Below are positions 1 through 64,000 of a stretch of DNA of 64,000 nucleotides, piece by piece (the stretch's first letter is position 1; each line of letters starts with the position of its first letter). The notes under the pieces are model-generated. The model ran no database searches. It saw only the letters and a program-made list of their open reading frames with translations, and had not been told where the DNA came from. The translations under genes were made by a program, and so were the position numbers. Origin of the DNA: Candidatus Cloacimonadales bacterium (GTDB lineage Bacteria; Cloacimonadota; Cloacimonadia; Cloacimonadales; JAIOQZ01); NCBI GenBank assembly GCA_963662655.2, contig CAXXTU010000002.1:1216001-1280000 (forward strand), in the 5' to 3' direction.

Positions 1-606
1 AACATCACTTCCATGACCCATTTCCACATGGACATCTGGACACCGGACGCGATCGACGGCGAAACCACTTTCGCGGTGAAGCTTGTTGATTTCGGAGCCG
101 ACGGCGCATATGGCGGAGGCGACGACGTGGAGCACGAAGTCTCCTTCGATAACGCCACCCTTCAATCTCAAACCTGGATCGGACTCGACATGGATTTGGA
201 CGACTTCACCAGCCTCACCACACGTGAGCACGTGGCCCAGCTCGTTATCACAAGCGATCCGAACACCGTTTACATCGATAACATCTATTTCCGCGACGAC
301 GACCAGGACGCAGACGACGACGCGATTGACGCGTCGAGCGCTCTGTACAGCCTCGGAAACAACTACCCGAATCCCTTCAACCCCGTGACGAACATCAAGT
401 TCTCCATCAACAAGCCCGGACATGTCAGCCTCAAGGTTTACGACGTGAAGGGAAGGCTGGTGGAAACGCTCGTGAACGATCACCGCGAAGCGGCAACGTA
501 CGATGTTGTTTGGAACGCTGAAGGCGCATCATCGGGTGTATATTTCTACAGCCTGACCGTTAATAACGGCGCTGCAGAAACCAAACGAATGATCCTTCTG
601 AAATAA
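1..606 (+). CDS. 5'-truncated secreted protein: probable carbohydrate-binding module plus C-terminal T9SS/FlgD-type sorting domain
   Basis: The frame is open from base 1. The 'MTHFHMDIWTPD...LVITS...VYIDNIYF' module resembles those of glucanase-associated proteins. The protein ends in 'NYPNPFNP...SGVYFY...KRMILLK'. Confidence 0.75.
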   Translation, partial: NITSMTHFHMDIWTPDAIDGETTFAVKLVDFGADGAYGGGDDVEHEVSFDNATLQSQTWIGLDMDLDDFTSLTTREHVAQLVITSDPNTVYIDNIYFRDDDQDADDDAIDASSALYSLGNNYPNPFNPVTNIKFSINKPGHVSLKVYDVKGRLVETLVNDHREAATYDVVWNAEGASSGVYFYSLTVNNGAAETKRMILLK

Positions 607-681
607 GACCGTGTATCAGCCGGTGTGGCAGCATGCCGGCTGATTCTTTTCCTTTTGAAAAATAAATTGAAGGAGATCCTT

Positions 682-3600
682 TTGAATCGATCCCAAAATG
701 TTAAATACCGTTTGAGTGATTCGGGTGAATTCATCATCAGTAATTACAACGCCTCGAAGCTGTTTTCCAGCTTTTTCCCGGGAGTAGCGGGAAAAGACGG
801 CATCCCCATGTGGCTGTTCTATGTGAACCGCGGACAATGCGTTTGCAGCATGGGCATCGAAGGAAAGCACAACCCGATCATGGAGTTTCTGCCTGCGAAC
901 CAGGCTTACAATCTTGCTTCATCACAGGGATTCAGAACCTTCATCAAGCTTATACATGATAATCAAACCACCTACTACGAGCCTTTTCAGAACAACCTGC
1001 AAGATCGCGACATGCGTCGCGAGCAACGGATGCTCATCTCCCCTGCGTCTCTAACATTGATAGAAGAAAATCAAACGCTCGGAATAAAATTTACGGTGGA
1101 ATACTTCAACGTTCCGCAGGAGAAATACGCGGGACTCATTCGCAGGCTTCAAATTGAAAACACCGGCGAGAAAGCGATTCGCCTGGAGGCCCTGGACGGA
1201 CTTCCTCTGATCATTCCCTACGGTCTCGACAATGGCGCACTCAAGTTTATCCGCAGGCTCGTCGAGGCTTTTGTGGAAGTTACCAACTGCGAAAACAAAG
1301 CGCCGCTTTTTAAAGGGAAAGTTGAGCCGCACGACAGGCCGGAAGTTGTAAAGATCAAGAAAGGTAATTTCTATCTCGGTTTCGTGTCGGAAGAGGGCCG
1401 GAACGAGCTTGTCATACCGATTGTCGATCCGGTGAAAATTTTTGGAATCAGGGGTGATTACAAGTTCCCGGAGAACTTCCTGGATGCTCCATTTGAAGAG
1501 CTTTCCCGCGATCAGATACTCGAGAATAGACTCCCCTCCGCGATGGGACTGTTGGAAGCAACCATCGAACCCGGGAAAACATTCACTTACACTTCCGTGA
1601 TCGGGCATATCGGTTCAGCTGAAGAGATGAACAGCTTGATTCCAGCGATCACCTCCAATGAGTACATCGAAGCCAGGTGCAAAGAGAATAGAGAACTCAT
1701 CGCAAAGCTTACGCAAAACAATTTTATATGCAGCCAGGAACCGGTTTTCGATCACTACACCCGTATGAATTTCCTCGACAACGCCCTCCGCGGCGGTTTC
1801 CCCTACACCATCAAGGGGAAAAAGTCTTCGACAACCCTCTACTTGTATTCCAGAAAGCACGGAGACCTCGAAAGGGACTACAACGACTACCGTCTCACTC
1901 CGACTCCCTATTCGCAGGGGAACGGTAATTTCCGGGATGTGAACCAGAATCGCCGTTGCGATCTGCTCTTCAATCCCGAGGTCCGCGAAGGAAATCTCGA
2001 GCATTTCTACAACCTGATCCAGCTCGACGGATTCAATCCGCTTGTCATCAAAGAGGTGCGCTTCACGGTTCGCGATGAAAACGAACTTCACAGCGTGCTG
2101 AAAGAGTACATCGATATAGAACGCATTTCGGAAGTAGCGACTTGCCTCGATAAGCCCTTTACACCCGGCGAGTTGTTCGTCTGCATGAGAGAGCGGAACA
2201 TTTCCATCTACGGATGTAGCGAGAATTTCGTCGGCGATCTGCTCGACATCTGCACCAAGAGCCACGACGCCGATTTCGGCGAGGGCTTCTGGATCGATCA
2301 CTGGACCTACAATCTCGATCTCCTGGAAAACTACCTGGCGGTTTATCCTGAAATGAAGAACCACATTCTCTATGAGAAAAGCACGTTCTCGTTCTACGAT
2401 AGTCCGCATCATGTGGCGCCGCGAGACGATAAATACGTTATCTGGGACGGCAATCCAATGCAGCTCAGCAGCGTTGTTTTCGATGCTGAGCACGACGAGC
2501 TGATCAAGTCGCGCAAGCGTGACAACCATCTCGTCCACACGCAAAACGGGCGTGGCGAGGTGTATTGCACGACTCTTTTCAACAAGATGCTGTGCCTGAT
2601 CGTGAACAAGCTGGCATCCCTCGACGCGGCGGGTGTCGGTATCGAAATGGAGTCGGATAAGCCCGACTGGTACGACGCGCTGAACGGCCTGCCCGGCCTC
2701 ATCGGATCGAGTCTGAACGAGACGCTGGAAGTCAAGCGACACATCCTGTTTATGCTTGATGCGATTGACGAGCGAAATTCACTTGGCCAGACCACACCGC
2801 TTTTCAATGAACTGTACGATTTCTTTTTAAAACTCGGTGAATTGCTCGCCAGCGACGCGAAGCCTTTCGAATACTGGGATCGGGCCACGACCCTCAAGGA
2901 AGCCTACCGCTTCCGCACCCATGCAGGTATCGAAGGCAAGGAGACATTCGCATCCTACGATGGAATCAGATCCTTCCTCGCCAACGGCCTCAAGCGCATC
3001 GAGGATGGTATCGCCAGGGCATGGAATCACGAGCAGCAGGTTATCTCGACCTACTTCATCAACAAGGTAACTGCCTTCGACCAGATCAAGATCAGAGACG
3101 AGGATGGAAATCTCGTTCCCAAACGCAACGGCAAGGGACCGTGCTTCAAAGCGAAGAGCTTCGACCAGATCGCTCTGCCGCTCTTTCTCGAGGGACCGGT
3201 ACACTACCTCAGAAGCAGCACGGACAAAGAGGACTCGAAGAAGCTTGTCGCAAACATCCGCAACAGCGGACTGTTCGACGAAAAGTTGAAGATGTACAAG
3301 GTGAACGAGAAGCTTGACGACCAGCCGATGGAAATCGGCCGGGCGAGAACATTCTCTCCCGGTTGGTTCGAGAACGAATCGATTTGGTTGCACATGGAGT
3401 ACAAGTACATGCTCGAGGTGCTTCGCAACGAGCTTTACGAGGAGTTCTTCACCGACTTCCGGAACGTTTGCGTGCCTTTCTTGAAGCCAGAGGTTTACGG
3501 TCGGAGCATTCTCGAGAACTCGTCGTTCATCGTCAGTAGCGCGAATCCGGACCCGTCCATTCACGGCAATGGCTTCGTTGCGCGACTCAGTGGCGCAACA

Positions 3601-3999
3601 GCGGAATTCATCAACATGCTGATGATCATGTCGATTGGCAAGAAGCCATTCAGTCTGAACGAACTCGGTGAGCTTCAACTTACCCTGGATCCCGCAATTC
3701 CCGACTGGCTTTTCACCCGGGAGAAGCAGGTTCGCTATCTGTTTATCGACGATAAGCCGACGGATGTAACGTTCGAGAAGAATACGTTCAGTTGCATGTT
3801 CCTCGGCAGGACGCTGGTCACATATCACAATCCGAAGCGCAAGAACACGTTTGGAGTTGAAGGTGTATGCCCTGCTTCCTACACGATAGAAACCCTGTCG
3901 GGGGATATCTTGCAGACGGGTTCGGGTGTTATAACGGGCGAACTGGCACACAAGATTCGTAACAGAGAGGTTCGAAGAATCACGGTCGAACTCGAATAG
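682..3999 (+). CDS. Large glycoside phosphorylase, probably GH161 beta-1,3-glucan phosphorylase (often annotated 'cellobiose phosphorylase')
   Basis: About 1,100 aa with motifs FYVNRGQ, YSRKHGDLERDYN, GNFRDVNQNRR, WYDALNGLPG and WFENESIWLHMEYKY. Start re-called at TTG 682 after AAGGAG (670-675). Confidence 0.75.
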   Translation: MNRSQNVKYRLSDSGEFIISNYNASKLFSSFFPGVAGKDGIPMWLFYVNRGQCVCSMGIEGKHNPIMEFLPANQAYNLASSQGFRTFIKLIHDNQTTYYEPFQNNLQDRDMRREQRMLISPASLTLIEENQTLGIKFTVEYFNVPQEKYAGLIRRLQIENTGEKAIRLEALDGLPLIIPYGLDNGALKFIRRLVEAFVEVTNCENKAPLFKGKVEPHDRPEVVKIKKGNFYLGFVSEEGRNELVIPIVDPVKIFGIRGDYKFPENFLDAPFEELSRDQILENRLPSAMGLLEATIEPGKTFTYTSVIGHIGSAEEMNSLIPAITSNEYIEARCKENRELIAKLTQNNFICSQEPVFDHYTRMNFLDNALRGGFPYTIKGKKSSTTLYLYSRKHGDLERDYNDYRLTPTPYSQGNGNFRDVNQNRRCDLLFNPEVREGNLEHFYNLIQLDGFNPLVIKEVRFTVRDENELHSVLKEYIDIERISEVATCLDKPFTPGELFVCMRERNISIYGCSENFVGDLLDICTKSHDADFGEGFWIDHWTYNLDLLENYLAVYPEMKNHILYEKSTFSFYDSPHHVAPRDDKYVIWDGNPMQLSSVVFDAEHDELIKSRKRDNHLVHTQNGRGEVYCTTLFNKMLCLIVNKLASLDAAGVGIEMESDKPDWYDALNGLPGLIGSSLNETLEVKRHILFMLDAIDERNSLGQTTPLFNELYDFFLKLGELLASDAKPFEYWDRATTLKEAYRFRTHAGIEGKETFASYDGIRSFLANGLKRIEDGIARAWNHEQQVISTYFINKVTAFDQIKIRDEDGNLVPKRNGKGPCFKAKSFDQIALPLFLEGPVHYLRSSTDKEDSKKLVANIRNSGLFDEKLKMYKVNEKLDDQPMEIGRARTFSPGWFENESIWLHMEYKYMLEVLRNELYEEFFTDFRNVCVPFLKPEVYGRSILENSSFIVSSANPDPSIHGNGFVARLSGATAEFINMLMIMSIGKKPFSLNELGELQLTLDPAIPDWLFTREKQVRYLFIDDKPTDVTFEKNTFSCMFLGRTLVTYHNPKRKNTFGVEGVCPASYTIETLSGDILQTGSGVITGELAHKIRNREVRRITVELE

Positions 4000-4016
4000 A
4001 CTATTTCCGGAAACGG

Positions 4017-4071
4017 AAAGAAAGAACCTTCGTATTAATTTCCCCATAATGCCGCGAAGGTTCTTTTCTTT
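4017..4071 (+). terminator. Intrinsic terminator after the phosphorylase gene
   Basis: Inverted repeat AAAGAACCTTCG / CGAAGGTTCTTT followed by a T-rich tract. Confidence 0.65.
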
Positions 4072-4214
4072 TATATACGATTTCCCGATTGTAGAACTAG
4101 CAAAGTGCAAAATGGTTTACGGGAAATCGTTCCAGAGAACCACTTCCGCATTCTCAACTTTACTGATTCATGATTCGTTAAAGCGGAAATGGTTTTGGGG
4201 GCAACCTCCGACTC

Positions 4215-4378
4215 GAGTTTGCTCAACCGGCCTCGCGGCGGGGCGGCGTGTGCGCTTCGCGCACGAACAGGATTTGAGAGCGTTCTGCACAGAACCGCTC
4301 TCAAATCCTGCAGAAAGGCCCTTCGGGACTTTCAACGCCGCCCCGCCGCGGACATGGTGCGCGCATTTGCAGAACTCA
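4215..4378. repeat. Multi-branched palindromic intergenic element (MITE/REP-like or structured RNA)
   Basis: A perfect 16-bp outer stem (4234-4249/4335-4350) encloses three hairpins, one with a perfect 15-bp stem (4268-4282/4296-4310). Confidence 0.7.
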
Positions 4379-4639
4379 ACTATTGCTAGCGATTTGAGCT
4401 ACTTGAAATGAATGCACAATGTTCAGCAAATCCTGACCTATCTCACAAAAAGCTTGACGTTTACGTCGCCTCCGAACAAAGGGTTGCAGGCTGAGAGTAT
4501 GTTTTGAACGATGCAGATTCGATGAAGAGCACATGGAGTAATCCTGACTTCTCGGCGCAAAAAGCATAAGTAAATTGAGACAATAATGACCCAATCGCAG
4601 GATCGGGTCTTATTTCTTTTCAAGGAAGTTGAGGTACAA

Positions 4640-5584
4640 ATGAGTCGTAAAGCTGTTGTAGCATTAGGCGGAAACGCCATCATTAACGCAGGCCAGGAAG
4701 GTACGATATCTCAGCAGTTTGCCAATACGAGAACTAGTCTTTCCGTGATTGCCGAACTCGCGAAACAGGGGTATCGCCTCGCAATCACACATGGTAACGG
4801 CCCACAGGTTGGAAACCTTCTTATTCAACAACTTGCGGGTATGGACAAAAACATTGCCCCATTGCCTCTGGGCGTGCTCAACGCGGCCACGGAAGGCACC
4901 ATGGGATACATGATCGAGCAATCCCTGCAAAACCTTTTCATCAAAAACGGAATCGAACGCAATGTCATCACGATCCTGAGCCAGGTTCTTGTCGATCGCA
5001 ACGACCCCAGCATCAAGAATCCCAGCAAGCCGGTAGGTCCCTTTTTCGATAAGGAGAAGGCCGACCACATGGCGAGCGAATATGGCTGGACAATGGTGGA
5101 AGATTCGGGTCGCGGATACCGTCAGGTCGTTCCATCCCCCCTCCCTATCGATATCGTGCAGGCTCCAACCATTCAACGACTGGTGGACGAAGGCCACATC
5201 GTCATCGCGTGCGGCGGTGGCGGCGTACCGTATTACATCATGGAAGACGGTACCTACGAAGGCTTCGACGCGGTGATCGACAAGGATTATGCGTCGGCGC
5301 TTCTCGCCGAAAAGATCGAAGCCGAACGCCTGGTGATCCTCACCGGCGTGGAAAAAGTCTCAATCCACTTCGGGAAGCCGGAACAAAGGGACCTGAGCCG
5401 CATGACCCTGGAAGAAGCCAGACAGTACAGCGATGAAGGACATTTTCCTGCAGGAAGCATGGGACCCAAGATCAAAGCCGCGATCCGCTTCATCGAGCGC
5501 GGCGGCAAGGAAGTCCTCATCACTTCCATCGATAAAGTTCTGGATGCATTTTCCGGTAAAACTGGAACGATCATTGCAAAGTAG
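4640..5584 (+). CDS. arcC: Carbamate kinase
   Basis: Motifs VVALGGNA, THGNGPQVG, KPVGPF, CGGGGVP, AVIDKD and FPAGSMGPK. ATG 4640 follows GAGGT. Confidence 0.95.
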   Translation: MSRKAVVALGGNAIINAGQEGTISQQFANTRTSLSVIAELAKQGYRLAITHGNGPQVGNLLIQQLAGMDKNIAPLPLGVLNAATEGTMGYMIEQSLQNLFIKNGIERNVITILSQVLVDRNDPSIKNPSKPVGPFFDKEKADHMASEYGWTMVEDSGRGYRQVVPSPLPIDIVQAPTIQRLVDEGHIVIACGGGGVPYYIMEDGTYEGFDAVIDKDYASALLAEKIEAERLVILTGVEKVSIHFGKPEQRDLSRMTLEEARQYSDEGHFPAGSMGPKIKAAIRFIERGGKEVLITSIDKVLDAFSGKTGTIIAK

Positions 5585-5655
5585 TTTTATGAATCCGGCT
5601 CAGGTTGCTGTTTTCGCGCTTGAGCCCGATTACTTTTTTTATTTGGAGTATCTGT

Positions 5656-7194
5656 ATGTTGCTTCACACAGCATTTATTCGAACAGCCAAAAAGAAACCA
5701 AGCCACCTTTCCGTTTACGATATTTCATCGAGCAAGGAGTTCACCTATGAAAGAATGCTGATCGCATCGTTCATTCTTTCGCGAAAAATCTCCGCCTTCC
5801 CGGAAGCCCATATCGGCATCATGCTGCCGACTTCCGCAGGGTGCATGCTTTCGATCCTCGGTGTCCTCATGAGCGGTAAGATACCCGTCATGCTCAACTA
5901 CTCCACAGGCGCGAAAGAGAATTGCGAATACGGTCAGAATAAATGCAATTTCACGACGATCATAACCAGCAAGAAGCTCCTCGAGGCAATCAAGATGCAG
6001 CCGATCAAGGGGATGGTGTACATCGAAGACATGCTCAAGCAGGTCACGCTGCTAGACAAGATACTCTGCGCCCTTAAAGCCAAGCTCCCCGGGAAAATGA
6101 TCATTGGATCGCTCCCGAAAAAGACGCGTGAAGACACCGCCGTCATCCTCTTCACCAGCGGTAGCGAAAAGGATCCCAAGGCGGTGGAGCTTTCCCACAA
6201 GAACATCAGCACCAACCTTCGCGACGTCCACCAGATTCTCCGAATATCGCCCGATGATATTTTCCTGGCAAACCTCCCCCTCTTCCACGTGTTCGGCCTG
6301 ACTGTCGATATGTGGCTGCCGATATGCGGTGGCAACACGATCATTGCACACGCCAATCCGTTGGATTACAAGGGAATCTGCGATTCGATCCGTAAACATA
6401 AGGTGTCTGTCATGGTGGGCACACCCACCTTCTACCACGGGTACCTCAAGAAGAGCGAGAAGGGCGATTTCGACACCGTTCGTATCGCCGTGGCCGGAGC
6501 GGATAAACTCACCCGTCAGATACGCGAAGAGTACCTTCACATGCACAACCTCGAAGTGTGCGAAGGCTACGGGGCAACGGAAACGAGTCCCGTTATTTCC
6601 ACCAACCTTCCCGGAAGAAACAAGCCGGGTAGCGTTGGTATCCCGCTCCCAAGCGTATCGGTGAAAATCGTAGATCGTGAAACCAGCGAGGAACTTCCGC
6701 GCGGCGAAGAAGGGAAGATCATGGTCAAAGGCGACAACGTTATGAAGGGTTACTACCACGACATCGAGGAGACCTCGCTCCGCATTCACAACAACTGGTA
6801 CGAAACAGGCGACATGGGTGTCCTGGATGAAGACGGCTACCTTTGGCATCGTGGAAGGCTGAAACGATTCGTCAAGATCGGCGGTGAGATGGTTTCCCTG
6901 GTTAGAGTTGAAACGGTTCTTGAAAAGCTTCTGCCGGAAGGCACCATCTGCTGCGCAGTGGATATACCCAATCCGGTAAAGGGATCGGAGATTGTCGCGG
7001 TGGTAACAACGGAAGAAATCAATGTTCGCCACATCAAGAAACAAATGGCGAAGGAACTGCCCTCTCTTGCCATCCCGAAAGAGTTTCACGTCATTCAGGA
7101 TATCCCGATGATGTCCAGCGGCAAGGTCAACTTCAGAGAAGTCGAAAGCATTTGCCGGGACTGGAGAAAGAAGAAGAAACAAGGGAAGAACTGA
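5656..7194 (+). CDS. AMP-binding acyl-ACP synthetase (Aas C-terminal-like)
   Basis: Motifs ILFTSGSEKDPKAV, LPLFHVFG, EGYGATETSP, WYETGD and GRLKRFVKIGGEMVSL. ATG 5656 follows GGAG. Confidence 0.9.
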   Translation: MLLHTAFIRTAKKKPSHLSVYDISSSKEFTYERMLIASFILSRKISAFPEAHIGIMLPTSAGCMLSILGVLMSGKIPVMLNYSTGAKENCEYGQNKCNFTTIITSKKLLEAIKMQPIKGMVYIEDMLKQVTLLDKILCALKAKLPGKMIIGSLPKKTREDTAVILFTSGSEKDPKAVELSHKNISTNLRDVHQILRISPDDIFLANLPLFHVFGLTVDMWLPICGGNTIIAHANPLDYKGICDSIRKHKVSVMVGTPTFYHGYLKKSEKGDFDTVRIAVAGADKLTRQIREEYLHMHNLEVCEGYGATETSPVISTNLPGRNKPGSVGIPLPSVSVKIVDRETSEELPRGEEGKIMVKGDNVMKGYYHDIEETSLRIHNNWYETGDMGVLDEDGYLWHRGRLKRFVKIGGEMVSLVRVETVLEKLLPEGTICCAVDIPNPVKGSEIVAVVTTEEINVRHIKKQMAKELPSLAIPKEFHVIQDIPMMSSGKVNFREVESICRDWRKKKKQGKN

Positions 7195-7200
7195 TCCCTT

Positions 7201-9642
7201 TTACGACTCCTTTATCAGTGCTTTCCTGAGAAACCTGAACCGACCGGTATCTTCTCGCGGAATTCCGAATGCGATATCCAGAATCTCGAACACGCTTATC
7301 CCTTGCAGCGCTTTGGTTACTTCAAGTTCACCATTCCGCCAGTTCATCCGCTTGATCATTGTCTTGATATCGACAGTTCTCGTCTTTTCCTTGCGCGTAC
7401 GCTCGTAGAGAATCTCATCTGCGGCATGATACGCTTCCAGTTTCTCTGAAAACACGTCCGCCATCGCGTGCGGTGGCGTAACGACCACGATCTCGTCCTG
7501 ATAGAAGTTCATCGCCCTCTCAGCCTTGGTCGGAACCGCCTCGATCCTCACAAAGCCCAGCGAATCGGGTATGCAATTTTGGACTGCTTCTGCGATATCC
7601 TCTTCCGGCATTCTTCCGTCCAACGCAAAATCGACATACTCGCAAAGACTCTCCACGCCAACCGGTAGCGGCGGCCCCATAGCGGTTCGCGGATGAGGAT
7701 TGAATCCTTCCGTATGGGCGATCGGCAACCCCGAGCTGCGCAGTATCCGCTGGAACATCCGAAGCAGGTCGAGATGACCCGCGAATCGCACGACCCCGGT
7801 CTTCTCGTACCAGAGTCGATAGAATTCCTGTTGCTGATCCGGTTTTGCCACCTTCATGGGAACCGTGTCCATTCCGCGGCTTCCGGTGTAAACCGGCTTG
7901 ACCTTTTCGTCGCAAACGCCGCACTGATAACAGCCATCGCGGCAATCGTGCGTAGTGTCGCCACGAGACGCCTTTTCCCATTCGTCTTTCAGGAAGTCTT
8001 GATCGATCCGCAAATTGATGTGATCCCACGCAAGCTCCTGCCCCACTTCTCTCGCATCCAGGAAACGGAAACTGCCATGCTGCTCGAAGCTCTCCATCCA
8101 GCGCTGGCTATCTTCCATCTCGCTCCAGCCGTCGAACATCGAGCCTTTCCTGTAGACATCTAAAATTACTTCGCCAAGCGATGCGTCGCCGCGAGAGAGA
8201 ACGCCCTCCAGAATCGACATCTCGACAGCCGGGTATTTTGCGCGAACATTCTTGTAGGGGCGCAGCGCGTGCTTGACCAACAGAATTCTGCGTAAGATTT
8301 CAGCGCCGTCCACCATCGGAGCCCACTGGAAGGGCGTAAACGGCTTGGGCACGAACGGCGATAGGGATATGTTGATCTTAAGCCTGCGACGCGAGAGAGA
8401 ATTGATCTTCTCGACCAGATCGACGATCCCCATCAGGTCGTCGTCGTTCTCGAAGGGAAGCCCCACCATGAAGTAGAGCTTGATCAGCTTCCAGCCGTTA
8501 TCCAGCGCGATTTGCACGCCTCGAAGAATCTCTTCCTCGGTAATGTTTTTGTTGATGATGTCCCGAAGCCGCTGCGAACCCGCCTCCGGCGCTACCGTCA
8601 AACCGGCCGCGCCGATGTGGTTCATCAGCTTGATCAGCGATTCGTCCAGTGAATCGACACGCAGCGAAGGCAGCGAAAGCGAGGTTGTCTTCGCACCGAG
8701 TCTGTCATACAAAGCTGGCATGAGTTCGCGTATGCAGGTGTAGTCCGAGGACGAAAGCGATGCCAGGCCGGCCTCTTCCCAACCGTACGTCTCCACTTCG
8801 TGGACCAGGCGTTCCACGATCGCTTCCGGACTCTTCTCGCGAACCGGTCGATAGTAGTACCCCGCGTGACAGAAGCGGCACCCGCGCGTGCATCCCCGCA
8901 TGATCTCTTCCACATAGCGATCGTGCGCCGGTTGCAGCCAGGGGACCAACTGCTTCGTGTGCAGCAGGTCGGAATTGCTGAAACCCATGAACTTGGCGGC
9001 CGTGATTTTCCTCGATTTCCCTTTTCGATAAAGAGCCGGAATGTAGATTGAAGGGATATTCGCCAGGGCAAGCAGGCGGTGTTTTCTGCCTTTTACATGC
9101 TTCATGATGGAAGCGATCTTCACAATGTCTTCTTCCGCTTCACCGATGAGAATCGCATCGAAGAAACGAGCCATCGGCTCCGGGTTGCTCAAGGACGGTC
9201 CACCGCCCAGTATGATGGGATCGCTCTCCGCTCTGCCGCATGCGTCGAGAGGAATCCCCGCCAGGTCGAGCATATACAGGACGTTGGTGAAGTTCAGCTC
9301 GCTTTGGAGCGTAAAGCCTACCACATCGAAAAAGCGTAGCGGAACGCGGCTCTCCACGCCGAACAGGAGGATGTTCTCCTCCTCCATGAGTCTGGCGAAA
9401 TCCGGCCATGGCGCATACGCCCGATCCGCAACGACATCGTCGATATCGTTCAGAATGCTGTATAAAATCTTCAGCCCGAGATGGGAAAATCCCACCTCGT
9501 ATGCATCCGGGAATGCCAGGCAGAAATTGATGGTGTTCTCGCCGGGCGTTTTCCTGCGAGCGTTCGTTTCATGATCGATGTAGCGCGCAGGCTTCTCCAC
9601 AGACGGCAAAAGATGCAAAAAATCAACGGTTGGAAGGTTCAT
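7201..9642 (-). CDS. TIGR03960-type radical SAM protein fused to a DUF2344/TIGR03936 domain
   Basis: KPARY, AFPDAYEVG, the CxxxCxxC motif (RGCTRGCRFC), a C-terminal CRDGCYQCGVC, then GHLDLLR...EGFNPHP. Confidence 0.9.
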   Translation of the reverse strand: MNLPTVDFLHLLPSVEKPARYIDHETNARRKTPGENTINFCLAFPDAYEVGFSHLGLKILYSILNDIDDVVADRAYAPWPDFARLMEEENILLFGVESRVPLRFFDVVGFTLQSELNFTNVLYMLDLAGIPLDACGRAESDPIILGGGPSLSNPEPMARFFDAILIGEAEEDIVKIASIMKHVKGRKHRLLALANIPSIYIPALYRKGKSRKITAAKFMGFSNSDLLHTKQLVPWLQPAHDRYVEEIMRGCTRGCRFCHAGYYYRPVREKSPEAIVERLVHEVETYGWEEAGLASLSSSDYTCIRELMPALYDRLGAKTTSLSLPSLRVDSLDESLIKLMNHIGAAGLTVAPEAGSQRLRDIINKNITEEEILRGVQIALDNGWKLIKLYFMVGLPFENDDDLMGIVDLVEKINSLSRRRLKINISLSPFVPKPFTPFQWAPMVDGAEILRRILLVKHALRPYKNVRAKYPAVEMSILEGVLSRGDASLGEVILDVYRKGSMFDGWSEMEDSQRWMESFEQHGSFRFLDAREVGQELAWDHINLRIDQDFLKDEWEKASRGDTTHDCRDGCYQCGVCDEKVKPVYTGSRGMDTVPMKVAKPDQQQEFYRLWYEKTGVVRFAGHLDLLRMFQRILRSSGLPIAHTEGFNPHPRTAMGPPLPVGVESLCEYVDFALDGRMPEEDIAEAVQNCIPDSLGFVRIEAVPTKAERAMNFYQDEIVVVTPPHAMADVFSEKLEAYHAADEILYERTRKEKTRTVDIKTMIKRMNWRNGELEVTKALQGISVFEILDIAFGIPREDTGRFRFLRKALIKES

Positions 9643-9668
9643 GGGTAATCCGGTGGTTTGTAAAAGAT

Positions 9669-10313
9669 TTATTCTTTGTAGTTGAAAGCGCTGTCTTTGT
9701 TATCGAAGAGGATATTATCAACGTAATCGGTGCTGTCGCGCAGCGCTTGTTCATCGAATGCAACGCTTTCGGTTTCAGCCGGTGTCTGGCTGACTTCTTC
9801 GGCTTCGGTTGGCTCGGCTTCTTCTTCTTCAGGCTTTTCCTGTTCGACGACGTTCACGGATTTCACAGAATCCTGCTTCACCGCCTCGGCTACGACTTCG
9901 CCATTGAGCTCTCTGCTCAGCGAGAAATCCAGCAGTCCCTTGTTGTAAAGGTTGTACACGACAATCGCGAGAACGATCAACAACAGAAACAGCGCTGCGA
10001 ACGAAAAGATGCTTCCGGGCAGAAGCAGTTTCTTGTGCTTACGGGGTCGCATGTAAAGGGGCTTCATTTCAAAATCGTCGGAGTCGTAATGCTTGTCGAA
10101 CATGAGCATGACTTTCTCTATATCGGCATGTACCGCCTTGGCGTATGTTGCGAGCATCACCTTGGCGTAGCCGAAACCGCCTATGGGAGAGAAGTCGTCC
10201 TTCTCGATATACTCGAGAAAGGCTACCTTGATCTTGGTAATATCAGAGACATCCTCAAGCGATAGTCCCTTCGCTTCCCGAGTCTCCTTAAGGTATTTTC
10301 CGATCGTCTCCAT
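9669..10313 (-). CDS. RodZ-like HTH membrane protein
   Basis: N-terminal 'IGKYLKETREAKGLSLEDVSDITKIK' HTH, one transmembrane helix and an acidic tail. Confidence 0.8.
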   Translation of the reverse strand: METIGKYLKETREAKGLSLEDVSDITKIKVAFLEYIEKDDFSPIGGFGYAKVMLATYAKAVHADIEKVMLMFDKHYDSDDFEMKPLYMRPRKHKKLLLPGSIFSFAALFLLLIVLAIVVYNLYNKGLLDFSLSRELNGEVVAEAVKQDSVKSVNVVEQEKPEEEEAEPTEAEEVSQTPAETESVAFDEQALRDSTDYVDNILFDNKDSAFNYKE

Positions 10314-10544
10314 TCAGGCCCCTGCACTTACGAATAACATGGAATCGCTATCATAACGATTTTTTCAATAAAGTTTCACGATTGCGTATATTGTCAAGAA
10401 GAAATGCCCACGGAACGAAAATGGCTGGTTCCGGTGTCCATTAATAAGCAGAAAAGTGACTCTTGGAGCATGTCCCGCCAAATTATCTTCTTGACAGGTT
10501 TTTGCGCTGAGATATGAAAAATGTCCGATGGAGATTAGAACAAC

Positions 10545-11021
10545 ATGAAAAACAGACCAAGCTGGCAGCAATACTTTATCGATATGGCATTTCTCGTGTC
10601 GAGACGTTCGACCTGCATGAGGAGAGCGGTTGGCGCGGTGATCGTTCGAGACAATCAAATCCTTTCCTCGGGATACAACGGAGCTCCGAAGCTTATCCGG
10701 CATTGTTCGGTTACCGGATGTCTCCGGCAGCAGCAGAACATTCCATCCGGCGAGCGTCATGAGCTTTGCAGGGGCATTCATGCCGAGCAGAACGCTATCA
10801 TTCAGGCCGCGGTGAACGGGACGTCGATAAAGGGAGCTACGCTGTACTGCACGACCCAGCCTTGCATTATTTGCACGAAAATGATAATAAATTCAGAAAT
10901 CAATACGATATATATAGCAGAACAGTATCCTGACAACATGGCGCAAGAAATGTTGCTGGAAGCAGGCGTTTCACTGATCATGGTGAACAAAGAGACAGGA
11001 GAATTACAGAAAGTTTTGTAG
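10545..11021 (+). CDS. dCMP deaminase (ComEB family)
   Basis: Zinc-deaminase motifs RPSW, RSTC, GYNG, HAEQNA and PCIIC. Confidence 0.92.
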
Positions 11022-11032
11022 AGGAAGATGAT

Positions 11033-11446
11033 ATGGGATTCCAACAGATTTTATTGATTTCATTGAGTGTTATTTTAGTAGGCGTTGCCATTTCGGTCGG
11101 GATGAGTATTTTCCGGTCGAATATACTCGATCACAACAAAGATTCAATAATCAATGACCTCTCGAACCTCTCCGCGCGTTGTTATATCTATCGCGTCAAA
11201 CCGAGGGAAATCGACGGAGGTGGAGGAGCTTACACGGGGATCGAACCCTCGGACATTGGGACGTATGAAGCGTTCGACAACGCCAACGCAACGTACGAAG
11301 TGACAAGCATCGAGGCCGACCAGGTTATCATGACCGCAACCGGCAAGCAAGGCAAGAGTCCCTGGATCATCACTTGCACCATCGACGACTCGGGAAACAA
11401 CACCTACAACATCGTCCAAACCGCTTCCTACGATCTAAGCCGTTAG
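11033..11446 (+). CDS. Small pilin/pseudopilin-like protein
   Basis: Hydrophobic N-terminus 'MGFQQILLISLSVILVGVAISVG' followed by a small soluble domain containing GGGG. Confidence 0.5.
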   Translation: MGFQQILLISLSVILVGVAISVGMSIFRSNILDHNKDSIINDLSNLSARCYIYRVKPREIDGGGGAYTGIEPSDIGTYEAFDNANATYEVTSIEADQVIMTATGKQGKSPWIITCTIDDSGNNTYNIVQTASYDLSR

Positions 11447-11638
11447 CTTTGTATTGTTAAGTGATTACCGCTCTCACTGGATTGACGCTACGAGATTACC
11501 TTCTTTTTGAGGTTCGACGCATTCAATAAAAAAACCTGTCGACAAATCAAACGCCATTATAATTGTGTCTTCAAAGGCATAAAAAATGCTATTACTCCAA
11601 GGTGAAATATGGATTTTATATTGAGATGGAGGATTTGA

Positions 11639-14239
11639 ATGAAAAGACTGTACGTTATCGTACTGATCATGGCGATTTGTGGGACACTTCTTGCTGGAGA
11701 CTACACCCAGAAAACGCTCTCAAACGGAATGGAAGTTATCACAAAGAAGAACGACAGCAACGAATCTGTCGCGCTCTATTGTTTCGTGAAAACCGGATCG
11801 TCCTACGAAGAAGATTATCTCGGTTGCGGGATATCTCATTACCTCGAACACATCGTTTCCGGCGGCTCCACAACGCTTCATACAGAAGACGAATACAGCC
11901 AGATGGAGCAAGAGATCGGGGCGTACGCAAACGCATATACAAGCAGCTTCACCACGTGTTATCAGATGGTCGTCCCTGCGGAGTCGGTGGATAAGGGAAT
12001 CGAGATGCTTTCCGAGCACATCATGTTCTGCGCTTTCGATTCGGTCGAAGTAGCCCGTGAACGCGAAGTGATCATCAAGGAATTCGTGTTTCGATCAAGC
12101 CCGCCGCCAGTCAAGGCGTTCGAGAAGTATCAGGAACTTACGCACCCACAATCCACCGAACGCTATCCTGTTATCGGTAACATCGAGCTTTACAAGCAGC
12201 TCAAACGCGATGATCTGGTCAATTACTACAACAAACGCTATATGCCGAACAACATGATCTTCGTTGGTGTGGGCAATATCGATGCCGACACGCTGCAAGC
12301 CAAGATCGTCGACGCCTTCAAGGATTACAAACGCAGAGTTCTCGAACCTGTAAACGTCATCAAACAGCCTCCCTTCCAGGGCAACACGCTTCAGGTTCAT
12401 GAATTCAGCATCCAGCAAGCACAAGGTAAAATCTGCACCATCATTCCCGATGCATGGTATAACGATTGCGAGGCATTGGACCTGGGTCTCACGATCCTGC
12501 TTTCCAAGCGCACGTCCCCGCTTTATAAAAAGCTTGTCGAAGACCTCCAGCTCTGCAATCAGATTTACGGAAGGGCATCGTACGACCTTCTCCAAACAGC
12601 GACTGTCGATATCCAGTTCGAGGCGAAAGACCCATCCAAGATGAACGAGATCGTAGAGATAATCGACCAGTACATAGCCGACTACAGCAAGGGTGGATTT
12701 ACGCAGGACGACATCCAGAATGTCATCGATCGCTATCAGGCGGCATATCTGCTACAAACCCCAAGTCCTGCGAGAGAGGCAAATCAGATTGGTTACTTCA
12801 TGCAGTTTTATAATGTTCCCGATCGCATGAAACTCTCCATCGAGCAAATCAGCAAACTGACGCCGGAAGATATCTACGAAGCATTCCAGAGGCACCTTGT
12901 TCCAAAGAATCGCATCGTATACTACGCAATGCCCACTGGAACTAAGCAACTGATCGAGGAGCAGGAAGCCGAATCGATAGACCGTGAAGACCTTCGCAAG
13001 ATATCCATCAATGACGACCTCACCCTGCTTTACCGTCGCAACTGTGAGAAACCGCTCATCCGCGCCGAGATATTGATGCCGATCTACCGGAATTACGGTG
13101 TTAAAGGCGATCTCGAGAGAATCGATTTTGTGAGCGACATGCTGCTGAGGGGATCGAAGAAATACGACCCGATCGAAATTTCCGAGTTTGTCAACGACCA
13201 TTGGATTTCAGCCGAATTCATTACCTCTGAAGCGGGATTGAAGATTGAGATGAAGCTTCTGCGGAATGATTTCGACGAGTTCCTGAAGATCGTCGGCGAC
13301 GCGATGCAAAACCCGAAATTCCCGGACGATGAGATACACTTGCTGCTCGAAGATAAAAAAGGTGATCTGTTAAACTCCCAGAGCTGGCCAACGAGTGTCC
13401 ACCGCGAGTTTGCCAACAAGGAATTGTACGGTGATTCCCCCTTCTCGCTTTCCAAGGAAGAGCAGTGGGATGCGTTAAAGGACCTCGACCACGATAAAGT
13501 AGCCACACTCTACGAGAAATACTTCAAAACAAGCGACGATAAACCCGTTGTCGTGACTCTTTTCGGTGACCTTACGGAGGAAGAAGCGAGGAAGTGGGCG
13601 AAAGAGATATCGAAGTTCATACCCCGCGGTACTGTGAACGAAGAACGCATCTGGCGTAACGTGGCGGATAAAGACGAGATCGTTACCAACGTTTACGATT
13701 TCGAACAGGTAAACATCGATATCTACTACCCAGCGCCGAGCATTTATTCGGAAGACTACAAGGTTTTCCGCCTGCTCGACATCATCCTCAGCGGATCGAC
13801 CAACGCGAGATTGCACAAGGCGACTCGCGGCAACAACAACCTTTCCTACTGGGCATATTCGAATTACGATTACAGCGACGAGTGGGGATACTTCGACCTG
13901 AAGTCGCAGACATCCATACCGAAGAGAGACGAGTTGATATCCGTTCTTAAGGATGAAGTCGAGAAACTCAAGACAGACCTCGTACCTCAGGACGAGATCG
14001 ATAATGCCATTTCCGATTTCGACAAGCGTATGCAGAGCATGCTGAGCGACAACGCGCTGCCATCTTATGCAACATACTACGAATTCAGGGGATTCGGGTA
14101 CGACTACCTGCACACATTCATCGACGACTTGAGAACCATTACTCCGGAGCAGATTCGAGACACCGCGAAGAAGTATCTCAATAATGCCTTCGTGATCGTA
14201 TCTCAACCGGACGAAAACATGGAACGCGAGCATCAATAA
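11639..14239 (+). CDS. Secreted M16 (pitrilysin/insulinase) zinc peptidase
   Basis: Signal peptide, inverted zinc motif HYLEH, NAYTS, EREVI and the four-domain length of 866 aa. Confidence 0.9.
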   Translation: MKRLYVIVLIMAICGTLLAGDYTQKTLSNGMEVITKKNDSNESVALYCFVKTGSSYEEDYLGCGISHYLEHIVSGGSTTLHTEDEYSQMEQEIGAYANAYTSSFTTCYQMVVPAESVDKGIEMLSEHIMFCAFDSVEVAREREVIIKEFVFRSSPPPVKAFEKYQELTHPQSTERYPVIGNIELYKQLKRDDLVNYYNKRYMPNNMIFVGVGNIDADTLQAKIVDAFKDYKRRVLEPVNVIKQPPFQGNTLQVHEFSIQQAQGKICTIIPDAWYNDCEALDLGLTILLSKRTSPLYKKLVEDLQLCNQIYGRASYDLLQTATVDIQFEAKDPSKMNEIVEIIDQYIADYSKGGFTQDDIQNVIDRYQAAYLLQTPSPAREANQIGYFMQFYNVPDRMKLSIEQISKLTPEDIYEAFQRHLVPKNRIVYYAMPTGTKQLIEEQEAESIDREDLRKISINDDLTLLYRRNCEKPLIRAEILMPIYRNYGVKGDLERIDFVSDMLLRGSKKYDPIEISEFVNDHWISAEFITSEAGLKIEMKLLRNDFDEFLKIVGDAMQNPKFPDDEIHLLLEDKKGDLLNSQSWPTSVHREFANKELYGDSPFSLSKEEQWDALKDLDHDKVATLYEKYFKTSDDKPVVVTLFGDLTEEEARKWAKEISKFIPRGTVNEERIWRNVADKDEIVTNVYDFEQVNIDIYYPAPSIYSEDYKVFRLLDIILSGSTNARLHKATRGNNNLSYWAYSNYDYSDEWGYFDLKSQTSIPKRDELISVLKDEVEKLKTDLVPQDEIDNAISDFDKRMQSMLSDNALPSYATYYEFRGFGYDYLHTFIDDLRTITPEQIRDTAKKYLNNAFVIVSQPDENMEREHQ

Positions 14240-14265
14240 AGAAATCGCGTAACGATATTTGATTT

Positions 14266-14300
14266 ATCCCCTCTTCCACGCGAGGAGGGGATTTTTTTTT
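14266..14300 (+). terminator. Intrinsic terminator
   Basis: Stem ATCCCCTC...GAGGGGAT followed by a T run. Confidence 0.85.
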
Positions 14301-14308
14301 GTTTTACC

Positions 14309-14449
14309 ATCGAGAGTAGATTTGCTTTTCTCCTTCCGAAGCCGTGTTGTTACACGTTCGAATCGATTACCACAATCAACCAACTACATAATTGATGAGG
14401 ACGTGTTATATACACGGCGAGAGGAAGGGAGAAGCAAAGGTACCTCGAT
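14309..14449 (+). repeat. Structured hairpin family, copy A
   Basis: ATCGAG-A-GTA-GA-stem...GCCGTGT TGTT ACACGTTC // GGACGTGT TATAT ACACGGC...stem-GG-TAC-CTCGAT. Confidence 0.8.
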
Positions 14450-14477
14450 TGGCATATTCAAGCCGTATAATCTACCA

Positions 14478-14600
14478 TCGCGGCATCTTCGTCCGATCTG
14501 TGCTCCAACGTGGATATAACACGCTCCTGTAACTATCGAACGCAATAATGGAGCGTGTAACACCACGTTTCAGCAACAGATCGAACGAGTCTGCTCACGA
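14478..14600 (-). repeat. Structured hairpin family, copy B
   Basis: Minus strand reads TCGTG-A-GCA-GA-CTCGTTCGATCTG...AACGTGG TGTT ACACGCTCC..GTTCGATAGTT..GGAGCGTGT TATAT CCACGTT...CAGATCGGACGAA-GA-TGC-CGCGA. Confidence 0.85.
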
Positions 14601-14609
14601 CTCTTGCTT

Positions 14610-14640
14610 AAAAAAAACCTCTCCGTGTAACACGGAGAGG
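14610..14640 (-). terminator. Intrinsic terminator of the EEP gene
   Basis: Perfect stem CCTCTCCGTG-TAA-CACGGAGAGG, preceded by A8 on the plus strand. Confidence 0.85.
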
Positions 14641-14664
14641 CCAAAGAGAGTATATCGGTTATTT

Positions 14665-16185
14665 CTATTTCATCATCAGCATGCGTAGTACTTTCGTATC
14701 ACCGCAAGCTACAACGCGACAGAAGTAAATACCGGACGATAAGGTATTACCCATGTCATCCGAGCCATCCCACACCAGGTTGTGTGATCCGGCGCTCATG
14801 CGCTCGTTCGAGAGCACGCGTACCTTTTCGCCTTTGATATTAAATACATCGACCGATGCATGCGACTCTTCAGCAAGGGTAAAGCTGATCGTCGTCACCG
14901 GATTGAATGGATTCGGGTAGTTCGGTTCAACTTGTAGGTTTGTGTACTCCGGGATCGTCGGTTCGTCGTTTGAGACCACGCCGTGGTAAAGCGGATAGGT
15001 CATCTCCATGTTGCCGTCTAACGCGACGATTTCGAGCCAGTAATAGTAGTATCCGGTTGGTGCGGTATCCTGGAAAGAGTACTCGGCCTCTTCTGCGTTC
15101 ATCGCAGCAATAATGTTCGAATTGATCTGCACCGCGTCGTCGATGTCGTTCGTCGAGGAACGATAAAGATTGTACCCGATCAGCTCGCTCTCGTCGACCG
15201 TCGTCCACTCGATGGTGGCGTCCATGTTGACCCGAAAGTAATCGAGAATGGAACTGGTTCCGTCCGCGGTTTTGAATTTGGCAAAAACCGGCAGGTGGTC
15301 CGAAGCGTCGTGAAGCGCGTTGGCCACATAGGCAGGAACCGCGGAATTGGTGCCGCTGTTGATCGCCTGATTGAAATGGTTGCCGTCGTTGCCGAACGGA
15401 ACGACCGAATCATTGATGAAGTCGATCCCGCTGCCGTTGTTCATGTCGTAGTTGATGAACATGTAATCGAAACGATCGTCCAGACCGCCGGTCGCACCAC
15501 CGCCCTGCTGTTCCGTACGCGTTGATTGCGTATGGACGTTGACGAACGAAGAGTTGTCGTGCCAGTTGCCGATCTCGTCGATGGTATCGCGAGCTCTTCC
15601 GTCGTTGTCCGATTCGCTTGCAATAAATTTCTGGTAGGCCGGTTCGTCGCTGGAGTATATGTTCATATCACCCAAGATGATGAACTCGGCCGTGCTGGGA
15701 AGGTTGTTGAGGCGGTGACGCAGAACCGTCACTTCCGCGAGGCGTTGTTGCTCGTTGTCGTTTCCCTGACTCGCCTTCAAGTGGCATGAATAAATTCGCA
15801 GGGGATTCCCGTAAACCTCTACCTCGTACTCCGCGATTTCCCGCAGGTCGGTCTCGATGTAGTCCATATCGATGTATTTAACACTACTCTTCTTGTAGAA
15901 GAGGATATTGTCGGAGTCGTTTCCGTTGATGAAATCCGACATACCATAGTCGTCGTAATCGTCGTTGAGGGCGGTGAGCATCAGTTCCGCGCCGTCCTCC
16001 GAGACCATTTCCTGCATCACCAGAATATCGGGTGAAATCTGATCGAATACCGTCTCAAAATCGTCGATCCGGTCCGTGTCGTCATCGTTGAAATTGAGTG
16101 AATTGTAGGTCATAACCTTCACTCCAGCAGCACTCAGTATAACCGTCGAGAGCAGCAGAATCGCAATCAGTGTCATTCGTTGCAT
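14665..16185 (-). CDS. Secreted endonuclease/exonuclease/phosphatase with C-terminal T9SS/FlgD-type sorting domain
   Basis: EEP motifs MTYN, DILVMQE, HLKA, GDMN, DRFDY and SDHLPV, with a NYPNPFNP C-terminus. Start re-called at MQRMT (16185) after GGAG. Confidence 0.88.
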   Translation of the reverse strand: MQRMTLIAILLLSTVILSAAGVKVMTYNSLNFNDDDTDRIDDFETVFDQISPDILVMQEMVSEDGAELMLTALNDDYDDYGMSDFINGNDSDNILFYKKSSVKYIDMDYIETDLREIAEYEVEVYGNPLRIYSCHLKASQGNDNEQQRLAEVTVLRHRLNNLPSTAEFIILGDMNIYSSDEPAYQKFIASESDNDGRARDTIDEIGNWHDNSSFVNVHTQSTRTEQQGGGATGGLDDRFDYMFINYDMNNGSGIDFINDSVVPFGNDGNHFNQAINSGTNSAVPAYVANALHDASDHLPVFAKFKTADGTSSILDYFRVNMDATIEWTTVDESELIGYNLYRSSTNDIDDAVQINSNIIAAMNAEEAEYSFQDTAPTGYYYYWLEIVALDGNMEMTYPLYHGVVSNDEPTIPEYTNLQVEPNYPNPFNPVTTISFTLAEESHASVDVFNIKGEKVRVLSNERMSAGSHNLVWDGSDDMGNTLSSGIYFCRVVACGDTKVLRMLMMK

Positions 16186-16335
16186 AATTTTCTCCATACA
16201 TTTTCTACCATACCATGATATTGGCGGCTCAGATATTGTCAATGAATAGGTGCAGGTTGTGCTCGCATGCTTAAAAAAAGAAAACCCGCCATCGACAATA
16301 CTGCCGGCGGCGGGAATTGAATCGGGAGACCAGGT

Positions 16336-17175
16336 TTAGAAAAATCCACCTTCGAAATTCAGCATAACACTGAATCCGGAAAGATCAGAGTCGTCGAAAT
16401 CCACCAGTTTCGTATCGAAGTCAACGCCGTTCACGTAGCGATACGAAGCGCCGACACCGCACTTGAAGTATCTGGCGACATTCACCATGACATTCACACC
16501 CGGTTCCAGCACGAAGAAAGAGTCGCTGTCAATTTTACGATCGTCGTCGTCCTCGTCGTCATCGTTGTCCCAGTCGTCATCGTCGTCGCGATACTGCAAG
16601 CTTGCGCCACCTGCTCCGATGAGCGTGGTCACGGAGAAGTTCACGAGATCTTTGGGATTGATGCGGTATTCCAGATCGAGTCCGCCATAGCCCCAATAAA
16701 TCTGAATGCTGGAGTCCCTGATCGCGTGCTCGCGGACGAGATGATTAGTCACCATACCGTATCCGGCCAGACCGATACAGAATTTGTGATCGATAATGTA
16801 GCCGAGTCTGCCACCAACCAGAAGTTCGTACTCGTCGTCCATATACGTACCCTTTACAACGGGACCGCCGAAACCGCCATGCGCGATCTTACCCGAAAGG
16901 AGCGTTTCCTGATTGAGCACATACCGCGAAGGGATTTTCGTCTCGCGCTTCATCTCGAGCTGCTTGCGAACAAGCTCCCTCTCTCTTTCGTCATCGACGC
17001 TGATGTCTTCCACGGTCGCTTCGTCAAGCTCCGCTTCCGCTTCGTCGGCGGCTATTATGTTGACGTCCTTCTCGATCGTCGTCTCGTTTTTCGTCTCTTC
17101 CGCAACGTCATTATCCTGCGCAAATGCCACAACGGCAAATGCAAGAATTGCAATAATCATGATAATCCGTGACAT
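16336..17175 (-). CDS. Predicted outer-membrane beta-barrel protein
   Basis: Signal peptide, amphipathic glycine/aromatic strands (GGFGGP, GYGGL, FFVLEPG, GASYRYV) and a terminal Phe. Confidence 0.65.
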   Translation of the reverse strand: MSRIIMIIAILAFAVVAFAQDNDVAEETKNETTIEKDVNIIAADEAEAELDEATVEDISVDDERERELVRKQLEMKRETKIPSRYVLNQETLLSGKIAHGGFGGPVVKGTYMDDEYELLVGGRLGYIIDHKFCIGLAGYGMVTNHLVREHAIRDSSIQIYWGYGGLDLEYRINPKDLVNFSVTTLIGAGGASLQYRDDDDDWDNDDDEDDDDRKIDSDSFFVLEPGVNVMVNVARYFKCGVGASYRYVNGVDFDTKLVDFDDSDLSGFSVMLNFEGGFF

Positions 17176-17281
17176 GATTCCTCCTTATGTCAGCAAGTTA
17201 TTTTCTAATCTCGAACCCATAGTGAATTTTATATTCGCTTTTGAGCCAGACAAGAACCGGCACACCAACTTCATATTGACA

Positions 17282-17896
17282 TTATCCCAGGAAATCCCCG
17301 AGTCCGAAGTGATGGTACTGCATGTATGCTTCGAGCAATAGCCTTGCGTCCTCGGGATCGCGATAGTTTTTCGCGATCGAAACGAGCGCGTTGATGAAGT
17401 TGTCGTAGATAACCCGAATCAAGAAATTCTTTTGCGAACTGAGCTGAATCGTCTTCTTGTCCTTCAGCGTATCGATGTACTGGTAAGTCAGGTTCTCCAG
17501 CAAGCTAACGATCTCGTCTTTTACCCCTTCGTAAATCGTCCCTTCCGCCTTGCTCATGATTACCAGGAAATGCAACCGGTAATCCACCAGGAACTGATTG
17601 TACTCCCTGGCCATCGAATTGAATGAATCGGCAGTTCGTGATTCGATCACTTCCATTCCCCGCAGCGCTTCCTTTCTCTTTGTGAGGAATGACTTTAGTC
17701 TCGTCACGAGCGCCGGCGTGATAATCGAATAGAAGAGGTCTTCCTTATTCATGTAATAGCGATAGATGTTTCCCACGGATATTCCGGCAGCCTTGGCGAT
17801 ATCCGCCATCGTGGTTCCCTTGAACCCACTCTCCGCGAACAGCTTGAGCGCCGTCTCGCAAATCTGCGTCCTGATCTCCTCTTTCTTCGTTTGCAT
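17282..17896 (-). CDS. TetR/AcrR family regulator
   Basis: HTH 'ALKLFAESGFKGTTMADIAKAAGISVGNIYRYY'. Likely start at MQTKK; 17917 is an alternative. Confidence 0.92.
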   Translation of the reverse strand: MQTKKEEIRTQICETALKLFAESGFKGTTMADIAKAAGISVGNIYRYYMNKEDLFYSIITPALVTRLKSFLTKRKEALRGMEVIESRTADSFNSMAREYNQFLVDYRLHFLVIMSKAEGTIYEGVKDEIVSLLENLTYQYIDTLKDKKTIQLSSQKNFLIRVIYDNFINALVSIAKNYRDPEDARLLLEAYMQYHHFGLGDFLG

Positions 17897-17925
17897 GAGC
17901 GATACTTCCTTTTTCATTCGCTTTT

Positions 17926-17944
17926 AATGAATCACGAGTTCATT
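17926..17944. promoter_or_regulatory. Candidate TetR operator (related site at 17222-17238)
   Basis: Palindrome AATGAA-N7-TTCATT just upstream of the TetR gene. A similar GTGAA-N7-TTCGC lies upstream of the next gene. Confidence 0.5.
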
Positions 17945-18147
17945 TTTGCTCCCGGCTGATATCTTGTCAATTTTTTTTTTATTCCGGCACGCCATTTTTG
18001 TTCCTCTACGAGATGTTCACCAGTCTGCAATCGAACGCAAATCTCGTTGCAGTAGCCGACGAACCGCCCCTTAACATCTCCTTTATACAGCTCTTAACAA
18101 TCCCGAGTAAAAGACTGATAAAATAAAGATTGTGAGAGGATGCGAAA

Positions 18148-20499
18148 ATGGCTAAAGTAGACATGCATGTTCATTCGAAGTACTCGGAACACCCCTCCGA
18201 GTGGTTCCTGCAGCGGTTGGGAGCAGCTGAATCATACACCGATCCGTATGATCTCTATGCGATTATGAAGAAGCGCGGGATGGACTTCGTCACCATAACG
18301 GACCACAACCGCATCGATGGCGCTCTCCTCTTGAAGGAAGCGCATCCCGACGAGGTTATCGTGGGCATCGAGGCGACGACCTATTTCCCGGAGGACAGTT
18401 GCAAAATCCACATCTTGATCTACGGATTGAACGAGGAGCAGTACCGCAACATCCAGAATCTGCGCATTAACATCTACAAGCTCCAGGAGTACCTTGTGAG
18501 AGAGAACCTGGTTCACGCGGTGGCGCATCCCACCTACTCGGTCAACGGGAAACTCAACATCGTCCACCTGGAAAAGCTGATGCTCCTCTTCAATCACTAC
18601 GAGGGCATCAACGGCGGACGCAACAGCCTGCACAACGAAGGCTGGATGAACATCGTAAGGCATCTGACCCCGCAGCATATTGAAGAGCTCTCGCGGAAAC
18701 ACGGCATCGAGCCGATTGGAGACAAACCCTGGATCAAGGGGATCATCGGCGGATCGGACGATCATGCCGCCCTCTTCATGGGCCAAACCTACACCATGGC
18801 GACGGCGCAAACGCCCGAGCAATTCCTGGAGGAAGTCCGCAATCGCAGGACGCAGGTCAGCGGTCGGCACAACAACTTCCAGGCGTTCATCTTCACGCTG
18901 TACAAGATCGCCTGGGAATTCTACCGCTCGAAGGGCGGTGCGCTCTCGAAAAATCTGATCGACCGCCTGGGAGCCAGCTTGTTCGAGAACCGTTCCCTTC
19001 GTCTGTGGGAGCGCTGGAAAATCCGTCGCATCAAAGCGGACGTCTACACGTCGAACGTCGAATTCCAAAGCAAACTGCAAGAGTTTGTCGATATCCTCAA
19101 CGAGCAGGGCAACGACGACATCGAGGAGCGCCTTCAATCCTTGTACAACAAGCTCGCCGACCTCGTCGACTCTTTCTTCGCGATCCTCTTCTACTCCTTT
19201 GAGAAAGATATCGCCAACGGCAACCTCCTCAAGATCGTCCGTAACCTCGCGTCGGCAATCCCGGGCGTGTTCCTCACGCTACCGTTCTTCAGCAGCATCA
19301 TGCACCTCTACAAGGGGCGCAACATGCTTCACGAGTTGCAGAATCGCTTCGGCTGCACCGGCGACTCGAGCAGCAAGCGTATTCTCTGGTTCACGGACAC
19401 CCTCGACGATCTCAACGGCGTATCCATGACGCTAACCCGGGTGCTCGAGATTTCCCGCAAGAAGAACTACCCGATCACGGTCGTGAGCTCCCAGAAAAAC
19501 CGTGACGACGACGCGCACTACATGAACCTGCCGCAGGTCTACAGCTTCGATCTCCCCTTCTACGAGTCGTACCACATCTGCGTCCCCTCCATCCTGAAGG
19601 CCATTGACCGCATCTACATCTACCGGCCCGACAAGATTATTATCAGCACACCCGGACCGGTTGGCTTGCTGGGGCTGCTCATCGCGAAGATGATGCAGGT
19701 GGAGTGCGTCGGAGTCTACCACACCGACTTCACCGCCCAGGCATCCTCCATACAGGACGACGAGGGACTCGGCGGCCTCATCGAGGACCTCACCACGCGC
19801 TTCTACCAGATGATGTCCGAAGTCCGCGTTCCCACCAACGCCTACATCGAGCTCCTCGTAAACCGCGGAATCGACCGTGACAAAATGAAGTTCTTCCCGC
19901 GCGGTCTGGAGACGGAGCTGTTCTCGCCCAGAAAGCACTCGCGAACGTACCTGCAACACGAGTACAAGCTCCAGGAAGGCTTCTATATGCTGTACACCGG
20001 GCGCATCTCCCGCGACAAAGACCTCGACATCATCCTGTACGCCTTCCACATCCTCGAGAAGCAATTCCCAAACATATACCTGCTCATGGCGGGAGACGGC
20101 CCGCACAAGAAAGATTTCCAAGCCCACTACCGCAGCAAGCGGATCATCTGGTTGGGGCGCATCAAGCGCGAAACACTCCCGGACATCTATTCGGGCTGCG
20201 ACCTCATGCTCTTCCCCAGCACCACCGACACCTTCGGCATGTCCGTTCTGGAAGCGCAAGCATGCGGGTTACCGGCTCTTGTGAGCAACCAGGGAGGCCC
20301 CAAGGAGATCATCATCGACGGAAGAAGCGGATACGTCATGAGCGATTCTTTCCCGGAAAGCTGGAAAGACATGATCGAAAAGTTTATCAACTGGAAGACC
20401 GAAGACCCCGAGGCCCTCCGGAAAATGAGAATCGAATCGCGTGAGAACGCCCTCAAAAAGGTTAGCTGGGATCGGTTCTTCGAGTGCTTTATGGCATAA
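18148..20499 (+). CDS. PHP phosphoesterase domain fused to a GT4 glycosyltransferase
   Basis: PHP motifs DMHVHS, ITDHN, AHP and GGSDDH. GT4 motifs DLNGVS, TPGPVG, YHTDF and FPSTTDTFGMSVLEAQACGLP. Confidence 0.9.
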   Translation: MAKVDMHVHSKYSEHPSEWFLQRLGAAESYTDPYDLYAIMKKRGMDFVTITDHNRIDGALLLKEAHPDEVIVGIEATTYFPEDSCKIHILIYGLNEEQYRNIQNLRINIYKLQEYLVRENLVHAVAHPTYSVNGKLNIVHLEKLMLLFNHYEGINGGRNSLHNEGWMNIVRHLTPQHIEELSRKHGIEPIGDKPWIKGIIGGSDDHAALFMGQTYTMATAQTPEQFLEEVRNRRTQVSGRHNNFQAFIFTLYKIAWEFYRSKGGALSKNLIDRLGASLFENRSLRLWERWKIRRIKADVYTSNVEFQSKLQEFVDILNEQGNDDIEERLQSLYNKLADLVDSFFAILFYSFEKDIANGNLLKIVRNLASAIPGVFLTLPFFSSIMHLYKGRNMLHELQNRFGCTGDSSSKRILWFTDTLDDLNGVSMTLTRVLEISRKKNYPITVVSSQKNRDDDAHYMNLPQVYSFDLPFYESYHICVPSILKAIDRIYIYRPDKIIISTPGPVGLLGLLIAKMMQVECVGVYHTDFTAQASSIQDDEGLGGLIEDLTTRFYQMMSEVRVPTNAYIELLVNRGIDRDKMKFFPRGLETELFSPRKHSRTYLQHEYKLQEGFYMLYTGRISRDKDLDIILYAFHILEKQFPNIYLLMAGDGPHKKDFQAHYRSKRIIWLGRIKRETLPDIYSGCDLMLFPSTTDTFGMSVLEAQACGLPALVSNQGGPKEIIIDGRSGYVMSDSFPESWKDMIEKFINWKTEDPEALRKMRIESRENALKKVSWDRFFECFMA

Positions 20500-20683
20500 T
20501 GGAGTTAGAAGTAACAATCGTCACACGTCCGTAGAAACTCTCTCGTGGGTGGGCGGGTGGGCGCAGGGGCACGGTGATATGCGCCGGAAACGGTTAGCAA
20601 GCAGGAGAATCACAAAAGCGGGGCAATCTTGTATTGACCTCAGCCCCTGCAAACGATTTCGCAGAAATCGCTATCTGCCAGAA

Positions 20684-21382
20684 TCAATCAGGTAATACAA
20701 TGGAGAGCAAGCCATCTACGCCTGAGATGATATACGTCGGCTCCCGATCAAGATCGTGCTCTCTTCCATCGGGATTCAGCCAGCAGGTGTCGATCCCGTA
20801 ATCCATCCCTCCACGAATATCCGACTTCAAGCTGTCCCCGATGATGAGCGTGGTTTCCGTATTGCTGTGATTGCAACGCTCCAGTGTATGCTCAAAGATT
20901 TTCCGGGACGGTTTGGGCGTCCCGACCTCCTCAGAGACAATAATGACGGGGAAATATTGATCCAACCCCGACTTCTCGATGCGCCGGTATTGCACATCGC
21001 TGAGGCCGTTTGTGACGAGCGCGAGCTTGAACTTGCCGTGCAGCGATTTCACGACCTCTAACGCGCAGGGAAGAAATGCGGCCTCCTCCGCGAGATTCTT
21101 TAAATAAAGACGGCTCATATCGTCCGCATCGACTTCCAGTCCGATCTCGGCGGCGAATTTACGGAAGCGATCGCTACGGATCTCAACTGCGGTGACTTTA
21201 CCGCGCTCGAACTTCTGCCAGATGATTTCATTGATTTCCTGATACACCGGCAGATGCTCTTCCTCGTTGTAATCGAAACCGAAGTCCAACACGGTTTTTC
21301 GAAGCGCGTTACGCTCAGCTTCGTTGTAGTCGAGTAACGTCCCGTCGATATCGAAAAGTAGCAGTTCGTATTGCTTATTCAT
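20684..21382 (-). CDS. YjjG-family HAD pyrimidine nucleotidase
   Basis: Motifs FDIDGTLLDY, VTNG, KP and IGDSLKSDI. Confidence 0.88.
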   Translation of the reverse strand: MNKQYELLLFDIDGTLLDYNEAERNALRKTVLDFGFDYNEEEHLPVYQEINEIIWQKFERGKVTAVEIRSDRFRKFAAEIGLEVDADDMSRLYLKNLAEEAAFLPCALEVVKSLHGKFKLALVTNGLSDVQYRRIEKSGLDQYFPVIIVSEEVGTPKPSRKIFEHTLERCNHSNTETTLIIGDSLKSDIRGGMDYGIDTCWLNPDGREHDLDREPTYIISGVDGLLSIVLPD

Positions 21383-21993
21383 TTTTCATCTCGTTTCAGC
21401 TTGCAGATAACGGTGTAATCGTTCGGGAGATAGTTGTCGATGATCCTATAATCAACGCAGTAGGGCTTGATGATCTCGATTGTCTCCTCGGGATCGGTGT
21501 AGAAATAGCGATCCTCGGGATCGGGAGAACGTTTGTGCAGTAAATTGAACACCACGTACTCGTTGGCGACCTCGAAAAATATCTTGATCGCCCTGCGAAA
21601 GAACTCCTCGTTGTTCCCCAGATTCAGATTGAAAACGCCGGAACAGAACACCACGTCGAAGCAATGCTCCATGAACTCCTGATCCGAGAAGATGTCGACA
21701 CAGTGGAATTTCCCATCGGGGTGCTCTCCGCAAGCTTTTTCCACCATTTCGGGGAGAATATCGATCCCGGTATAATCAACCGAAATCTCCCTCTTCTTCA
21801 AGAAGCCCAAGAGATCCCCCAAGCCGGAGCCAACATCCAGAACAGAGCTGTCATCCAAATCCACATGATCCACAAACGCCTTGAAACGAAGCTCCTGTGC
21901 GTTCTCGCTCTCCCAATCGAGTATCGCTGCATTCCCCTTGCGGTTCTTCAGCTTGTCCTGATAATGATCGCGTATCTTATTGAAACTAGCCAT
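21379..21993 (-). CDS. Class I SAM-dependent methyltransferase
   Basis: Motifs VLDVGSGLG, YTGIDI and FDVVFCSGVFN. Confidence 0.88.
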   Translation of the reverse strand: MASFNKIRDHYQDKLKNRKGNAAILDWESENAQELRFKAFVDHVDLDDSSVLDVGSGLGDLLGFLKKREISVDYTGIDILPEMVEKACGEHPDGKFHCVDIFSDQEFMEHCFDVVFCSGVFNLNLGNNEEFFRRAIKIFFEVANEYVVFNLLHKRSPDPEDRYFYTDPEETIEIIKPYCVDYRIIDNYLPNDYTVICKLKRDEK

Positions 21994-22064
21994 ATAATTC
22001 TATCAATCCTTCAAAGCCTCGATCTCCCATTGCTTTGCCGAGGTTCGTTCGTTTATTCCCTATT

Positions 22065-23429
22065 TCAGCTTCCGAATCGCTGGTACAACTCTTCGTATTG
22101 CTTCGCTGAGTATTTCCACGACCAGTCTTCCGCCATCGCGTTCTTTACGTACTGCTCCCACAACGAGCTTTCGTGGAAAACGTCCAGAGCCTCTTCCACA
22201 ATCTGAATCAGGCTGTTCGAGTAGTAGCTGCTGAACAGAAATCCGTTTGCACCCTTGGGATCCCGGCTGGAGGTGTCCTTGATCACATCGACGAACGCGC
22301 CCGTGCGCCGCGCGATCGGAATCGTTCCGTAGCGCATGGCTCGAAGATGTAGCGTCGATCCAGGGGCTTCGCGCGATGGAAGCAAGATCATGTCCGATGC
22401 GGCGAAGTACCGGTGCTCATCGTCGTTGTTGTAACCGACAACCACCTTCAGGTTGTAATACTCGGCAGCCATCTCCTTCAATTGTATCTGGAAATCGGTG
22501 TCGCCCGTGCCGTACACAAGCACCTGCACCGAAAGCTGAAGAATGTCCGGCAGTGCATCCAGAACGAGCGCGCAGCCATTCTCGCTGGTGAGCCTTCCCC
22601 CATAAAGAATCAGAGGGATTTTCTCTCCGACTTCCAGCCCGAGCTCTTTCTGGAGATTCTTTTTAACTTCGCGCTTCCCCGCCAGGTCTTTGTAGTGGAT
22701 CAACAGATGATCGTCCTTGGCCGGATTCCACTCGCCGTATCGCACGCCGTTGTTGATGCCGAAAAGTTTATTGGAAATCTGAAGGAAGTACGGGTCCAGC
22801 TCGTGGCCGAACTCCTGCTCCTGCACCTCATGCGTATAATGCCGGCTTGTCGTCGTCACATCGTCCGCGAAAATAATACCGAGCTTAACCAGACTCAGGT
22901 TCCCGAGCTTGTCAATCTCGTTCAAGTGCTTTTCGGAAAGCTTGAACGATTCCAGGTCGCCAGGTTCGATCGGTCCTTGTTGATCGAGATCGTAGAAAGT
23001 GTAAACCGTTCGAACATGGAGCTCCAGATTTCTGATAAGCAACGGAACCAATCCCCCCTGCCAGTGGTGACTGTGAACCACGTCGAATGGATGATTCTGC
23101 ACAAATCTCGCAACGCCTCGTGAGAAATGAAGCACCTGCTCGATGTCCACATGGTTTCCGTAAAACGGATCGAAGAAATGGTCGCCGGGCTTGAGAAAGA
23201 AGATCACCTTGTCCGTTCCGGGAATGTTCCCCTGGTAGAGTGTGAGAGAAAGGTCGTCGTACGTTTCTATCTTGCGGCACTTGATCGTGCGCATCTGATC
23301 GTAAAACGGCATGATGATCGACGTTTCCGAATTCAAATTGAAGATGAGGTTGTGAAGATTGTAGCCCAGACCCAATCTACTATATTTGTAAAAGGGCGCC
23401 AATTCCGGTAAAACCATCAGAATTCTCAT
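22065..23429 (-). CDS. Glycogen synthase (GT5)-like protein with degenerate catalytic motifs
   Basis: Retains GlgA scaffold motifs (ELAPF, GINNGV...WNP..D, GRLT, AMRYGTIPIARRTG), but the KTGGL and EPCG motifs are altered. Confidence 0.8.
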   Translation of the reverse strand: MRILMVLPELAPFYKYSRLGLGYNLHNLIFNLNSETSIIMPFYDQMRTIKCRKIETYDDLSLTLYQGNIPGTDKVIFFLKPGDHFFDPFYGNHVDIEQVLHFSRGVARFVQNHPFDVVHSHHWQGGLVPLLIRNLELHVRTVYTFYDLDQQGPIEPGDLESFKLSEKHLNEIDKLGNLSLVKLGIIFADDVTTTSRHYTHEVQEQEFGHELDPYFLQISNKLFGINNGVRYGEWNPAKDDHLLIHYKDLAGKREVKKNLQKELGLEVGEKIPLILYGGRLTSENGCALVLDALPDILQLSVQVLVYGTGDTDFQIQLKEMAAEYYNLKVVVGYNNDDEHRYFAASDMILLPSREAPGSTLHLRAMRYGTIPIARRTGAFVDVIKDTSSRDPKGANGFLFSSYYSNSLIQIVEEALDVFHESSLWEQYVKNAMAEDWSWKYSAKQYEELYQRFGS

Positions 23430-24340
23430 GAATCCTCCCTTGTAACGGGTTGTGCTCTATGCGCGTTTTTCCAGCGACGATGCAGCCAGAACCATTGTTC
23501 GGGATATCTGCGTATATACACTTCCATACGCTCAACCATCTTCCGTGTGATATCGATGATATTCTCTCGGGTATCCTCGATATCTTCCGTGAAAATGGGT
23601 TCCTCATAATACAATGTAAAGGTTCTGTCTGGATTGCGAACACAAATTGCAATAAAAATCGGAGAACCAGTCTTGATGGCCGTTTTCGCAGGGCCGATGT
23701 GAACGGATGCCGGTACTCCCAGGAAGTCCATGCGTACTCCGTAGTGACGTGCATCCTGATCGGCGATGAAGGCGATGATCTTATTCTCTCTGAGCGCTTT
23801 GATAATGGGCCGGAAGGATTTCGACGAATGAATGAGCGTCACACCCGCCGACCGCCGGAGATTTTCCGTATATTCGTTGAACCACGGGTTACGCTGCGGC
23901 TTCATCAAGGCTGCCGTGGGAATTCCGATGGACGACATATAACGCCCCGCAAGCTCCCAGTTCCCGATATGCATCGAGACCATCACCGCGCCTTTACCGT
24001 GTTCCAGCACCTTGCGGATGTTCTCTTCACCCACGATCTTCATCCCCTTGAACATCTTCTCGTCGTCGTAAAGATATTCCTCCGAAATCATGCGCGTCAT
24101 GCTGAGATACTGACGAACGTACAGCTTCCAGCGCTGGAAGGGGGTGAGTTCGGGATAAACCTTCTTCAGGTTCTCAAGCGCGACCTTCCGGCGGATGCCG
24201 AAAACGCTACTCGCGAGCAGGGCCAGGCCCATGAGAAGGAGTTCGCCGATACGTGCGGGTAACAAACGGTAGACTTTCAGGAAAAGGATGAAGAACAGAT
24301 ATTCGATTCGACTCTGTAGATTCTTGTGTTTACGTTTCAT
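23426..24340 (-). CDS. Lipid A/lysophospholipid acyltransferase (LpxL/HtrB family)
   Basis: Motifs HIGNWE, ADQD, FLG and YPEQWFWLHRRWK. Confidence 0.9.
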   Translation of the reverse strand: MKRKHKNLQSRIEYLFFILFLKVYRLLPARIGELLLMGLALLASSVFGIRRKVALENLKKVYPELTPFQRWKLYVRQYLSMTRMISEEYLYDDEKMFKGMKIVGEENIRKVLEHGKGAVMVSMHIGNWELAGRYMSSIGIPTAALMKPQRNPWFNEYTENLRRSAGVTLIHSSKSFRPIIKALRENKIIAFIADQDARHYGVRMDFLGVPASVHIGPAKTAIKTGSPIFIAICVRNPDRTFTLYYEEPIFTEDIEDTRENIIDITRKMVERMEVYIRRYPEQWFWLHRRWKNAHRAQPVTREDS

Positions 24341-24341
24341 T

Positions 24342-25061
24342 TTACTTGGGGATTCTTTCGATGAGGCGCTTCATCTCCCTCACTGCTTCCGCAAGCCCCG
24401 TGAAGACGGCTCGGGAAATAATGCTGTGCCCGATATTGTATTCCTGTATGATTCCCAGATCGACCAGTGCGTCGATGTTGTGATAGTTGAGCCCATGCCC
24501 GGCGACAATCCGCATCCCCGCCGTCCGGATAAGCTTCGAAGCCTTCTCGATCCGCTGGATTTCCTTGCGTATATCGTCCCGATCTTTCAGGTTGGCGTAG
24601 CGTCCGGTGTGCATCTCGACTGCGTCCGCCTCATAGCGGTCGGCCAGCTTGATCATGTCGGTATCCGGCTCGATGAACACGCTCACCTCGATTCCCGCTT
24701 CCTTCAGCTCACGAATCTTTCCGCGCATGGAATCCGGCTCGAGGTTGAGTCCGCCTTCGGTCGTGAGTTCTTCGCGCCGCTCGGGAACCAGCGTAACCGT
24801 GTCTGGCTTGACGGTTTTCGCGATCACAATCATCTCGTCGGTGGCGGCCATCTCCAGGTTGAGCCGGGTCTGAACCGTCTGTCGTAGCAGATTCAAATCT
24901 CGCAGTTGGATGTGCCTGCGGTCTTCCCTGAGATGAATGGTGATCTGGTCCGCGCCGTTCGCTTCCGCGATGAACGCCGCGTAAACAGGATCGGGTTCGA
25001 TTCCCATGCGAGCCTGTCTCAACGTTGCAATATGATCGATATTAACGCCCAATTCCGGCAT
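24342..25061 (-). CDS. pdxJ: Pyridoxine 5'-phosphate synthase
   Basis: Motifs LGVNIDHIATLRQAR, HLREDRRHI, TTEGGL, AGHGL and NIGHSII. Start re-called at MPELG. Confidence 0.96.
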   Translation of the reverse strand: MPELGVNIDHIATLRQARMGIEPDPVYAAFIAEANGADQITIHLREDRRHIQLRDLNLLRQTVQTRLNLEMAATDEMIVIAKTVKPDTVTLVPERREELTTEGGLNLEPDSMRGKIRELKEAGIEVSVFIEPDTDMIKLADRYEADAVEMHTGRYANLKDRDDIRKEIQRIEKASKLIRTAGMRIVAGHGLNYHNIDALVDLGIIQEYNIGHSIISRAVFTGLAEAVREMKRLIERIPK

Positions 25062-25092
25062 GTTGTTCTCCTGTAGGACAATGTGAGCTTTA

Positions 25093-25947
25093 TTACAAAT
25101 TCTCGTAGAAGATGCGGATGTCCGCTTCCGCCCTGAGTTGCTTGATATGCTTGATAAGCTGAAGCTCGGATTCGATCTGAACAAGCCGCTGCTTCAGCGC
25201 GCCCTTGATGTCCTCAAAATCCGCGATCCGGCTCTCCTTGTGATCGGTAACCATCAGGATGTGCGTTCCGAACTGCGTCGTGATCGGATCGCTGATTTCG
25301 CCGACCTTCATCTTGAACGCTGCGTCCTCGATCTCCTTGACCATCACACCGCGTGGGAAATAGCCGAGATCGCCCGACTGCCTGAAGCTGGGGCAATCGG
25401 AAAGCATTTTCGCGATGGCTCCGAAGTCTTCAGCCGATTCGATCTCGTCCATGATCTCCTTGTAGACCTGGACCGCAACGTCGTTCGCGTCTTTGATCAG
25501 CACATGAGAGGCGCGAACCACCTCACGGGTCTTGAACTGGCTCTTGTTCTTGTTGTAGAAGTCGCGAAGCTTCTCTTCGGGCACGTCTTCCTCGCATACG
25601 CAGAAGTGCTTCTGGACATAGCGTGAAACCAGCATACGGTCTTGCAACCGCTCCCGAATAGTGTCCTGATCGAGCCCTGTTTCCAGCAGCATATCGTTGA
25701 AATCGTCTTCCGATTTATAGTCCATCATCAGCTCGAGCACCTTCTCCTGAAGCTCGTCCGCCGAGATATCGATGTTCGCTTCCCGCGCACGATTCAAGAG
25801 CAACACGCCGTCGATCAAATGCTCGATAGCCCTTTCCCGACACTCGATACTCGCATCTTGTAGCTGCATCTGCTTCATTACTCTTTGCAGTTCGAACCGG
25901 TAACTTTCATCCGTTATTTGATAACCATTTACTTCAGCAATGATCAT
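25093..25947 (-). CDS. Parvulin-type peptidyl-prolyl isomerase (SurA/PrsA-like)
   Basis: Motifs VRASHVLI, SDCPS, GDLGYF and TQFGTHI, with a SurA-like helical N-terminal domain. Confidence 0.88.
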   Translation of the reverse strand: MIIAEVNGYQITDESYRFELQRVMKQMQLQDASIECRERAIEHLIDGVLLLNRAREANIDISADELQEKVLELMMDYKSEDDFNDMLLETGLDQDTIRERLQDRMLVSRYVQKHFCVCEEDVPEEKLRDFYNKNKSQFKTREVVRASHVLIKDANDVAVQVYKEIMDEIESAEDFGAIAKMLSDCPSFRQSGDLGYFPRGVMVKEIEDAAFKMKVGEISDPITTQFGTHILMVTDHKESRIADFEDIKGALKQRLVQIESELQLIKHIKQLRAEADIRIFYENL

Positions 25948-25959
25948 ATCCGCTCCCAT

Positions 25960-26871
25960 TTAAATTCCAAGCTTGTTTTCGATCTCACGAATAACCGCAG
26001 ATATGTTAATATCAGCGTTTCTTAATGTCAAATCGAATTCGCCCCGACGATACCATGTGACCTGCCTTTTTGCGTAATTCCTCGACTTCTGTTTGGCAAG
26101 CTCGATGGCGTTCGATAAATCTCCACCATTTTGCAGGTAATCGACCAACTCTCGATAGCCCACAGCGTTCATACCGGGATCGTCCGCACCGTAACCCATG
26201 TCAAGCAGCTTTTTAGCTTCTTCCAGAAAGCCGCCGACCATCATCCGGTCCAATCGCTCGTTGATCCTCGCGTACAATGTCTCACGAACCGGATTCAGTA
26301 AAATATTATAATTCTGGCAACTTTTTTCTTGTCGCTGCCTCTCCCAATGAACGCTCATCGGCTCGCCCGTCTGCTCGTAAACTTCCAGCGCACGCACAAC
26401 ACGCTTGATATCATTGGGATGAATGCGATTAGCGGACTCGGGGTCCACCTCCTCGAGTCGACGAAAAATTTTTGCGGGACTTTCCTGCGCATCCTTCATC
26501 AAACCTTCGCGGAGTGACGAATCGACATCCGGCGACTCGAACAATCCATTCTGCAGCGCCTTGATGTAGAAACCCGTTCCTCCGGCAATCACGGGAATCT
26601 TCCCCTGCTCGTTCAAGCTTTTGACGATTATCGCTGCGTCATCGGCAAATCTACCCGCGCTGTACGATTCGTCCGGATTCACCACGTCGATCAGGTGATG
26701 GCGAACGCTGACCTGCTCCATCTTCGAGGGTTTCGCGGTCCCAATATCCATATACCGGTAAATCTGACGCGAATCCGCTGAAATGATCTCCGAATTCAGC
26801 TTCTTTGCCAGCGCGATGGCGACGGTTGTCTTCCCCGAAGCCGTGGGACCCTGTACCGTTATAAACTTCAT
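25960..26871 (-). CDS. miaA: tRNA dimethylallyltransferase
   Basis: Motifs GPTASGKT, ADSRQIY, GTAKP, GGTGFY and YAKRQ. The true start overlaps the mutL stop (ATGA). Confidence 0.96.
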   Translation of the reverse strand: MKFITVQGPTASGKTTVAIALAKKLNSEIISADSRQIYRYMDIGTAKPSKMEQVSVRHHLIDVVNPDESYSAGRFADDAAIIVKSLNEQGKIPVIAGGTGFYIKALQNGLFESPDVDSSLREGLMKDAQESPAKIFRRLEEVDPESANRIHPNDIKRVVRALEVYEQTGEPMSVHWERQRQEKSCQNYNILLNPVRETLYARINERLDRMMVGGFLEEAKKLLDMGYGADDPGMNAVGYRELVDYLQNGGDLSNAIELAKQKSRNYAKRQVTWYRRGEFDLTLRNADINISAVIREIENKLGI

Positions 26872-28715
26872 GACTCGATGCGCTTGAACCTTTTTTCCAG
26901 CTCCGTCAGGCTCATCTTGATGATCAATGGCCTGCCGTGCGGGCAAAAGTACGGAACTTCGCAGGAGAACAGATCGCCGATCAGCGCTACCATCTCCTTG
27001 CGGCCCATCTTGCGGTTTGCCTTGATGGCGGCCTTGCACGCCACCGACTTCGCCAGGCTGTCCCGAAAATCTTCCGTCTCCGAAAACTCGTCACGCAACT
27101 GACGGAGGATATCGATGAAGACATCTCCCCCGTCCCAGTCTTCCAACTCGGACGGAATCTCGTCGATGACGATGGAATTACCACTGAAACTCTTGATCGT
27201 GAATCCGACGCGGTTGATGGTTTCCATGTTCTGCTCGACCAGATCACGCACGACATCCTGCAAGTGATGAGGAATCTCCACGACCAGCGGAAACAGGAGT
27301 TTCTGGGTCGGCGCAGGCATTCCGTGGATGCGGTGCAGCAGTTTTTCGTATAAAATCCGCTCGTGCGCAGCGTGCTGGTCGATCATCATGAGCCCCTCTT
27401 CCACCTGCACCAGGACGTACGTCTGGTGAAGCTGCCAGGGATTGATCATCTCTTCTTCCGCACGCAGCTTGATCCGCTCGGTCACTTGCGGTATCTCCTC
27501 GATCCGGTTCGGCTCGAGTTCCGCCTGCTTCTCCACCGGCACGAAGATGTCCGGCTGATACAGCTTGCCGAACTCGTCCTTGACCTCGTGAAAACGCGGT
27601 GTCTCGGTGCGCTGGCGGTAGATTTTCACATCGACCGGCGAGATGTTCTTCTTCTCCTTGCCTTTTTCGATGCGGTCCCTCACGGCCTGAAAACGGTCAT
27701 CCTCGTACTTCATCAGGCGTTTGCCGATGGCGTTTTTGACAAAGGAGTGAACGCTTCCGGCATCGCGGAAACGGATTTCCAGCTTGGCGGGATGGACATT
27801 GAAGTCGATCAGCTTGGGATCCATCTCGATAAACAGGATGTATGGCGGTACGCTGCTGCCCTGGAACAGGCGAAGCTTCTGCATGTAAGGCTCGTAAGCC
27901 GCCTTGAGGCTATGCAGGATGATTTTGTCGCGGATGAAGCGGCCGTTGACGAACAGGTAACGATAGTCGTGCAATCCTTCCGAAATCTCCGCCAGACCCT
28001 TGATATAGCCTTCGATCCGCATTTCGCCGCCGTCTGCCTCGACCTTGACCATATCCAGCTTGGAGAAGTCGCTGCCAAACACCGCGAGAAGCCGTTTCTC
28101 CCGGGTTTCGACGGCGGGAAAATTAAGCTTCGTTCGTCCGTTGGCGTTCAGCTTGAAGTGCACCTGTGGGAAGAGGATTGCCTGGTAATGTATATAATTG
28201 TAGATGTGGCGGTATTCCACATCGTCCGATTTCAAGAACTTCTTGCGAGCGGGAATATTGGCGAATAGCTTCCGCACCGAGATCGTGGTCCCCTGATTGG
28301 CCGCCGCGCGATCGACGTTTCGTAAAACGCCCGAGTCGAGCTCGATTTTCGTGGCAAGCTCGCTTTCGCTATCTCGGGTTATCATGGTCATGCGGCTGAT
28401 GGAAGCGATGCTCGGCATGGCCTCTCCGCGGAAACCCAGCGTAGATATCTCGAAGATATCCGAAACCGTGCGTATCTTCGAAGTAGCGTGCCTTTCGAGC
28501 GCAGTCAGCGCGTCGTCCTCGCTCATACCGCAGCCGTCGTCGACAACCTCGATCAGCGACTTCCCGCCGCGCTCGACGTTTACAGTTATCGAGGTCGCGC
28601 CGCTATCCAGGGAATTCTCCACCAGCTCTTTCACAACGGACGCGGGACGTTCGATGACTTCTCCAGCGGCAATCCGATTGGCGACTTCTTCGGCTAACAC
28701 TTTGACTTTACGCAT
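26868..28715 (-). CDS. mutL: DNA mismatch repair endonuclease MutL
   Basis: Motifs IAAGEVIERPASVVKELVENS, GFRGEA, DQHAAHERILYE, ACK and CPHGRP. Confidence 0.97.
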   Translation of the reverse strand: MRKVKVLAEEVANRIAAGEVIERPASVVKELVENSLDSGATSITVNVERGGKSLIEVVDDGCGMSEDDALTALERHATSKIRTVSDIFEISTLGFRGEAMPSIASISRMTMITRDSESELATKIELDSGVLRNVDRAAANQGTTISVRKLFANIPARKKFLKSDDVEYRHIYNYIHYQAILFPQVHFKLNANGRTKLNFPAVETREKRLLAVFGSDFSKLDMVKVEADGGEMRIEGYIKGLAEISEGLHDYRYLFVNGRFIRDKIILHSLKAAYEPYMQKLRLFQGSSVPPYILFIEMDPKLIDFNVHPAKLEIRFRDAGSVHSFVKNAIGKRLMKYEDDRFQAVRDRIEKGKEKKNISPVDVKIYRQRTETPRFHEVKDEFGKLYQPDIFVPVEKQAELEPNRIEEIPQVTERIKLRAEEEMINPWQLHQTYVLVQVEEGLMMIDQHAAHERILYEKLLHRIHGMPAPTQKLLFPLVVEIPHHLQDVVRDLVEQNMETINRVGFTIKSFSGNSIVIDEIPSELEDWDGGDVFIDILRQLRDEFSETEDFRDSLAKSVACKAAIKANRKMGRKEMVALIGDLFSCEVPYFCPHGRPLIIKMSLTELEKRFKRIES

Positions 28716-28984
28716 GATAACTTCCTTCTCTCAATTCAAAACCAGTTATCACGCCGCAACGTTTTTTGTAAATGAAATCTTGAAGCTCTCCGTAATTCCA
28801 CCGACGAAAGCTTCCTGCAACGCATCACCAAGTGCACAGGTAGTATCGAGGAATATCCAGCAATCTGTATATAAACGGAGATTGACAAGCCTCTGCGGAC
28901 AAAAAATGTATTGAATTTTGGAGAACATAGATTATCTTAATGTATGAGATTCAGTTTGCGCTGAGGAATAAGAAGGAGATATAC

Positions 28985-31726
28985 ATGGCCAAAAGCGTCA
29001 GAAAGTATATCAGCTTGAATGTCAAGATCGCACTCCTTTTCTCTATCATGCTTTTGTTCTTTATTGTATTCAATGCAATATCTTACTTCGTGCTCAAGAC
29101 AAACATCGACAAAGGCGTTGAGAAGGAGTTGAAGAACGCGACTGACAATACCTTGAAGCTTGCGGAGCACGCCGTAAACGCAACAATCAGAAATTACCTC
29201 CGGGCCATTGCGGAAAAAAATCGGGATATCGTGCGCGATTTCGACAACAGGATGAGAAGCGGCGAGCTCTCCAAAGAAAAGGGGATGAAGGAATTGCGCG
29301 ATGTCTTACTCTCTCAGAAGATTGGCGATACAGGCTACATCTTTGTCTGGGACATCTCAGAAGCTCCGGAGAGACTACCTCTCGTTATCCACCCAATTAT
29401 TGAAAACAGCGACCTCAGTCCCTACCCCTTTGCGCAGGACGCCGCCATCCTCAAGGACGGATATCTGGAGTACGACTGGAAGAATCCCGACGATCCACTC
29501 CCGAGGAAAAAAGCGGTTTACCTTTCTTACTACGAACCCTGGAACTGGGTGATTGTCGCTTCGTCTTACCGGGAAGAATTCCACAAGCTGATCAACATCG
29601 ACGATTTCAACGAGATCATTTCCTCCCAGCGCTTTGGAGATACCGGCTACACGATCATCATCGATTACGACGGCAATATCATTTATCATCCCTACATGAA
29701 GGGAAATCAAATTGTCTTTACCGATGATAACGGACTTCCTATCGTTAAAAAATTCGTTGAACAGAAGCAGGGATTTCTCGAGTACGTTATCAGGGATCCC
29801 AACAGTAACGAACGCCAAAAGAAAATGGCATACTTCAACGACTACCCTGAGCTTCGATGGGTCGTGATTTCGTCGGGCTATCGCTCGGAATTCAATTCTC
29901 CCCTCAAGCTTCTGCTATTTACACTGCTGCTGTCAATCTTCTCGTCGCTGATCATTTTCACGGCGTTCTTCATATGGTCCCGCAGGACAATCATCGAACC
30001 TGTACGTGAACTGGAAGACGCTTTCGAGAAAGGCTCGAACGGAGACCTCGCAGTGCGCATCCCCGTGAAGCTCAGCAACGAGATTTACCTACTTGCCGAA
30101 TATTTCAACCACTTCATGCAGTCCCTTCAGGTGAAGCATGAAGAGATCGAAGAGGAGAGCCGCAAGCTGAGGATCGCAGAGGCAATGCACAAATCGGCAA
30201 GCGAGTATCTGGACAACATCGTCAACTCGCTCGATACGCCACTGATCACGGTTCGCTCCGACGGTTCGATCGCGCAATGGAACCATCCCGCCTATCTTTT
30301 CACGCAGATACCTGCCGACGAGGCGCAGGACAAGAACTACCTGGAATGCCTTCCCTTCCTCAAGAACAGCATCAAACACTTCGAGCAAGCGCTTAAAACA
30401 GACACACGTCGTGAAATAACTTTCCAGACCATCTACAAAGAGAAGGAGAAATTCCTTCAGGTTATCTATAATCCACTTCTGTTCAACGGAGTGCGAGGCA
30501 TCGTCATTCGCATCAACGACATCACGGAGACCAAGATCAAAGACATCCAGCTCCGGCAAGCTCAGAAAATGGAAATTATCGGCAATCTCGCCGGCGGTCT
30601 GGCACACGATTTCAACAACATCCTCGGCGGCATCACCGGTACGGTCTCCCTGATCGATTACGTTATGAAGAACGGCCAACTCGACGAAGAAAAACTGAAG
30701 ATTTATATCGAAATCATCAGCCAGTCGGCCATCAGAGCCAAGGAAGTGGTGGAGCAGCTCCTGACGATATCGAGGAAGCGGGAAGTCGACTTCAAGACGA
30801 TCAATATCCGCAAGTCGATCGACAATGTCCTGCAAGTCTGCCGATCGACGTTCGATAAATCGATCAACATCGAAGTCGATCTTCCCAGAGATAAGTATCT
30901 GTGTAGGGCCGAATCGACGCAGATCGAGCAAGCGCTGCTCAACCTCTTCGTGAATGCTTCTCACGCCATGACGATCATGAGAAAATCTACAGAGCATCAT
31001 GGAGGGACACTTTCGATCGGGATTTCCGAGATTTACAGCGATTCCTACTTTGTCGAAACCCACCCGGAAGCGCAGCAGATCAAGTACTGGCGCATCTCTG
31101 TCAGCGACACCGGTGTAGGGATGGACTCGAGAACCGTTTCCAAGATTTTCGAGCCGTTCTTCTCCTTGAAGAGTCATATCAAGGGTTCCGGCTTGGGACT
31201 CTCGATGGTGTACAATATTATCCGCCAGCACGAGGGCTTCATCGACGTTTACTCCGAAATCGGTGTTGGAACCGTGTTCAACCTGTTCTTGCCGGCTGTC
31301 TTTGAAGGTGAAACCCGGGAAGAGGCCACAGAGACGATCAGAGAGGCGATTATCAAAGGATCCGGTCTGATCCTGGTTGTGGACGATAACGATATCATCC
31401 GCAAGACCGCCCACGACATCCTGATCGCTTGTGGCTACGATGTCATCTTCGCCGAGGATGGAGCGATTGGCGTTGAAGTGTATCGAGCGCGCCAGGAGGA
31501 AATCACCGCGGTCATCATGGACATGGTGATGCCGAACAAGTCGGGGCGAGAAGCGTTTATCGAGATCAAGGAGATCAATCCTGATGTAAAAGTAGCGATT
31601 GCTTCGGGTTACCGCATGGATTTGCGTGTCCAGGAGGTGCTGGATGCAGGGGCAAAGCTGTTTATCCAGAAGCCGTTCACGCTCAGTGAGCTATCCGAAG
31701 CTGTGCACAAGCTGATTACCGAATGA
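28985..31726 (+). CDS. Hybrid sensor histidine kinase (Cache-HAMP-PAS-HisKA-HATPase-REC)
   Basis: Two TM helices flank Cache-like domains. Motifs LAGGLAHDFNN, DTGVG, FEPFFS and GSGLGL, and a receiver (VVDD...MDMVMP...KP). ATG 28985 follows AAGGAG. Confidence 0.92.
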   Translation: MAKSVRKYISLNVKIALLFSIMLLFFIVFNAISYFVLKTNIDKGVEKELKNATDNTLKLAEHAVNATIRNYLRAIAEKNRDIVRDFDNRMRSGELSKEKGMKELRDVLLSQKIGDTGYIFVWDISEAPERLPLVIHPIIENSDLSPYPFAQDAAILKDGYLEYDWKNPDDPLPRKKAVYLSYYEPWNWVIVASSYREEFHKLINIDDFNEIISSQRFGDTGYTIIIDYDGNIIYHPYMKGNQIVFTDDNGLPIVKKFVEQKQGFLEYVIRDPNSNERQKKMAYFNDYPELRWVVISSGYRSEFNSPLKLLLFTLLLSIFSSLIIFTAFFIWSRRTIIEPVRELEDAFEKGSNGDLAVRIPVKLSNEIYLLAEYFNHFMQSLQVKHEEIEEESRKLRIAEAMHKSASEYLDNIVNSLDTPLITVRSDGSIAQWNHPAYLFTQIPADEAQDKNYLECLPFLKNSIKHFEQALKTDTRREITFQTIYKEKEKFLQVIYNPLLFNGVRGIVIRINDITETKIKDIQLRQAQKMEIIGNLAGGLAHDFNNILGGITGTVSLIDYVMKNGQLDEEKLKIYIEIISQSAIRAKEVVEQLLTISRKREVDFKTINIRKSIDNVLQVCRSTFDKSINIEVDLPRDKYLCRAESTQIEQALLNLFVNASHAMTIMRKSTEHHGGTLSIGISEIYSDSYFVETHPEAQQIKYWRISVSDTGVGMDSRTVSKIFEPFFSLKSHIKGSGLGLSMVYNIIRQHEGFIDVYSEIGVGTVFNLFLPAVFEGETREEATETIREAIIKGSGLILVVDDNDIIRKTAHDILIACGYDVIFAEDGAIGVEVYRARQEEITAVIMDMVMPNKSGREAFIEIKEINPDVKVAIASGYRMDLRVQEVLDAGAKLFIQKPFTLSELSEAVHKLITE

Positions 31727-31845
31727 TTTTTAACGATCCTGCCCTGGCGTTATCAAGCGCTAATGTGCTCGCTGGCTCTTTTTTTTCTTGCCATATCAAA
31801 TCATCGTCATTTTCTTACTTATAGAAATACCTGTTAGGGGGAAGA

Positions 31846-32949
31846 ATGTTGAAACGTGTATTAGTTGTTACGGGCGGAGGGGATTGCCCGGGACTTAATG
31901 CTGTGATTCGCGGTATCGTCAAGCGAGCGAGCATGGAAGACGGATGGGAAATCCTCGGTAGTATAGAAGCTTACAATGGCGTTCTGAGGGAGCCCATGGA
32001 GATCGTTCATCTGGATAAATCTCGTGTTGCGGGAATCCACGTGAAAGGTGGAACGATTATCCGCACCACGAACAAGGGCGGTCCATACGCGTGGCCAATC
32101 CAGAATCAGGATGGCTCTTGGACGACTGTCGATCGCTCCGACGAATTGATCCGCAAATTGCAGTATCAGAATATCAACGCGGTCATCAGCATCGGTGGCG
32201 ACGGCTCGCAAAGGATATCGCAAGCCTTGTACGAGAAAGGTCTCAACGTTGTCGGCGTCCCCAAGACCATCGACAACGATCTCGCCAGCACCGATTTCAC
32301 ATTCGGATTTCAAACTGCGATGGAGATCGCAACGGACGCCGTGGATAAGCTCGTCTCGACCGCCGAGAGTCACAACCGCACCATGATCCTCGAGGTGATG
32401 GGGCGTGACGCAGGCTGGATCGCGCTTTACGCCGCGATCGCAGGTGGAGCGGAGATTTGCCTCATCCCCGAGATTCCCTACAACATCGAGATGATTCGCG
32501 ACCGGATACGCAGTCGTTACGAGCGCGGACGCGGTTTCGTGAACATCGTTATCGCCGAGGGAGCGATGCCCGAAGGCGGAAGCGTCGTCGGCGAGAAAAG
32601 CAACGAAGTTGGATACGAAAATTTCAGGCTGGGGGGAGCCGGGATGCGGCTGATGCAGGAGCTCAAAGAAGCCGGACTTGAAGTCGATATGCGTGTGTCG
32701 ATCCTTGGGCATTTGCAACGCGGCGGATCGCCATGCGCGTTTGATCGCGTGCTTGCAACCCAGTTTGGCGTGAAGGCGTTCGAGCTGGTGATGCAACAGA
32801 AGTGGGGGCACATGGTCGCCTACCGGAACCAGGACATTATCGCGGTTCCGCTTAAAGAGGCAATCGCCAAGTACAACTATATCGGCATGGACTCGAACAT
32901 CCTGCAGACGGCTCGAGGGCTCGATATCTGTCTGGGAAACAATCCGTAA
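31846..32949 (+). CDS. pfkA: 6-phosphofructokinase (PfkA family, group III-like)
   Basis: Motifs TGGGDCPGLNA, GGDGS, PKTIDND, EVMGR and LGHLQRGG. Confidence 0.93.
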   Translation: MLKRVLVVTGGGDCPGLNAVIRGIVKRASMEDGWEILGSIEAYNGVLREPMEIVHLDKSRVAGIHVKGGTIIRTTNKGGPYAWPIQNQDGSWTTVDRSDELIRKLQYQNINAVISIGGDGSQRISQALYEKGLNVVGVPKTIDNDLASTDFTFGFQTAMEIATDAVDKLVSTAESHNRTMILEVMGRDAGWIALYAAIAGGAEICLIPEIPYNIEMIRDRIRSRYERGRGFVNIVIAEGAMPEGGSVVGEKSNEVGYENFRLGGAGMRLMQELKEAGLEVDMRVSILGHLQRGGSPCAFDRVLATQFGVKAFELVMQQKWGHMVAYRNQDIIAVPLKEAIAKYNYIGMDSNILQTARGLDICLGNNP

Positions 32950-32974
32950 GCGATACGAATTTAGTTAGCGATAG

Positions 32975-33006
32975 AAAAGGGAGCGATGGTCGTCGCTCCC
33001 TTATTG
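32975..33006. terminator. Bidirectional terminator between pfk and bamA
   Basis: Stem AAGGGAGCGA...TCGCTCCCTT between convergent genes. Confidence 0.8.
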
Positions 33007-33031
33007 TTTTTATGCTTGCTGCTAGATTTGA

Positions 33032-35269
33032 TTAGAATGTGTATCCCAACTGGAAGTGCGGCTCCCAGTCGTCGCGATCGAAGTTATAAGCATAATCGAA
33101 TCCGATCAGGCCCAACGGGCTGCGTAAACGAAGCCCCAGACCGCCGCCTTTCTTCAGGTTCCAGAAATTGAACTCGTCAATCGCGTCATAGCTGTCGCCG
33201 GCGTCGAAGAAGAACAAACCGATGATCTCGTCGCCAGCCAGCGGGAAGGCGTACTCGGCGGAGAAGATGATCTCCCTGTGACCGCCGTCGGTTGGCCCAA
33301 TCGAGCGGTCGGAGTATCCGCGAATACCGTCGGAGCCCGTGCCTCCGAGGTAGAATCTCTCTTCAGGCGGAACCTCGTCCGAGCGACCGTACTTGGTTAC
33401 ATAACCCATACGAACCTTGGTTCGGAGCACAAACTCCCAGAAGGTCTTCAGGTAATAGCGAAACTCCATGATGTTCTTGTAGTAATCGAAATCACCCTGG
33501 AGCGCGCCACCCGCAAGTTCCTGATAGATGGTGAACTGCGTACCGGTTGTCGGGAAGAATACGTTGTCGCGGCTGTCGCGGCTGAACGTCAGATACACGT
33601 TACTGTTGTACTGCCAGTCTTTCGCTTCCAGGTTCTTGATGGTCGTGGAATAGGAATCGTCGCGGTCGATGATCGTGTATTTCTTGGAAGATAGCGAGTA
33701 ACCGAGTGTTACCTTTGCGAAATCGAGGAACGGCACGTTGTGCCCGACGCGCACCGAACCGCCGTTGGTGCGTACCTCGAAGTTGGATGAGGTATAATCT
33801 TTCTCCGTGCGGTACAGGCTCATACCGCCGGATGTGTAGGTATCGAACAGGTACGGATCGGTCAGGTTCAGCTCGAAATCCTGCGTGTACTTACCGAACT
33901 CGTATTGGAAGCTCGCCTGGTACGCGCTGCCGAAGAGGTTGTTGTGCGATACCGCGAGCTGCCCGACGAATTTATCGGTGCTGTTATACCCCACACCGCC
34001 GTTGGCTGTTCCCGAATGCTTGTCGTTCACGTTCAGGATCAGGTCGATATCGCCGTTCTCGTTGATCTGGCGCCAATCCGGGTACATATCCGGCTCGAAG
34101 AATCCGAGGTTGTATATATTCCGCTGCGACTGGATCAGCTTGGAGCGCTGGAAGTAGTCTCCGGGGCTGATCGCGAGCTGCCTGCGAATGATCTTCTCTT
34201 TGGTGGTGCGATTGCCACTGATGTGAATTTTGTGGATTCTCGCGCGGGTGTTTTCCTGAATCTTCACATGGATATCCACGTAGTTGCCACGCTTCTCGAG
34301 CGTCTCGTCGAACTGCGAATAGATATAACCTTCTTCGTAATACATCGAGCTGAGATTCATGAGCTGCTCTTCGTAGTATTCGCGGTCGAAAACCTCGTCC
34401 TCCATGAAGTCGAACTGGGAAATGAGCACTTCGTCGGTGAAACGCTCGTTGCCTTCGACACTCACGTCGCCGAACATGAACTGCTCGCCCTCGTAGAGGA
34501 ATATGTCGATATACATGTATTCTTCTTCGAGGATGTTGGTTTCCCAGGAGATGATACGGGCGTCGATGTACCCGCGTATGCTGTAGAAGCTGATGATTTT
34601 CTCGAGGTCGTCATCGAACTTCTGCTGATCGAATTTACCGGAGTAGAACAGGCTTTTCTGCTTCGTGTCCGCCATCTCGTGACGCAGACGTCCAGAGGGA
34701 ATTTCCTTGTTACCGTGGAAATGGATTTTCTTGATTCGGATCTCGGAACCTTCATCGATCATGACGTTGACGGCCACGCGATTGTTGTCCAGAGGTTTAG
34801 CTTCGAACTCGATCTTCGCGAAGTGATACCCTTTTTCCTGGTACTCCTCAAAGATGTGTTGCCGCGTCTCCGACATGAGGTATGGCGACCAGTAGCTTCC
34901 TTTTCGCAGGGTGACGACTTCTTCGAAATCGTCTTCGTCGAGCTCGTCGTATCCTTCGTAGGTCACTTCATCCACGATGGGAAACTCTTCCAGCCGGATC
35001 AGGAGCTCAACGCCGCCTTCGACTTCCTCGCCCTCAACCACGATGTTGTTGAACACGCCCAACTGGTATAGATTCTTGATTGAGTTCGCTACTTCATCCG
35101 CTGTGAGGAAATCACCCAGCTTGAGTGTGACCACCGAAAAGATCAGTTCCGAATCGATATTTTGATTCCCCTCGAGACGAATATCCATGATTACGTTTTC
35201 GCCAACGCCGAACAATCCCGTAAGAACCGTCAGCAGTAACATTGCAAGCAGTATGTGCTTGAAGTTCAT
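33032..35269 (-). CDS. bamA: Outer membrane protein assembly factor BamA
   Basis: Signal peptide, POTRA repeats (I.GN..T...IRR), FYLGG...IRGY and a C-terminal barrel ending FQLGYTF. Confidence 0.94.
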   Translation of the reverse strand: MNFKHILLAMLLLTVLTGLFGVGENVIMDIRLEGNQNIDSELIFSVVTLKLGDFLTADEVANSIKNLYQLGVFNNIVVEGEEVEGGVELLIRLEEFPIVDEVTYEGYDELDEDDFEEVVTLRKGSYWSPYLMSETRQHIFEEYQEKGYHFAKIEFEAKPLDNNRVAVNVMIDEGSEIRIKKIHFHGNKEIPSGRLRHEMADTKQKSLFYSGKFDQQKFDDDLEKIISFYSIRGYIDARIISWETNILEEEYMYIDIFLYEGEQFMFGDVSVEGNERFTDEVLISQFDFMEDEVFDREYYEEQLMNLSSMYYEEGYIYSQFDETLEKRGNYVDIHVKIQENTRARIHKIHISGNRTTKEKIIRRQLAISPGDYFQRSKLIQSQRNIYNLGFFEPDMYPDWRQINENGDIDLILNVNDKHSGTANGGVGYNSTDKFVGQLAVSHNNLFGSAYQASFQYEFGKYTQDFELNLTDPYLFDTYTSGGMSLYRTEKDYTSSNFEVRTNGGSVRVGHNVPFLDFAKVTLGYSLSSKKYTIIDRDDSYSTTIKNLEAKDWQYNSNVYLTFSRDSRDNVFFPTTGTQFTIYQELAGGALQGDFDYYKNIMEFRYYLKTFWEFVLRTKVRMGYVTKYGRSDEVPPEERFYLGGTGSDGIRGYSDRSIGPTDGGHREIIFSAEYAFPLAGDEIIGLFFFDAGDSYDAIDEFNFWNLKKGGGLGLRLRSPLGLIGFDYAYNFDRDDWEPHFQLGYTF

Positions 35270-35516
35270 TCAACCTCCGATAATCAATACAATAAACCAC
35301 GTCATAACGTACGGATATGGTTTCAGAGTAAAGCTTTTTTTCGTATTCCTGCAGGTCAAGCGATTCTTGAATGGTCTGAATACAAGCCTTACAGAGAACA
35401 CAACGGATTCCGTTACCATTTGTAACACCCCAATTACGAGGGACGCGTTCGATTCTAATAATCTGCGAAAAATTTCTTGACCGGAATACCTCTATTGTAA
35501 AGGTTGTTTCCGACGT

Positions 35517-35592
35517 GGGGCATTAGCTCAGCTGGGAGAGCGCCACACTGGCAGTGTGGAGGTCAGCGGTTCGATCCCGCTATGCTCCACCA
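35517..35592 (+). tRNA. tRNA-Ala(GGC)
   Basis: 76-nt cloverleaf with acceptor GGGGCAT/ATGCTCC (G3:U70), anticodon arm CCACA-CTGGCAG-TGTGG, T-loop GGTTCGATCCC and encoded CCA. Confidence 0.97.
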
Positions 35593-35739
35593 TTTTTGTA
35601 TCCAAACGACAAACTTAATCGCATCTTAATATTTGAGCGCTGCCGATCATCTTACCTGCAATATCAAGCTACCCAGCATGAGCCACGAAAAAGCCCGAGT
35701 CGTTTCCAACCCGGGCGCAATGAACTTCCAGAATGTATT

Positions 35740-36384
35740 CTATATCTTGTCTCTGAGGTCGGCGCAGTACTTCTGCAGACACTCGTCGATGACTTTTTTA
35801 TACTTGCTGTTCGCGGCAACCTGAGTAGCCCTCTTCTGGAATCCTTCGACTTTGATCGTCCTCTTTGCGGGAGCTTCGATATTCAGTGTTGTTTTCACTT
35901 CCATGTTGAGCCATATCGAACCGCCGGAAATTCTCCAGAACCAGAACTTGTCTATGTCCACATCGATAATTTCGGTGTCTGGTTTGACATCCTGTTCATT
36001 TTGCAAAACCGTGTATCCCATGTTGTAAAAGGTATTCTCGATCATGTCTTTCATGAGAGATTGAACTGTCGTCCCATCCTCCAGCAACCAGCAGCCGGTA
36101 TTTTTGCCAAAACCCCTCTTCTTGCGGCCGAACACACGAGACTTCTCCTCTTCAGTAACAAGCATTTTCCCGTCTCGCACAATGGAAGGCACTTCAGGAA
36201 GCATTGAATCGTCTTCAAAGTATCGTGCATCGTTTACGGTTCTGATAAACACCGTTTTCCCGTTTTTCTCGACGCTGCTCTTCTTTTGCGAATAATCCAT
36301 TTGCATGCTCGAGTGGGAAGACGCACATCCCGTGAACAGAAGTACGAACAACCCTAAGCCCATCAATGTCAACATTCTTTTCAT
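35740..36384 (-). CDS. Uncharacterised lipoprotein (YajG-like)
   Basis: Lipobox LFTG-C and the 'V.I..V.D.R' pattern. Confidence 0.7.
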   Translation of the reverse strand: MKRMLTLMGLGLFVLLFTGCASSHSSMQMDYSQKKSSVEKNGKTVFIRTVNDARYFEDDSMLPEVPSIVRDGKMLVTEEEKSRVFGRKKRGFGKNTGCWLLEDGTTVQSLMKDMIENTFYNMGYTVLQNEQDVKPDTEIIDVDIDKFWFWRISGGSIWLNMEVKTTLNIEAPAKRTIKVEGFQKRATQVAANSKYKKVIDECLQKYCADLRDKI

Positions 36385-36560
36385 CTTGAATCCTCTCTTT
36401 CCTTGGTATAATTCTGAATTGCATTTATAAAATCATATTAGGGGTCGAGGATTAATCTCTGTCAAGCAAATCGGGATATAGCGATTATTCAGGAGTACCC
36501 CTATAATTATCACGCCATGAAAGCCTATAGTTCTAATTTGCAACAAAATACCTATGCTTG

Positions 36561-36720
36561 CCGTCTGAATTGGAGGCAGTTATCCACAGTGTGTCATCCT
36601 GAGCTGTAGGTTTCACGAAATGATAACCTGGATCACCCATAGAGTCTAAGGACACTGTGGATAACATCGATCGATAATCATCGAACCAAGATTACACAGA
36701 AAAATGGGAGTATTCCAATA
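36561..36720 (+). repeat. Dispersed ~160-bp repeat with inverted DnaA boxes, copy 1
   Basis: Aligns with the reverse complement of 55465-55622. Carries TTATCCACA (36580-36588) and TGTGGATAA (36656-36664). Confidence 0.85.
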
Positions 36721-36793
36721 TAGCGATAATTTTCTTGACAAATCAATCGAATGAAATAAAAGTATTGTATCAAATTTCCAAGGAGGAACGATT

Positions 36794-36832
36794 ATGCAAA
36801 AGAATTCAGAACACACAGGAGTAGCAATCTAA
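36794..36832 (+). CDS. Candidate 12-aa leader peptide MQKNSEHTGVAI
   Basis: AGGAGG (36781-36786) lies 7 nt before the ATG, downstream of TTGACA (36735-36740). Confidence 0.45.
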   Translation: MQKNSEHTGVAI

Positions 36833-36905
36833 CCGAAGATCGGACTTCCTTACCCAAAGACATATAAACACACTCGGTAACAACCGTCGTGTAACATATT
36901 GCATG

Positions 36906-36992
36906 GGGAAACCGGTCTTCCCGGCTGGTTTCCCTTTTTTCATGATAAACATTATGGAGCCTGCGAACCGGCTGGAACGCGGGCTCTTTTTT
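36906..36992 (+). terminator. Two tandem intrinsic terminators upstream of the RIO kinase gene
   Basis: GGGAAACCGGTC/GGCTGGTTTCCC plus T6, then GAGCCTGCG/CGCGGGCTC plus T6. Confidence 0.75.
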
Positions 36993-37173
36993 ATCCGGAA
37001 GGGGCGTTTGGAACCCCAGACAGTCAAGTAATACGATTTCCCGATAGTACAACCACAAATGGAAAATGATCCATCGGGACATCGTTCCCAGAGAACCATT
37101 TCCGCATCCTTTATCTCTCTGATTCAGGAATCGTCAAAGCGGAAATGGTATAACAGCAATTTCCGGAGAATGT

Positions 37174-37944
37174 ATGTCAATCGACAATATCATGAAAACC
37201 GATCTCATGCGGTATGAGGAATCCTGCGAGGATTTCATCAACGAGGGGCTGATCACCGACTTCGTCCGCGTCGTCAAGAAAGGCAAAGAGGCTGTGGTGG
37301 TCTGCTGCAAGGCGCACGAGAGCCTCAATATGGATTATATCGCGCTCAAGCTGTACCGCGAACGCAAGTATCGCAACTTCCGCAACGACAGCATCTATCA
37401 GGAAGGGAAGATATGGGACCAGCGCGCGCTGCGAGCCATCAAGAAGAACACGGAGACCGGAATGCAGGCGGAACGCTCCGTCTGGGTGAGAACCGAGTAC
37501 GAAGCGCTCGACCTCCTATTCGACCTCGGACTGAATGTTCCCGAGCCTGTCGCGCACACCGAAGATGCAGTCGCGATGGCGTTCATCGGTGACGAGGAGT
37601 ACGCCGCCCCGCTACTGAAGAGCGTTCGATTCGAAAGCCCACAAGAGGCGGAGAGATGCTTCGACAAGCTCATCGATCACGCGTGGCAGATGCTGAACAA
37701 CGGGATTGTCCACGGCGACCTCTCCCCCTTCAACATCCTCTACCACAAGGGCGAGCCTTGGATCATCGATTTCCCGCAGAGCTGTAACCCGAACGTGAAC
37801 ATCAACGGTTACGACATCTTCCTGCGAGACATCCACAACCTCTGCAACTTCTTCGAGAAGCATGGCGTCCATCGCGACGCGAACGAGCTCACGATGCAGA
37901 TATGGGAGCCGGTGTACGGCCCAACCCTGAGCATGGGACTGTGA
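37174..37944 (+). CDS. RIO1-family atypical serine/threonine kinase
   Basis: Motifs GKEAVV, ALKLYR, WVRTEY, VPEP, VHGDLSPFNIL and IIDFPQ. Confidence 0.92.
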   Translation: MSIDNIMKTDLMRYEESCEDFINEGLITDFVRVVKKGKEAVVVCCKAHESLNMDYIALKLYRERKYRNFRNDSIYQEGKIWDQRALRAIKKNTETGMQAERSVWVRTEYEALDLLFDLGLNVPEPVAHTEDAVAMAFIGDEEYAAPLLKSVRFESPQEAERCFDKLIDHAWQMLNNGIVHGDLSPFNILYHKGEPWIIDFPQSCNPNVNINGYDIFLRDIHNLCNFFEKHGVHRDANELTMQIWEPVYGPTLSMGL

Positions 37945-37954
37945 AGACGATTTC

Positions 37955-37985
37955 AGGCCGGAGTGTCATCGCTCCGGCCTGTTTT
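37955..37985 (+). terminator. Intrinsic terminator
   Basis: Stem CAGGCCGGAG...CTCCGGCCTG followed by TTTT. Confidence 0.75.
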
Positions 37986-38401
37986 CTCACGACCATAATC
38001 GTTTTATCCCACCCCCGATTCAGCTAGAGGACGTGTTTTAACTTCGCAAAACACACAATATCAGAATCACAGATGCCCGGTATTGCTCTTACGGTTTAGC
38101 TGAGCCTTACGAATAGAGGTTCCAGTGATTGCGTTGACGCCACCACCCTGTAATACTGCGTTTCCAAGGCAGGAACCGGCCAAATCCAGCTCATCCGCCC
38201 TAGTTAACGTCCTACGAAATGTATCAAAAGTGGTTCCACTTTTACATGATGGATATCTGTCCAAACTAACGGTGCCACTTCTGATTGTGAGTTTCTGCTG
38301 ATGTCCCTTTCTAACAAAGCCCGAGATATTTAAGGGATTTTCATTGCATCGGAACAGAATGTGCATAATTTGTAGGTAACTACTTCATAAGGGGTTCTGC
38401 G

Positions 38402-41400
38402 ATGAAAAAGTTCATGTTGTCAGTTTTCCTGTTTTTTACTTTTCTTACACTTCTTGAAGCAGCTCCTGTCCTGCAGAGCGACGCAGATATCGTCGCGGAT
38501 AACTGGAGCAAACACTGGAGTGTACTGCATAACCGTGAAATAAACGTGAGTTATTCGGAATCGATCGGGACACAGATGTATCTGTATCACCTGGATCCTG
38601 CCGGATTCATCCTGATCTCGGCTGACGATAACCTCGAGCCGATTCTGGCCTACGACTTCACGAGTACTGCACCTGCCGAGAAACCAGCCGGCTTCTTGAA
38701 CTGGCTGGATGTTTATCAGGAAGAATGCGATTACGTTCGCGTTCACGAAATCGAAGACGCACGTTGTAATCAACTGTGGTCCGACCTGTTGTCGGACGAC
38801 CTTTCCCGCTATCGTAACACTCGCAATGTGTCTCCGATGATTTGGTCGCAATGGGGAGAACAAGACGATTGGAATCAAGCCTGTCCCCCTGACCCGATTG
38901 GCCCCGGCGGGAATGCCTACGCCGGCAGCCATGCTGTCGCGATGGCCATGCTGATGAAATACTGGAATCATCCTGCACAGGGTGAAGGACAGAACAGCTA
39001 TTACCTCCCGGATTACGGAAATATCGAAGCGGTGTTCGATACAACTCATTACGGTTGGACGCACATGCCGAACACTTTCAGCACCAACTGGACAGAGGAC
39101 TTGATCTTCCATTGCGGTGTCGCGACATCCATGAACTACGGCCCAACAAACTCAACCACTTCGATCGACGCAGTGGCTCAGGCGATGATCGATCATTTCC
39201 GCTACAGCTCCGAAATCGATCTCCTGGAAAGGTCGGATTACGACGAAACCGCCTGGGAAGGAATGCTTCGAACTGAGTTGGAAAATGGAAGGCCGCTTTT
39301 TTATCAGGGCGAAGGCTCGGCCTTGCACGCTCACTTGCTGGATGGCTATCAAAACAACGATTACTTCCATTTCAACTGGGGAAACGAAGGTCAATTCAAC
39401 GGATACTTCCAGCTCAGCGCTATCACACCCTCTACGGCCAACTACACGTTGAACCAGAAAGCCCTGTTCAACATACAGCCAAGTCTCGGGCCTGTAACAA
39501 TCGACGAGAGCTTCGAGAACGACTGGAATACGTTCAACTGGGAATTCGCCGGACAATCAGAGTGGCAGATTGCCACAGACGAACATTTTTACGGCATCAA
39601 ATCAGCGAAGTCCGGTGACATCAACCACAACCAGACGTCAGAGATTTTCCAGTCCTGGAACGTATTCGCCGACGGTCCCATCACTTTCTGGCGCAGGGTT
39701 TCCTGCGAAGACGACGGCGATAACGGCTATGACCGCCTGGAATTCTGGATCGACGGAGCCGAAGTGGGTCGCTGGGGCGGCGAACGAGGCTGGGAGCAGA
39801 TATCGTACGATATCCCGGCCGGCGTGCATGAGTTCCGCTGGGTCTATCGAAAAGACGGTAGCCTTGTCTCCGGACAGGACTGCGCGTGGATCGATGCGAT
39901 CGACTTCCCGAACGGCGCAACGCCGTTGAACGCCCCCCGGAACTTCACCGCGGAGATCGTGAACGATGATTCCGTTCTCATGACGTGGGAAGCGCCGCTG
40001 ATCCGTAACCTTCTCGGCTATCGTATCTACAGGAATAACGTCGAGATAACGACGATACTGAATCCGAACACCCTTCAGTTCATCGATCCCGACCTGCCAA
40101 ACGGATCCTACTCGTACTTCGCCAGAGCAGTTTACGATTCGGGCGTATCCGATCCTACCGTCACCTATAATATCAATATCGAGGTGCTCTATCCTCCCAC
40201 GGCTCTCGTGGCGGCGGTGTCGAATTTCGATGACGTACTGCTTGCCTGGAACATGCCAGCGACGCAGCAGAGTCGGCGAACACCCCGTGAACTCACCCGC
40301 AGCCTGCTGGGCTATCGCATTTACCGCAACAACACCCTGATCGATTCGGTTAGCGGTCAAACTACCTTGCAATACGCCGAGAACGATCTACCGGAAGGAA
40401 CATACGAATATCGTGTATCGGCAATCTATTCAAGCGGTTATTCAGAGCTTTCCAACGTCGCCGTTGCGGCTATTGGCGTTCCCTGGCCGCCCTCCGGGCT
40501 GACGGCACAGGTTCAGAATTTCGACGAAGTCTTCCTGGATTGGACTGCGCCACCGCAGACAATGGAAACACTAACAGGCTACAAAATATACCGAAACCAG
40601 AGCCTTGTGCATGAACTGACGGACGCCACCAACACCAGCTACACCGAAGTTGACCTGCCCAACGGCACGCACGAGTATCAAGTCACAGCAATCTATGGGG
40701 AAATCGAGTCCGGACCATCGAATACGGCAATGGCTGCGATTGAAGTACCCTATCCGCCTCGAAACCTCACCGCGGATGTCGTTGAGGACGACGTTACGCT
40801 GGATTGGGACGCCCCATCCACTGGATCGCGCAGTCTCAGCGCTTACTACGTGTACCGTAACAACAGCCCGATCGCGACGATTTGGAATACCAACGTGACT
40901 TCGTACTTCGATCCCATGCTGGCGAACGGATTCTACGCCTACAAGGTCGTCGCAGTTTACGGCGATGTATATTCAGAACCCTCTAACATCGTGAATATTG
41001 AAATGGATATCCCCTATCCGCCATCCAACCTGACGGCACAGATCGAGAATCTGAACGACATCGTTCTGAATTGGGAACAGCCGCCGGTTCAGAGTGGATT
41101 GCGTTCGTTTATCGGATATCATGTCGTACGAAACGGCGTCGATCATGCGCTGGTGACGGATTTCAACCAGTTGACCTGGACCGACGGGAACGTAGACAAC
41201 GGCGTCTACGAATACTCCGTTTACGCTGAATACAACGCAGGAAATTCAGAACCCACGAACGATGTCGAAGTAACGGTGGAAGTGCTGTATCCTCCGCGGA
41301 ACCTTTCATATTCCATCGTGGATGACGATGTCGTTCTGACCTGGGACTTACGGTAACCGGCGGCGGCCTCAGCCGTGACCTGCTGGGCTTCTCCATCTTC

Positions 41401-44400
41401 CGCGACAGCGACCTGATCCAGACAATCAGCGATCCCGCCGTCCTTACCTGGACGGACATGAACCTTGCGAACGCCACATACACATATTATATGCAAGCGA
41501 ACTACACCTCCGGCGTCTCGGCTCCGACCGACGATCTCGAGGTCATGGTTGAAGTATTCTATCCGGCTACGAACCTGGTTGGCGAGATTGTCGATGAGGA
41601 CGACGTAGCGCTGTCCTGGTCTCCCGCATTGAACTCGGGCGGTCTTCGCATGTTACAGGGCTACCGTGTGTACAGGAATGACGCGGCGATAACCGATGTC
41701 ACTCCCGCCGACACGACCTGGCTCGATACGACACTTCCCAATGGTGATCACATCTACTACGTGAGAGCCATGTACGAAAATGGTCTTTCGACCGAGACAA
41801 ACCACGTGCCGATACACATCGAATTGATGTATCCTGCGCGGCAACTCACTACCTCCGTAGAAGGAGACGATGTCGGCTTGACCTGGCTGGCGCCGCTCAC
41901 CTCCGGCGGTCTATCGAGAGACCTCCTTGGATACAGAATCTACCGTGATTCTGAAGAAATAGCGATTATCGACGATCCGGCTCAAGTGACGTTCATGGAT
42001 ATGAACCTGGACAACGGATCCTACGGCTACACGGTCAGGGCGGAATACGCTGTCGGCCTGTCGGAGCCCACCAACACAGCGCTCGCGTTCATCGAGGTGT
42101 TGTATCCGCCAACAAACCTCGCGGCTGTTGTCGAAGAAGATGCTGTCAGTCTGAGCTGGAACATGCCGGAAAGCGGTTCCACGCGCAACTTACTGGGCTA
42201 CACGATCATCCGAAACGGAAACGTATTGCTGCAAATCGCAGATCCCGAGACCATCGGCTACGAGGATACGGGACTGGCGAACGGTGAATACGCCTACGAG
42301 ATTATTGCCGATTATTCCACGGGGCAATCAGCCCCTGACGGTACGGTAACGGCTTATGTAGAAGTGCTTTATGCTCCCAGGAACCTTAGCTGCTCCATCG
42401 AGAATTACTATAATGCCGTACTCACGTGGAATCCTCCGCTCAATCAGGGTGGACTGACAAGAGTAATGACAGGTTACGAGGTGTTCAGGGACAGTGTCCA
42501 CATCGCGGATGTGACGGAAGCGACCTACACCGATCCTGCTATACCGGACGGCTCGTATGATTATACGGTGAAAGCCGTATACTCATCCGGAGTATCGCAT
42601 GCTTCCAACTCCGTCAATGCCATCATCGAGTACCCTTACGCTCCAAGCGGATTGAGCGCCACGGTCAGCCAGGATACGGTTTCACTGACCTGGACACCGC
42701 CTACAAGCAACACGGTCCTTGGGTACACCGTCTACCGTGATGAAATTTCCATCGTCGAAATCAACGATCCGGCTGTCCTGAATTTTTCCGATACCGGTCT
42801 CCCTAACGGCGGTTATTCCTACTTCGTGACCGCCCGGTATAACGTAGATGATTCAGCGCCTTCCAATACAGTCACCGCAACGGTTGAAGTACTTTACCCT
42901 CCGCAAAGTCTTGCGGCTTCTGTCGATCAGGACGAAGTAGCGCTCACCTGGCAGCTTCCTGCCGTACAGGGCGGCTTGACCCGCGATCTTCTCGGCTACA
43001 AGGTCTACCGCGACGGCGCAGATATCGCCGAAATCAACGATCCTGCAACGCTCTCATACCTCGATGTTGACCTCGCCAACGGCGCGTACGACTACGAAGT
43101 AAGTGGAATTTATACATCTGGCGAATCTCAGATGTCAAACCTCGTCACCGCGACGGTTGAAGTGCTCTACCCGCCGCGCAGCCTTGCCGCTGCCGTCGAT
43201 CAGGACGAAGTTACGCTTACCTGGCAGCTTCCTGCCGTACAGGGCGGCTTGACCCGCGATCTTCTCGGCTACAAGGTCTACCGCGACGGCGCAGATATCG
43301 CCGAAATCAACGATCCTGCAACGCTCTCATACCTCGATGTCGACCTCGCCAACGGCGACTATGATTACGAAGTGAGCGCGCTGTATTCTTCGGGCGAATC
43401 GCAGATGTCAAACCTCGTCACCGCGACGGTTGAAGTGCTTTACCCGCCGCAGAACCTTGCCGCTGCCGTCGATCAGGACGAAGTATCGCTCACCTGGCAG
43501 CTTCCTGCCGTTCAAGGCGGACTGACCCGCGATCTGCTGGGCTACAAGGTCTACCGCGACGGCGCAGAAATCGCCGAAATCAACGACCCTGCAACGCTCT
43601 CATACCTCGATGTCGACCTCGCAAATGGCGCGTACGACTACGAAGTGAGCGCGCTGTATTCTTCTGGCGAATCGCAGATGTCAAACCTCGTTACCGCAAC
43701 GGTTGAAGTGCTCTACACGCCGCGCAGCCTTGCGGCTTCTGTCGATCAGGACGAAGTAACCCTCACCTGGCAGCTTCCTGCTGTGCAGGGCGGACTGACC
43801 CGCGATCTACTCGGCTACAAGGTCTACCGTGACGGCGCAGAAATCGCCGAAATCAACGACCCTGCAACGCTCACCTATCTCGATGTCGACCTCGCCAACG
43901 GCGCGTACGACTACGAAGTGAGTGCGCTGTATTCTTCGGGCGAATCGCAGATGTCAAACCTCGTCACCGCGACGGTTGAAGTGCTTTACCCGCCGCAGAA
44001 CCTTGCCGCTGCCGTCGATCAGGACGAAGTAACGCTCACCTGGCAGCTTCCTGCTGTGCAGGGCGGACTGACCCGCGATCTACTCGGCTACAAGGTCTAC
44101 CGCGACGGCGCGGAAATCGCCGAAATCAACGACCCTGCAACGCTCACCTATCTCGATGTCGACCTCGCCAACGGCGACTATGATTACGAAGTGAGCGCGC
44201 TGTATTCTTCTGGCGAATCTCAGATGTCAAACCTCGTTACCGCGACGGTTGAAGTGCTCTATCCGCCGCGCAACCTTTCGGCTGTCGTCGATCAGGACGA
44301 AGTTACGCTTTCCTGGCAGCTTCCTTCCGTTCAAGGCGGCTTGACCCGCGATCTACTCGGCTACAAGGTCTATCGCGACGGCACGGAAATAGCGGTTATC

Positions 44401-47400
44401 AACGATCCTGCAACGTTCTCATACCTCGATGCCGACCTCGCCAACGGCGCGTACGACTACGAAGTGAGCGCGCTGTATTCTTCGGGCGAATCGCAGATGT
44501 CAAACCTCGTCACCGCGACGGTTGAAGTGCTCTACCCGCCGCGCAGCCTTGCCGCTGCCGTCGATCAGGACGAAGTTACGCTCACCTGGCAGCTTCCCGC
44601 CGTACAGGGCGGCTTGACCCGTGATCTTCTCGGCTACAAGGTGTACCGCGACGGCGCGGAAATCGCCGAAATCAACGATCCTGCAACACTTAACTATCTC
44701 GATGTCGACCTCGCCAACGGCGCGTACGACTACGAAGTGAGTGCGCTGTATTCTTCGGGCGAATCGCAGATGTCAAACCTCGTTACCGCGACGGTTGAGG
44801 TACTTTACCCTCCGCAGAATCTTGCGGCTGACGTCGATCAGGATGAAGTGATCCTTACCTGGCAGCTCCCCGCCGTTCAAGGCGGACTGACCCGCGATCT
44901 GCTGGGCTACAAGGTCTACCGTGACGGCGCAGAAATCGCCGAAATCAACGACCCTGCCACGCTCTCATACCTCGATGTCGACCTCGCCAACGGCGCATAC
45001 GACTACGAAGTGAGCGCAATTTATACATCGGGCGAATCGCAGATGTCAAACCTCGTCACCGCGACGGTTGAAGTGCTCTACCCGCCGCGCAGCCTTGCGG
45101 CTTCTGTCGATCAGGACGAAGTTACGCTCACCTGGCAGCTTCCTGAAGTGCAGGGCGGCTTGACTCGCGATCTTCTCGGCTACAAGGTGTACCGCGACGG
45201 CGCAGATATCGTCGAAATCAACGATCCGGCCACGCTCACCTATCTCGATGTCGACCTCGCCAACGGCGACTATGATTACGAAGTGAGCGCGCTGTATTCT
45301 TCGGGCGAATCGCAGATGTCCAATCTCGTCACCGCGACGGTTGAAGTGCTCTACCCGCCGCAGAATCTTTCTGCTGCCGTCGATCAGGACGAAGTGACGC
45401 TTTCCTGGCAGCAGCCTGCCACACAGGGCGGACTGACCCGCGATCTACTCGGCTACAAGGTCTACCGCGACGGCGCAGAAATCGCCGAAATCAACGCCCC
45501 TGCAACGCTCTCATACCTCGATGTCGACCTCGCCAACGGCGCGTACGACTACGAAGTGAGCGCAATTTATACATCTGGCGAATCGCAGATGTCCAACCTC
45601 GTCACCGCGACGGTTGAAGTGCTTTACCCTCCGCGCAACCTTTCGGCGGAGGTTTCCAATGAGGTTGACGCCATTCTGAATTGGGATGCCCCGCTTACCG
45701 GTGGCCGTTCACTCAACGGCTATCTCGTGTTCCGCAATGGATCGCTGGTTGCGACAATCGGTACACCGGCGCAGCTCACATGGACAGATTACAGCTTGCA
45801 GAACGGTGGATACGATTATTCGATTAAGGCGTTCTACACGACCGGGCTGTCACCCGCAAGCAACACCGCGCATGTGGACATCGACTACAACCCGGTGCTG
45901 GATGCGCCAACCAACTTGAACGCAACAGTAGTCAATGGCAATGATGTCGACTTGGGCTGGACAGCTCCTGCATCGACACAAATCGGCTATAAAATCTACC
46001 GTGATGGTGAAGAGATCGCTGAATTGACCGACCCTGCTACCGTCAGTTTCACCGACACCGAACTTCCTAATGGCGTGTATACCTACGCTGTCACAGCGGT
46101 TTATTCCGAAGGTGAGTCATCCCCATCCAACACGGCATACGCGGATATCCTGATAACCTCACCGCCGCAAGAGCTTGCCGCTCAAATCCAGAACGACAAC
46201 GACGTCGCACTAAGCTGGGATCCGCCAGTGAATGCGGGATACACAGGCTATGTGGTGTATCGCAACGACAGCGTTATCGCTGTTGTGGAGGCAAGTATTG
46301 TCAATTACACCGACATCGGACTCCCAAACGGTGAATACGACTACTATGTGAAAGCGCAGTTCAACGATAACCTCTCCGTCGCCTCCAACACGGCTTCCGT
46401 TTTGGTGGAGATTCTGTTCCCTCCAACGGATCTGACAGCGGATGTCGTGGATGGCAACGATGTCATCCTTGCCTGGACAGCACCGGCGACCAGCCGCAGC
46501 CTCCTGGGTTACAACATCTATCGTAACAATGACCTGATTGAAGAGGTGACCGGGGTTCTGACGTACACAGATAGCAATCTCGCCAACGGCGCGTACGACT
46601 ACGAGGTGAGCGCAATTTATACATCGGGCGAATCGCAGATGTCCAACCTCGTTACGGCGATGATCGAAGTGCTATATCCGCCGCAGAACCTTACCGCTGA
46701 CGTCGATCAGAACGACGTGACGCTGTCGTGGCAGCAGCCTTCCATGCAACGCAGATTGACCCGCGATTTCCTGGGCTACAAGGTTTACCGCAACGGCACG
46801 GAAATAGCCAATATCAGCGATCCGACCACGCTCACGTACCTCGATGTCGATCTCGCCAACGGCGCGTACGACTACGAAGTGAGTGCAATTTATACATCGG
46901 GCGAATCACAGAGGTCAAACCTGGTTACGGCGATGATCGAAGTGCTGTATCCGCCGCAGAATCTTGCGGCTGACATCGATCAGGACGAGGTGACGCTGTC
47001 GTGGCAGCAGCCTTCCATGCAACGCAGATTGACCCGCGATTTCCTAGGCTACAAGGTTTACCGCGACGAAGTAGAAATCGCCAATATCAGCGATCCGAGC
47101 GCACTCAGTTATCTCGATGCCGATCTCGCCAACGGCGCGTACGACTACGAGGTGAGCGCAATTTATACATCGGGCGAATCGCAGAGGTCCAACCTCGTTA
47201 CGGCGATGATCGAAGTGCTGTATCCGCCGCAGAACCTTGCGGCTGACATCGATCAGGACGAAGTGACGCTGTCGTGGCAGCAGCCTTCCGTACAGGGCGG
47301 ACTGACCCGCAGCCTACTCGGCTACAAGGTCTACCGTGACGGGGCTGAAATCGCCAATATCAGTAATCCAACCACACTCAGCTATCTCGATGCCGATCTC

Positions 47401-49095
47401 GCCAACGGCGCGTACGACTACGAGGTGAGTGCGGTTTACACAACGGGGGAATCGCAGAGGTCCAACCTTGTTACGGCTACGGTTGAAGTGCTGTATCCGC
47501 CGACCGGGCTAACGGCCACGGTGACTGTCGACGATGTGCTACTCAACTGGAGCGTCCCGCAGACGCATCGAAGAAACCGCAGCCTGACAGGCTACCAGTT
47601 GTACTGCAATGAATCTGTCATCGCAACCATAGACAACCCGGCGATCACGACATATACCGAGACCGATCTGGTGAACGGAAGTTACACATACGAAGTTCTG
47701 GCGGTCTATTCTTCAGGCAATTCTCCTCTGTCTGATCCTGCTGTCGCCGTCATCGCCGTAGTGACGCCTCCCGAGAATCCGGTGTTCACGATCGTGAACG
47801 GAAATGATGTCCTCATCACATGGGATTTACCCATCAACCAGACCACGCCAAGCTTCTACACGGTTTATCGTGACGGCGCTGGCGTCCATACCACGGATAA
47901 CGGATCCGTACTCACCTGGACAGACACAGGTCTCGAGAACGGCGATTTCAACTTCTGGCTAACGGCAACCTATGACGCCGGCGAGTCGATCGCGACCGAC
48001 ACGACACTGGTGCAGATCGCGGTGATGAATCCTCCCACAGGGCTTGCAGCCGATGTGAGCCTGGATATGGTGCATCTCACATGGGTTGAACCCATAAACG
48101 CAAGCGGATTGCAGGGATACACCATCCATCGCGATAACGTGGAGATCGCCCACATCACTGATGCCGAGATACTCGTCTACGACGATAACGATCTGGCGGG
48201 GGGTAACTACCAATACTTCGTCACGGCTACTTTCACCGTCGGAGAATCGGAACCTTCGAACACGGTTGACGCCACGGTTCTGCTACCACCTCCGGGCAAC
48301 GTTTCAGCCACACCGGACAGCAGTGATGTTGTGGTGAGTTGGGACATGCCGGCATTGCGCAGTCTTATTGGATTCCGCATCTATCGCGAAGGAGTAGAGA
48401 TCGCTGTTCTCAACGATCCAGGTCAGCTTGAATACACCGATGCGAACTTGCCTAACGGCGACTATTCCTATACGGTTCAGTCCTTGTTCACGTCCGATGC
48501 TTCAGCGCAAAGCACGCCGGCAACATGCACGGTGGAAGCGCTCTGGGCGCCCGAGAATCTTGCGGCGACCCTTGATAACGGTAACACGGTCAACCTGACA
48601 TGGGATGCACATCCCATGGGGATTACCATGACAGCATACAAGGTGTACCGTGATGATGTTGAGATCGCACGGATTGACGACCCGGCAGTAACGCAATATG
48701 ATGATCCCGAGCTGGCACCAGGGAATTATACGTACACCGTAACGGCTCTCTACAGCAGCGGAGAATCCGATCCATCCAATGAAGCCCTTGTGGAAATTCA
48801 CGCCAACGGTGACGAGCCTATTCCGCCGATTACGACGCAGCTCAAAGGGAATGCACCGAACCCGTTCAATCCGAGCACGACCCTCATGTTCAGCATCGCC
48901 AGTGATGGCCCTGTGAACCTGACTGTGTACAACGTGCGTGGGCAAAAAATCGCCACGCTGGTGAACAACGAAATTCTACGCGCCGGCGAGCACAGCGTTG
49001 TATGGAACGCCGACACGGTTGGAAGCGGCGTCTACTTCGTCCGCATGAGCGCTCAGAAGAGCCAGTTCATCCACAAGATGCTGCTGCTGAAGTAG
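38402..49095 (+). CDS. Giant secreted protein (~3,564 aa if joined): C10 peptidase-like domain, adhesin-like domain, many FN3 repeats and T9SS/FlgD-type CTD; interrupted by a 1-bp frameshift near 41351
   Basis: Propeptide GFILISADD..PILAY and C10 motifs (LMKYWNHP, GRP, DGY, FHFNWG..G..NGYF). ORFs 38402-41356 and 41458-49095 join through 'WDL(P)VTGGGLSRDLLG' if one base is added. Confidence 0.88.
42883..45612 (+). repeat. Ten near-identical 273-bp tandem repeats (91-aa FN3 units)
   Basis: VEVLY(P/T)P starts recur every 273 bp (42883, 43156 ... 44521 ... 45340). Confidence 0.95.
46663..47481 (+). repeat. Second block of three 273-bp FN3 repeats
   Basis: IEVLYPPQNL units at 46663, 46936 and 47209, closely related to the first block. 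Confidence 0.9.
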
Positions 49096-49112
49096 CCTGT
49101 AAACCCTATTAG

Positions 49113-49142
49113 AAAAGAGGGGGAGCTTCTGCCCCCCCCTTC
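49113..49142 (+). terminator. Terminator hairpin after the giant gene
   Basis: Stem GAGGGGGAGC...GCCCCCCCCTT. Confidence 0.6.
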
Positions 49143-49251
49143 AGACCATTGACAAAGCCCGGGAGATTACCCGGGCTTTGTTTTTCCCCTTGGATTTTAA
49201 GGATCAGACACCATTCGTAGTACCCGTAAACAACTTACCACAAATAATATA
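49142..49251 (+). mobile_element. Possible orphan IS left end (IS1182-like), truncated by ISL3
   Basis: CAGACCATTGACAAA followed by the hairpin CAAAGCCCGGG/CCCGGGCTTTG, directly abutting a terminator stem. It resembles IS1182-type ends but has no ORF. Confidence 0.35.
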
Positions 49252-50598
49252 GGCACTGTTGCATATTAAGTGGGTGAATGGGTATTCAGATATCCGCAAC
49301 ATTGCAGAACCTTCAATCTGAAGTATGAGAAGTCCTTGTATCCATACGCTCTCTTTATAATGGTTCGAATGACGTTGTTAACCGCTTCTGCCTTGGCATT
49401 CGTGATTCTATGCTTGAACCAGTTCAACACAATATGCAATCTCTTCATAATCGTTCTTGCAAGTGCCTTCAGTGGCTCGAAGACGGTTTTCTGAATAACT
49501 CTGCACCACTCTTCAATCATCGGCTTCGCTTCTTCTTGCGTAATATCGTCTTCGAAAATCGATAGTAAATCTTCTTTGAGCAAATAGGCTTCGTAAAGGG
49601 GATGATTTAGCGTCTCCAGTTTCTTGAGTCGGGCTTGATGGTTTTCTTTGTGATTGTGTTTTCTGGTCAAAACCAACCACCGGTCGTGTTTCTTGCTCTG
49701 ACGCAACTTGTCAGATTCAAAATCTCTCTGAAGTTCTCGTCGTACTTCTTCCACTTTTCTGTTGACCAGGCGGCTGAAATGGAAACGATCAAATACGATC
49801 ATATCGGCACTCCAACACTCGGAAACAGCGCCGATATATGAACCACTGAAATCCATTGTTACGGTATCAATCCAGCGGAGTCGTCGTTCGTATTTTCGAA
49901 ACAACTCCTTCGCACTTTCTTTCGATTTGCCCATTGTCAGGTCGATCACACGCCCGTCCTCATGGTTTGTGATAACCGTTGCATACTTATGCCTTCGCTT
50001 ATAACCAATCTCGTCAATTGCAATCTGATCGACATTCGGAACTCGTCCTCTATAACCCTTTTCCAACTTGGATAACTCAATTTTGTCGATTCGATAAATC
50101 GTACTCCGATCCACACCGAATATCCGTGCTACAGAAGCATTGTCTGAACGAAGCGTGAACTGGAGAACCTTATTGCCGAAGTCTTTAGAGTGTCGATTGA
50201 GACCCTCGGCAATATCCTGTTGTTCAGTTTTCACTCCACACTGAGCGCAGTTGATCCGGCGAAGCGTCAGCACAAGTACTACGGGACGACAGGATATGGA
50301 TGCATGAAGAATTTTGCGGACTCGATGATCATAAACTGTTCCCACAATACCGCATGTAGGACAACGTGGCTCATCTTCCTTTCGAACATGGACTTCAATG
50401 CATGGATAAGTTTGATACGTACCTTCGATTATCTGGTCGGCAGAATAACCTTGCAAAGCCAACAACGTTTTACAGACTTGTTTTCTGAGAGGATCATTCA
50501 TCTCTATCTCCTTGTTGTGGTGATTAGGAGATTGTACGAGATCGGGTGATTCCTCTCAATCTTTTTTTCGACTTACCCACTAAGTTTGCAACAGTCCC
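49252..50598 (-). mobile_element. ISL3-family insertion sequence (1,347 bp)
   Basis: Imperfect 24-bp terminal IRs GGCACTGTTGCATATTAAGTGGGT and GGGACTGTTGCAAACTTAGTGGGT (rc of right end) enclose a single transposase. No target duplication is visible. Confidence 0.9.
49266..50501 (-). CDS. ISL3-family DDE transposase
   Basis: Zinc finger CPTCG...CAQC and motifs IAIDE, VTMDF, VFDRFH and TNAKAEAVNN...KRAYGY. Confidence 0.95.
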   Translation of the reverse strand: MNDPLRKQVCKTLLALQGYSADQIIEGTYQTYPCIEVHVRKEDEPRCPTCGIVGTVYDHRVRKILHASISCRPVVLVLTLRRINCAQCGVKTEQQDIAEGLNRHSKDFGNKVLQFTLRSDNASVARIFGVDRSTIYRIDKIELSKLEKGYRGRVPNVDQIAIDEIGYKRRHKYATVITNHEDGRVIDLTMGKSKESAKELFRKYERRLRWIDTVTMDFSGSYIGAVSECWSADMIVFDRFHFSRLVNRKVEEVRRELQRDFESDKLRQSKKHDRWLVLTRKHNHKENHQARLKKLETLNHPLYEAYLLKEDLLSIFEDDITQEEAKPMIEEWCRVIQKTVFEPLKALARTIMKRLHIVLNWFKHRITNAKAEAVNNVIRTIIKRAYGYKDFSYFRLKVLQCCGYLNTHSPT

Positions 50599-52298
50599 TT
50601 ATATTAGACGAATCGGTAATTAGCGGATGCTCTTCCGATGCATCTGTTTTAAGTACCGATTTTTACTCAGGAGGCTTTGTCGGCAAAATTGATGGTCCAT
50701 CCATAATCACACGAAGCCACTGTTCAGGCAACGTCACAGGAAGAAAATACGTCGGGCGCTTCATCGGTATAAATGATATTAGAGAGACGTTTTCGCGCAA
50801 TGTAAACAACTCTTACTCCAGTTGTAATGTAAATGGCGATGGGCATTGCGGGGGATTTTCTGCAAGTCCGTGGAGAGGAAACTGCTGGAACTGCCGTTAC
50901 GATTATGAATCCGTCACGATCAATGGTGATCATTCGATAACGTATGGTGCAATCGGAACCGAGATTTTTGACGTATGGTTACAGAATGACCTTGTTGTTG
51001 ACATAAATAACTATTTCGAAATCGTTGATTCTTGTTGCCTGATCTACTCATTTGACGATCTACGCAACACCCTCCACTTTTGTGAAGAAGACAGTTGCCG
51101 ATTTCTCTTGATGAATGATTTGGACTTAGCGAACCATCCGAACTTCTTCATACCTGCATTTTGCGGTGAATTTGATGGAAACAGGCACACAATTTCCAAC
51201 CTATGCCTCGATATGCCGCATAGTTCTTCCGTAGGATTCTTCAGCAAGCTAGTGGATGCGAAAATCTGCAATCTCACACTAAACAACATCAATATTCATG
51301 GTGTAAATTATGTTGGAGGAATCGCCGGACTACTCGGCGGTAGCCAAATCATTTCCAATTGTCATGTGAATGGAGAGATTTCTGCATCCAGCTATTGTGG
51401 CGGCTGTTCAGGTAAATCGGGAAATGAGCTGTATTTATCGAAATGCAGTTTCAAAGGTTCAATCACAGGCGATGAATACCTTGGCGGTTTTGTGGGGATT
51501 TCTTATGCATCCGTTAACTGTTACATTTCGGAATGTTGCAGTAAAATGGATATCCGAGGTGATTCATATGTTGGAGGATTTGGTGGCTATATGCGAGATA
51601 ATACCCGTATCGAGAATTCTTATTTCCATGGTCCAGTAGAGGGTGATTCTTACTCGGGTAATCTTATCGGCTATGTATCAGATATAACAATGATCAATTG
51701 CTATTCAGCCAGCACCAGTCGTAATAGAATCTCGATGGGCTTATTCATGGAGAGCGACGACTGCTTCTTCAACACTGATCTCAATGGATTGTCATATGAC
51801 AACTACGCCATCGGAATCACATCCGAAGAGATGCGGGATATCGCAACATATACCGATCTCTCCCTCTTCAATCTTACCGAAGCGTGGGATTTCCCCGGAT
51901 ATCCGTACGACGATTTGGGCTTCATGGACATCTGGAGCATCGATCCCTCGATCAACGACGGATTCCCGTACCTGAGTTGGGAGACATTCCTGCCCGTCGA
52001 GGATTCCCCGGAAGAAACCCCTCTTCCCATTTCCGCGCTGCAAGGCATCTACCCCAATCCATTCAACCCGGAAACGACGATTCGCTTCAGCGTCGCGCAG
52101 GAAAGCGCCGGCACGATCGAAATCTTCAACATCCGCGGTCAGCGCGTGCAGCAGTTTAAGGATTTCACGGCGGGAGAGCACGAAGTCGTATGGAACGGCA
52201 CGGATTCCGTTGGGAAATCGGTCGGAAGCGGGATATACTTTTGTCGCATGACGGCAGGCGACCGCTCCGCCACGCAAAAAATGTTGCTTCTGAAATAG
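50599..52298 (+). pseudogene. 5'-truncated GLUG-repeat secreted protein with T9SS/FlgD-type CTD
   Basis: The reading frame begins right at the IS end, with no RBS or signal peptide. Contains YVGGIAG/YVGGFGG repeats, F.GEFDGN.HTISNL, INDGFPYL and YPNPFNP...KMLLLK. Confidence 0.75.
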
Positions 52299-52311
52299 AC
52301 ATACCGCTGAA

Positions 52312-52437
52312 GGTGTGAGCAGGTTTGCTCGATCTCCCGCGAAGGCGTGGTGTTACACACCTCATTTTGTTGTTCGATAGTTTACCTGGTGTGTTATATC
52401 CACGTCGTAGCGGAAGATCGGGCAAAAGTGCCACACC
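52312..52437 (+). repeat. Structured hairpin family, copy C
   Basis: GGTGTG-A-GCA-GG-TTTGCTCGATCT...GGCGTGG TGTT ACACACC..GTTCGATAGTT..GGTGTGT TATAT CCACGTC...AGATCGGGCAAA-AG-TGC-CACACC. Confidence 0.85.
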
Positions 52438-52512
52438 GTAAAATTATTGCTGCAACACGATGCCAAACTCCTCCCTATCCACCCACAATAACCATGAATT
52501 CGGACTTTTTCA

Positions 52513-52543
52513 TTGACATCGGGTTAATCCGCCTGGATATAAT
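52513..52543 (+). promoter_or_regulatory. Sigma70-type promoter with a 19-bp spacer
   Basis: TTGACA (52513-52518) and TATAAT (52538-52543), 50 bp upstream of the NCS2 gene. Confidence 0.55.
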
Positions 52544-52593
52544 GCCTTTCGAGCATCGGAAAAACTCGATCAATACAGCATGAAGAGAGTGGA

Positions 52594-54303
52594 ATGAGCG
52601 AACACAAAACATTATTATACGGCGTGGATGATAAACCGCCCGTCGCGACATCCATCGCGCTGGGATTCCAGTATGTCCTCCTAAACATCAGTGGTATGAT
52701 GCTGACCCCCATCATCATAGGAAACGCATGCGGACTGAGTATCGAGCAAATCGAGTACTTCATCTTCGCGTCCATACTCGTTTCAGCACTTACCACCGTC
52801 ATCCAGGTGCGGAGAGTTGGGAAGATCGGATCGGGCTACATGATGATCCTCGGCCCCAGCGGTGCGTTCATTGCGTGTAGCATATCGGCGATTCAAGTGG
52901 GCGGCCTGCCCCTTCTGGGCACCATGACAATTCTCTCGGCTCCGCTCGAGACAATCGTTGCTTACCTCATTCGCTACGTCCGCAAGATATTCACTCCCGC
53001 GTTGGGCGGAACCGTCATCATGCTGGTGGCGATGCTTCTCATCCCCCTTTCTTTCAGCATGTGGAGCGGCGAATCCGGCGACAGCCTGTTCTGCTCCCCC
53101 GCCTATTTCTTCTCCGGCCTAACGCCGGTCCTCATCATCTTCGGATCCTATCTCAGCGACCGCAAATGGGTCAGGCTATGGAGCGCAATTTTCGGCGTCG
53201 CAGCCGGTATTCTGGTCGCATACTTCTTCGGCATAACAGATTTCTCGCAGCTCGGCCAATACTCCTACTTCGCGCTACCGCGTTCCGGTTTCCCGGGACT
53301 CGAGTTCCACCTGAGCTGGCGACACTTCCCGCTGTTCATCACATTTCTCATGGCCACCCTCACCAGCACAATTGAAACGTTTGGCGATACCGTAGCCTTG
53401 CAGACCGTATCCGAGCGCAATTTCAGCAAAATCAACTACGATCGTATCCAGGGCGGAATGTACGTCGATACGGTCGGAAGCATTCTCGGAGGCGCAGCCG
53501 GCGTAACCGCCAACACAACCTACAGTACCATCATGCCCGTCATCCAGCTTACGCGCGTCTCGGCGAGGGTTATCGGCTACTACGCGGCCGCGATCATGAC
53601 CGTCATCGCATTCCTGCCGAAGTTCGCCTACTTCTTCCTCTCTATTCCCAGTCCGGTCATGGGAGGCATGAGTGTCGCGCTGACTGCCATCCTTTTCAGC
53701 GAGGGCTTCAAAGTGGCAGCCTCCGCTGAGCTCAGCACCGAAAACGGTATCGTGATCGGCGCAGGCATGACGATGGGACTTCTGGCAAGCCTGGGGATTT
53801 TCTTTCCGAATCTTTTCCCCGAGCAATTCCGGTTCCTCGCCTCCGACGTCATTACGATGGGAGGACTGACAGCTCTCATCCTCAACATCATCTTCGTCTA
53901 CAAGATCAGAAAGACCGAGTCCGTCACACTTGCCGCGGACCTGGCGAAGCTCCCCGACCTTAAAGACAAGATCGATAGCTTTCAGGATCGGATGCGTGTC
54001 TCGGAGAAACAGAAGTTCGCCCTGCAACTCGCATGCGAGGAGGTCTTTGCCTTCTTCTGTCAGCAAAACCCCGACCGCTCCGACATCCATTTCCGCTGGA
54101 AGCATTTCCCGGATTACATCCTTACCGAAATCGCCACGACGGGAACGATGCAGCAGATTGACGACATCCCGGATCGAGACCGGCTAACGAAGCTTTCCGA
54201 GGAAGAGATGAACAAGCTCGGCCTGCTGCTGCTCTCTAAGATATCCAGTCATATTGAGCATATTCAGATTACCGGAAAACACTATATCCAGTTCAGGATA
54301 TAG
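52594..54303 (+). CDS. NCS2 (xanthine/uracil permease family) transporter with a C-terminal RsbW/HATPase-like extension
   Basis: NCS2 motifs YGVDDKPP, ETFGD, NTTYS, PK...SIPSPVMGG, and a soluble tail containing LQLACEEVF. Confidence 0.85.
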   Translation: MSEHKTLLYGVDDKPPVATSIALGFQYVLLNISGMMLTPIIIGNACGLSIEQIEYFIFASILVSALTTVIQVRRVGKIGSGYMMILGPSGAFIACSISAIQVGGLPLLGTMTILSAPLETIVAYLIRYVRKIFTPALGGTVIMLVAMLLIPLSFSMWSGESGDSLFCSPAYFFSGLTPVLIIFGSYLSDRKWVRLWSAIFGVAAGILVAYFFGITDFSQLGQYSYFALPRSGFPGLEFHLSWRHFPLFITFLMATLTSTIETFGDTVALQTVSERNFSKINYDRIQGGMYVDTVGSILGGAAGVTANTTYSTIMPVIQLTRVSARVIGYYAAAIMTVIAFLPKFAYFFLSIPSPVMGGMSVALTAILFSEGFKVAASAELSTENGIVIGAGMTMGLLASLGIFFPNLFPEQFRFLASDVITMGGLTALILNIIFVYKIRKTESVTLAADLAKLPDLKDKIDSFQDRMRVSEKQKFALQLACEEVFAFFCQQNPDRSDIHFRWKHFPDYILTEIATTGTMQQIDDIPDRDRLTKLSEEEMNKLGLLLLSKISSHIEHIQITGKHYIQFRI

Positions 54304-54397
54304 ACATGGCACAGTAGCAATCGATGAGAACGTCATGGTGGATTCTTATAGGAAAATTGTTTCTGACTTGATGTTTTTCTATTCAGCTGTTAATTCT

Positions 54398-55375
54398 CTA
54401 CTCGCAGTTCTCTGTCTTGAGAAGCGCTCCGGTTGGAGAATAGTACTCTCTCTTGATGCAACGGTCATCCTTGAGGTGCTCGACCACCTTGGTGCCGTCT
54501 TCCCTGAAAATCTCTTCCTTCGTCTTCTTTTTATCCGTGTTGTAATGGCGGATGAAGGAAAGCTTCCCCTTTCTGTCGTATATCTCAGCGCGCGTCATCG
54601 AGCCATCTCGATCGAAATAGCTGACCTTGTCGGGATTCCCTTTGCGATCGAATACCTCTTTCCGGGTAAGCCTGTCCTTTTCGAAATGTTCAACCGTTTT
54701 CCTGCCGTTGCGCGAGTAATACTCCGCCTGAATCAGCCTCCCCCTCGCATCGAACACCGATACGCGATGAAGCGAGCCGTCCGGACTGAGGTACTCCCTA
54801 CGATTCTCCTTCTCATCCTCATTGAAGAACACTCGCTCCGTTTTAACGCTGTCCTCGCTGAACAACTCGACCATCTTGACCGATTTATCGGGTCGATAGT
54901 GCTCGATTTGCATGGGGGAATCGGCGGGGAAACGCTCTACTTTGGAGATCACACTGTCCTCGTCGAAAAAAGTGATTGATTCGACGACATCCGGTGCCTG
55001 ATACCAGACAATCCGCGTCACTTTGCCATTACGGTAATATTCTGAGGAATAAACCTCTCTGCTTGGATTCTCCCACTCTTTGCGCTGTATTGCGCCTGAT
55101 TCATCGTTATAGATCCGATAAAGGTTCCCATCGACGAGCATGCCGTCGACCTGACGCAAGACATTGTCGGAATCGAAGTATTCCTGCTTGAAGCGGAGGT
55201 TTTCCTCGTTCGTATAGCGGATGCCCGTCTGATAGGTTGTTTGCAACGTTTTCCCGCCGTACTTGTTCTTTTGCTCGATCGTCTCCGTCGACAGACCATT
55301 CAAAGCGACGGACAGCAACATGCAGAACACGAACAGCAGCACAATCGTAAGCCGTTTCTTTTGGGACTCGTACAT
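54398..55375 (-). CDS. Exported YwqK/MORN-variant repeat protein
   Basis: Signal-like N-terminus and repeated 'E(Y/F)(Y/F)..DG' beta-hairpins. Start re-called at MYESQ after GGAGG. Confidence 0.65.
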   Translation of the reverse strand: MYESQKKRLTIVLLFVFCMLLSVALNGLSTETIEQKNKYGGKTLQTTYQTGIRYTNEENLRFKQEYFDSDNVLRQVDGMLVDGNLYRIYNDESGAIQRKEWENPSREVYSSEYYRNGKVTRIVWYQAPDVVESITFFDEDSVISKVERFPADSPMQIEHYRPDKSVKMVELFSEDSVKTERVFFNEDEKENRREYLSPDGSLHRVSVFDARGRLIQAEYYSRNGRKTVEHFEKDRLTRKEVFDRKGNPDKVSYFDRDGSMTRAEIYDRKGKLSFIRHYNTDKKKTKEEIFREDGTKVVEHLKDDRCIKREYYSPTGALLKTENCE

Positions 55376-55464
55376 ACGTTCAACCTCCAGAAGATCATCC
55401 GCGTCAATCGGACACTGTATCCAATTCGTTGCCAAGATGTAATTTTTGTCAACGATAACATATT

Positions 55465-55622
55465 GTTGGCTTACCCCCAATTTTCTGTGTAATCTTGATT
55501 CGATGAATATTGGTCGATGTTATCCACAGTTTCTTTCGACTCTATGGGTGATCCAGGTTATCACTTCTCGAAACCTACAGCCAGGAAGTCACACCGTGGA
55601 TAACTGCATCCATTCCAGACGG
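55465..55622 (-). repeat. Dispersed ~160-bp repeat with inverted DnaA boxes, copy 2
   Basis: Shares TGATAACCTGGATCACCCATAGAGTC and CAAGATTACACAGAAAA with copy 1. Carries TTATCCACA (55520-55528) and CGTGGATAA (55595-55603). Confidence 0.85.
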
Positions 55623-55914
55623 TTGCAATATATTTGTGTCATTATTGGATTCCAGGATTTTCGTTACTCTAAACCAACAACTGAGCGGAGTCGAAGACAA
55701 AGATCATCATCTACCTTGTGTTTGTCCGCGATCGATAACTCATGAGCCACCGACACATTTTTAACAACTCTGCGCGGTGCCTGAAAAAAAATATTTCTCC
55801 GAGCAACAAAAGATACTTGACAACCCCGATAAATTAGCAATAATAAAGTATGGAATGGAATATGCATTCATAGAATTAACAACTTGTTCCGGGCAACAAA
55901 CGCGAGGAGGAAAT

Positions 55915-58011
55915 ATGCGTTACTTCATTTTAGTATGCACCGTAATGCTTCTTATGTGGGGACATCTATTTGCGAACGGTGTTGCTGTTGTCGACGGCCC
56001 GACCGGCACAGTTTTTCAATTGGTCGACAGCCACGTCGTCGTGGAAGTGGACAACCAGATCGCTATCGTTACCACGACTCAGAGGTTCTTCAACAATCTG
56101 GGATACTCGAGCTTTCCCAAGTACCTCTTCCCGCTCCCGGAGGGAGCCAGCGCGACGCAACTCCGCTGGTTTTACGAAGACGAATGGCATGAGGCGATCA
56201 TCTCTCCGGTCGTGCAGGACTCCACGCCACCGGGCCCCGGCACGGAGTGGTCGGCGAATCTAGCGGAGTACATGGGAGAGACACCGCTCTTCTACAACAT
56301 GAATGAAACCGGGGTGATTCTCGGCACCTACATCACGATCGAACTCACGTATGTAATGCTTCTCCCCTATGAGTTTGGGACGGTGACATTCAAGTATCCC
56401 AACGACTACACGCTTGTTCAGTACTCTCCGGTCGAGGTGCAGGAACTTTCTTTCACACTGAATTCACTGAGGCAAATCGACAGCATCGAGATGACGAGCC
56501 ACAATGCCGATACTTTAACAAACGACGGCTACGTTGCGACTGTCGGGGTGACCTTGAATGACCAGATTCCCAACATGGACTACGTGATCGAGTACGGGCT
56601 CAGTCAGGACGAGCTGGGGCTCTTCGGCTTCAGCACCATGCTCGATTCCGTTCCAGATACTTACGGGAACGGATTCTTCACCTTCATCGCTGAGCCGGAT
56701 CCAAGCGACAACGTGGTAATCGACAAGGTATTCACGCTCATCATCGATCGCTCGGGTAGCATGAGCGGTCAGAAGATCATTCAGGCCCGTAGCGCGGCGA
56801 CCTACATCGTCAACCACCTCAATGAGGGCGATATGTTCAACATCGTTTCGTTCTCGTCGAATATCACATCTTTCCGGGACGAGCATGTCGAGTTCACGCC
56901 TGATAACCAGAGCGACGCGATCGAGTATATCAATTCGCTGTCCGCCACAGGCAGTACGAACATCTCCGGGGCTTTCGGCGAGGCCGTTCCCCAGTTCGAT
57001 GTCGCGACGGACGACACCGCCAATATCATCATCTTCTTCACCGATGGCGAAGCAACAACGGGTATCACAGAGACGCAAGCGCTCGTGAATTACGTCAGCG
57101 ATCTGGTCGATCAGACGGAAACGAACATCAGTATATTCAACTTCGGCATCGGCCCGCACGTAAACGAGCAGCTTCTTACACTGCTTGCACAGGATAACAA
57201 CGGCCTGGCACAGTTCCTTGCGGATAACGACCTGGAAGAGATGATCACCGCCTTTTACATGATGATCAGGAATCCGGTCATGATCAATCCTGAAATCACC
57301 TATACACCGGAGTCCGTAATTGAAGAGGCGTTCCCAAACCCGGTTCCCAACCTGTATCAGGGAAGGCAACTCATCGTCAGTGGACGCTACACTCAACCCA
57401 CGACAATCGGGATATCCTTCAGCGGAACGGCTTTCAACCAATATGTGACCTATAATTACGAGCTCGAACTAGTCGATCATGCCGATCCCGAACGCCAGTT
57501 TCTTCCGAAGATTTGGGCCAAGCAGAAGATCGAGCATCTGATGGTCCAGTACTACTCTTACGGCGAAGGTTCGGACGAAGCGGAGGAGATCAAGCAAGAG
57601 ATCATCGCGATCAGCATCGCGTACGGTGTTATCAGCGATTTCACCAGCTTCCAGGGTGAGGTCTCAATCGATGACGGCGGCGAAGGAGAAGGAGATGATG
57701 TCGATACTGGAACGGATATCTCGGCTGCGCCGTACCAACTCCTGGGCAATTATCCCAATCCTTTCAATCCAAGCACCGCGATCCGGTTCCAGATCAACCG
57801 GAAAATGGACGAGATAGTCAAGATCAGGATATACAACATCAAGGGGCAGATCGTAAAAGTGCTGGCTCTACACGTGAATGGACCTGGTGTATACGAGATC
57901 GAATGGAATGGCCGCGACATGCAAAACAAGCCTGTCGCATCGGGAACATACTTTTACGCGATCGATTTCGGAGACGGCGTACTCACATCGAAGATGCTTC
58001 TTCTAAAATGA
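55915..58011 (+). CDS. Secreted VIT + vWA domain protein with T9SS/FlgD-type CTD
   Basis: Signal peptide, VIT domain (FPLPEGA), vWA MIDAS (DRSGSM...STN...FTDG) and NYPNPFNP. ATG 55915 follows GAGGAGG. Confidence 0.9.
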   Translation: MRYFILVCTVMLLMWGHLFANGVAVVDGPTGTVFQLVDSHVVVEVDNQIAIVTTTQRFFNNLGYSSFPKYLFPLPEGASATQLRWFYEDEWHEAIISPVVQDSTPPGPGTEWSANLAEYMGETPLFYNMNETGVILGTYITIELTYVMLLPYEFGTVTFKYPNDYTLVQYSPVEVQELSFTLNSLRQIDSIEMTSHNADTLTNDGYVATVGVTLNDQIPNMDYVIEYGLSQDELGLFGFSTMLDSVPDTYGNGFFTFIAEPDPSDNVVIDKVFTLIIDRSGSMSGQKIIQARSAATYIVNHLNEGDMFNIVSFSSNITSFRDEHVEFTPDNQSDAIEYINSLSATGSTNISGAFGEAVPQFDVATDDTANIIIFFTDGEATTGITETQALVNYVSDLVDQTETNISIFNFGIGPHVNEQLLTLLAQDNNGLAQFLADNDLEEMITAFYMMIRNPVMINPEITYTPESVIEEAFPNPVPNLYQGRQLIVSGRYTQPTTIGISFSGTAFNQYVTYNYELELVDHADPERQFLPKIWAKQKIEHLMVQYYSYGEGSDEAEEIKQEIIAISIAYGVISDFTSFQGEVSIDDGGEGEGDDVDTGTDISAAPYQLLGNYPNPFNPSTAIRFQINRKMDEIVKIRIYNIKGQIVKVLALHVNGPGVYEIEWNGRDMQNKPVASGTYFYAIDFGDGVLTSKMLLLK

Positions 58012-58054
58012 TTTCGGCTTCAGCAAAGCTGAAACGGTATTGATGAAGTAGAAT

Positions 58055-58091
58055 AAAAAAACCGGTAGTCGCATGGCTGCCGGTTTTTTTT
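58055..58091. terminator. Bidirectional intrinsic terminator
   Basis: A7-CCGGTAGTC-loop-GGCTGCCGG-T8. Confidence 0.85.
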
Positions 58092-58092
58092 A

Positions 58093-58184
58093 CAGCGAGG
58101 CAGATTCCTGCTCTTAGGAAAGCGTGGATGGAAGGGAAGCAGTGGCGTTATACTTCAAGGATCGTGCCAATGTGGCCCGTGCTG
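58093..58184 (+). repeat. Structured hairpin family, decayed copy F
   Basis: The right arm GTGGCGTTATAC..AGGATCGTGCCAATGTGGCCCG matches copy E. The left arm is mostly lost. Confidence 0.55.
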
Positions 58185-58209
58185 CCAATTGAGAAATAAG
58201 TGTTCTACC

Positions 58210-58336
58210 GGCATGGCATCTTCGCCCGATCTCCCGCTCCGGCGTATATATACCACACCTTTATAACTATCGAACCGAGACAATAAGGTGTGGAACAATA
58301 CGCCTGCGCGGCAGATCGGACGAACCTGCTCCTGCC
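58210..58336 (-). repeat. Structured hairpin family, copy D
   Basis: Minus strand reads GGCAGG-A-GCA-GG-TTCGTCCGATCT...GGCGTAT TGTT CCACACCTT..GTTCGATAGTT..AAGGTGTGG TATAT ATACGCC...AGATCGGGCGAA-GA-TGC-CATGCC. Confidence 0.85.
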
Positions 58337-58342
58337 TCGTGC

Positions 58343-58720
58343 TTACACGTATCTTCCGACCATCACGCCGGTTAAGATTGCCGCCAGTCCCAATCCGTTC
58401 TGCAGAACAATATTGGCCGCCGCGTGCATCCATGCTGAGGATCGTACCAGTTCGCTGGTATCGACCATCACCGCCGAGAACGTGGTGAAAGCTCCCATGA
58501 ATCCGATGAACACGATCATCCTGACATCTGCCGAGAGGTGCATTCGATTCTCGAAGAAAGCCAGCAGCACACCGGCAACAAAGCTTCCGAGCATGTTCAC
58601 GAAGAAAGTCCCGCCGAACACCGCATGACTCGACAGTTTACCGATCCAAACCGCAAGACCGTATCGGGCAAGCGTCCCCAAGCCACCTGCAATCGCGAGG
58701 AATATCAAATTCTTTATCAT
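58343..58720 (-). CDS. crcB: Fluoride efflux channel FluC
   Basis: 125 aa with motifs GGLGTLARY, GTFFVNMLGSF and GFMGAFTTFS. Confidence 0.93.
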   Translation of the reverse strand: MIKNLIFLAIAGGLGTLARYGLAVWIGKLSSHAVFGGTFFVNMLGSFVAGVLLAFFENRMHLSADVRMIVFIGFMGAFTTFSAVMVDTSELVRSSAWMHAAANIVLQNGLGLAAILTGVMVGRYV

Positions 58721-58927
58721 CTATCGTTCTCCATGATTTTATTCATACGCGAACCAATCCTTTTAAAGTTCGCGAGAGACGTCAAGTACGATCGTTGACC
58801 TACGCACAAGGAGACGAAGGAAAAGGGAAGCCGCCATGCATTCCAGCGCAAATTACATTGACACAATCAATTCCAAATACCATAATGGATTATAATGTTA
58901 TTATTATTCGTAATCAAAGGAGATAAA

Positions 58928-61900
58928 ATGAAATACCTATACTTTTCTCTTCTTTTCCTGTTGATAGTCGTCGTTCTTCCTGCCGAGACCCTGATCAACA
59001 GCAATATTACGGCCGACGAAACATGGACGCTTTCGGGATCTCCCTATGTCATACAGGCCAACATCTTAATCTACGGTACGCTGACCATCGAAGCGGGTGT
59101 CGAAGTCAAAATCGACCCGGGTAAATACATTATCGTTGGGCATGGAACGACCAGCGTATACGCCGGAGCGATTTCCTCAATGGGCACCGTTTCACAACCG
59201 GTTGTCTTCACTTCATCGCAGGCAGAACCCGCACCCGGTGATTGGGACTACATCCAGTTCCGCAGATACCTCGTCGCGGAGAACTGCGTTCTCAACCATA
59301 CCCATTTCGAGTATGGCGGCAACGGCACCAACTCAATGGTTCGCGTCGGCGATTGCAGCCCGGTGTTCAACACATGCAAGTTCTCTCATGCCAACAACAT
59401 TGGATTGGATAACGAGAGCGATCTGGAGAGTTCACAATTCAACAATTGCACATTCGAATATTGCGGCTCAAATCCTGTTCGCATGCCCGTCAATTACGTC
59501 AATCGGATCGACGAAAGCAATGTTTTCGAGAACAATGCCATCCAGATGGTCCAAGTGTGGGACGACATGATCAATACGGAGCAAGCCTGGGTAAATGTTG
59601 GGATTCCGTTTCATATTAGCGAAAACCTCAGGATCTATTATACAGACTCGCCGATGACAATCGCTTCAGGGTGCGAGCTTGTCTTCGCGTCGAACAAGTA
59701 TATGAAGGTCGGGCACTCCACTTCTTCGGGCTATTGCGGCGGACTCATAGCGAACGGCGCTACGTTCCGTGGCGAGACTGGAACCCCCGGCGAGTGGTAC
59801 GGTGTCACAATCGAGTATTACAATTGTGGCGCGTCCTTCACAAACTGTACGTTCCGAGATGGCGGATACACATGGAATACCACATTCAGGCTGGCAAATA
59901 CGACCGCAACACTGGAGCAGTGCGTCGTTGCCAACTCGTCGGGATACGGAGTTCAATGTTCGGAGAATGCGACGTTGTTGATGAACAACACCGAAATTTA
60001 CAATTGCCAAGGCCCGATCAGTATGTACCCGAACAATCTTACGGGACTCGGAACGGGAAACTCGTATCATGACAACGCGGATAACCGGATCCAACTACCA
60101 GGAGATACTATCGACAAGGATGTAACGTGGAGAAATCAGGGATTCCCTTCAAAGTCGATGGGAATATTTTCATCCGTGGCACACAAATCCCTTCGGTGAC
60201 AATCCAGTACGGAAGCATCCTGCAGTTTGCAAGCGGACAATACCTGCTGGTTGGCCATTCGTCCACACCTTCCTACAAGGGAAAGCTTATCGCCAACGGA
60301 GTAACGTTCACTGGCCAGAACGAAGCCCCCGGGAGTTGGGTTGGCTTGTCGTTCCTGAGCTATGGAAGCAACGAAACGATCTTGAATGGCTGCAAAATTC
60401 AGTACGCCGGGCAGATCAACAATCGCTCAGTATATATTGAACAGTGTGATATAACGGTCACCGGATGCACTATTCTCGACGGCCAGGGCGACGGTATCTA
60501 TGTGTACGATAGCACCGCTCCATCGATCACCGGCAACCAGATTGAAAATTGCAGCGAGTACCCCATTTCGATGTTCGTAAACGATATTCGCCACCTTGGG
60601 AGCAACAACGATTTTACCGGCAATGGATTCGAAGTAATCGAGTGCCGCAGTGGAACCCTCACCAGTTCTGGAACATGGCAGGATTGCGGCGTTCCTTACT
60701 ATCTTACCGGCAATCTGACCATCAGCGGAACCGCCTCTCCCTACCTGCAAATCCAGCCCGGGTGCGAGATCCGACTTGCCGCATCCAGCATGATCAGCGT
60801 CGGCAGCAGTTCAAACTCGAGCTACACAGGCTCGCTGTGCGCAGAAGAAGTCCTGTTCACAAACGCGGCTCCCGAGCAGAGGATAAACGGCATCCTTTTC
60901 AACAACTATGCAGTCGATGAACGTTGCGTGCTGAACCATTGCACGATCGAGCACGCTGGAGGAAGCAATCAGGCTGCGGTGATAATCAATACGTCTGCGC
61001 CTACGATAACGAACTGTACGATACGTAACAACGACCAGTACGGCATTCGCGTAAATGAAGCCGCGCGTCCCGTTATTCGCGATTGCCTTATCGAAAACAA
61101 TGCGAGCTACCCGATTACGATGGATGCCCTGAACCTGCATTGCCTGGCCGAAGGAAACCAGTTTGTCGACAACAATCCCAACCGCATCCTGGCTGGGGGC
61201 GGCACACTCACAAGCAGCGTTACCTGGATCAATCAGGGAATTCCCTTCGAGATTACGGGAACGATCACGGTTTCCGCATCGAGCGCCTACCCTGTTCTGA
61301 CCATTTCCAACGGCTGCACCCTGCTTTTCTCCGCGAACACGGCCATCGTTTCCGGAAGCAGCACGAATAGTTCATACCGTGGAGGGCTTGTCGCGAATGG
61401 CGCTTCCTTCAAAGGCCTGGAACCCACGCCAGGATACTGGCAGGGGATTACCTTCAATCGCTATGCCTTGGACGACAGTTGCATTCTGAACGGCTGCGTC
61501 GTTCAGCACGGGGGATCGTCGCAGGCGAACGTATCATTCATCGACACCCCGGGCTTGGTGCAGCGCTGCCTGATTGCCAATTCCGCAAACCACGGAATCC
61601 GTACCTATGGAGCAAACGCAGACCCAATCCTTTCGGGCAATTTCATTATCATGAATCAGGCAGGCGTTCTGTGCGAATCGAGTGCCGATCCGCTCATTGG
61701 CGGCGCACCGGGAAACGCCAACGCGATCTTTGGAAACACGAGCTATGGCGTGAACAACACCAGCACGAATGTAACCGTCGATGCAACCTACAATTGGTGG
61801 GGCTCCGCAGATGGCCCGTCAATATCCAGAACAGGAGATTTGGTTTCAGACCATGTATCGTACGATCCATGGATGACGACAACGCTCAGCGAATCGCCCA

Positions 61901-62751
61901 GCATTTTCAACCTGGTGTCACCCGAAAACGATACCACATGCGGCCGGCTTGACATCCTCTTCAATTGGGAAATGGCAACGGATCCAACCCCTGGCGATTC
62001 CGTTCTGTATAGGCTGGAGATCAGGGACACACCGGAGATCGGGCGCACGGTTGTCACTGTCGATAGTATAGCCGCCAGCACGTACCGCGTATCGGGCGAG
62101 CTTCTTCTCGACGACAGCAACTACTGGTGGCGCGTTATCGCCTTCGACACGCAGGGGCACGAGACCTATTCCAGCCAGCAAGACTGGGCCTTCACAACGT
62201 TCGTTCCCGATCCGCCCGACGACTTTTCCCTTGTGTCTCCCGCCAATTACGAAACCATTCATCTGACGTCAATCATGTTCGAGTGGCAGGCTGCCACCGA
62301 TCCCGACCCGGGAGATTACCTTGAATACACCGTATATCTGGATTCGACAGCTGCATTCCTCTCGCCCGATTCGATAGCGGTCACGGAGACCAAGGTTTAT
62401 TCCCCATTCCTGCGGCCAGGAAGCCTCTACTACTGGAAGGTTATCGCCACCGACAGCTACGGGGAATCGACGTCGAGCCCGATGCAGCGCTTCTACGTGG
62501 ATGATAACGCGAAACCGCGCACCCCGATCGAGCTATCGATTACCGTGGCGGGGGACAATCTGGAAATATCCTGGGAGGAAATCCCCGGCGCAGACCAGTA
62601 CCATATCTTCAAGTCGGATGCCCCATTCTCCGGATTCTCCCAGATAGCCACATCGAGCGTAAGTCAGTTCACGGATACCGATGTCGATCTAACGCAGAAA
62701 TACTTCTATTACATCGTCGTGGAGGATATCGAGAACCGGTGGACGCGATAA
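58928..62751 (+). CDS. Secreted right-handed beta-helix repeat protein with C-terminal FN3-like modules (~1,274 aa if joined); 1-bp frameshift near 60141
   Basis: Signal peptide, TWTLSGSPY, LTIEAGV, repeated PG.W..I modules and DATYNWWG. The two ORFs join as 'WRNQGIPF', matching the intact internal repeat 'WINQGIPF'. Confidence 0.85.
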
Positions 62752-62769
62752 ATTGGTAAAATAGTTGAA

Positions 62770-62880
62770 GTCCCGCGGTCAGATTGGTTCGAGCAATCCG
62801 ATGGCGTATTCATTCACAGCCGGAGTGTCTCGGAGGCTGTGGTGTTATACGCCGAGGATCGGGCCAATGTGACCCGGGAT
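62770..62880 (+). repeat. Structured hairpin family, divergent copy E
   Basis: GTCCCGCGG-TCA-GA-TTGGTTCG...GGCGTAT TCATT CACAGCC // GGCTGTG GTGTT ATACGCC...GATCGGGCCAA-TG-TGA-CCCGGGAT. Confidence 0.7.
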
Positions 62881-62899
62881 ACCATATCAGATGCTTTTC

Positions 62900-63604
62900 C
62901 TACAGCAGCTTCTCCCCCAGCATGCCCACCAGGTAGCCAATACTCGCTCCGGATGCGGGCAACCATGCACCGCGCAGCCGCGCCAGTGGGGCAATGTCGT
63001 TGAAGATCAGGTACAAGATTCCCCCTGCGGCAAACAGCATGATTCCCGCAATCGTGTTCGGCATGTTCGAAAGAAGAAAATACCCCGCCAACGCTGCAAA
63101 CACTCCGGTAAAGCTGAGCACGAGCATAATCGAGAGTGTCTTCTTCGGTTTCCAGATTTTCCTCAGCTCTCCGTATGTGTTGAATCCCTCCGGCAGGTTC
63201 TGCAAACCGATGAACAGCGCGAGCAGGAGCCCGAACGAGTGGTCGTGGGCAAACGAAGCGCCCAGCGCGAGGGCTTCCGGTATGTAATCCATCATCATGC
63301 CCATCAACTGAGCCATGGAGCCTTTCATCCTGCTGAGCATCCAGTCGAACGCCATGAACGAGAACGTTCCGCCAACCATCAGGACGATCAAGCACGGGAC
63401 ATTCAGTAGTTCCAGTGCTTTGGGAACCAAAGCGAACGAGATCGCGCCAAGCAACACGCCGCCGCCGAAAGCAATCGTCCAATGGAGGATTTCAGCACGC
63501 AAATGACGATCCCGCAACCGGAAGAAGTATGCGGTTGTACCACCGATAATCACGGTTATCCCCGAAAAGAAGGCGTAGATAGCAATCAACCAAACATCAT
63601 GCAT
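62900..63604 (-). CDS. ZIP-family divalent metal transporter (ZupT/GufA-like)
   Basis: Motifs AFGGGVLL, IPEALALG, LQNLPEG and FAAGGILY. Confidence 0.88.
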   Translation of the reverse strand: MHDVWLIAIYAFFSGITVIIGGTTAYFFRLRDRHLRAEILHWTIAFGGGVLLGAISFALVPKALELLNVPCLIVLMVGGTFSFMAFDWMLSRMKGSMAQLMGMMMDYIPEALALGASFAHDHSFGLLLALFIGLQNLPEGFNTYGELRKIWKPKKTLSIMLVLSFTGVFAALAGYFLLSNMPNTIAGIMLFAAGGILYLIFNDIAPLARLRGAWLPASGASIGYLVGMLGEKLL

Positions 63605-63616
63605 AGTATCCTCACA

Positions 63617-63885
63617 TTATTGTTTTAGCAATTGAGCGATCTTCTCATGTCTGTGTGCTCTATTCCCTGCTGTTTCTTGGACGTAAAACCTTCCTGAACC
63701 TTCTGTACAAAGTAACCTTGATTTCATTTTGTTTGAACGCCTTTCTTCTCCTAACAGATTTCTTTGGCTTTCTCAAGCTGGCCTGAGAAGAGGTAGGCGT
63801 GCATCATGTTGACGTAAAGCCACACGGCGTCCGGCTCGATCATGCCGTACCTGCGTACAACGGTTATCAGCGTTCGGAATCTCAT
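63617..63885 (-). pseudogene. Decayed remnant of a TPR-type protein C-terminus
   Basis: Minus strand reads ...DAVWLYVNMMHAYLFSGQLEKAKEIC*EKKG...QQGIEHTDM/EKIAQLLKQ*, with internal stops and frameshifts. Confidence 0.5.
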
Positions 63886-63967
63886 TCATTCCCCTTCGTT
63901 AAAAGATAAATGTAGCTTGATTCAATCCGGCATCTCTGTAAAGGTATTTATAACGAAGGATACAACA

Positions 63968-64000
63968 AAGCCCCGGGAGAAGCTTTCTCACGGGGCTTTT
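63968..64000. terminator. Terminator-like hairpin at the window edge
   Basis: Stem AAAGCCCCG.GAGA...TCTC.CGGGGCTTT. Confidence 0.6.

Follow-up and report, generated by a model that had tools for sequence, protein, structure and literature searches.

Several families of intergenic repeats offer points of comparison for the hairpins described here. REP units measure 20–40 bp and are described as tagged at one end with GTAG or CGTC (PMC3733652), and REPINs are hairpin doublets in which compensating changes are common and whose excised form has a single-stranded tail (PMC3116915). BIMEs are reported to bind host proteins (PMC2817692, PMC3184786). The account in PMC3184786 defines MITEs by terminal inverted repeats and target-site duplications, often with a match to IS ends; it also reports co-transcription of many such repeats and an effect of ERIC on mRNA decay. 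IS200/IS605 elements are described as oriented with the replication fork, their active strand lying in the lagging-strand template (PMC3971601). Stabilizing and destabilizing effects on neighboring mRNAs are reported for ERIC and REP.

We analyzed a family of rod-like hairpins found in a 64,000-nucleotide stretch of a Candidatus Cloacimonadales genome (the window), taking ERIC, Correia, RUP, and Nezha as a comparison group of MITE-like intergenic repeats, with ERIC compared by description. ERIC also occurs in longer variants with internal insertions. Like ERIC as described, at about 127 bp, the family consists of imperfect palindromes that form a long stem-loop, lie at gene 3′ ends, and are non-autonomous (PMC3184786). 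Its likeness to REPINs and BIMEs comprises many extragenic copies and an extended hairpin whose ends are conserved around a compensating, less-conserved spacer (PMC3116915), as well as a single-stranded tail beside the hairpin, a lack of target-site duplication, inverted copies in clusters, and lineage-specific, mostly vertical inheritance (PMC3116915, PMC3337134, and the RAREFAN preprint, as far as these accounts go). As in REPINs, the inverted conserved ends form one hairpin around a compensating spacer (40-pair consensus). Unlike REPINs, which are pairs of 20–40-nt REPs, the element is a rod of 130–190 nt with its tail on the 3′ side, and divergence among its copies is much greater (median identity 65%). 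Unlike REP units, it has no GTAG tag (the corresponding column holds C 84, T 13, A 9, and G 4 times in 110 copies), and in contrast to REP-RAYT systems, Y1 genes of any kind, RAYT included, are absent from this genome.

IS200/IS605 elements share with the family strand-specific hairpins on single-stranded DNA, the lack of target-site duplication, and a replication-coupled orientation (PMC6006769, PMC3971601, as described there); they differ in having two subterminal hairpins rather than one whole-element rod, and their polarity is opposite, the folding strand here being the lagging strand itself. Integron attC sites likewise conserve structure over sequence, fold on one strand, and have extrahelical bases and a variable terminal structure. 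Unlike attC, which has inverted R and L boxes, the rod has the same word, GTGTTA, on both arms, and its copies lie chromosome-wide, singly or in inverted pairs, a distribution at odds with an array of cassette-boundary sites beside intI. In chromosomal integron arrays, the attC strand that folds is reportedly retained in the leading-strand template (Loot et al.). The description “novel structured RNA” in the earlier note was overstated, because REPIN-, BIME-, and ERIC-like objects are already known.

Results

To score individual copies we used a covariance model made from 37 of them, run on the window with filters off. Elements B (14474..14604, − strand), C (52309..52440, +), and D (58207..58339, −) are of the canonical short type, B with the GTTCGATAG apex, and scored 136.8, 132.2, and 139.1 bits, respectively. 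Element A (14306..14452, +) is divergent, with an apex of its own (77.0 bits), and element E (62769..62881, +) belongs to a divergent subtype of seven copies in which the loop motif stands on opposite arms (42.3 bits, E 9e-9); seven loci, element E included, were visible only to a profile of that subtype. All five are long rods, with RNA minimum free energies of −66.9 (A), −67.8 (B), −67.1 (C), −73.2 (D), and −65.2 kcal/mol (E), z scores of −10.45, −9.31, −8.97, −10.02, and −7.31, and none of 200 shuffles equal to the native sequence. Six related elements had been proposed, and these five are real members of the family; the sixth, F (58093..58184, +), is a decayed remnant of an E-subtype copy that lies to the left of D, tail-to-tail. 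F had no stable fold (−25.2 kcal/mol, z +0.54, with 134 of 200 shuffles as good) and no covariance-model match at E ≤ 1 in the window scan with filters off, and the E-subtype profile matched it at 58135–58179 alone (22.5 bits).

Element C begins 11 bases downstream of the stop codon of the ORF at 50586–52298 (ORF list), and D directly follows the stop of a crcB-like ORF (58343–58720, −; Pfam CRCB). A and B form a tail-to-tail pair with A on the left, and all nine adjacent pairs of the family are ordered “+ then −”. A terminator-like hairpin with a T-run lies between an M16 peptidase gene (Pfam) and A (14266..14292, +), and another between a T9SS-tailed nuclease/phosphatase gene (Pfam) and B (14616..14642, −). 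We rejected the elements themselves as intrinsic terminators: a G+C-rich hairpin with an immediate T-run is absent from them, and the terminator-like sites at A and B are separate upstream hairpins. Within the two stretches scanned, the sole terminator-like call inside an element was a five-pair stem in D (58315–58303) whose tail is not a T-run. At positions +1 to +30 of the 3′ flank, T occurred in at most 49 of 110 copies, so that the 3′ side carries no T-run, and the 5′ flank showed neither conservation nor a promoter.

The rod consists of a basal stem with the word GAGCAG, a bulged A, a 3-bp stem, a 2×2 G-A/A-G mismatch, a long stem holding two conserved U-G pairs, an internal loop (TGTT/TATAT), and an apex (GTTCGATAG). 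At the base, AGAT stands on both arms and thereby produces the tandem G-A mismatch, accompanied by two conserved G-T wobbles; the internal loop exists because GTGTTA stands on both arms. Fold and model together bore out every detail of the architecture first read from the copies. The modules are constant, and the helical spacers between them vary in sequence from copy to copy with pairing retained; the outermost stem also differs among copies. The tandem G-A mismatch, the two G-T wobbles, the bulged A, and the asymmetric loop occur in at least 90% of copies and in all four species in which the family was found, and the loop motif can occupy swapped arms with its strand sense unchanged. The apex is an exchangeable part, formed in 26 of 129 copies by a second small repeat that is also found alone; the apical module likewise occurs free-standing and in tandem arrays.

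Pairing is maintained by compensating changes. Across the sets of copies examined, 94–96% of stem cells are paired, and in the model alignment 34 of the 40 pairs show compensating changes. Among 84 short copies, whose median pairwise identity is 65%, 3149 of 3335 cells are paired, and nearest neighbors differ by 236 compensated double changes versus 135 single breaks. In 46 copies from the three other species, which lay outside the model set, 95.7% of cells were paired, compared with 75.4% after shuffling and 34–44% when the partners were slid, and 29 of the 40 pairs showed compensating changes. That selection acts on the structure of the element, as had been proposed from the window alone, is thus supported.

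The fold is also specific to one strand, again as first proposed. Taken over the family, the folding strand forms 710 G-U pairs and its complement 190, and paired columns hold 265 G-U cells versus 33 A-C cells. Computed with RNA parameters, the stability comparison favors the folding strand in 127 of 129 copies, and with DNA parameters it does so in 122 of 129; the gap between strands is 14.2 kcal/mol with RNA parameters and only 4 kcal/mol with DNA parameters. Tolerance of G-U pairs suits RNA at least as well as DNA, and this, with the small gap under DNA parameters, weighs against the DNA reading preferred below.

A search for further copies was productive. We found about 143 in the genome, all intergenic (136 with nhmmer and seven with the E-subtype profile alone), and the covariance model matched 129 of the 150 scored among 1302 candidates. 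The family is present in all four genomes of one Cloacimonadales genus (this genome and three of three congeners) and was found in none of 37 other genomes and in none of 148 genomes from 52 other genera of the phylum. We saw no near-identical dispersed copies, nearest-neighbor identity being 83% here and 73–87% in a second genome, G001. No known RNA family accounts for the elements, as the earlier note had supposed: with Rfam 15 the only match in the whole window was a tRNA, and a search of five element-bearing loci in E-value mode returned only mir-1891, whose 30.8 bits fall short of its gathering score of 70.

We next consider position and orientation relative to genes, with gene orientations taken from our own crude ORF calls rather than from annotation. 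Copies cluster near gene ends (median distance to stop codons 35–51 nt), are enriched in convergent spaces (55 of 136 copies, compared with 19% of intergenic spaces), and avoid divergent promoter regions. In the window the folding strand is indeed always sense to the upstream gene, but this means little, since five of the six lie between convergent genes, where it is true by definition; genome-wide the rule failed, since in co-directional spaces the folding strand is antisense 46 times and sense 22 times (p 0.005). In convergent regions the nearer gene is on the 5′ side in 29 cases and on the 3′ side in 25, and in divergent regions 13 of 13 copies have the folding strand on the lagging strand.

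The orientation of copies instead tracks replication rather than transcription, which the earlier note did not remark on. Cumulative GC skew reaches its lowest value at 2.68 Mb and its highest at 0.78 Mb, with dnaA at 2.766 Mb. Relative to these points, 98 of 131 chromosomal copies have the folding strand as the lagging strand and 33 have it as the leading strand (p 1.1e-8). The excess persists in single copies alone (93 lagging versus 27 leading) and in copies located over 150 kb from the origin and terminus (82 versus 17). In G001, with dnaA at 1.658 Mb, 20 of the 21 copies listed fit the same rule: 9 of 9 “+” copies at 0.17–1.27 Mb, left of dnaA, and 11 of 11 “−” copies to its right; the one other listed “+” copy, at 3.69 Mb, cannot be judged. 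A compositional cause is excluded, the folding strand being G- and T-rich, and the strand excess of G-U pairs runs counter to the skew that mutation would be expected to produce on the lagging strand. The bias rises with hairpin stability (31 of 37 copies of the long types are lagging), and leading-strand copies are weaker (−34.5 versus −40.5 kcal/mol, p 7e-4). We therefore set aside a miniature derivative of IS200/IS605, for which the polarity is reversed in 98 of 131 copies and for which neither PF01797 nor PF07282 was found. The opposite polarity to IS200/IS605 (as described in PMC3971601) also counts against the preferred reading.

Copies have been gained and lost between species, with sites filled in one and empty in another. 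A copy stands beside the same gene in this genome at 9 of 44 distinct loci of the relatives, and copies co-located across species keep their modules and not their stems. The comparison of orthologous loci suggested earlier thus yielded occupied and empty sites between species, although intergenic DNA is no longer alignable between them and exact ends and empty sites could not be mapped. Since there are no recent copies, the case for movement comes entirely from this presence and absence between species, which also counts against the preferred reading. Among 129 copies (repeats of 3–8 nt; left-boundary offsets from −10 to +7, right-boundary offsets from −8 to +21) no target-site duplication was enriched beyond the element's own conserved bases. 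The resident ISL3 element, the only multi-copy IS (12 copies), has ends GGCACTGTTGCA and 8-bp AT-rich duplications, and the rod ends are unrelated to these, ISL3 being the one element compared. We rejected a DDE-derived MITE on the lack of a duplication at any boundary offset, the unrelated ISL3 ends, and the variable outermost stem. The proposal of a dispersed, non-autonomous element is supported.

One option raised in the earlier note was movement by an HUH or tyrosine-type enzyme encoded elsewhere, with a copy flanking a RAYT or TnpA(Y1) gene as something to look for; an HUH enzyme elsewhere in this genome was not supported, and no such flanking copy was found at the loci searched. This genome (98.95% complete) has no match to Y1_Tnp (PF01797), with the positive control found in 6 of 14 genomes, and none to TnpB (PF07282); a search for IS91/Y2 was also silent, as were its controls, and so has little weight. 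The relatives do have PF01797 matches (three in G001, two in G002, and seven in G003), but their Y1 genes adjoin unrelated hairpins, and the ten loci searched around them gave no element above 18.2 bits. That no mobilizing enzyme was identified speaks against the preferred reading.

Discussion

We conclude, with a probability of about one half, that the flagged hairpins form a genus-only family acting most likely as folded single-stranded DNA, non-autonomous and REPIN/BIME-like, rather than as 3′-UTR RNA. On this model, we predict that a dimeric protein recognizes the symmetric loops in the folded strand and that it would leave the target unduplicated when cutting or copying the element; the mobilizing protein may have been lost from this genome. 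The polarity could arise by either of two routes: copies with the stronger hairpin in the template of the lagging strand would be deleted more often, or new copies would enter via the nascent lagging strand.

An unlikely alternative is action as RNA, in which the transcribed rod would stabilize or destabilize the mRNAs beside it by serving as an RNase target or a 3′ protector, or would form a small RNA of its own. The strong preference for G-U pairs, with a strand asymmetry that is largest under RNA parameters (−14.2 kcal/mol), the closeness of stop codons, and the enrichment between convergent genes would all suit such a role, and similar repeats are described as co-transcribed, with ERIC affecting mRNA decay (PMC3184786). 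Against it stand the antisense excess between co-directional genes, the uniform lagging orientation in divergent regions, where there is no upstream sense gene, and the lack of polarity toward a sense gene in convergent copies. A and B moreover lie beyond terminator-like sites, and the family lacks a conserved 5′ flank or promoter, a 3′ T-run, and an Rfam match. The 3′-UTR or ncRNA option raised in the earlier note is therefore disfavored on the evidence of the sequences.

Less probable again are host-kept architectural DNA sites, read as duplex or cruciform, with a polarity selected to face the replication fork, in the manner of gyrase- or IHF-bound BIMEs or another polar chromosome signal. 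A replication-linked polarity in two genomes, modules constant across four species while spacers change, co-located copies that share modules and not stems, the fixed arrangement of pairs, and the binding of host proteins reported for BIMEs (PMC2817692, PMC3184786) are consistent with this model. A duplex reading, however, predicts no preference for G-T over A-C and needs no compensation in the spacers, and the gain and loss between species (so few of the relatives' loci having a copy at the same gene here) and the restriction to one genus also argue against it.

Least probable are old inert palindromes in which template-switching keeps the pairing and deletion of hairpins on the lagging template gives the polarity: the absence of near-identical copies, the scaling of polarity with stability, the failure to find a transposase (Y1 or TnpB, or IS91/Y2 with its silent controls), and the templated correction of quasi-palindromes and orientation-dependent hairpin deletion reportedly established in E. 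coli (Ripley; Lovett; Trinh and Sinden 1991) would fit, but correction would erase the mismatches that at least 90% of copies retain, the strand-specific G-U excess opposes the mutational skew, and a loop motif on swapped arms with the same strand sense fits recognition of a fold.

Returning to folded single-stranded DNA, a more specific form of that reading, which we hold only tentatively and consider rather doubtful, is that the RAYT-less rod represents a novel type of single-strand DNA element, with two symmetric internal loops recognized by a dimeric protein and with copying or retention via the nascent lagging strand, which would give it the polarity opposite to that of IS200/IS605. If true, this would be a route of mobilization or maintenance not yet described for bacterial repeats.

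Results

Rod elements in the window and in the genus

Five of the six hairpin stretches flagged in the window fold into long, stable rods: A (14306-14452, +), B (14474-14604, -), C (52309-52440, +), D (58207-58339, -), and E (62769-62881, +). With RNA parameters, their fold energies were -66.9, -67.8, -67.1, -73.2, and -65.2 kcal/mol, respectively, with z-scores between -7.3 and -10.5; no shuffle out of 200 was equally stable. We trained a covariance model on 37 full-length copies and scanned the window with filters off; the model recovered D (139.1 bits), B (136.8), C (132.2), A (77.0), and E (42.3) and found nothing at the sixth stretch, F (58093-58184, +). F has no stable fold (z +0.54), and a profile of the E subtype, a divergent group of seven copies, matches only 58135-58179 within it at 22.5 bits. 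Of the six related elements proposed in the earlier note, A-E stand as family members and F is only a decayed remnant. The anatomy given there is correct and runs, from base to tip, through a basal stem, a bulged A, a 3-bp stem, a 2x2 purine mismatch, a long stem, and the TGTT/TATAT loop to an apex containing GTTCGATAG.

Copies of this family (rod elements) are numerous in the source genome, G000. BLAST queries with B, C, and D returned about 100 related loci apiece, nhmmer found 136 elements in the 3.81-Mb genome, the E-subtype profile added 7 loci seen by no other search, and, of 1302 candidates, 150 were scored with the covariance model, which matched 129 of them. Six elements lie on the 136-kb contig C1, five of them on the + strand. 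Lengths cluster mainly at about 130 nt, with other groups at about 150-160 and 185 nt and a single copy of 397 nt. All copies are intergenic; a first count that put 31 copies inside ORFs was an artefact, produced by spurious short ORFs or by ORFs with extended starts.

The family is present in all three other genomes of the genus (G001-G003), whose copies were sampled as the best-scoring only. No member was found in 37 other genomes of the same taxonomic family and order, in 148 genomes from 52 other genera of the phylum, or in viral contigs. In JGI metagenome contigs, a strict pattern gave no matches and a looser one gave four chance matches, none confirmed by the model. An exact 17-mer scan of genome contigs returned mostly chance hits: among the 80 loci listed there were one true copy (50.8 bits), in a genome record named Candidatus Cloacimonadales, and one marginal match (22.5 bits). 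Rfam holds no family for the rod elements, in agreement with their earlier description as unrecognized, and the top literature matches listed include no paper joining Cloacimonadota with REP or MITE repeats.

Pairing is kept by compensating change

The proposal that selection acts on the structure is borne out by the 37-copy alignment, in which 34 of 40 predicted pairs have changed on both sides with the pair kept. Among 84 short G000 copies (median pairwise identity 65%, nearest-neighbour identity 83%), 3149 of 3335 cells hold a standard pair. Comparison of nearest neighbours within this set gave 236 compensated double changes versus 135 single breaks, together with 106 single changes kept through G-U pairs and 50 double changes with a break. 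In 46 copies from three other species, none used in model building, 95.7% of cells pair, compared to 75.4% for column shuffles and 34-44% for slid-partner structures, and 29 of the 40 pairs carry changes on both sides; this alignment was fitted to the model and includes two reverse-strand rows, and the covariation counts generally lean on model-fitted alignments. Copies adjoining the same gene across species are only 50-74% identical, with the constant parts retained and the variable stems replaced entirely.

The fold is strand-specific and its loops are symmetric

Folding both strands of 129 copies confirmed the claimed strand specificity, with 710 G-U pairs on the modelled strand (the strand of the covariance model, here also called the folding strand) versus 190 on its complement. 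With RNA parameters, 127 of 129 copies were more stable on the modelled strand (mean gap 14.2 kcal/mol); with DNA parameters, 122 of 129 were (gap 4.1 kcal/mol). Paired columns contain 265 G-U cells versus 33 A-C cells, and the lower stem has two adjacent, conserved U-G pairs. The same words occur in the same sense on both arms: AGAT, which accounts for the tandem G-A mismatch, and GTGTTA, which accounts for the TGTT/TATAT loop. Loops of this type are two-fold symmetric, and in four canonical copies and the E subtype their halves lie on swapped arms of the same strand; by loop arrangement, the 129 copies comprise 115 canonical, 4 swapped, and 10 other. We infer from the swapped and symmetric halves that the folded single strand would be read as such, probably by a dimer.

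Orientation follows replication rather than genes

We placed the G000 origin and terminus by cumulative GC skew (minimum 2.68 Mb, maximum 0.78 Mb) and by dnaA (2.766 Mb); ORF orientation mostly agrees with an origin near dnaA. Of 131 chromosomal copies, 98 have their folding strand as the lagging strand (p 1.1e-8); the figure is 93 of 120 once inverted pairs are left out, and 82 of 99 at distances above 150 kb from both origin and terminus. Composition does not account for this bias, the folding strand being G- and T-rich. Polarity rises with stability, with 31 of 37 copies of the long types in the lagging orientation, and the leading-strand copies have weaker hairpins. The G001 genome is one contig, with dnaA at 1.658 Mb and 21 copies listed. 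Its nine + copies at positions 0.17-1.27 Mb all lie to the left of dnaA and its 11 - copies all lie to the right; the side of the remaining + copy, at 3.69 Mb, is undecidable without a mapped terminus.

Gene context was taken from our own crude ORF calls (ORFs of at least 130 aa) for 136 copies. Spacers between convergent genes hold 55 of these versus 19% of intergenic spaces, and divergent spacers hold 13 versus 23%. Stop codons are near on either side (median 35-51 nt), with starts further away (90-110 nt). Lagging orientation predominates in every context class, reaching 13 of 13 in divergent regions, and convergent regions show no polarity to the sense gene (29 versus 25). The earlier rule, which took the folding strand to be sense to the gene upstream, fails genome-wide, as 46 copies between co-directional genes are antisense and 22 sense. 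In the window, terminator-like sites of the upstream genes precede A and B. Together, these counts and the position of A and B beyond such sites reduce the rule to a by-product of convergent settings. We conclude that copy orientation tracks replication, not genes.

Ends, mosaic apex, and turnover

Flank columns show no conservation on the 5' side; on the 3' side there is weak conservation over about 8 bases beyond the element, with A at +6 in 66 of 110 copies, for example. No target-site duplication was found at any boundary offset scanned. Adjacent copies are arranged + then - in all nine pairs, with 3' ends facing across gaps of 11-54 nt. The 185-nt type carries a 70-80-nt module at its apex; the same module stands alone at 16 hits outside elements and forms tandem arrays, and one rod contains four in tandem. 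This second small repeat family consists of paired mini-hairpins (TTTCGGCTTTGAC...GTCAAAAC...), found outside the window at L147:3398-3794 (G000:C2:1736697-1737093) and G000:C2:772302-772611. It stands free just past gene ends, makes tandem arrays whose period is about 53-71 nt, and sits within the apex in 26 of 129 rod elements. Two GATC sites are present in 82 of 129 copies; GATC is common genome-wide anyway (observed/expected 0.85), and we do not count it as an element feature.

Within the genus, genes are 65-85% identical and intergenic DNA is unalignable, so exact ends and empty sites cannot be mapped; presence and absence are still visible. The relatives contribute 44 distinct loci, and for 9 of these G000 has a copy next to the same gene, in some cases inverted. 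At least three sites occupied in G003 are empty in G000, and one G000 copy is missing from G001. At most of the relatives' loci (element loci only), the flanks map to distant places in G000, and synteny breaks often coincide with elements. Contigs from three DNA runs (depth 2-5) include none that skips an element and show no variants at elements. No near-identical dispersed copies were found in any genome compared, indicating that the family moves rarely, if at all.

Search for a partner enzyme

An HUH enzyme encoded elsewhere had been suggested as one possible mobilising partner, and this finds no support in G000. The genome has no match to Y1_Tnp, none to TnpB, and none to IS91/Y2, for which the controls were also silent. 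Y1 genes of IS200/RAYT-like type occur in G001-G003, including a RAYT-like ORF of 209 aa, and rod elements do not flank them. The hairpins beside these genes are unrelated in sequence to the rod family. Among the genes and their surroundings (L205:2094-2723 and L202:1335-1425), one gene, in G001, sits among short repeats, and another has next to it a distinct hairpin, about 90 nt long and formed by an inverted pair of CCCACGGT-type units; this hairpin has the look of a true REPIN belonging to another family. The sole G000 reverse transcriptase (C2:981409; gene at L200:4050-5609 = G000:C2:981049-982608) lies in low-GC DNA as ORFs of 148 and 358 aa split by TGA, has no adjacent element, and may be a decayed defence-type or retron-type enzyme. 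Searching for an autonomous, gene-carrying version with unpaired 5' and 3' halves gave only noise, and 35 ORFs scanned between close element pairs were housekeeping, flagellar, and phage genes with no transposases.

The only multi-copy IS noticed is an ISL3-family element of about 1355 bp (window 49250-50606; ORF 49266-50501, -; Pfam DDE_Tnp_ISL3 and Zn_ribbon_ISL3), present in 12 copies of at least 99.3% identity and one partial copy. Two of the 12 lie 13-14 nt past the 3' end of a rod element. Its ends, GGCACTGTTGCA, are unrelated to the rods and its 8-bp target duplications are AT-rich, so we attribute this proximity to a preference for A/T runs and reject it as the partner.

Type IX secretion tails also occur on genes of the window; a series of large secreted proteins bearing them spans 38402-52298 and includes a C10 peptidase (38402-41356) and a fibronectin/Ig-repeat protein of 2545 aa (41458-49095). 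A stretch of about 200 nt at 55446-55643 has many 70-92% matches in G002 and a contig depth far above that of neighbouring DNA, and probably represents a further multi-copy repeat or the end of an IS.

Discussion

The closest known things to the rod elements are REPINs and BIMEs, and our best explanation so far, to which we give a probability of about one half, is a non-autonomous, folded single-stranded DNA repeat of that kind. In PMC3116915, REPINs are described as REP doublets that form a hairpin, with a spacer in which compensating changes are common and an excised form with a single-stranded tail. The rod family shares this outline, and its combination of rod and apical module resembles the mosaic build of BIMEs. 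It differs from REPIN/RAYT systems in RAYT, GTAG tag, and REP size, and from MITEs in having neither a target duplication nor matching IS ends. According to PMC3971601, the reported polarity of IS200/IS605 is opposite to that of the rod elements, while IS91 and ISL3 fall on the same side.

An RNA role is possible; the orientation data speak against a 3'-UTR role. We favor the view that rod elements would live as folded single-strand DNA. Their polarity could then arise in two ways. Copies with the stronger hairpin on the lagging-strand template may be lost more often; the stability trend fits such loss. Preferential loss of hairpins on this template was reportedly seen by Trinh and Sinden in 1991 and in work on SbcCD. 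Alternatively, new copies may enter via the nascent lagging strand.

Structured intergenic repeats shape bacterial chromosomes, yet in most families neither the enzyme nor the working form, DNA or RNA, has been established. The rod family offers an unusually clean data set: its more than 140 copies are old and diverged yet keep their pairing, their constant modules carry symmetric mismatches, the apex can be exchanged, and replication polarity is strong in two genomes. It disentangles transcription-linked from replication-linked constraints, which are usually confounded, and it is a REPIN-like population that persists although its genome encodes no Y1 transposase. A partner protein, if there is one, would form with the family a new recognition pair of protein and single strand in an uncultivated phylum; if none exists, the family would serve as a natural experiment on the way in which hairpin stability and fork direction determine palindrome survival.
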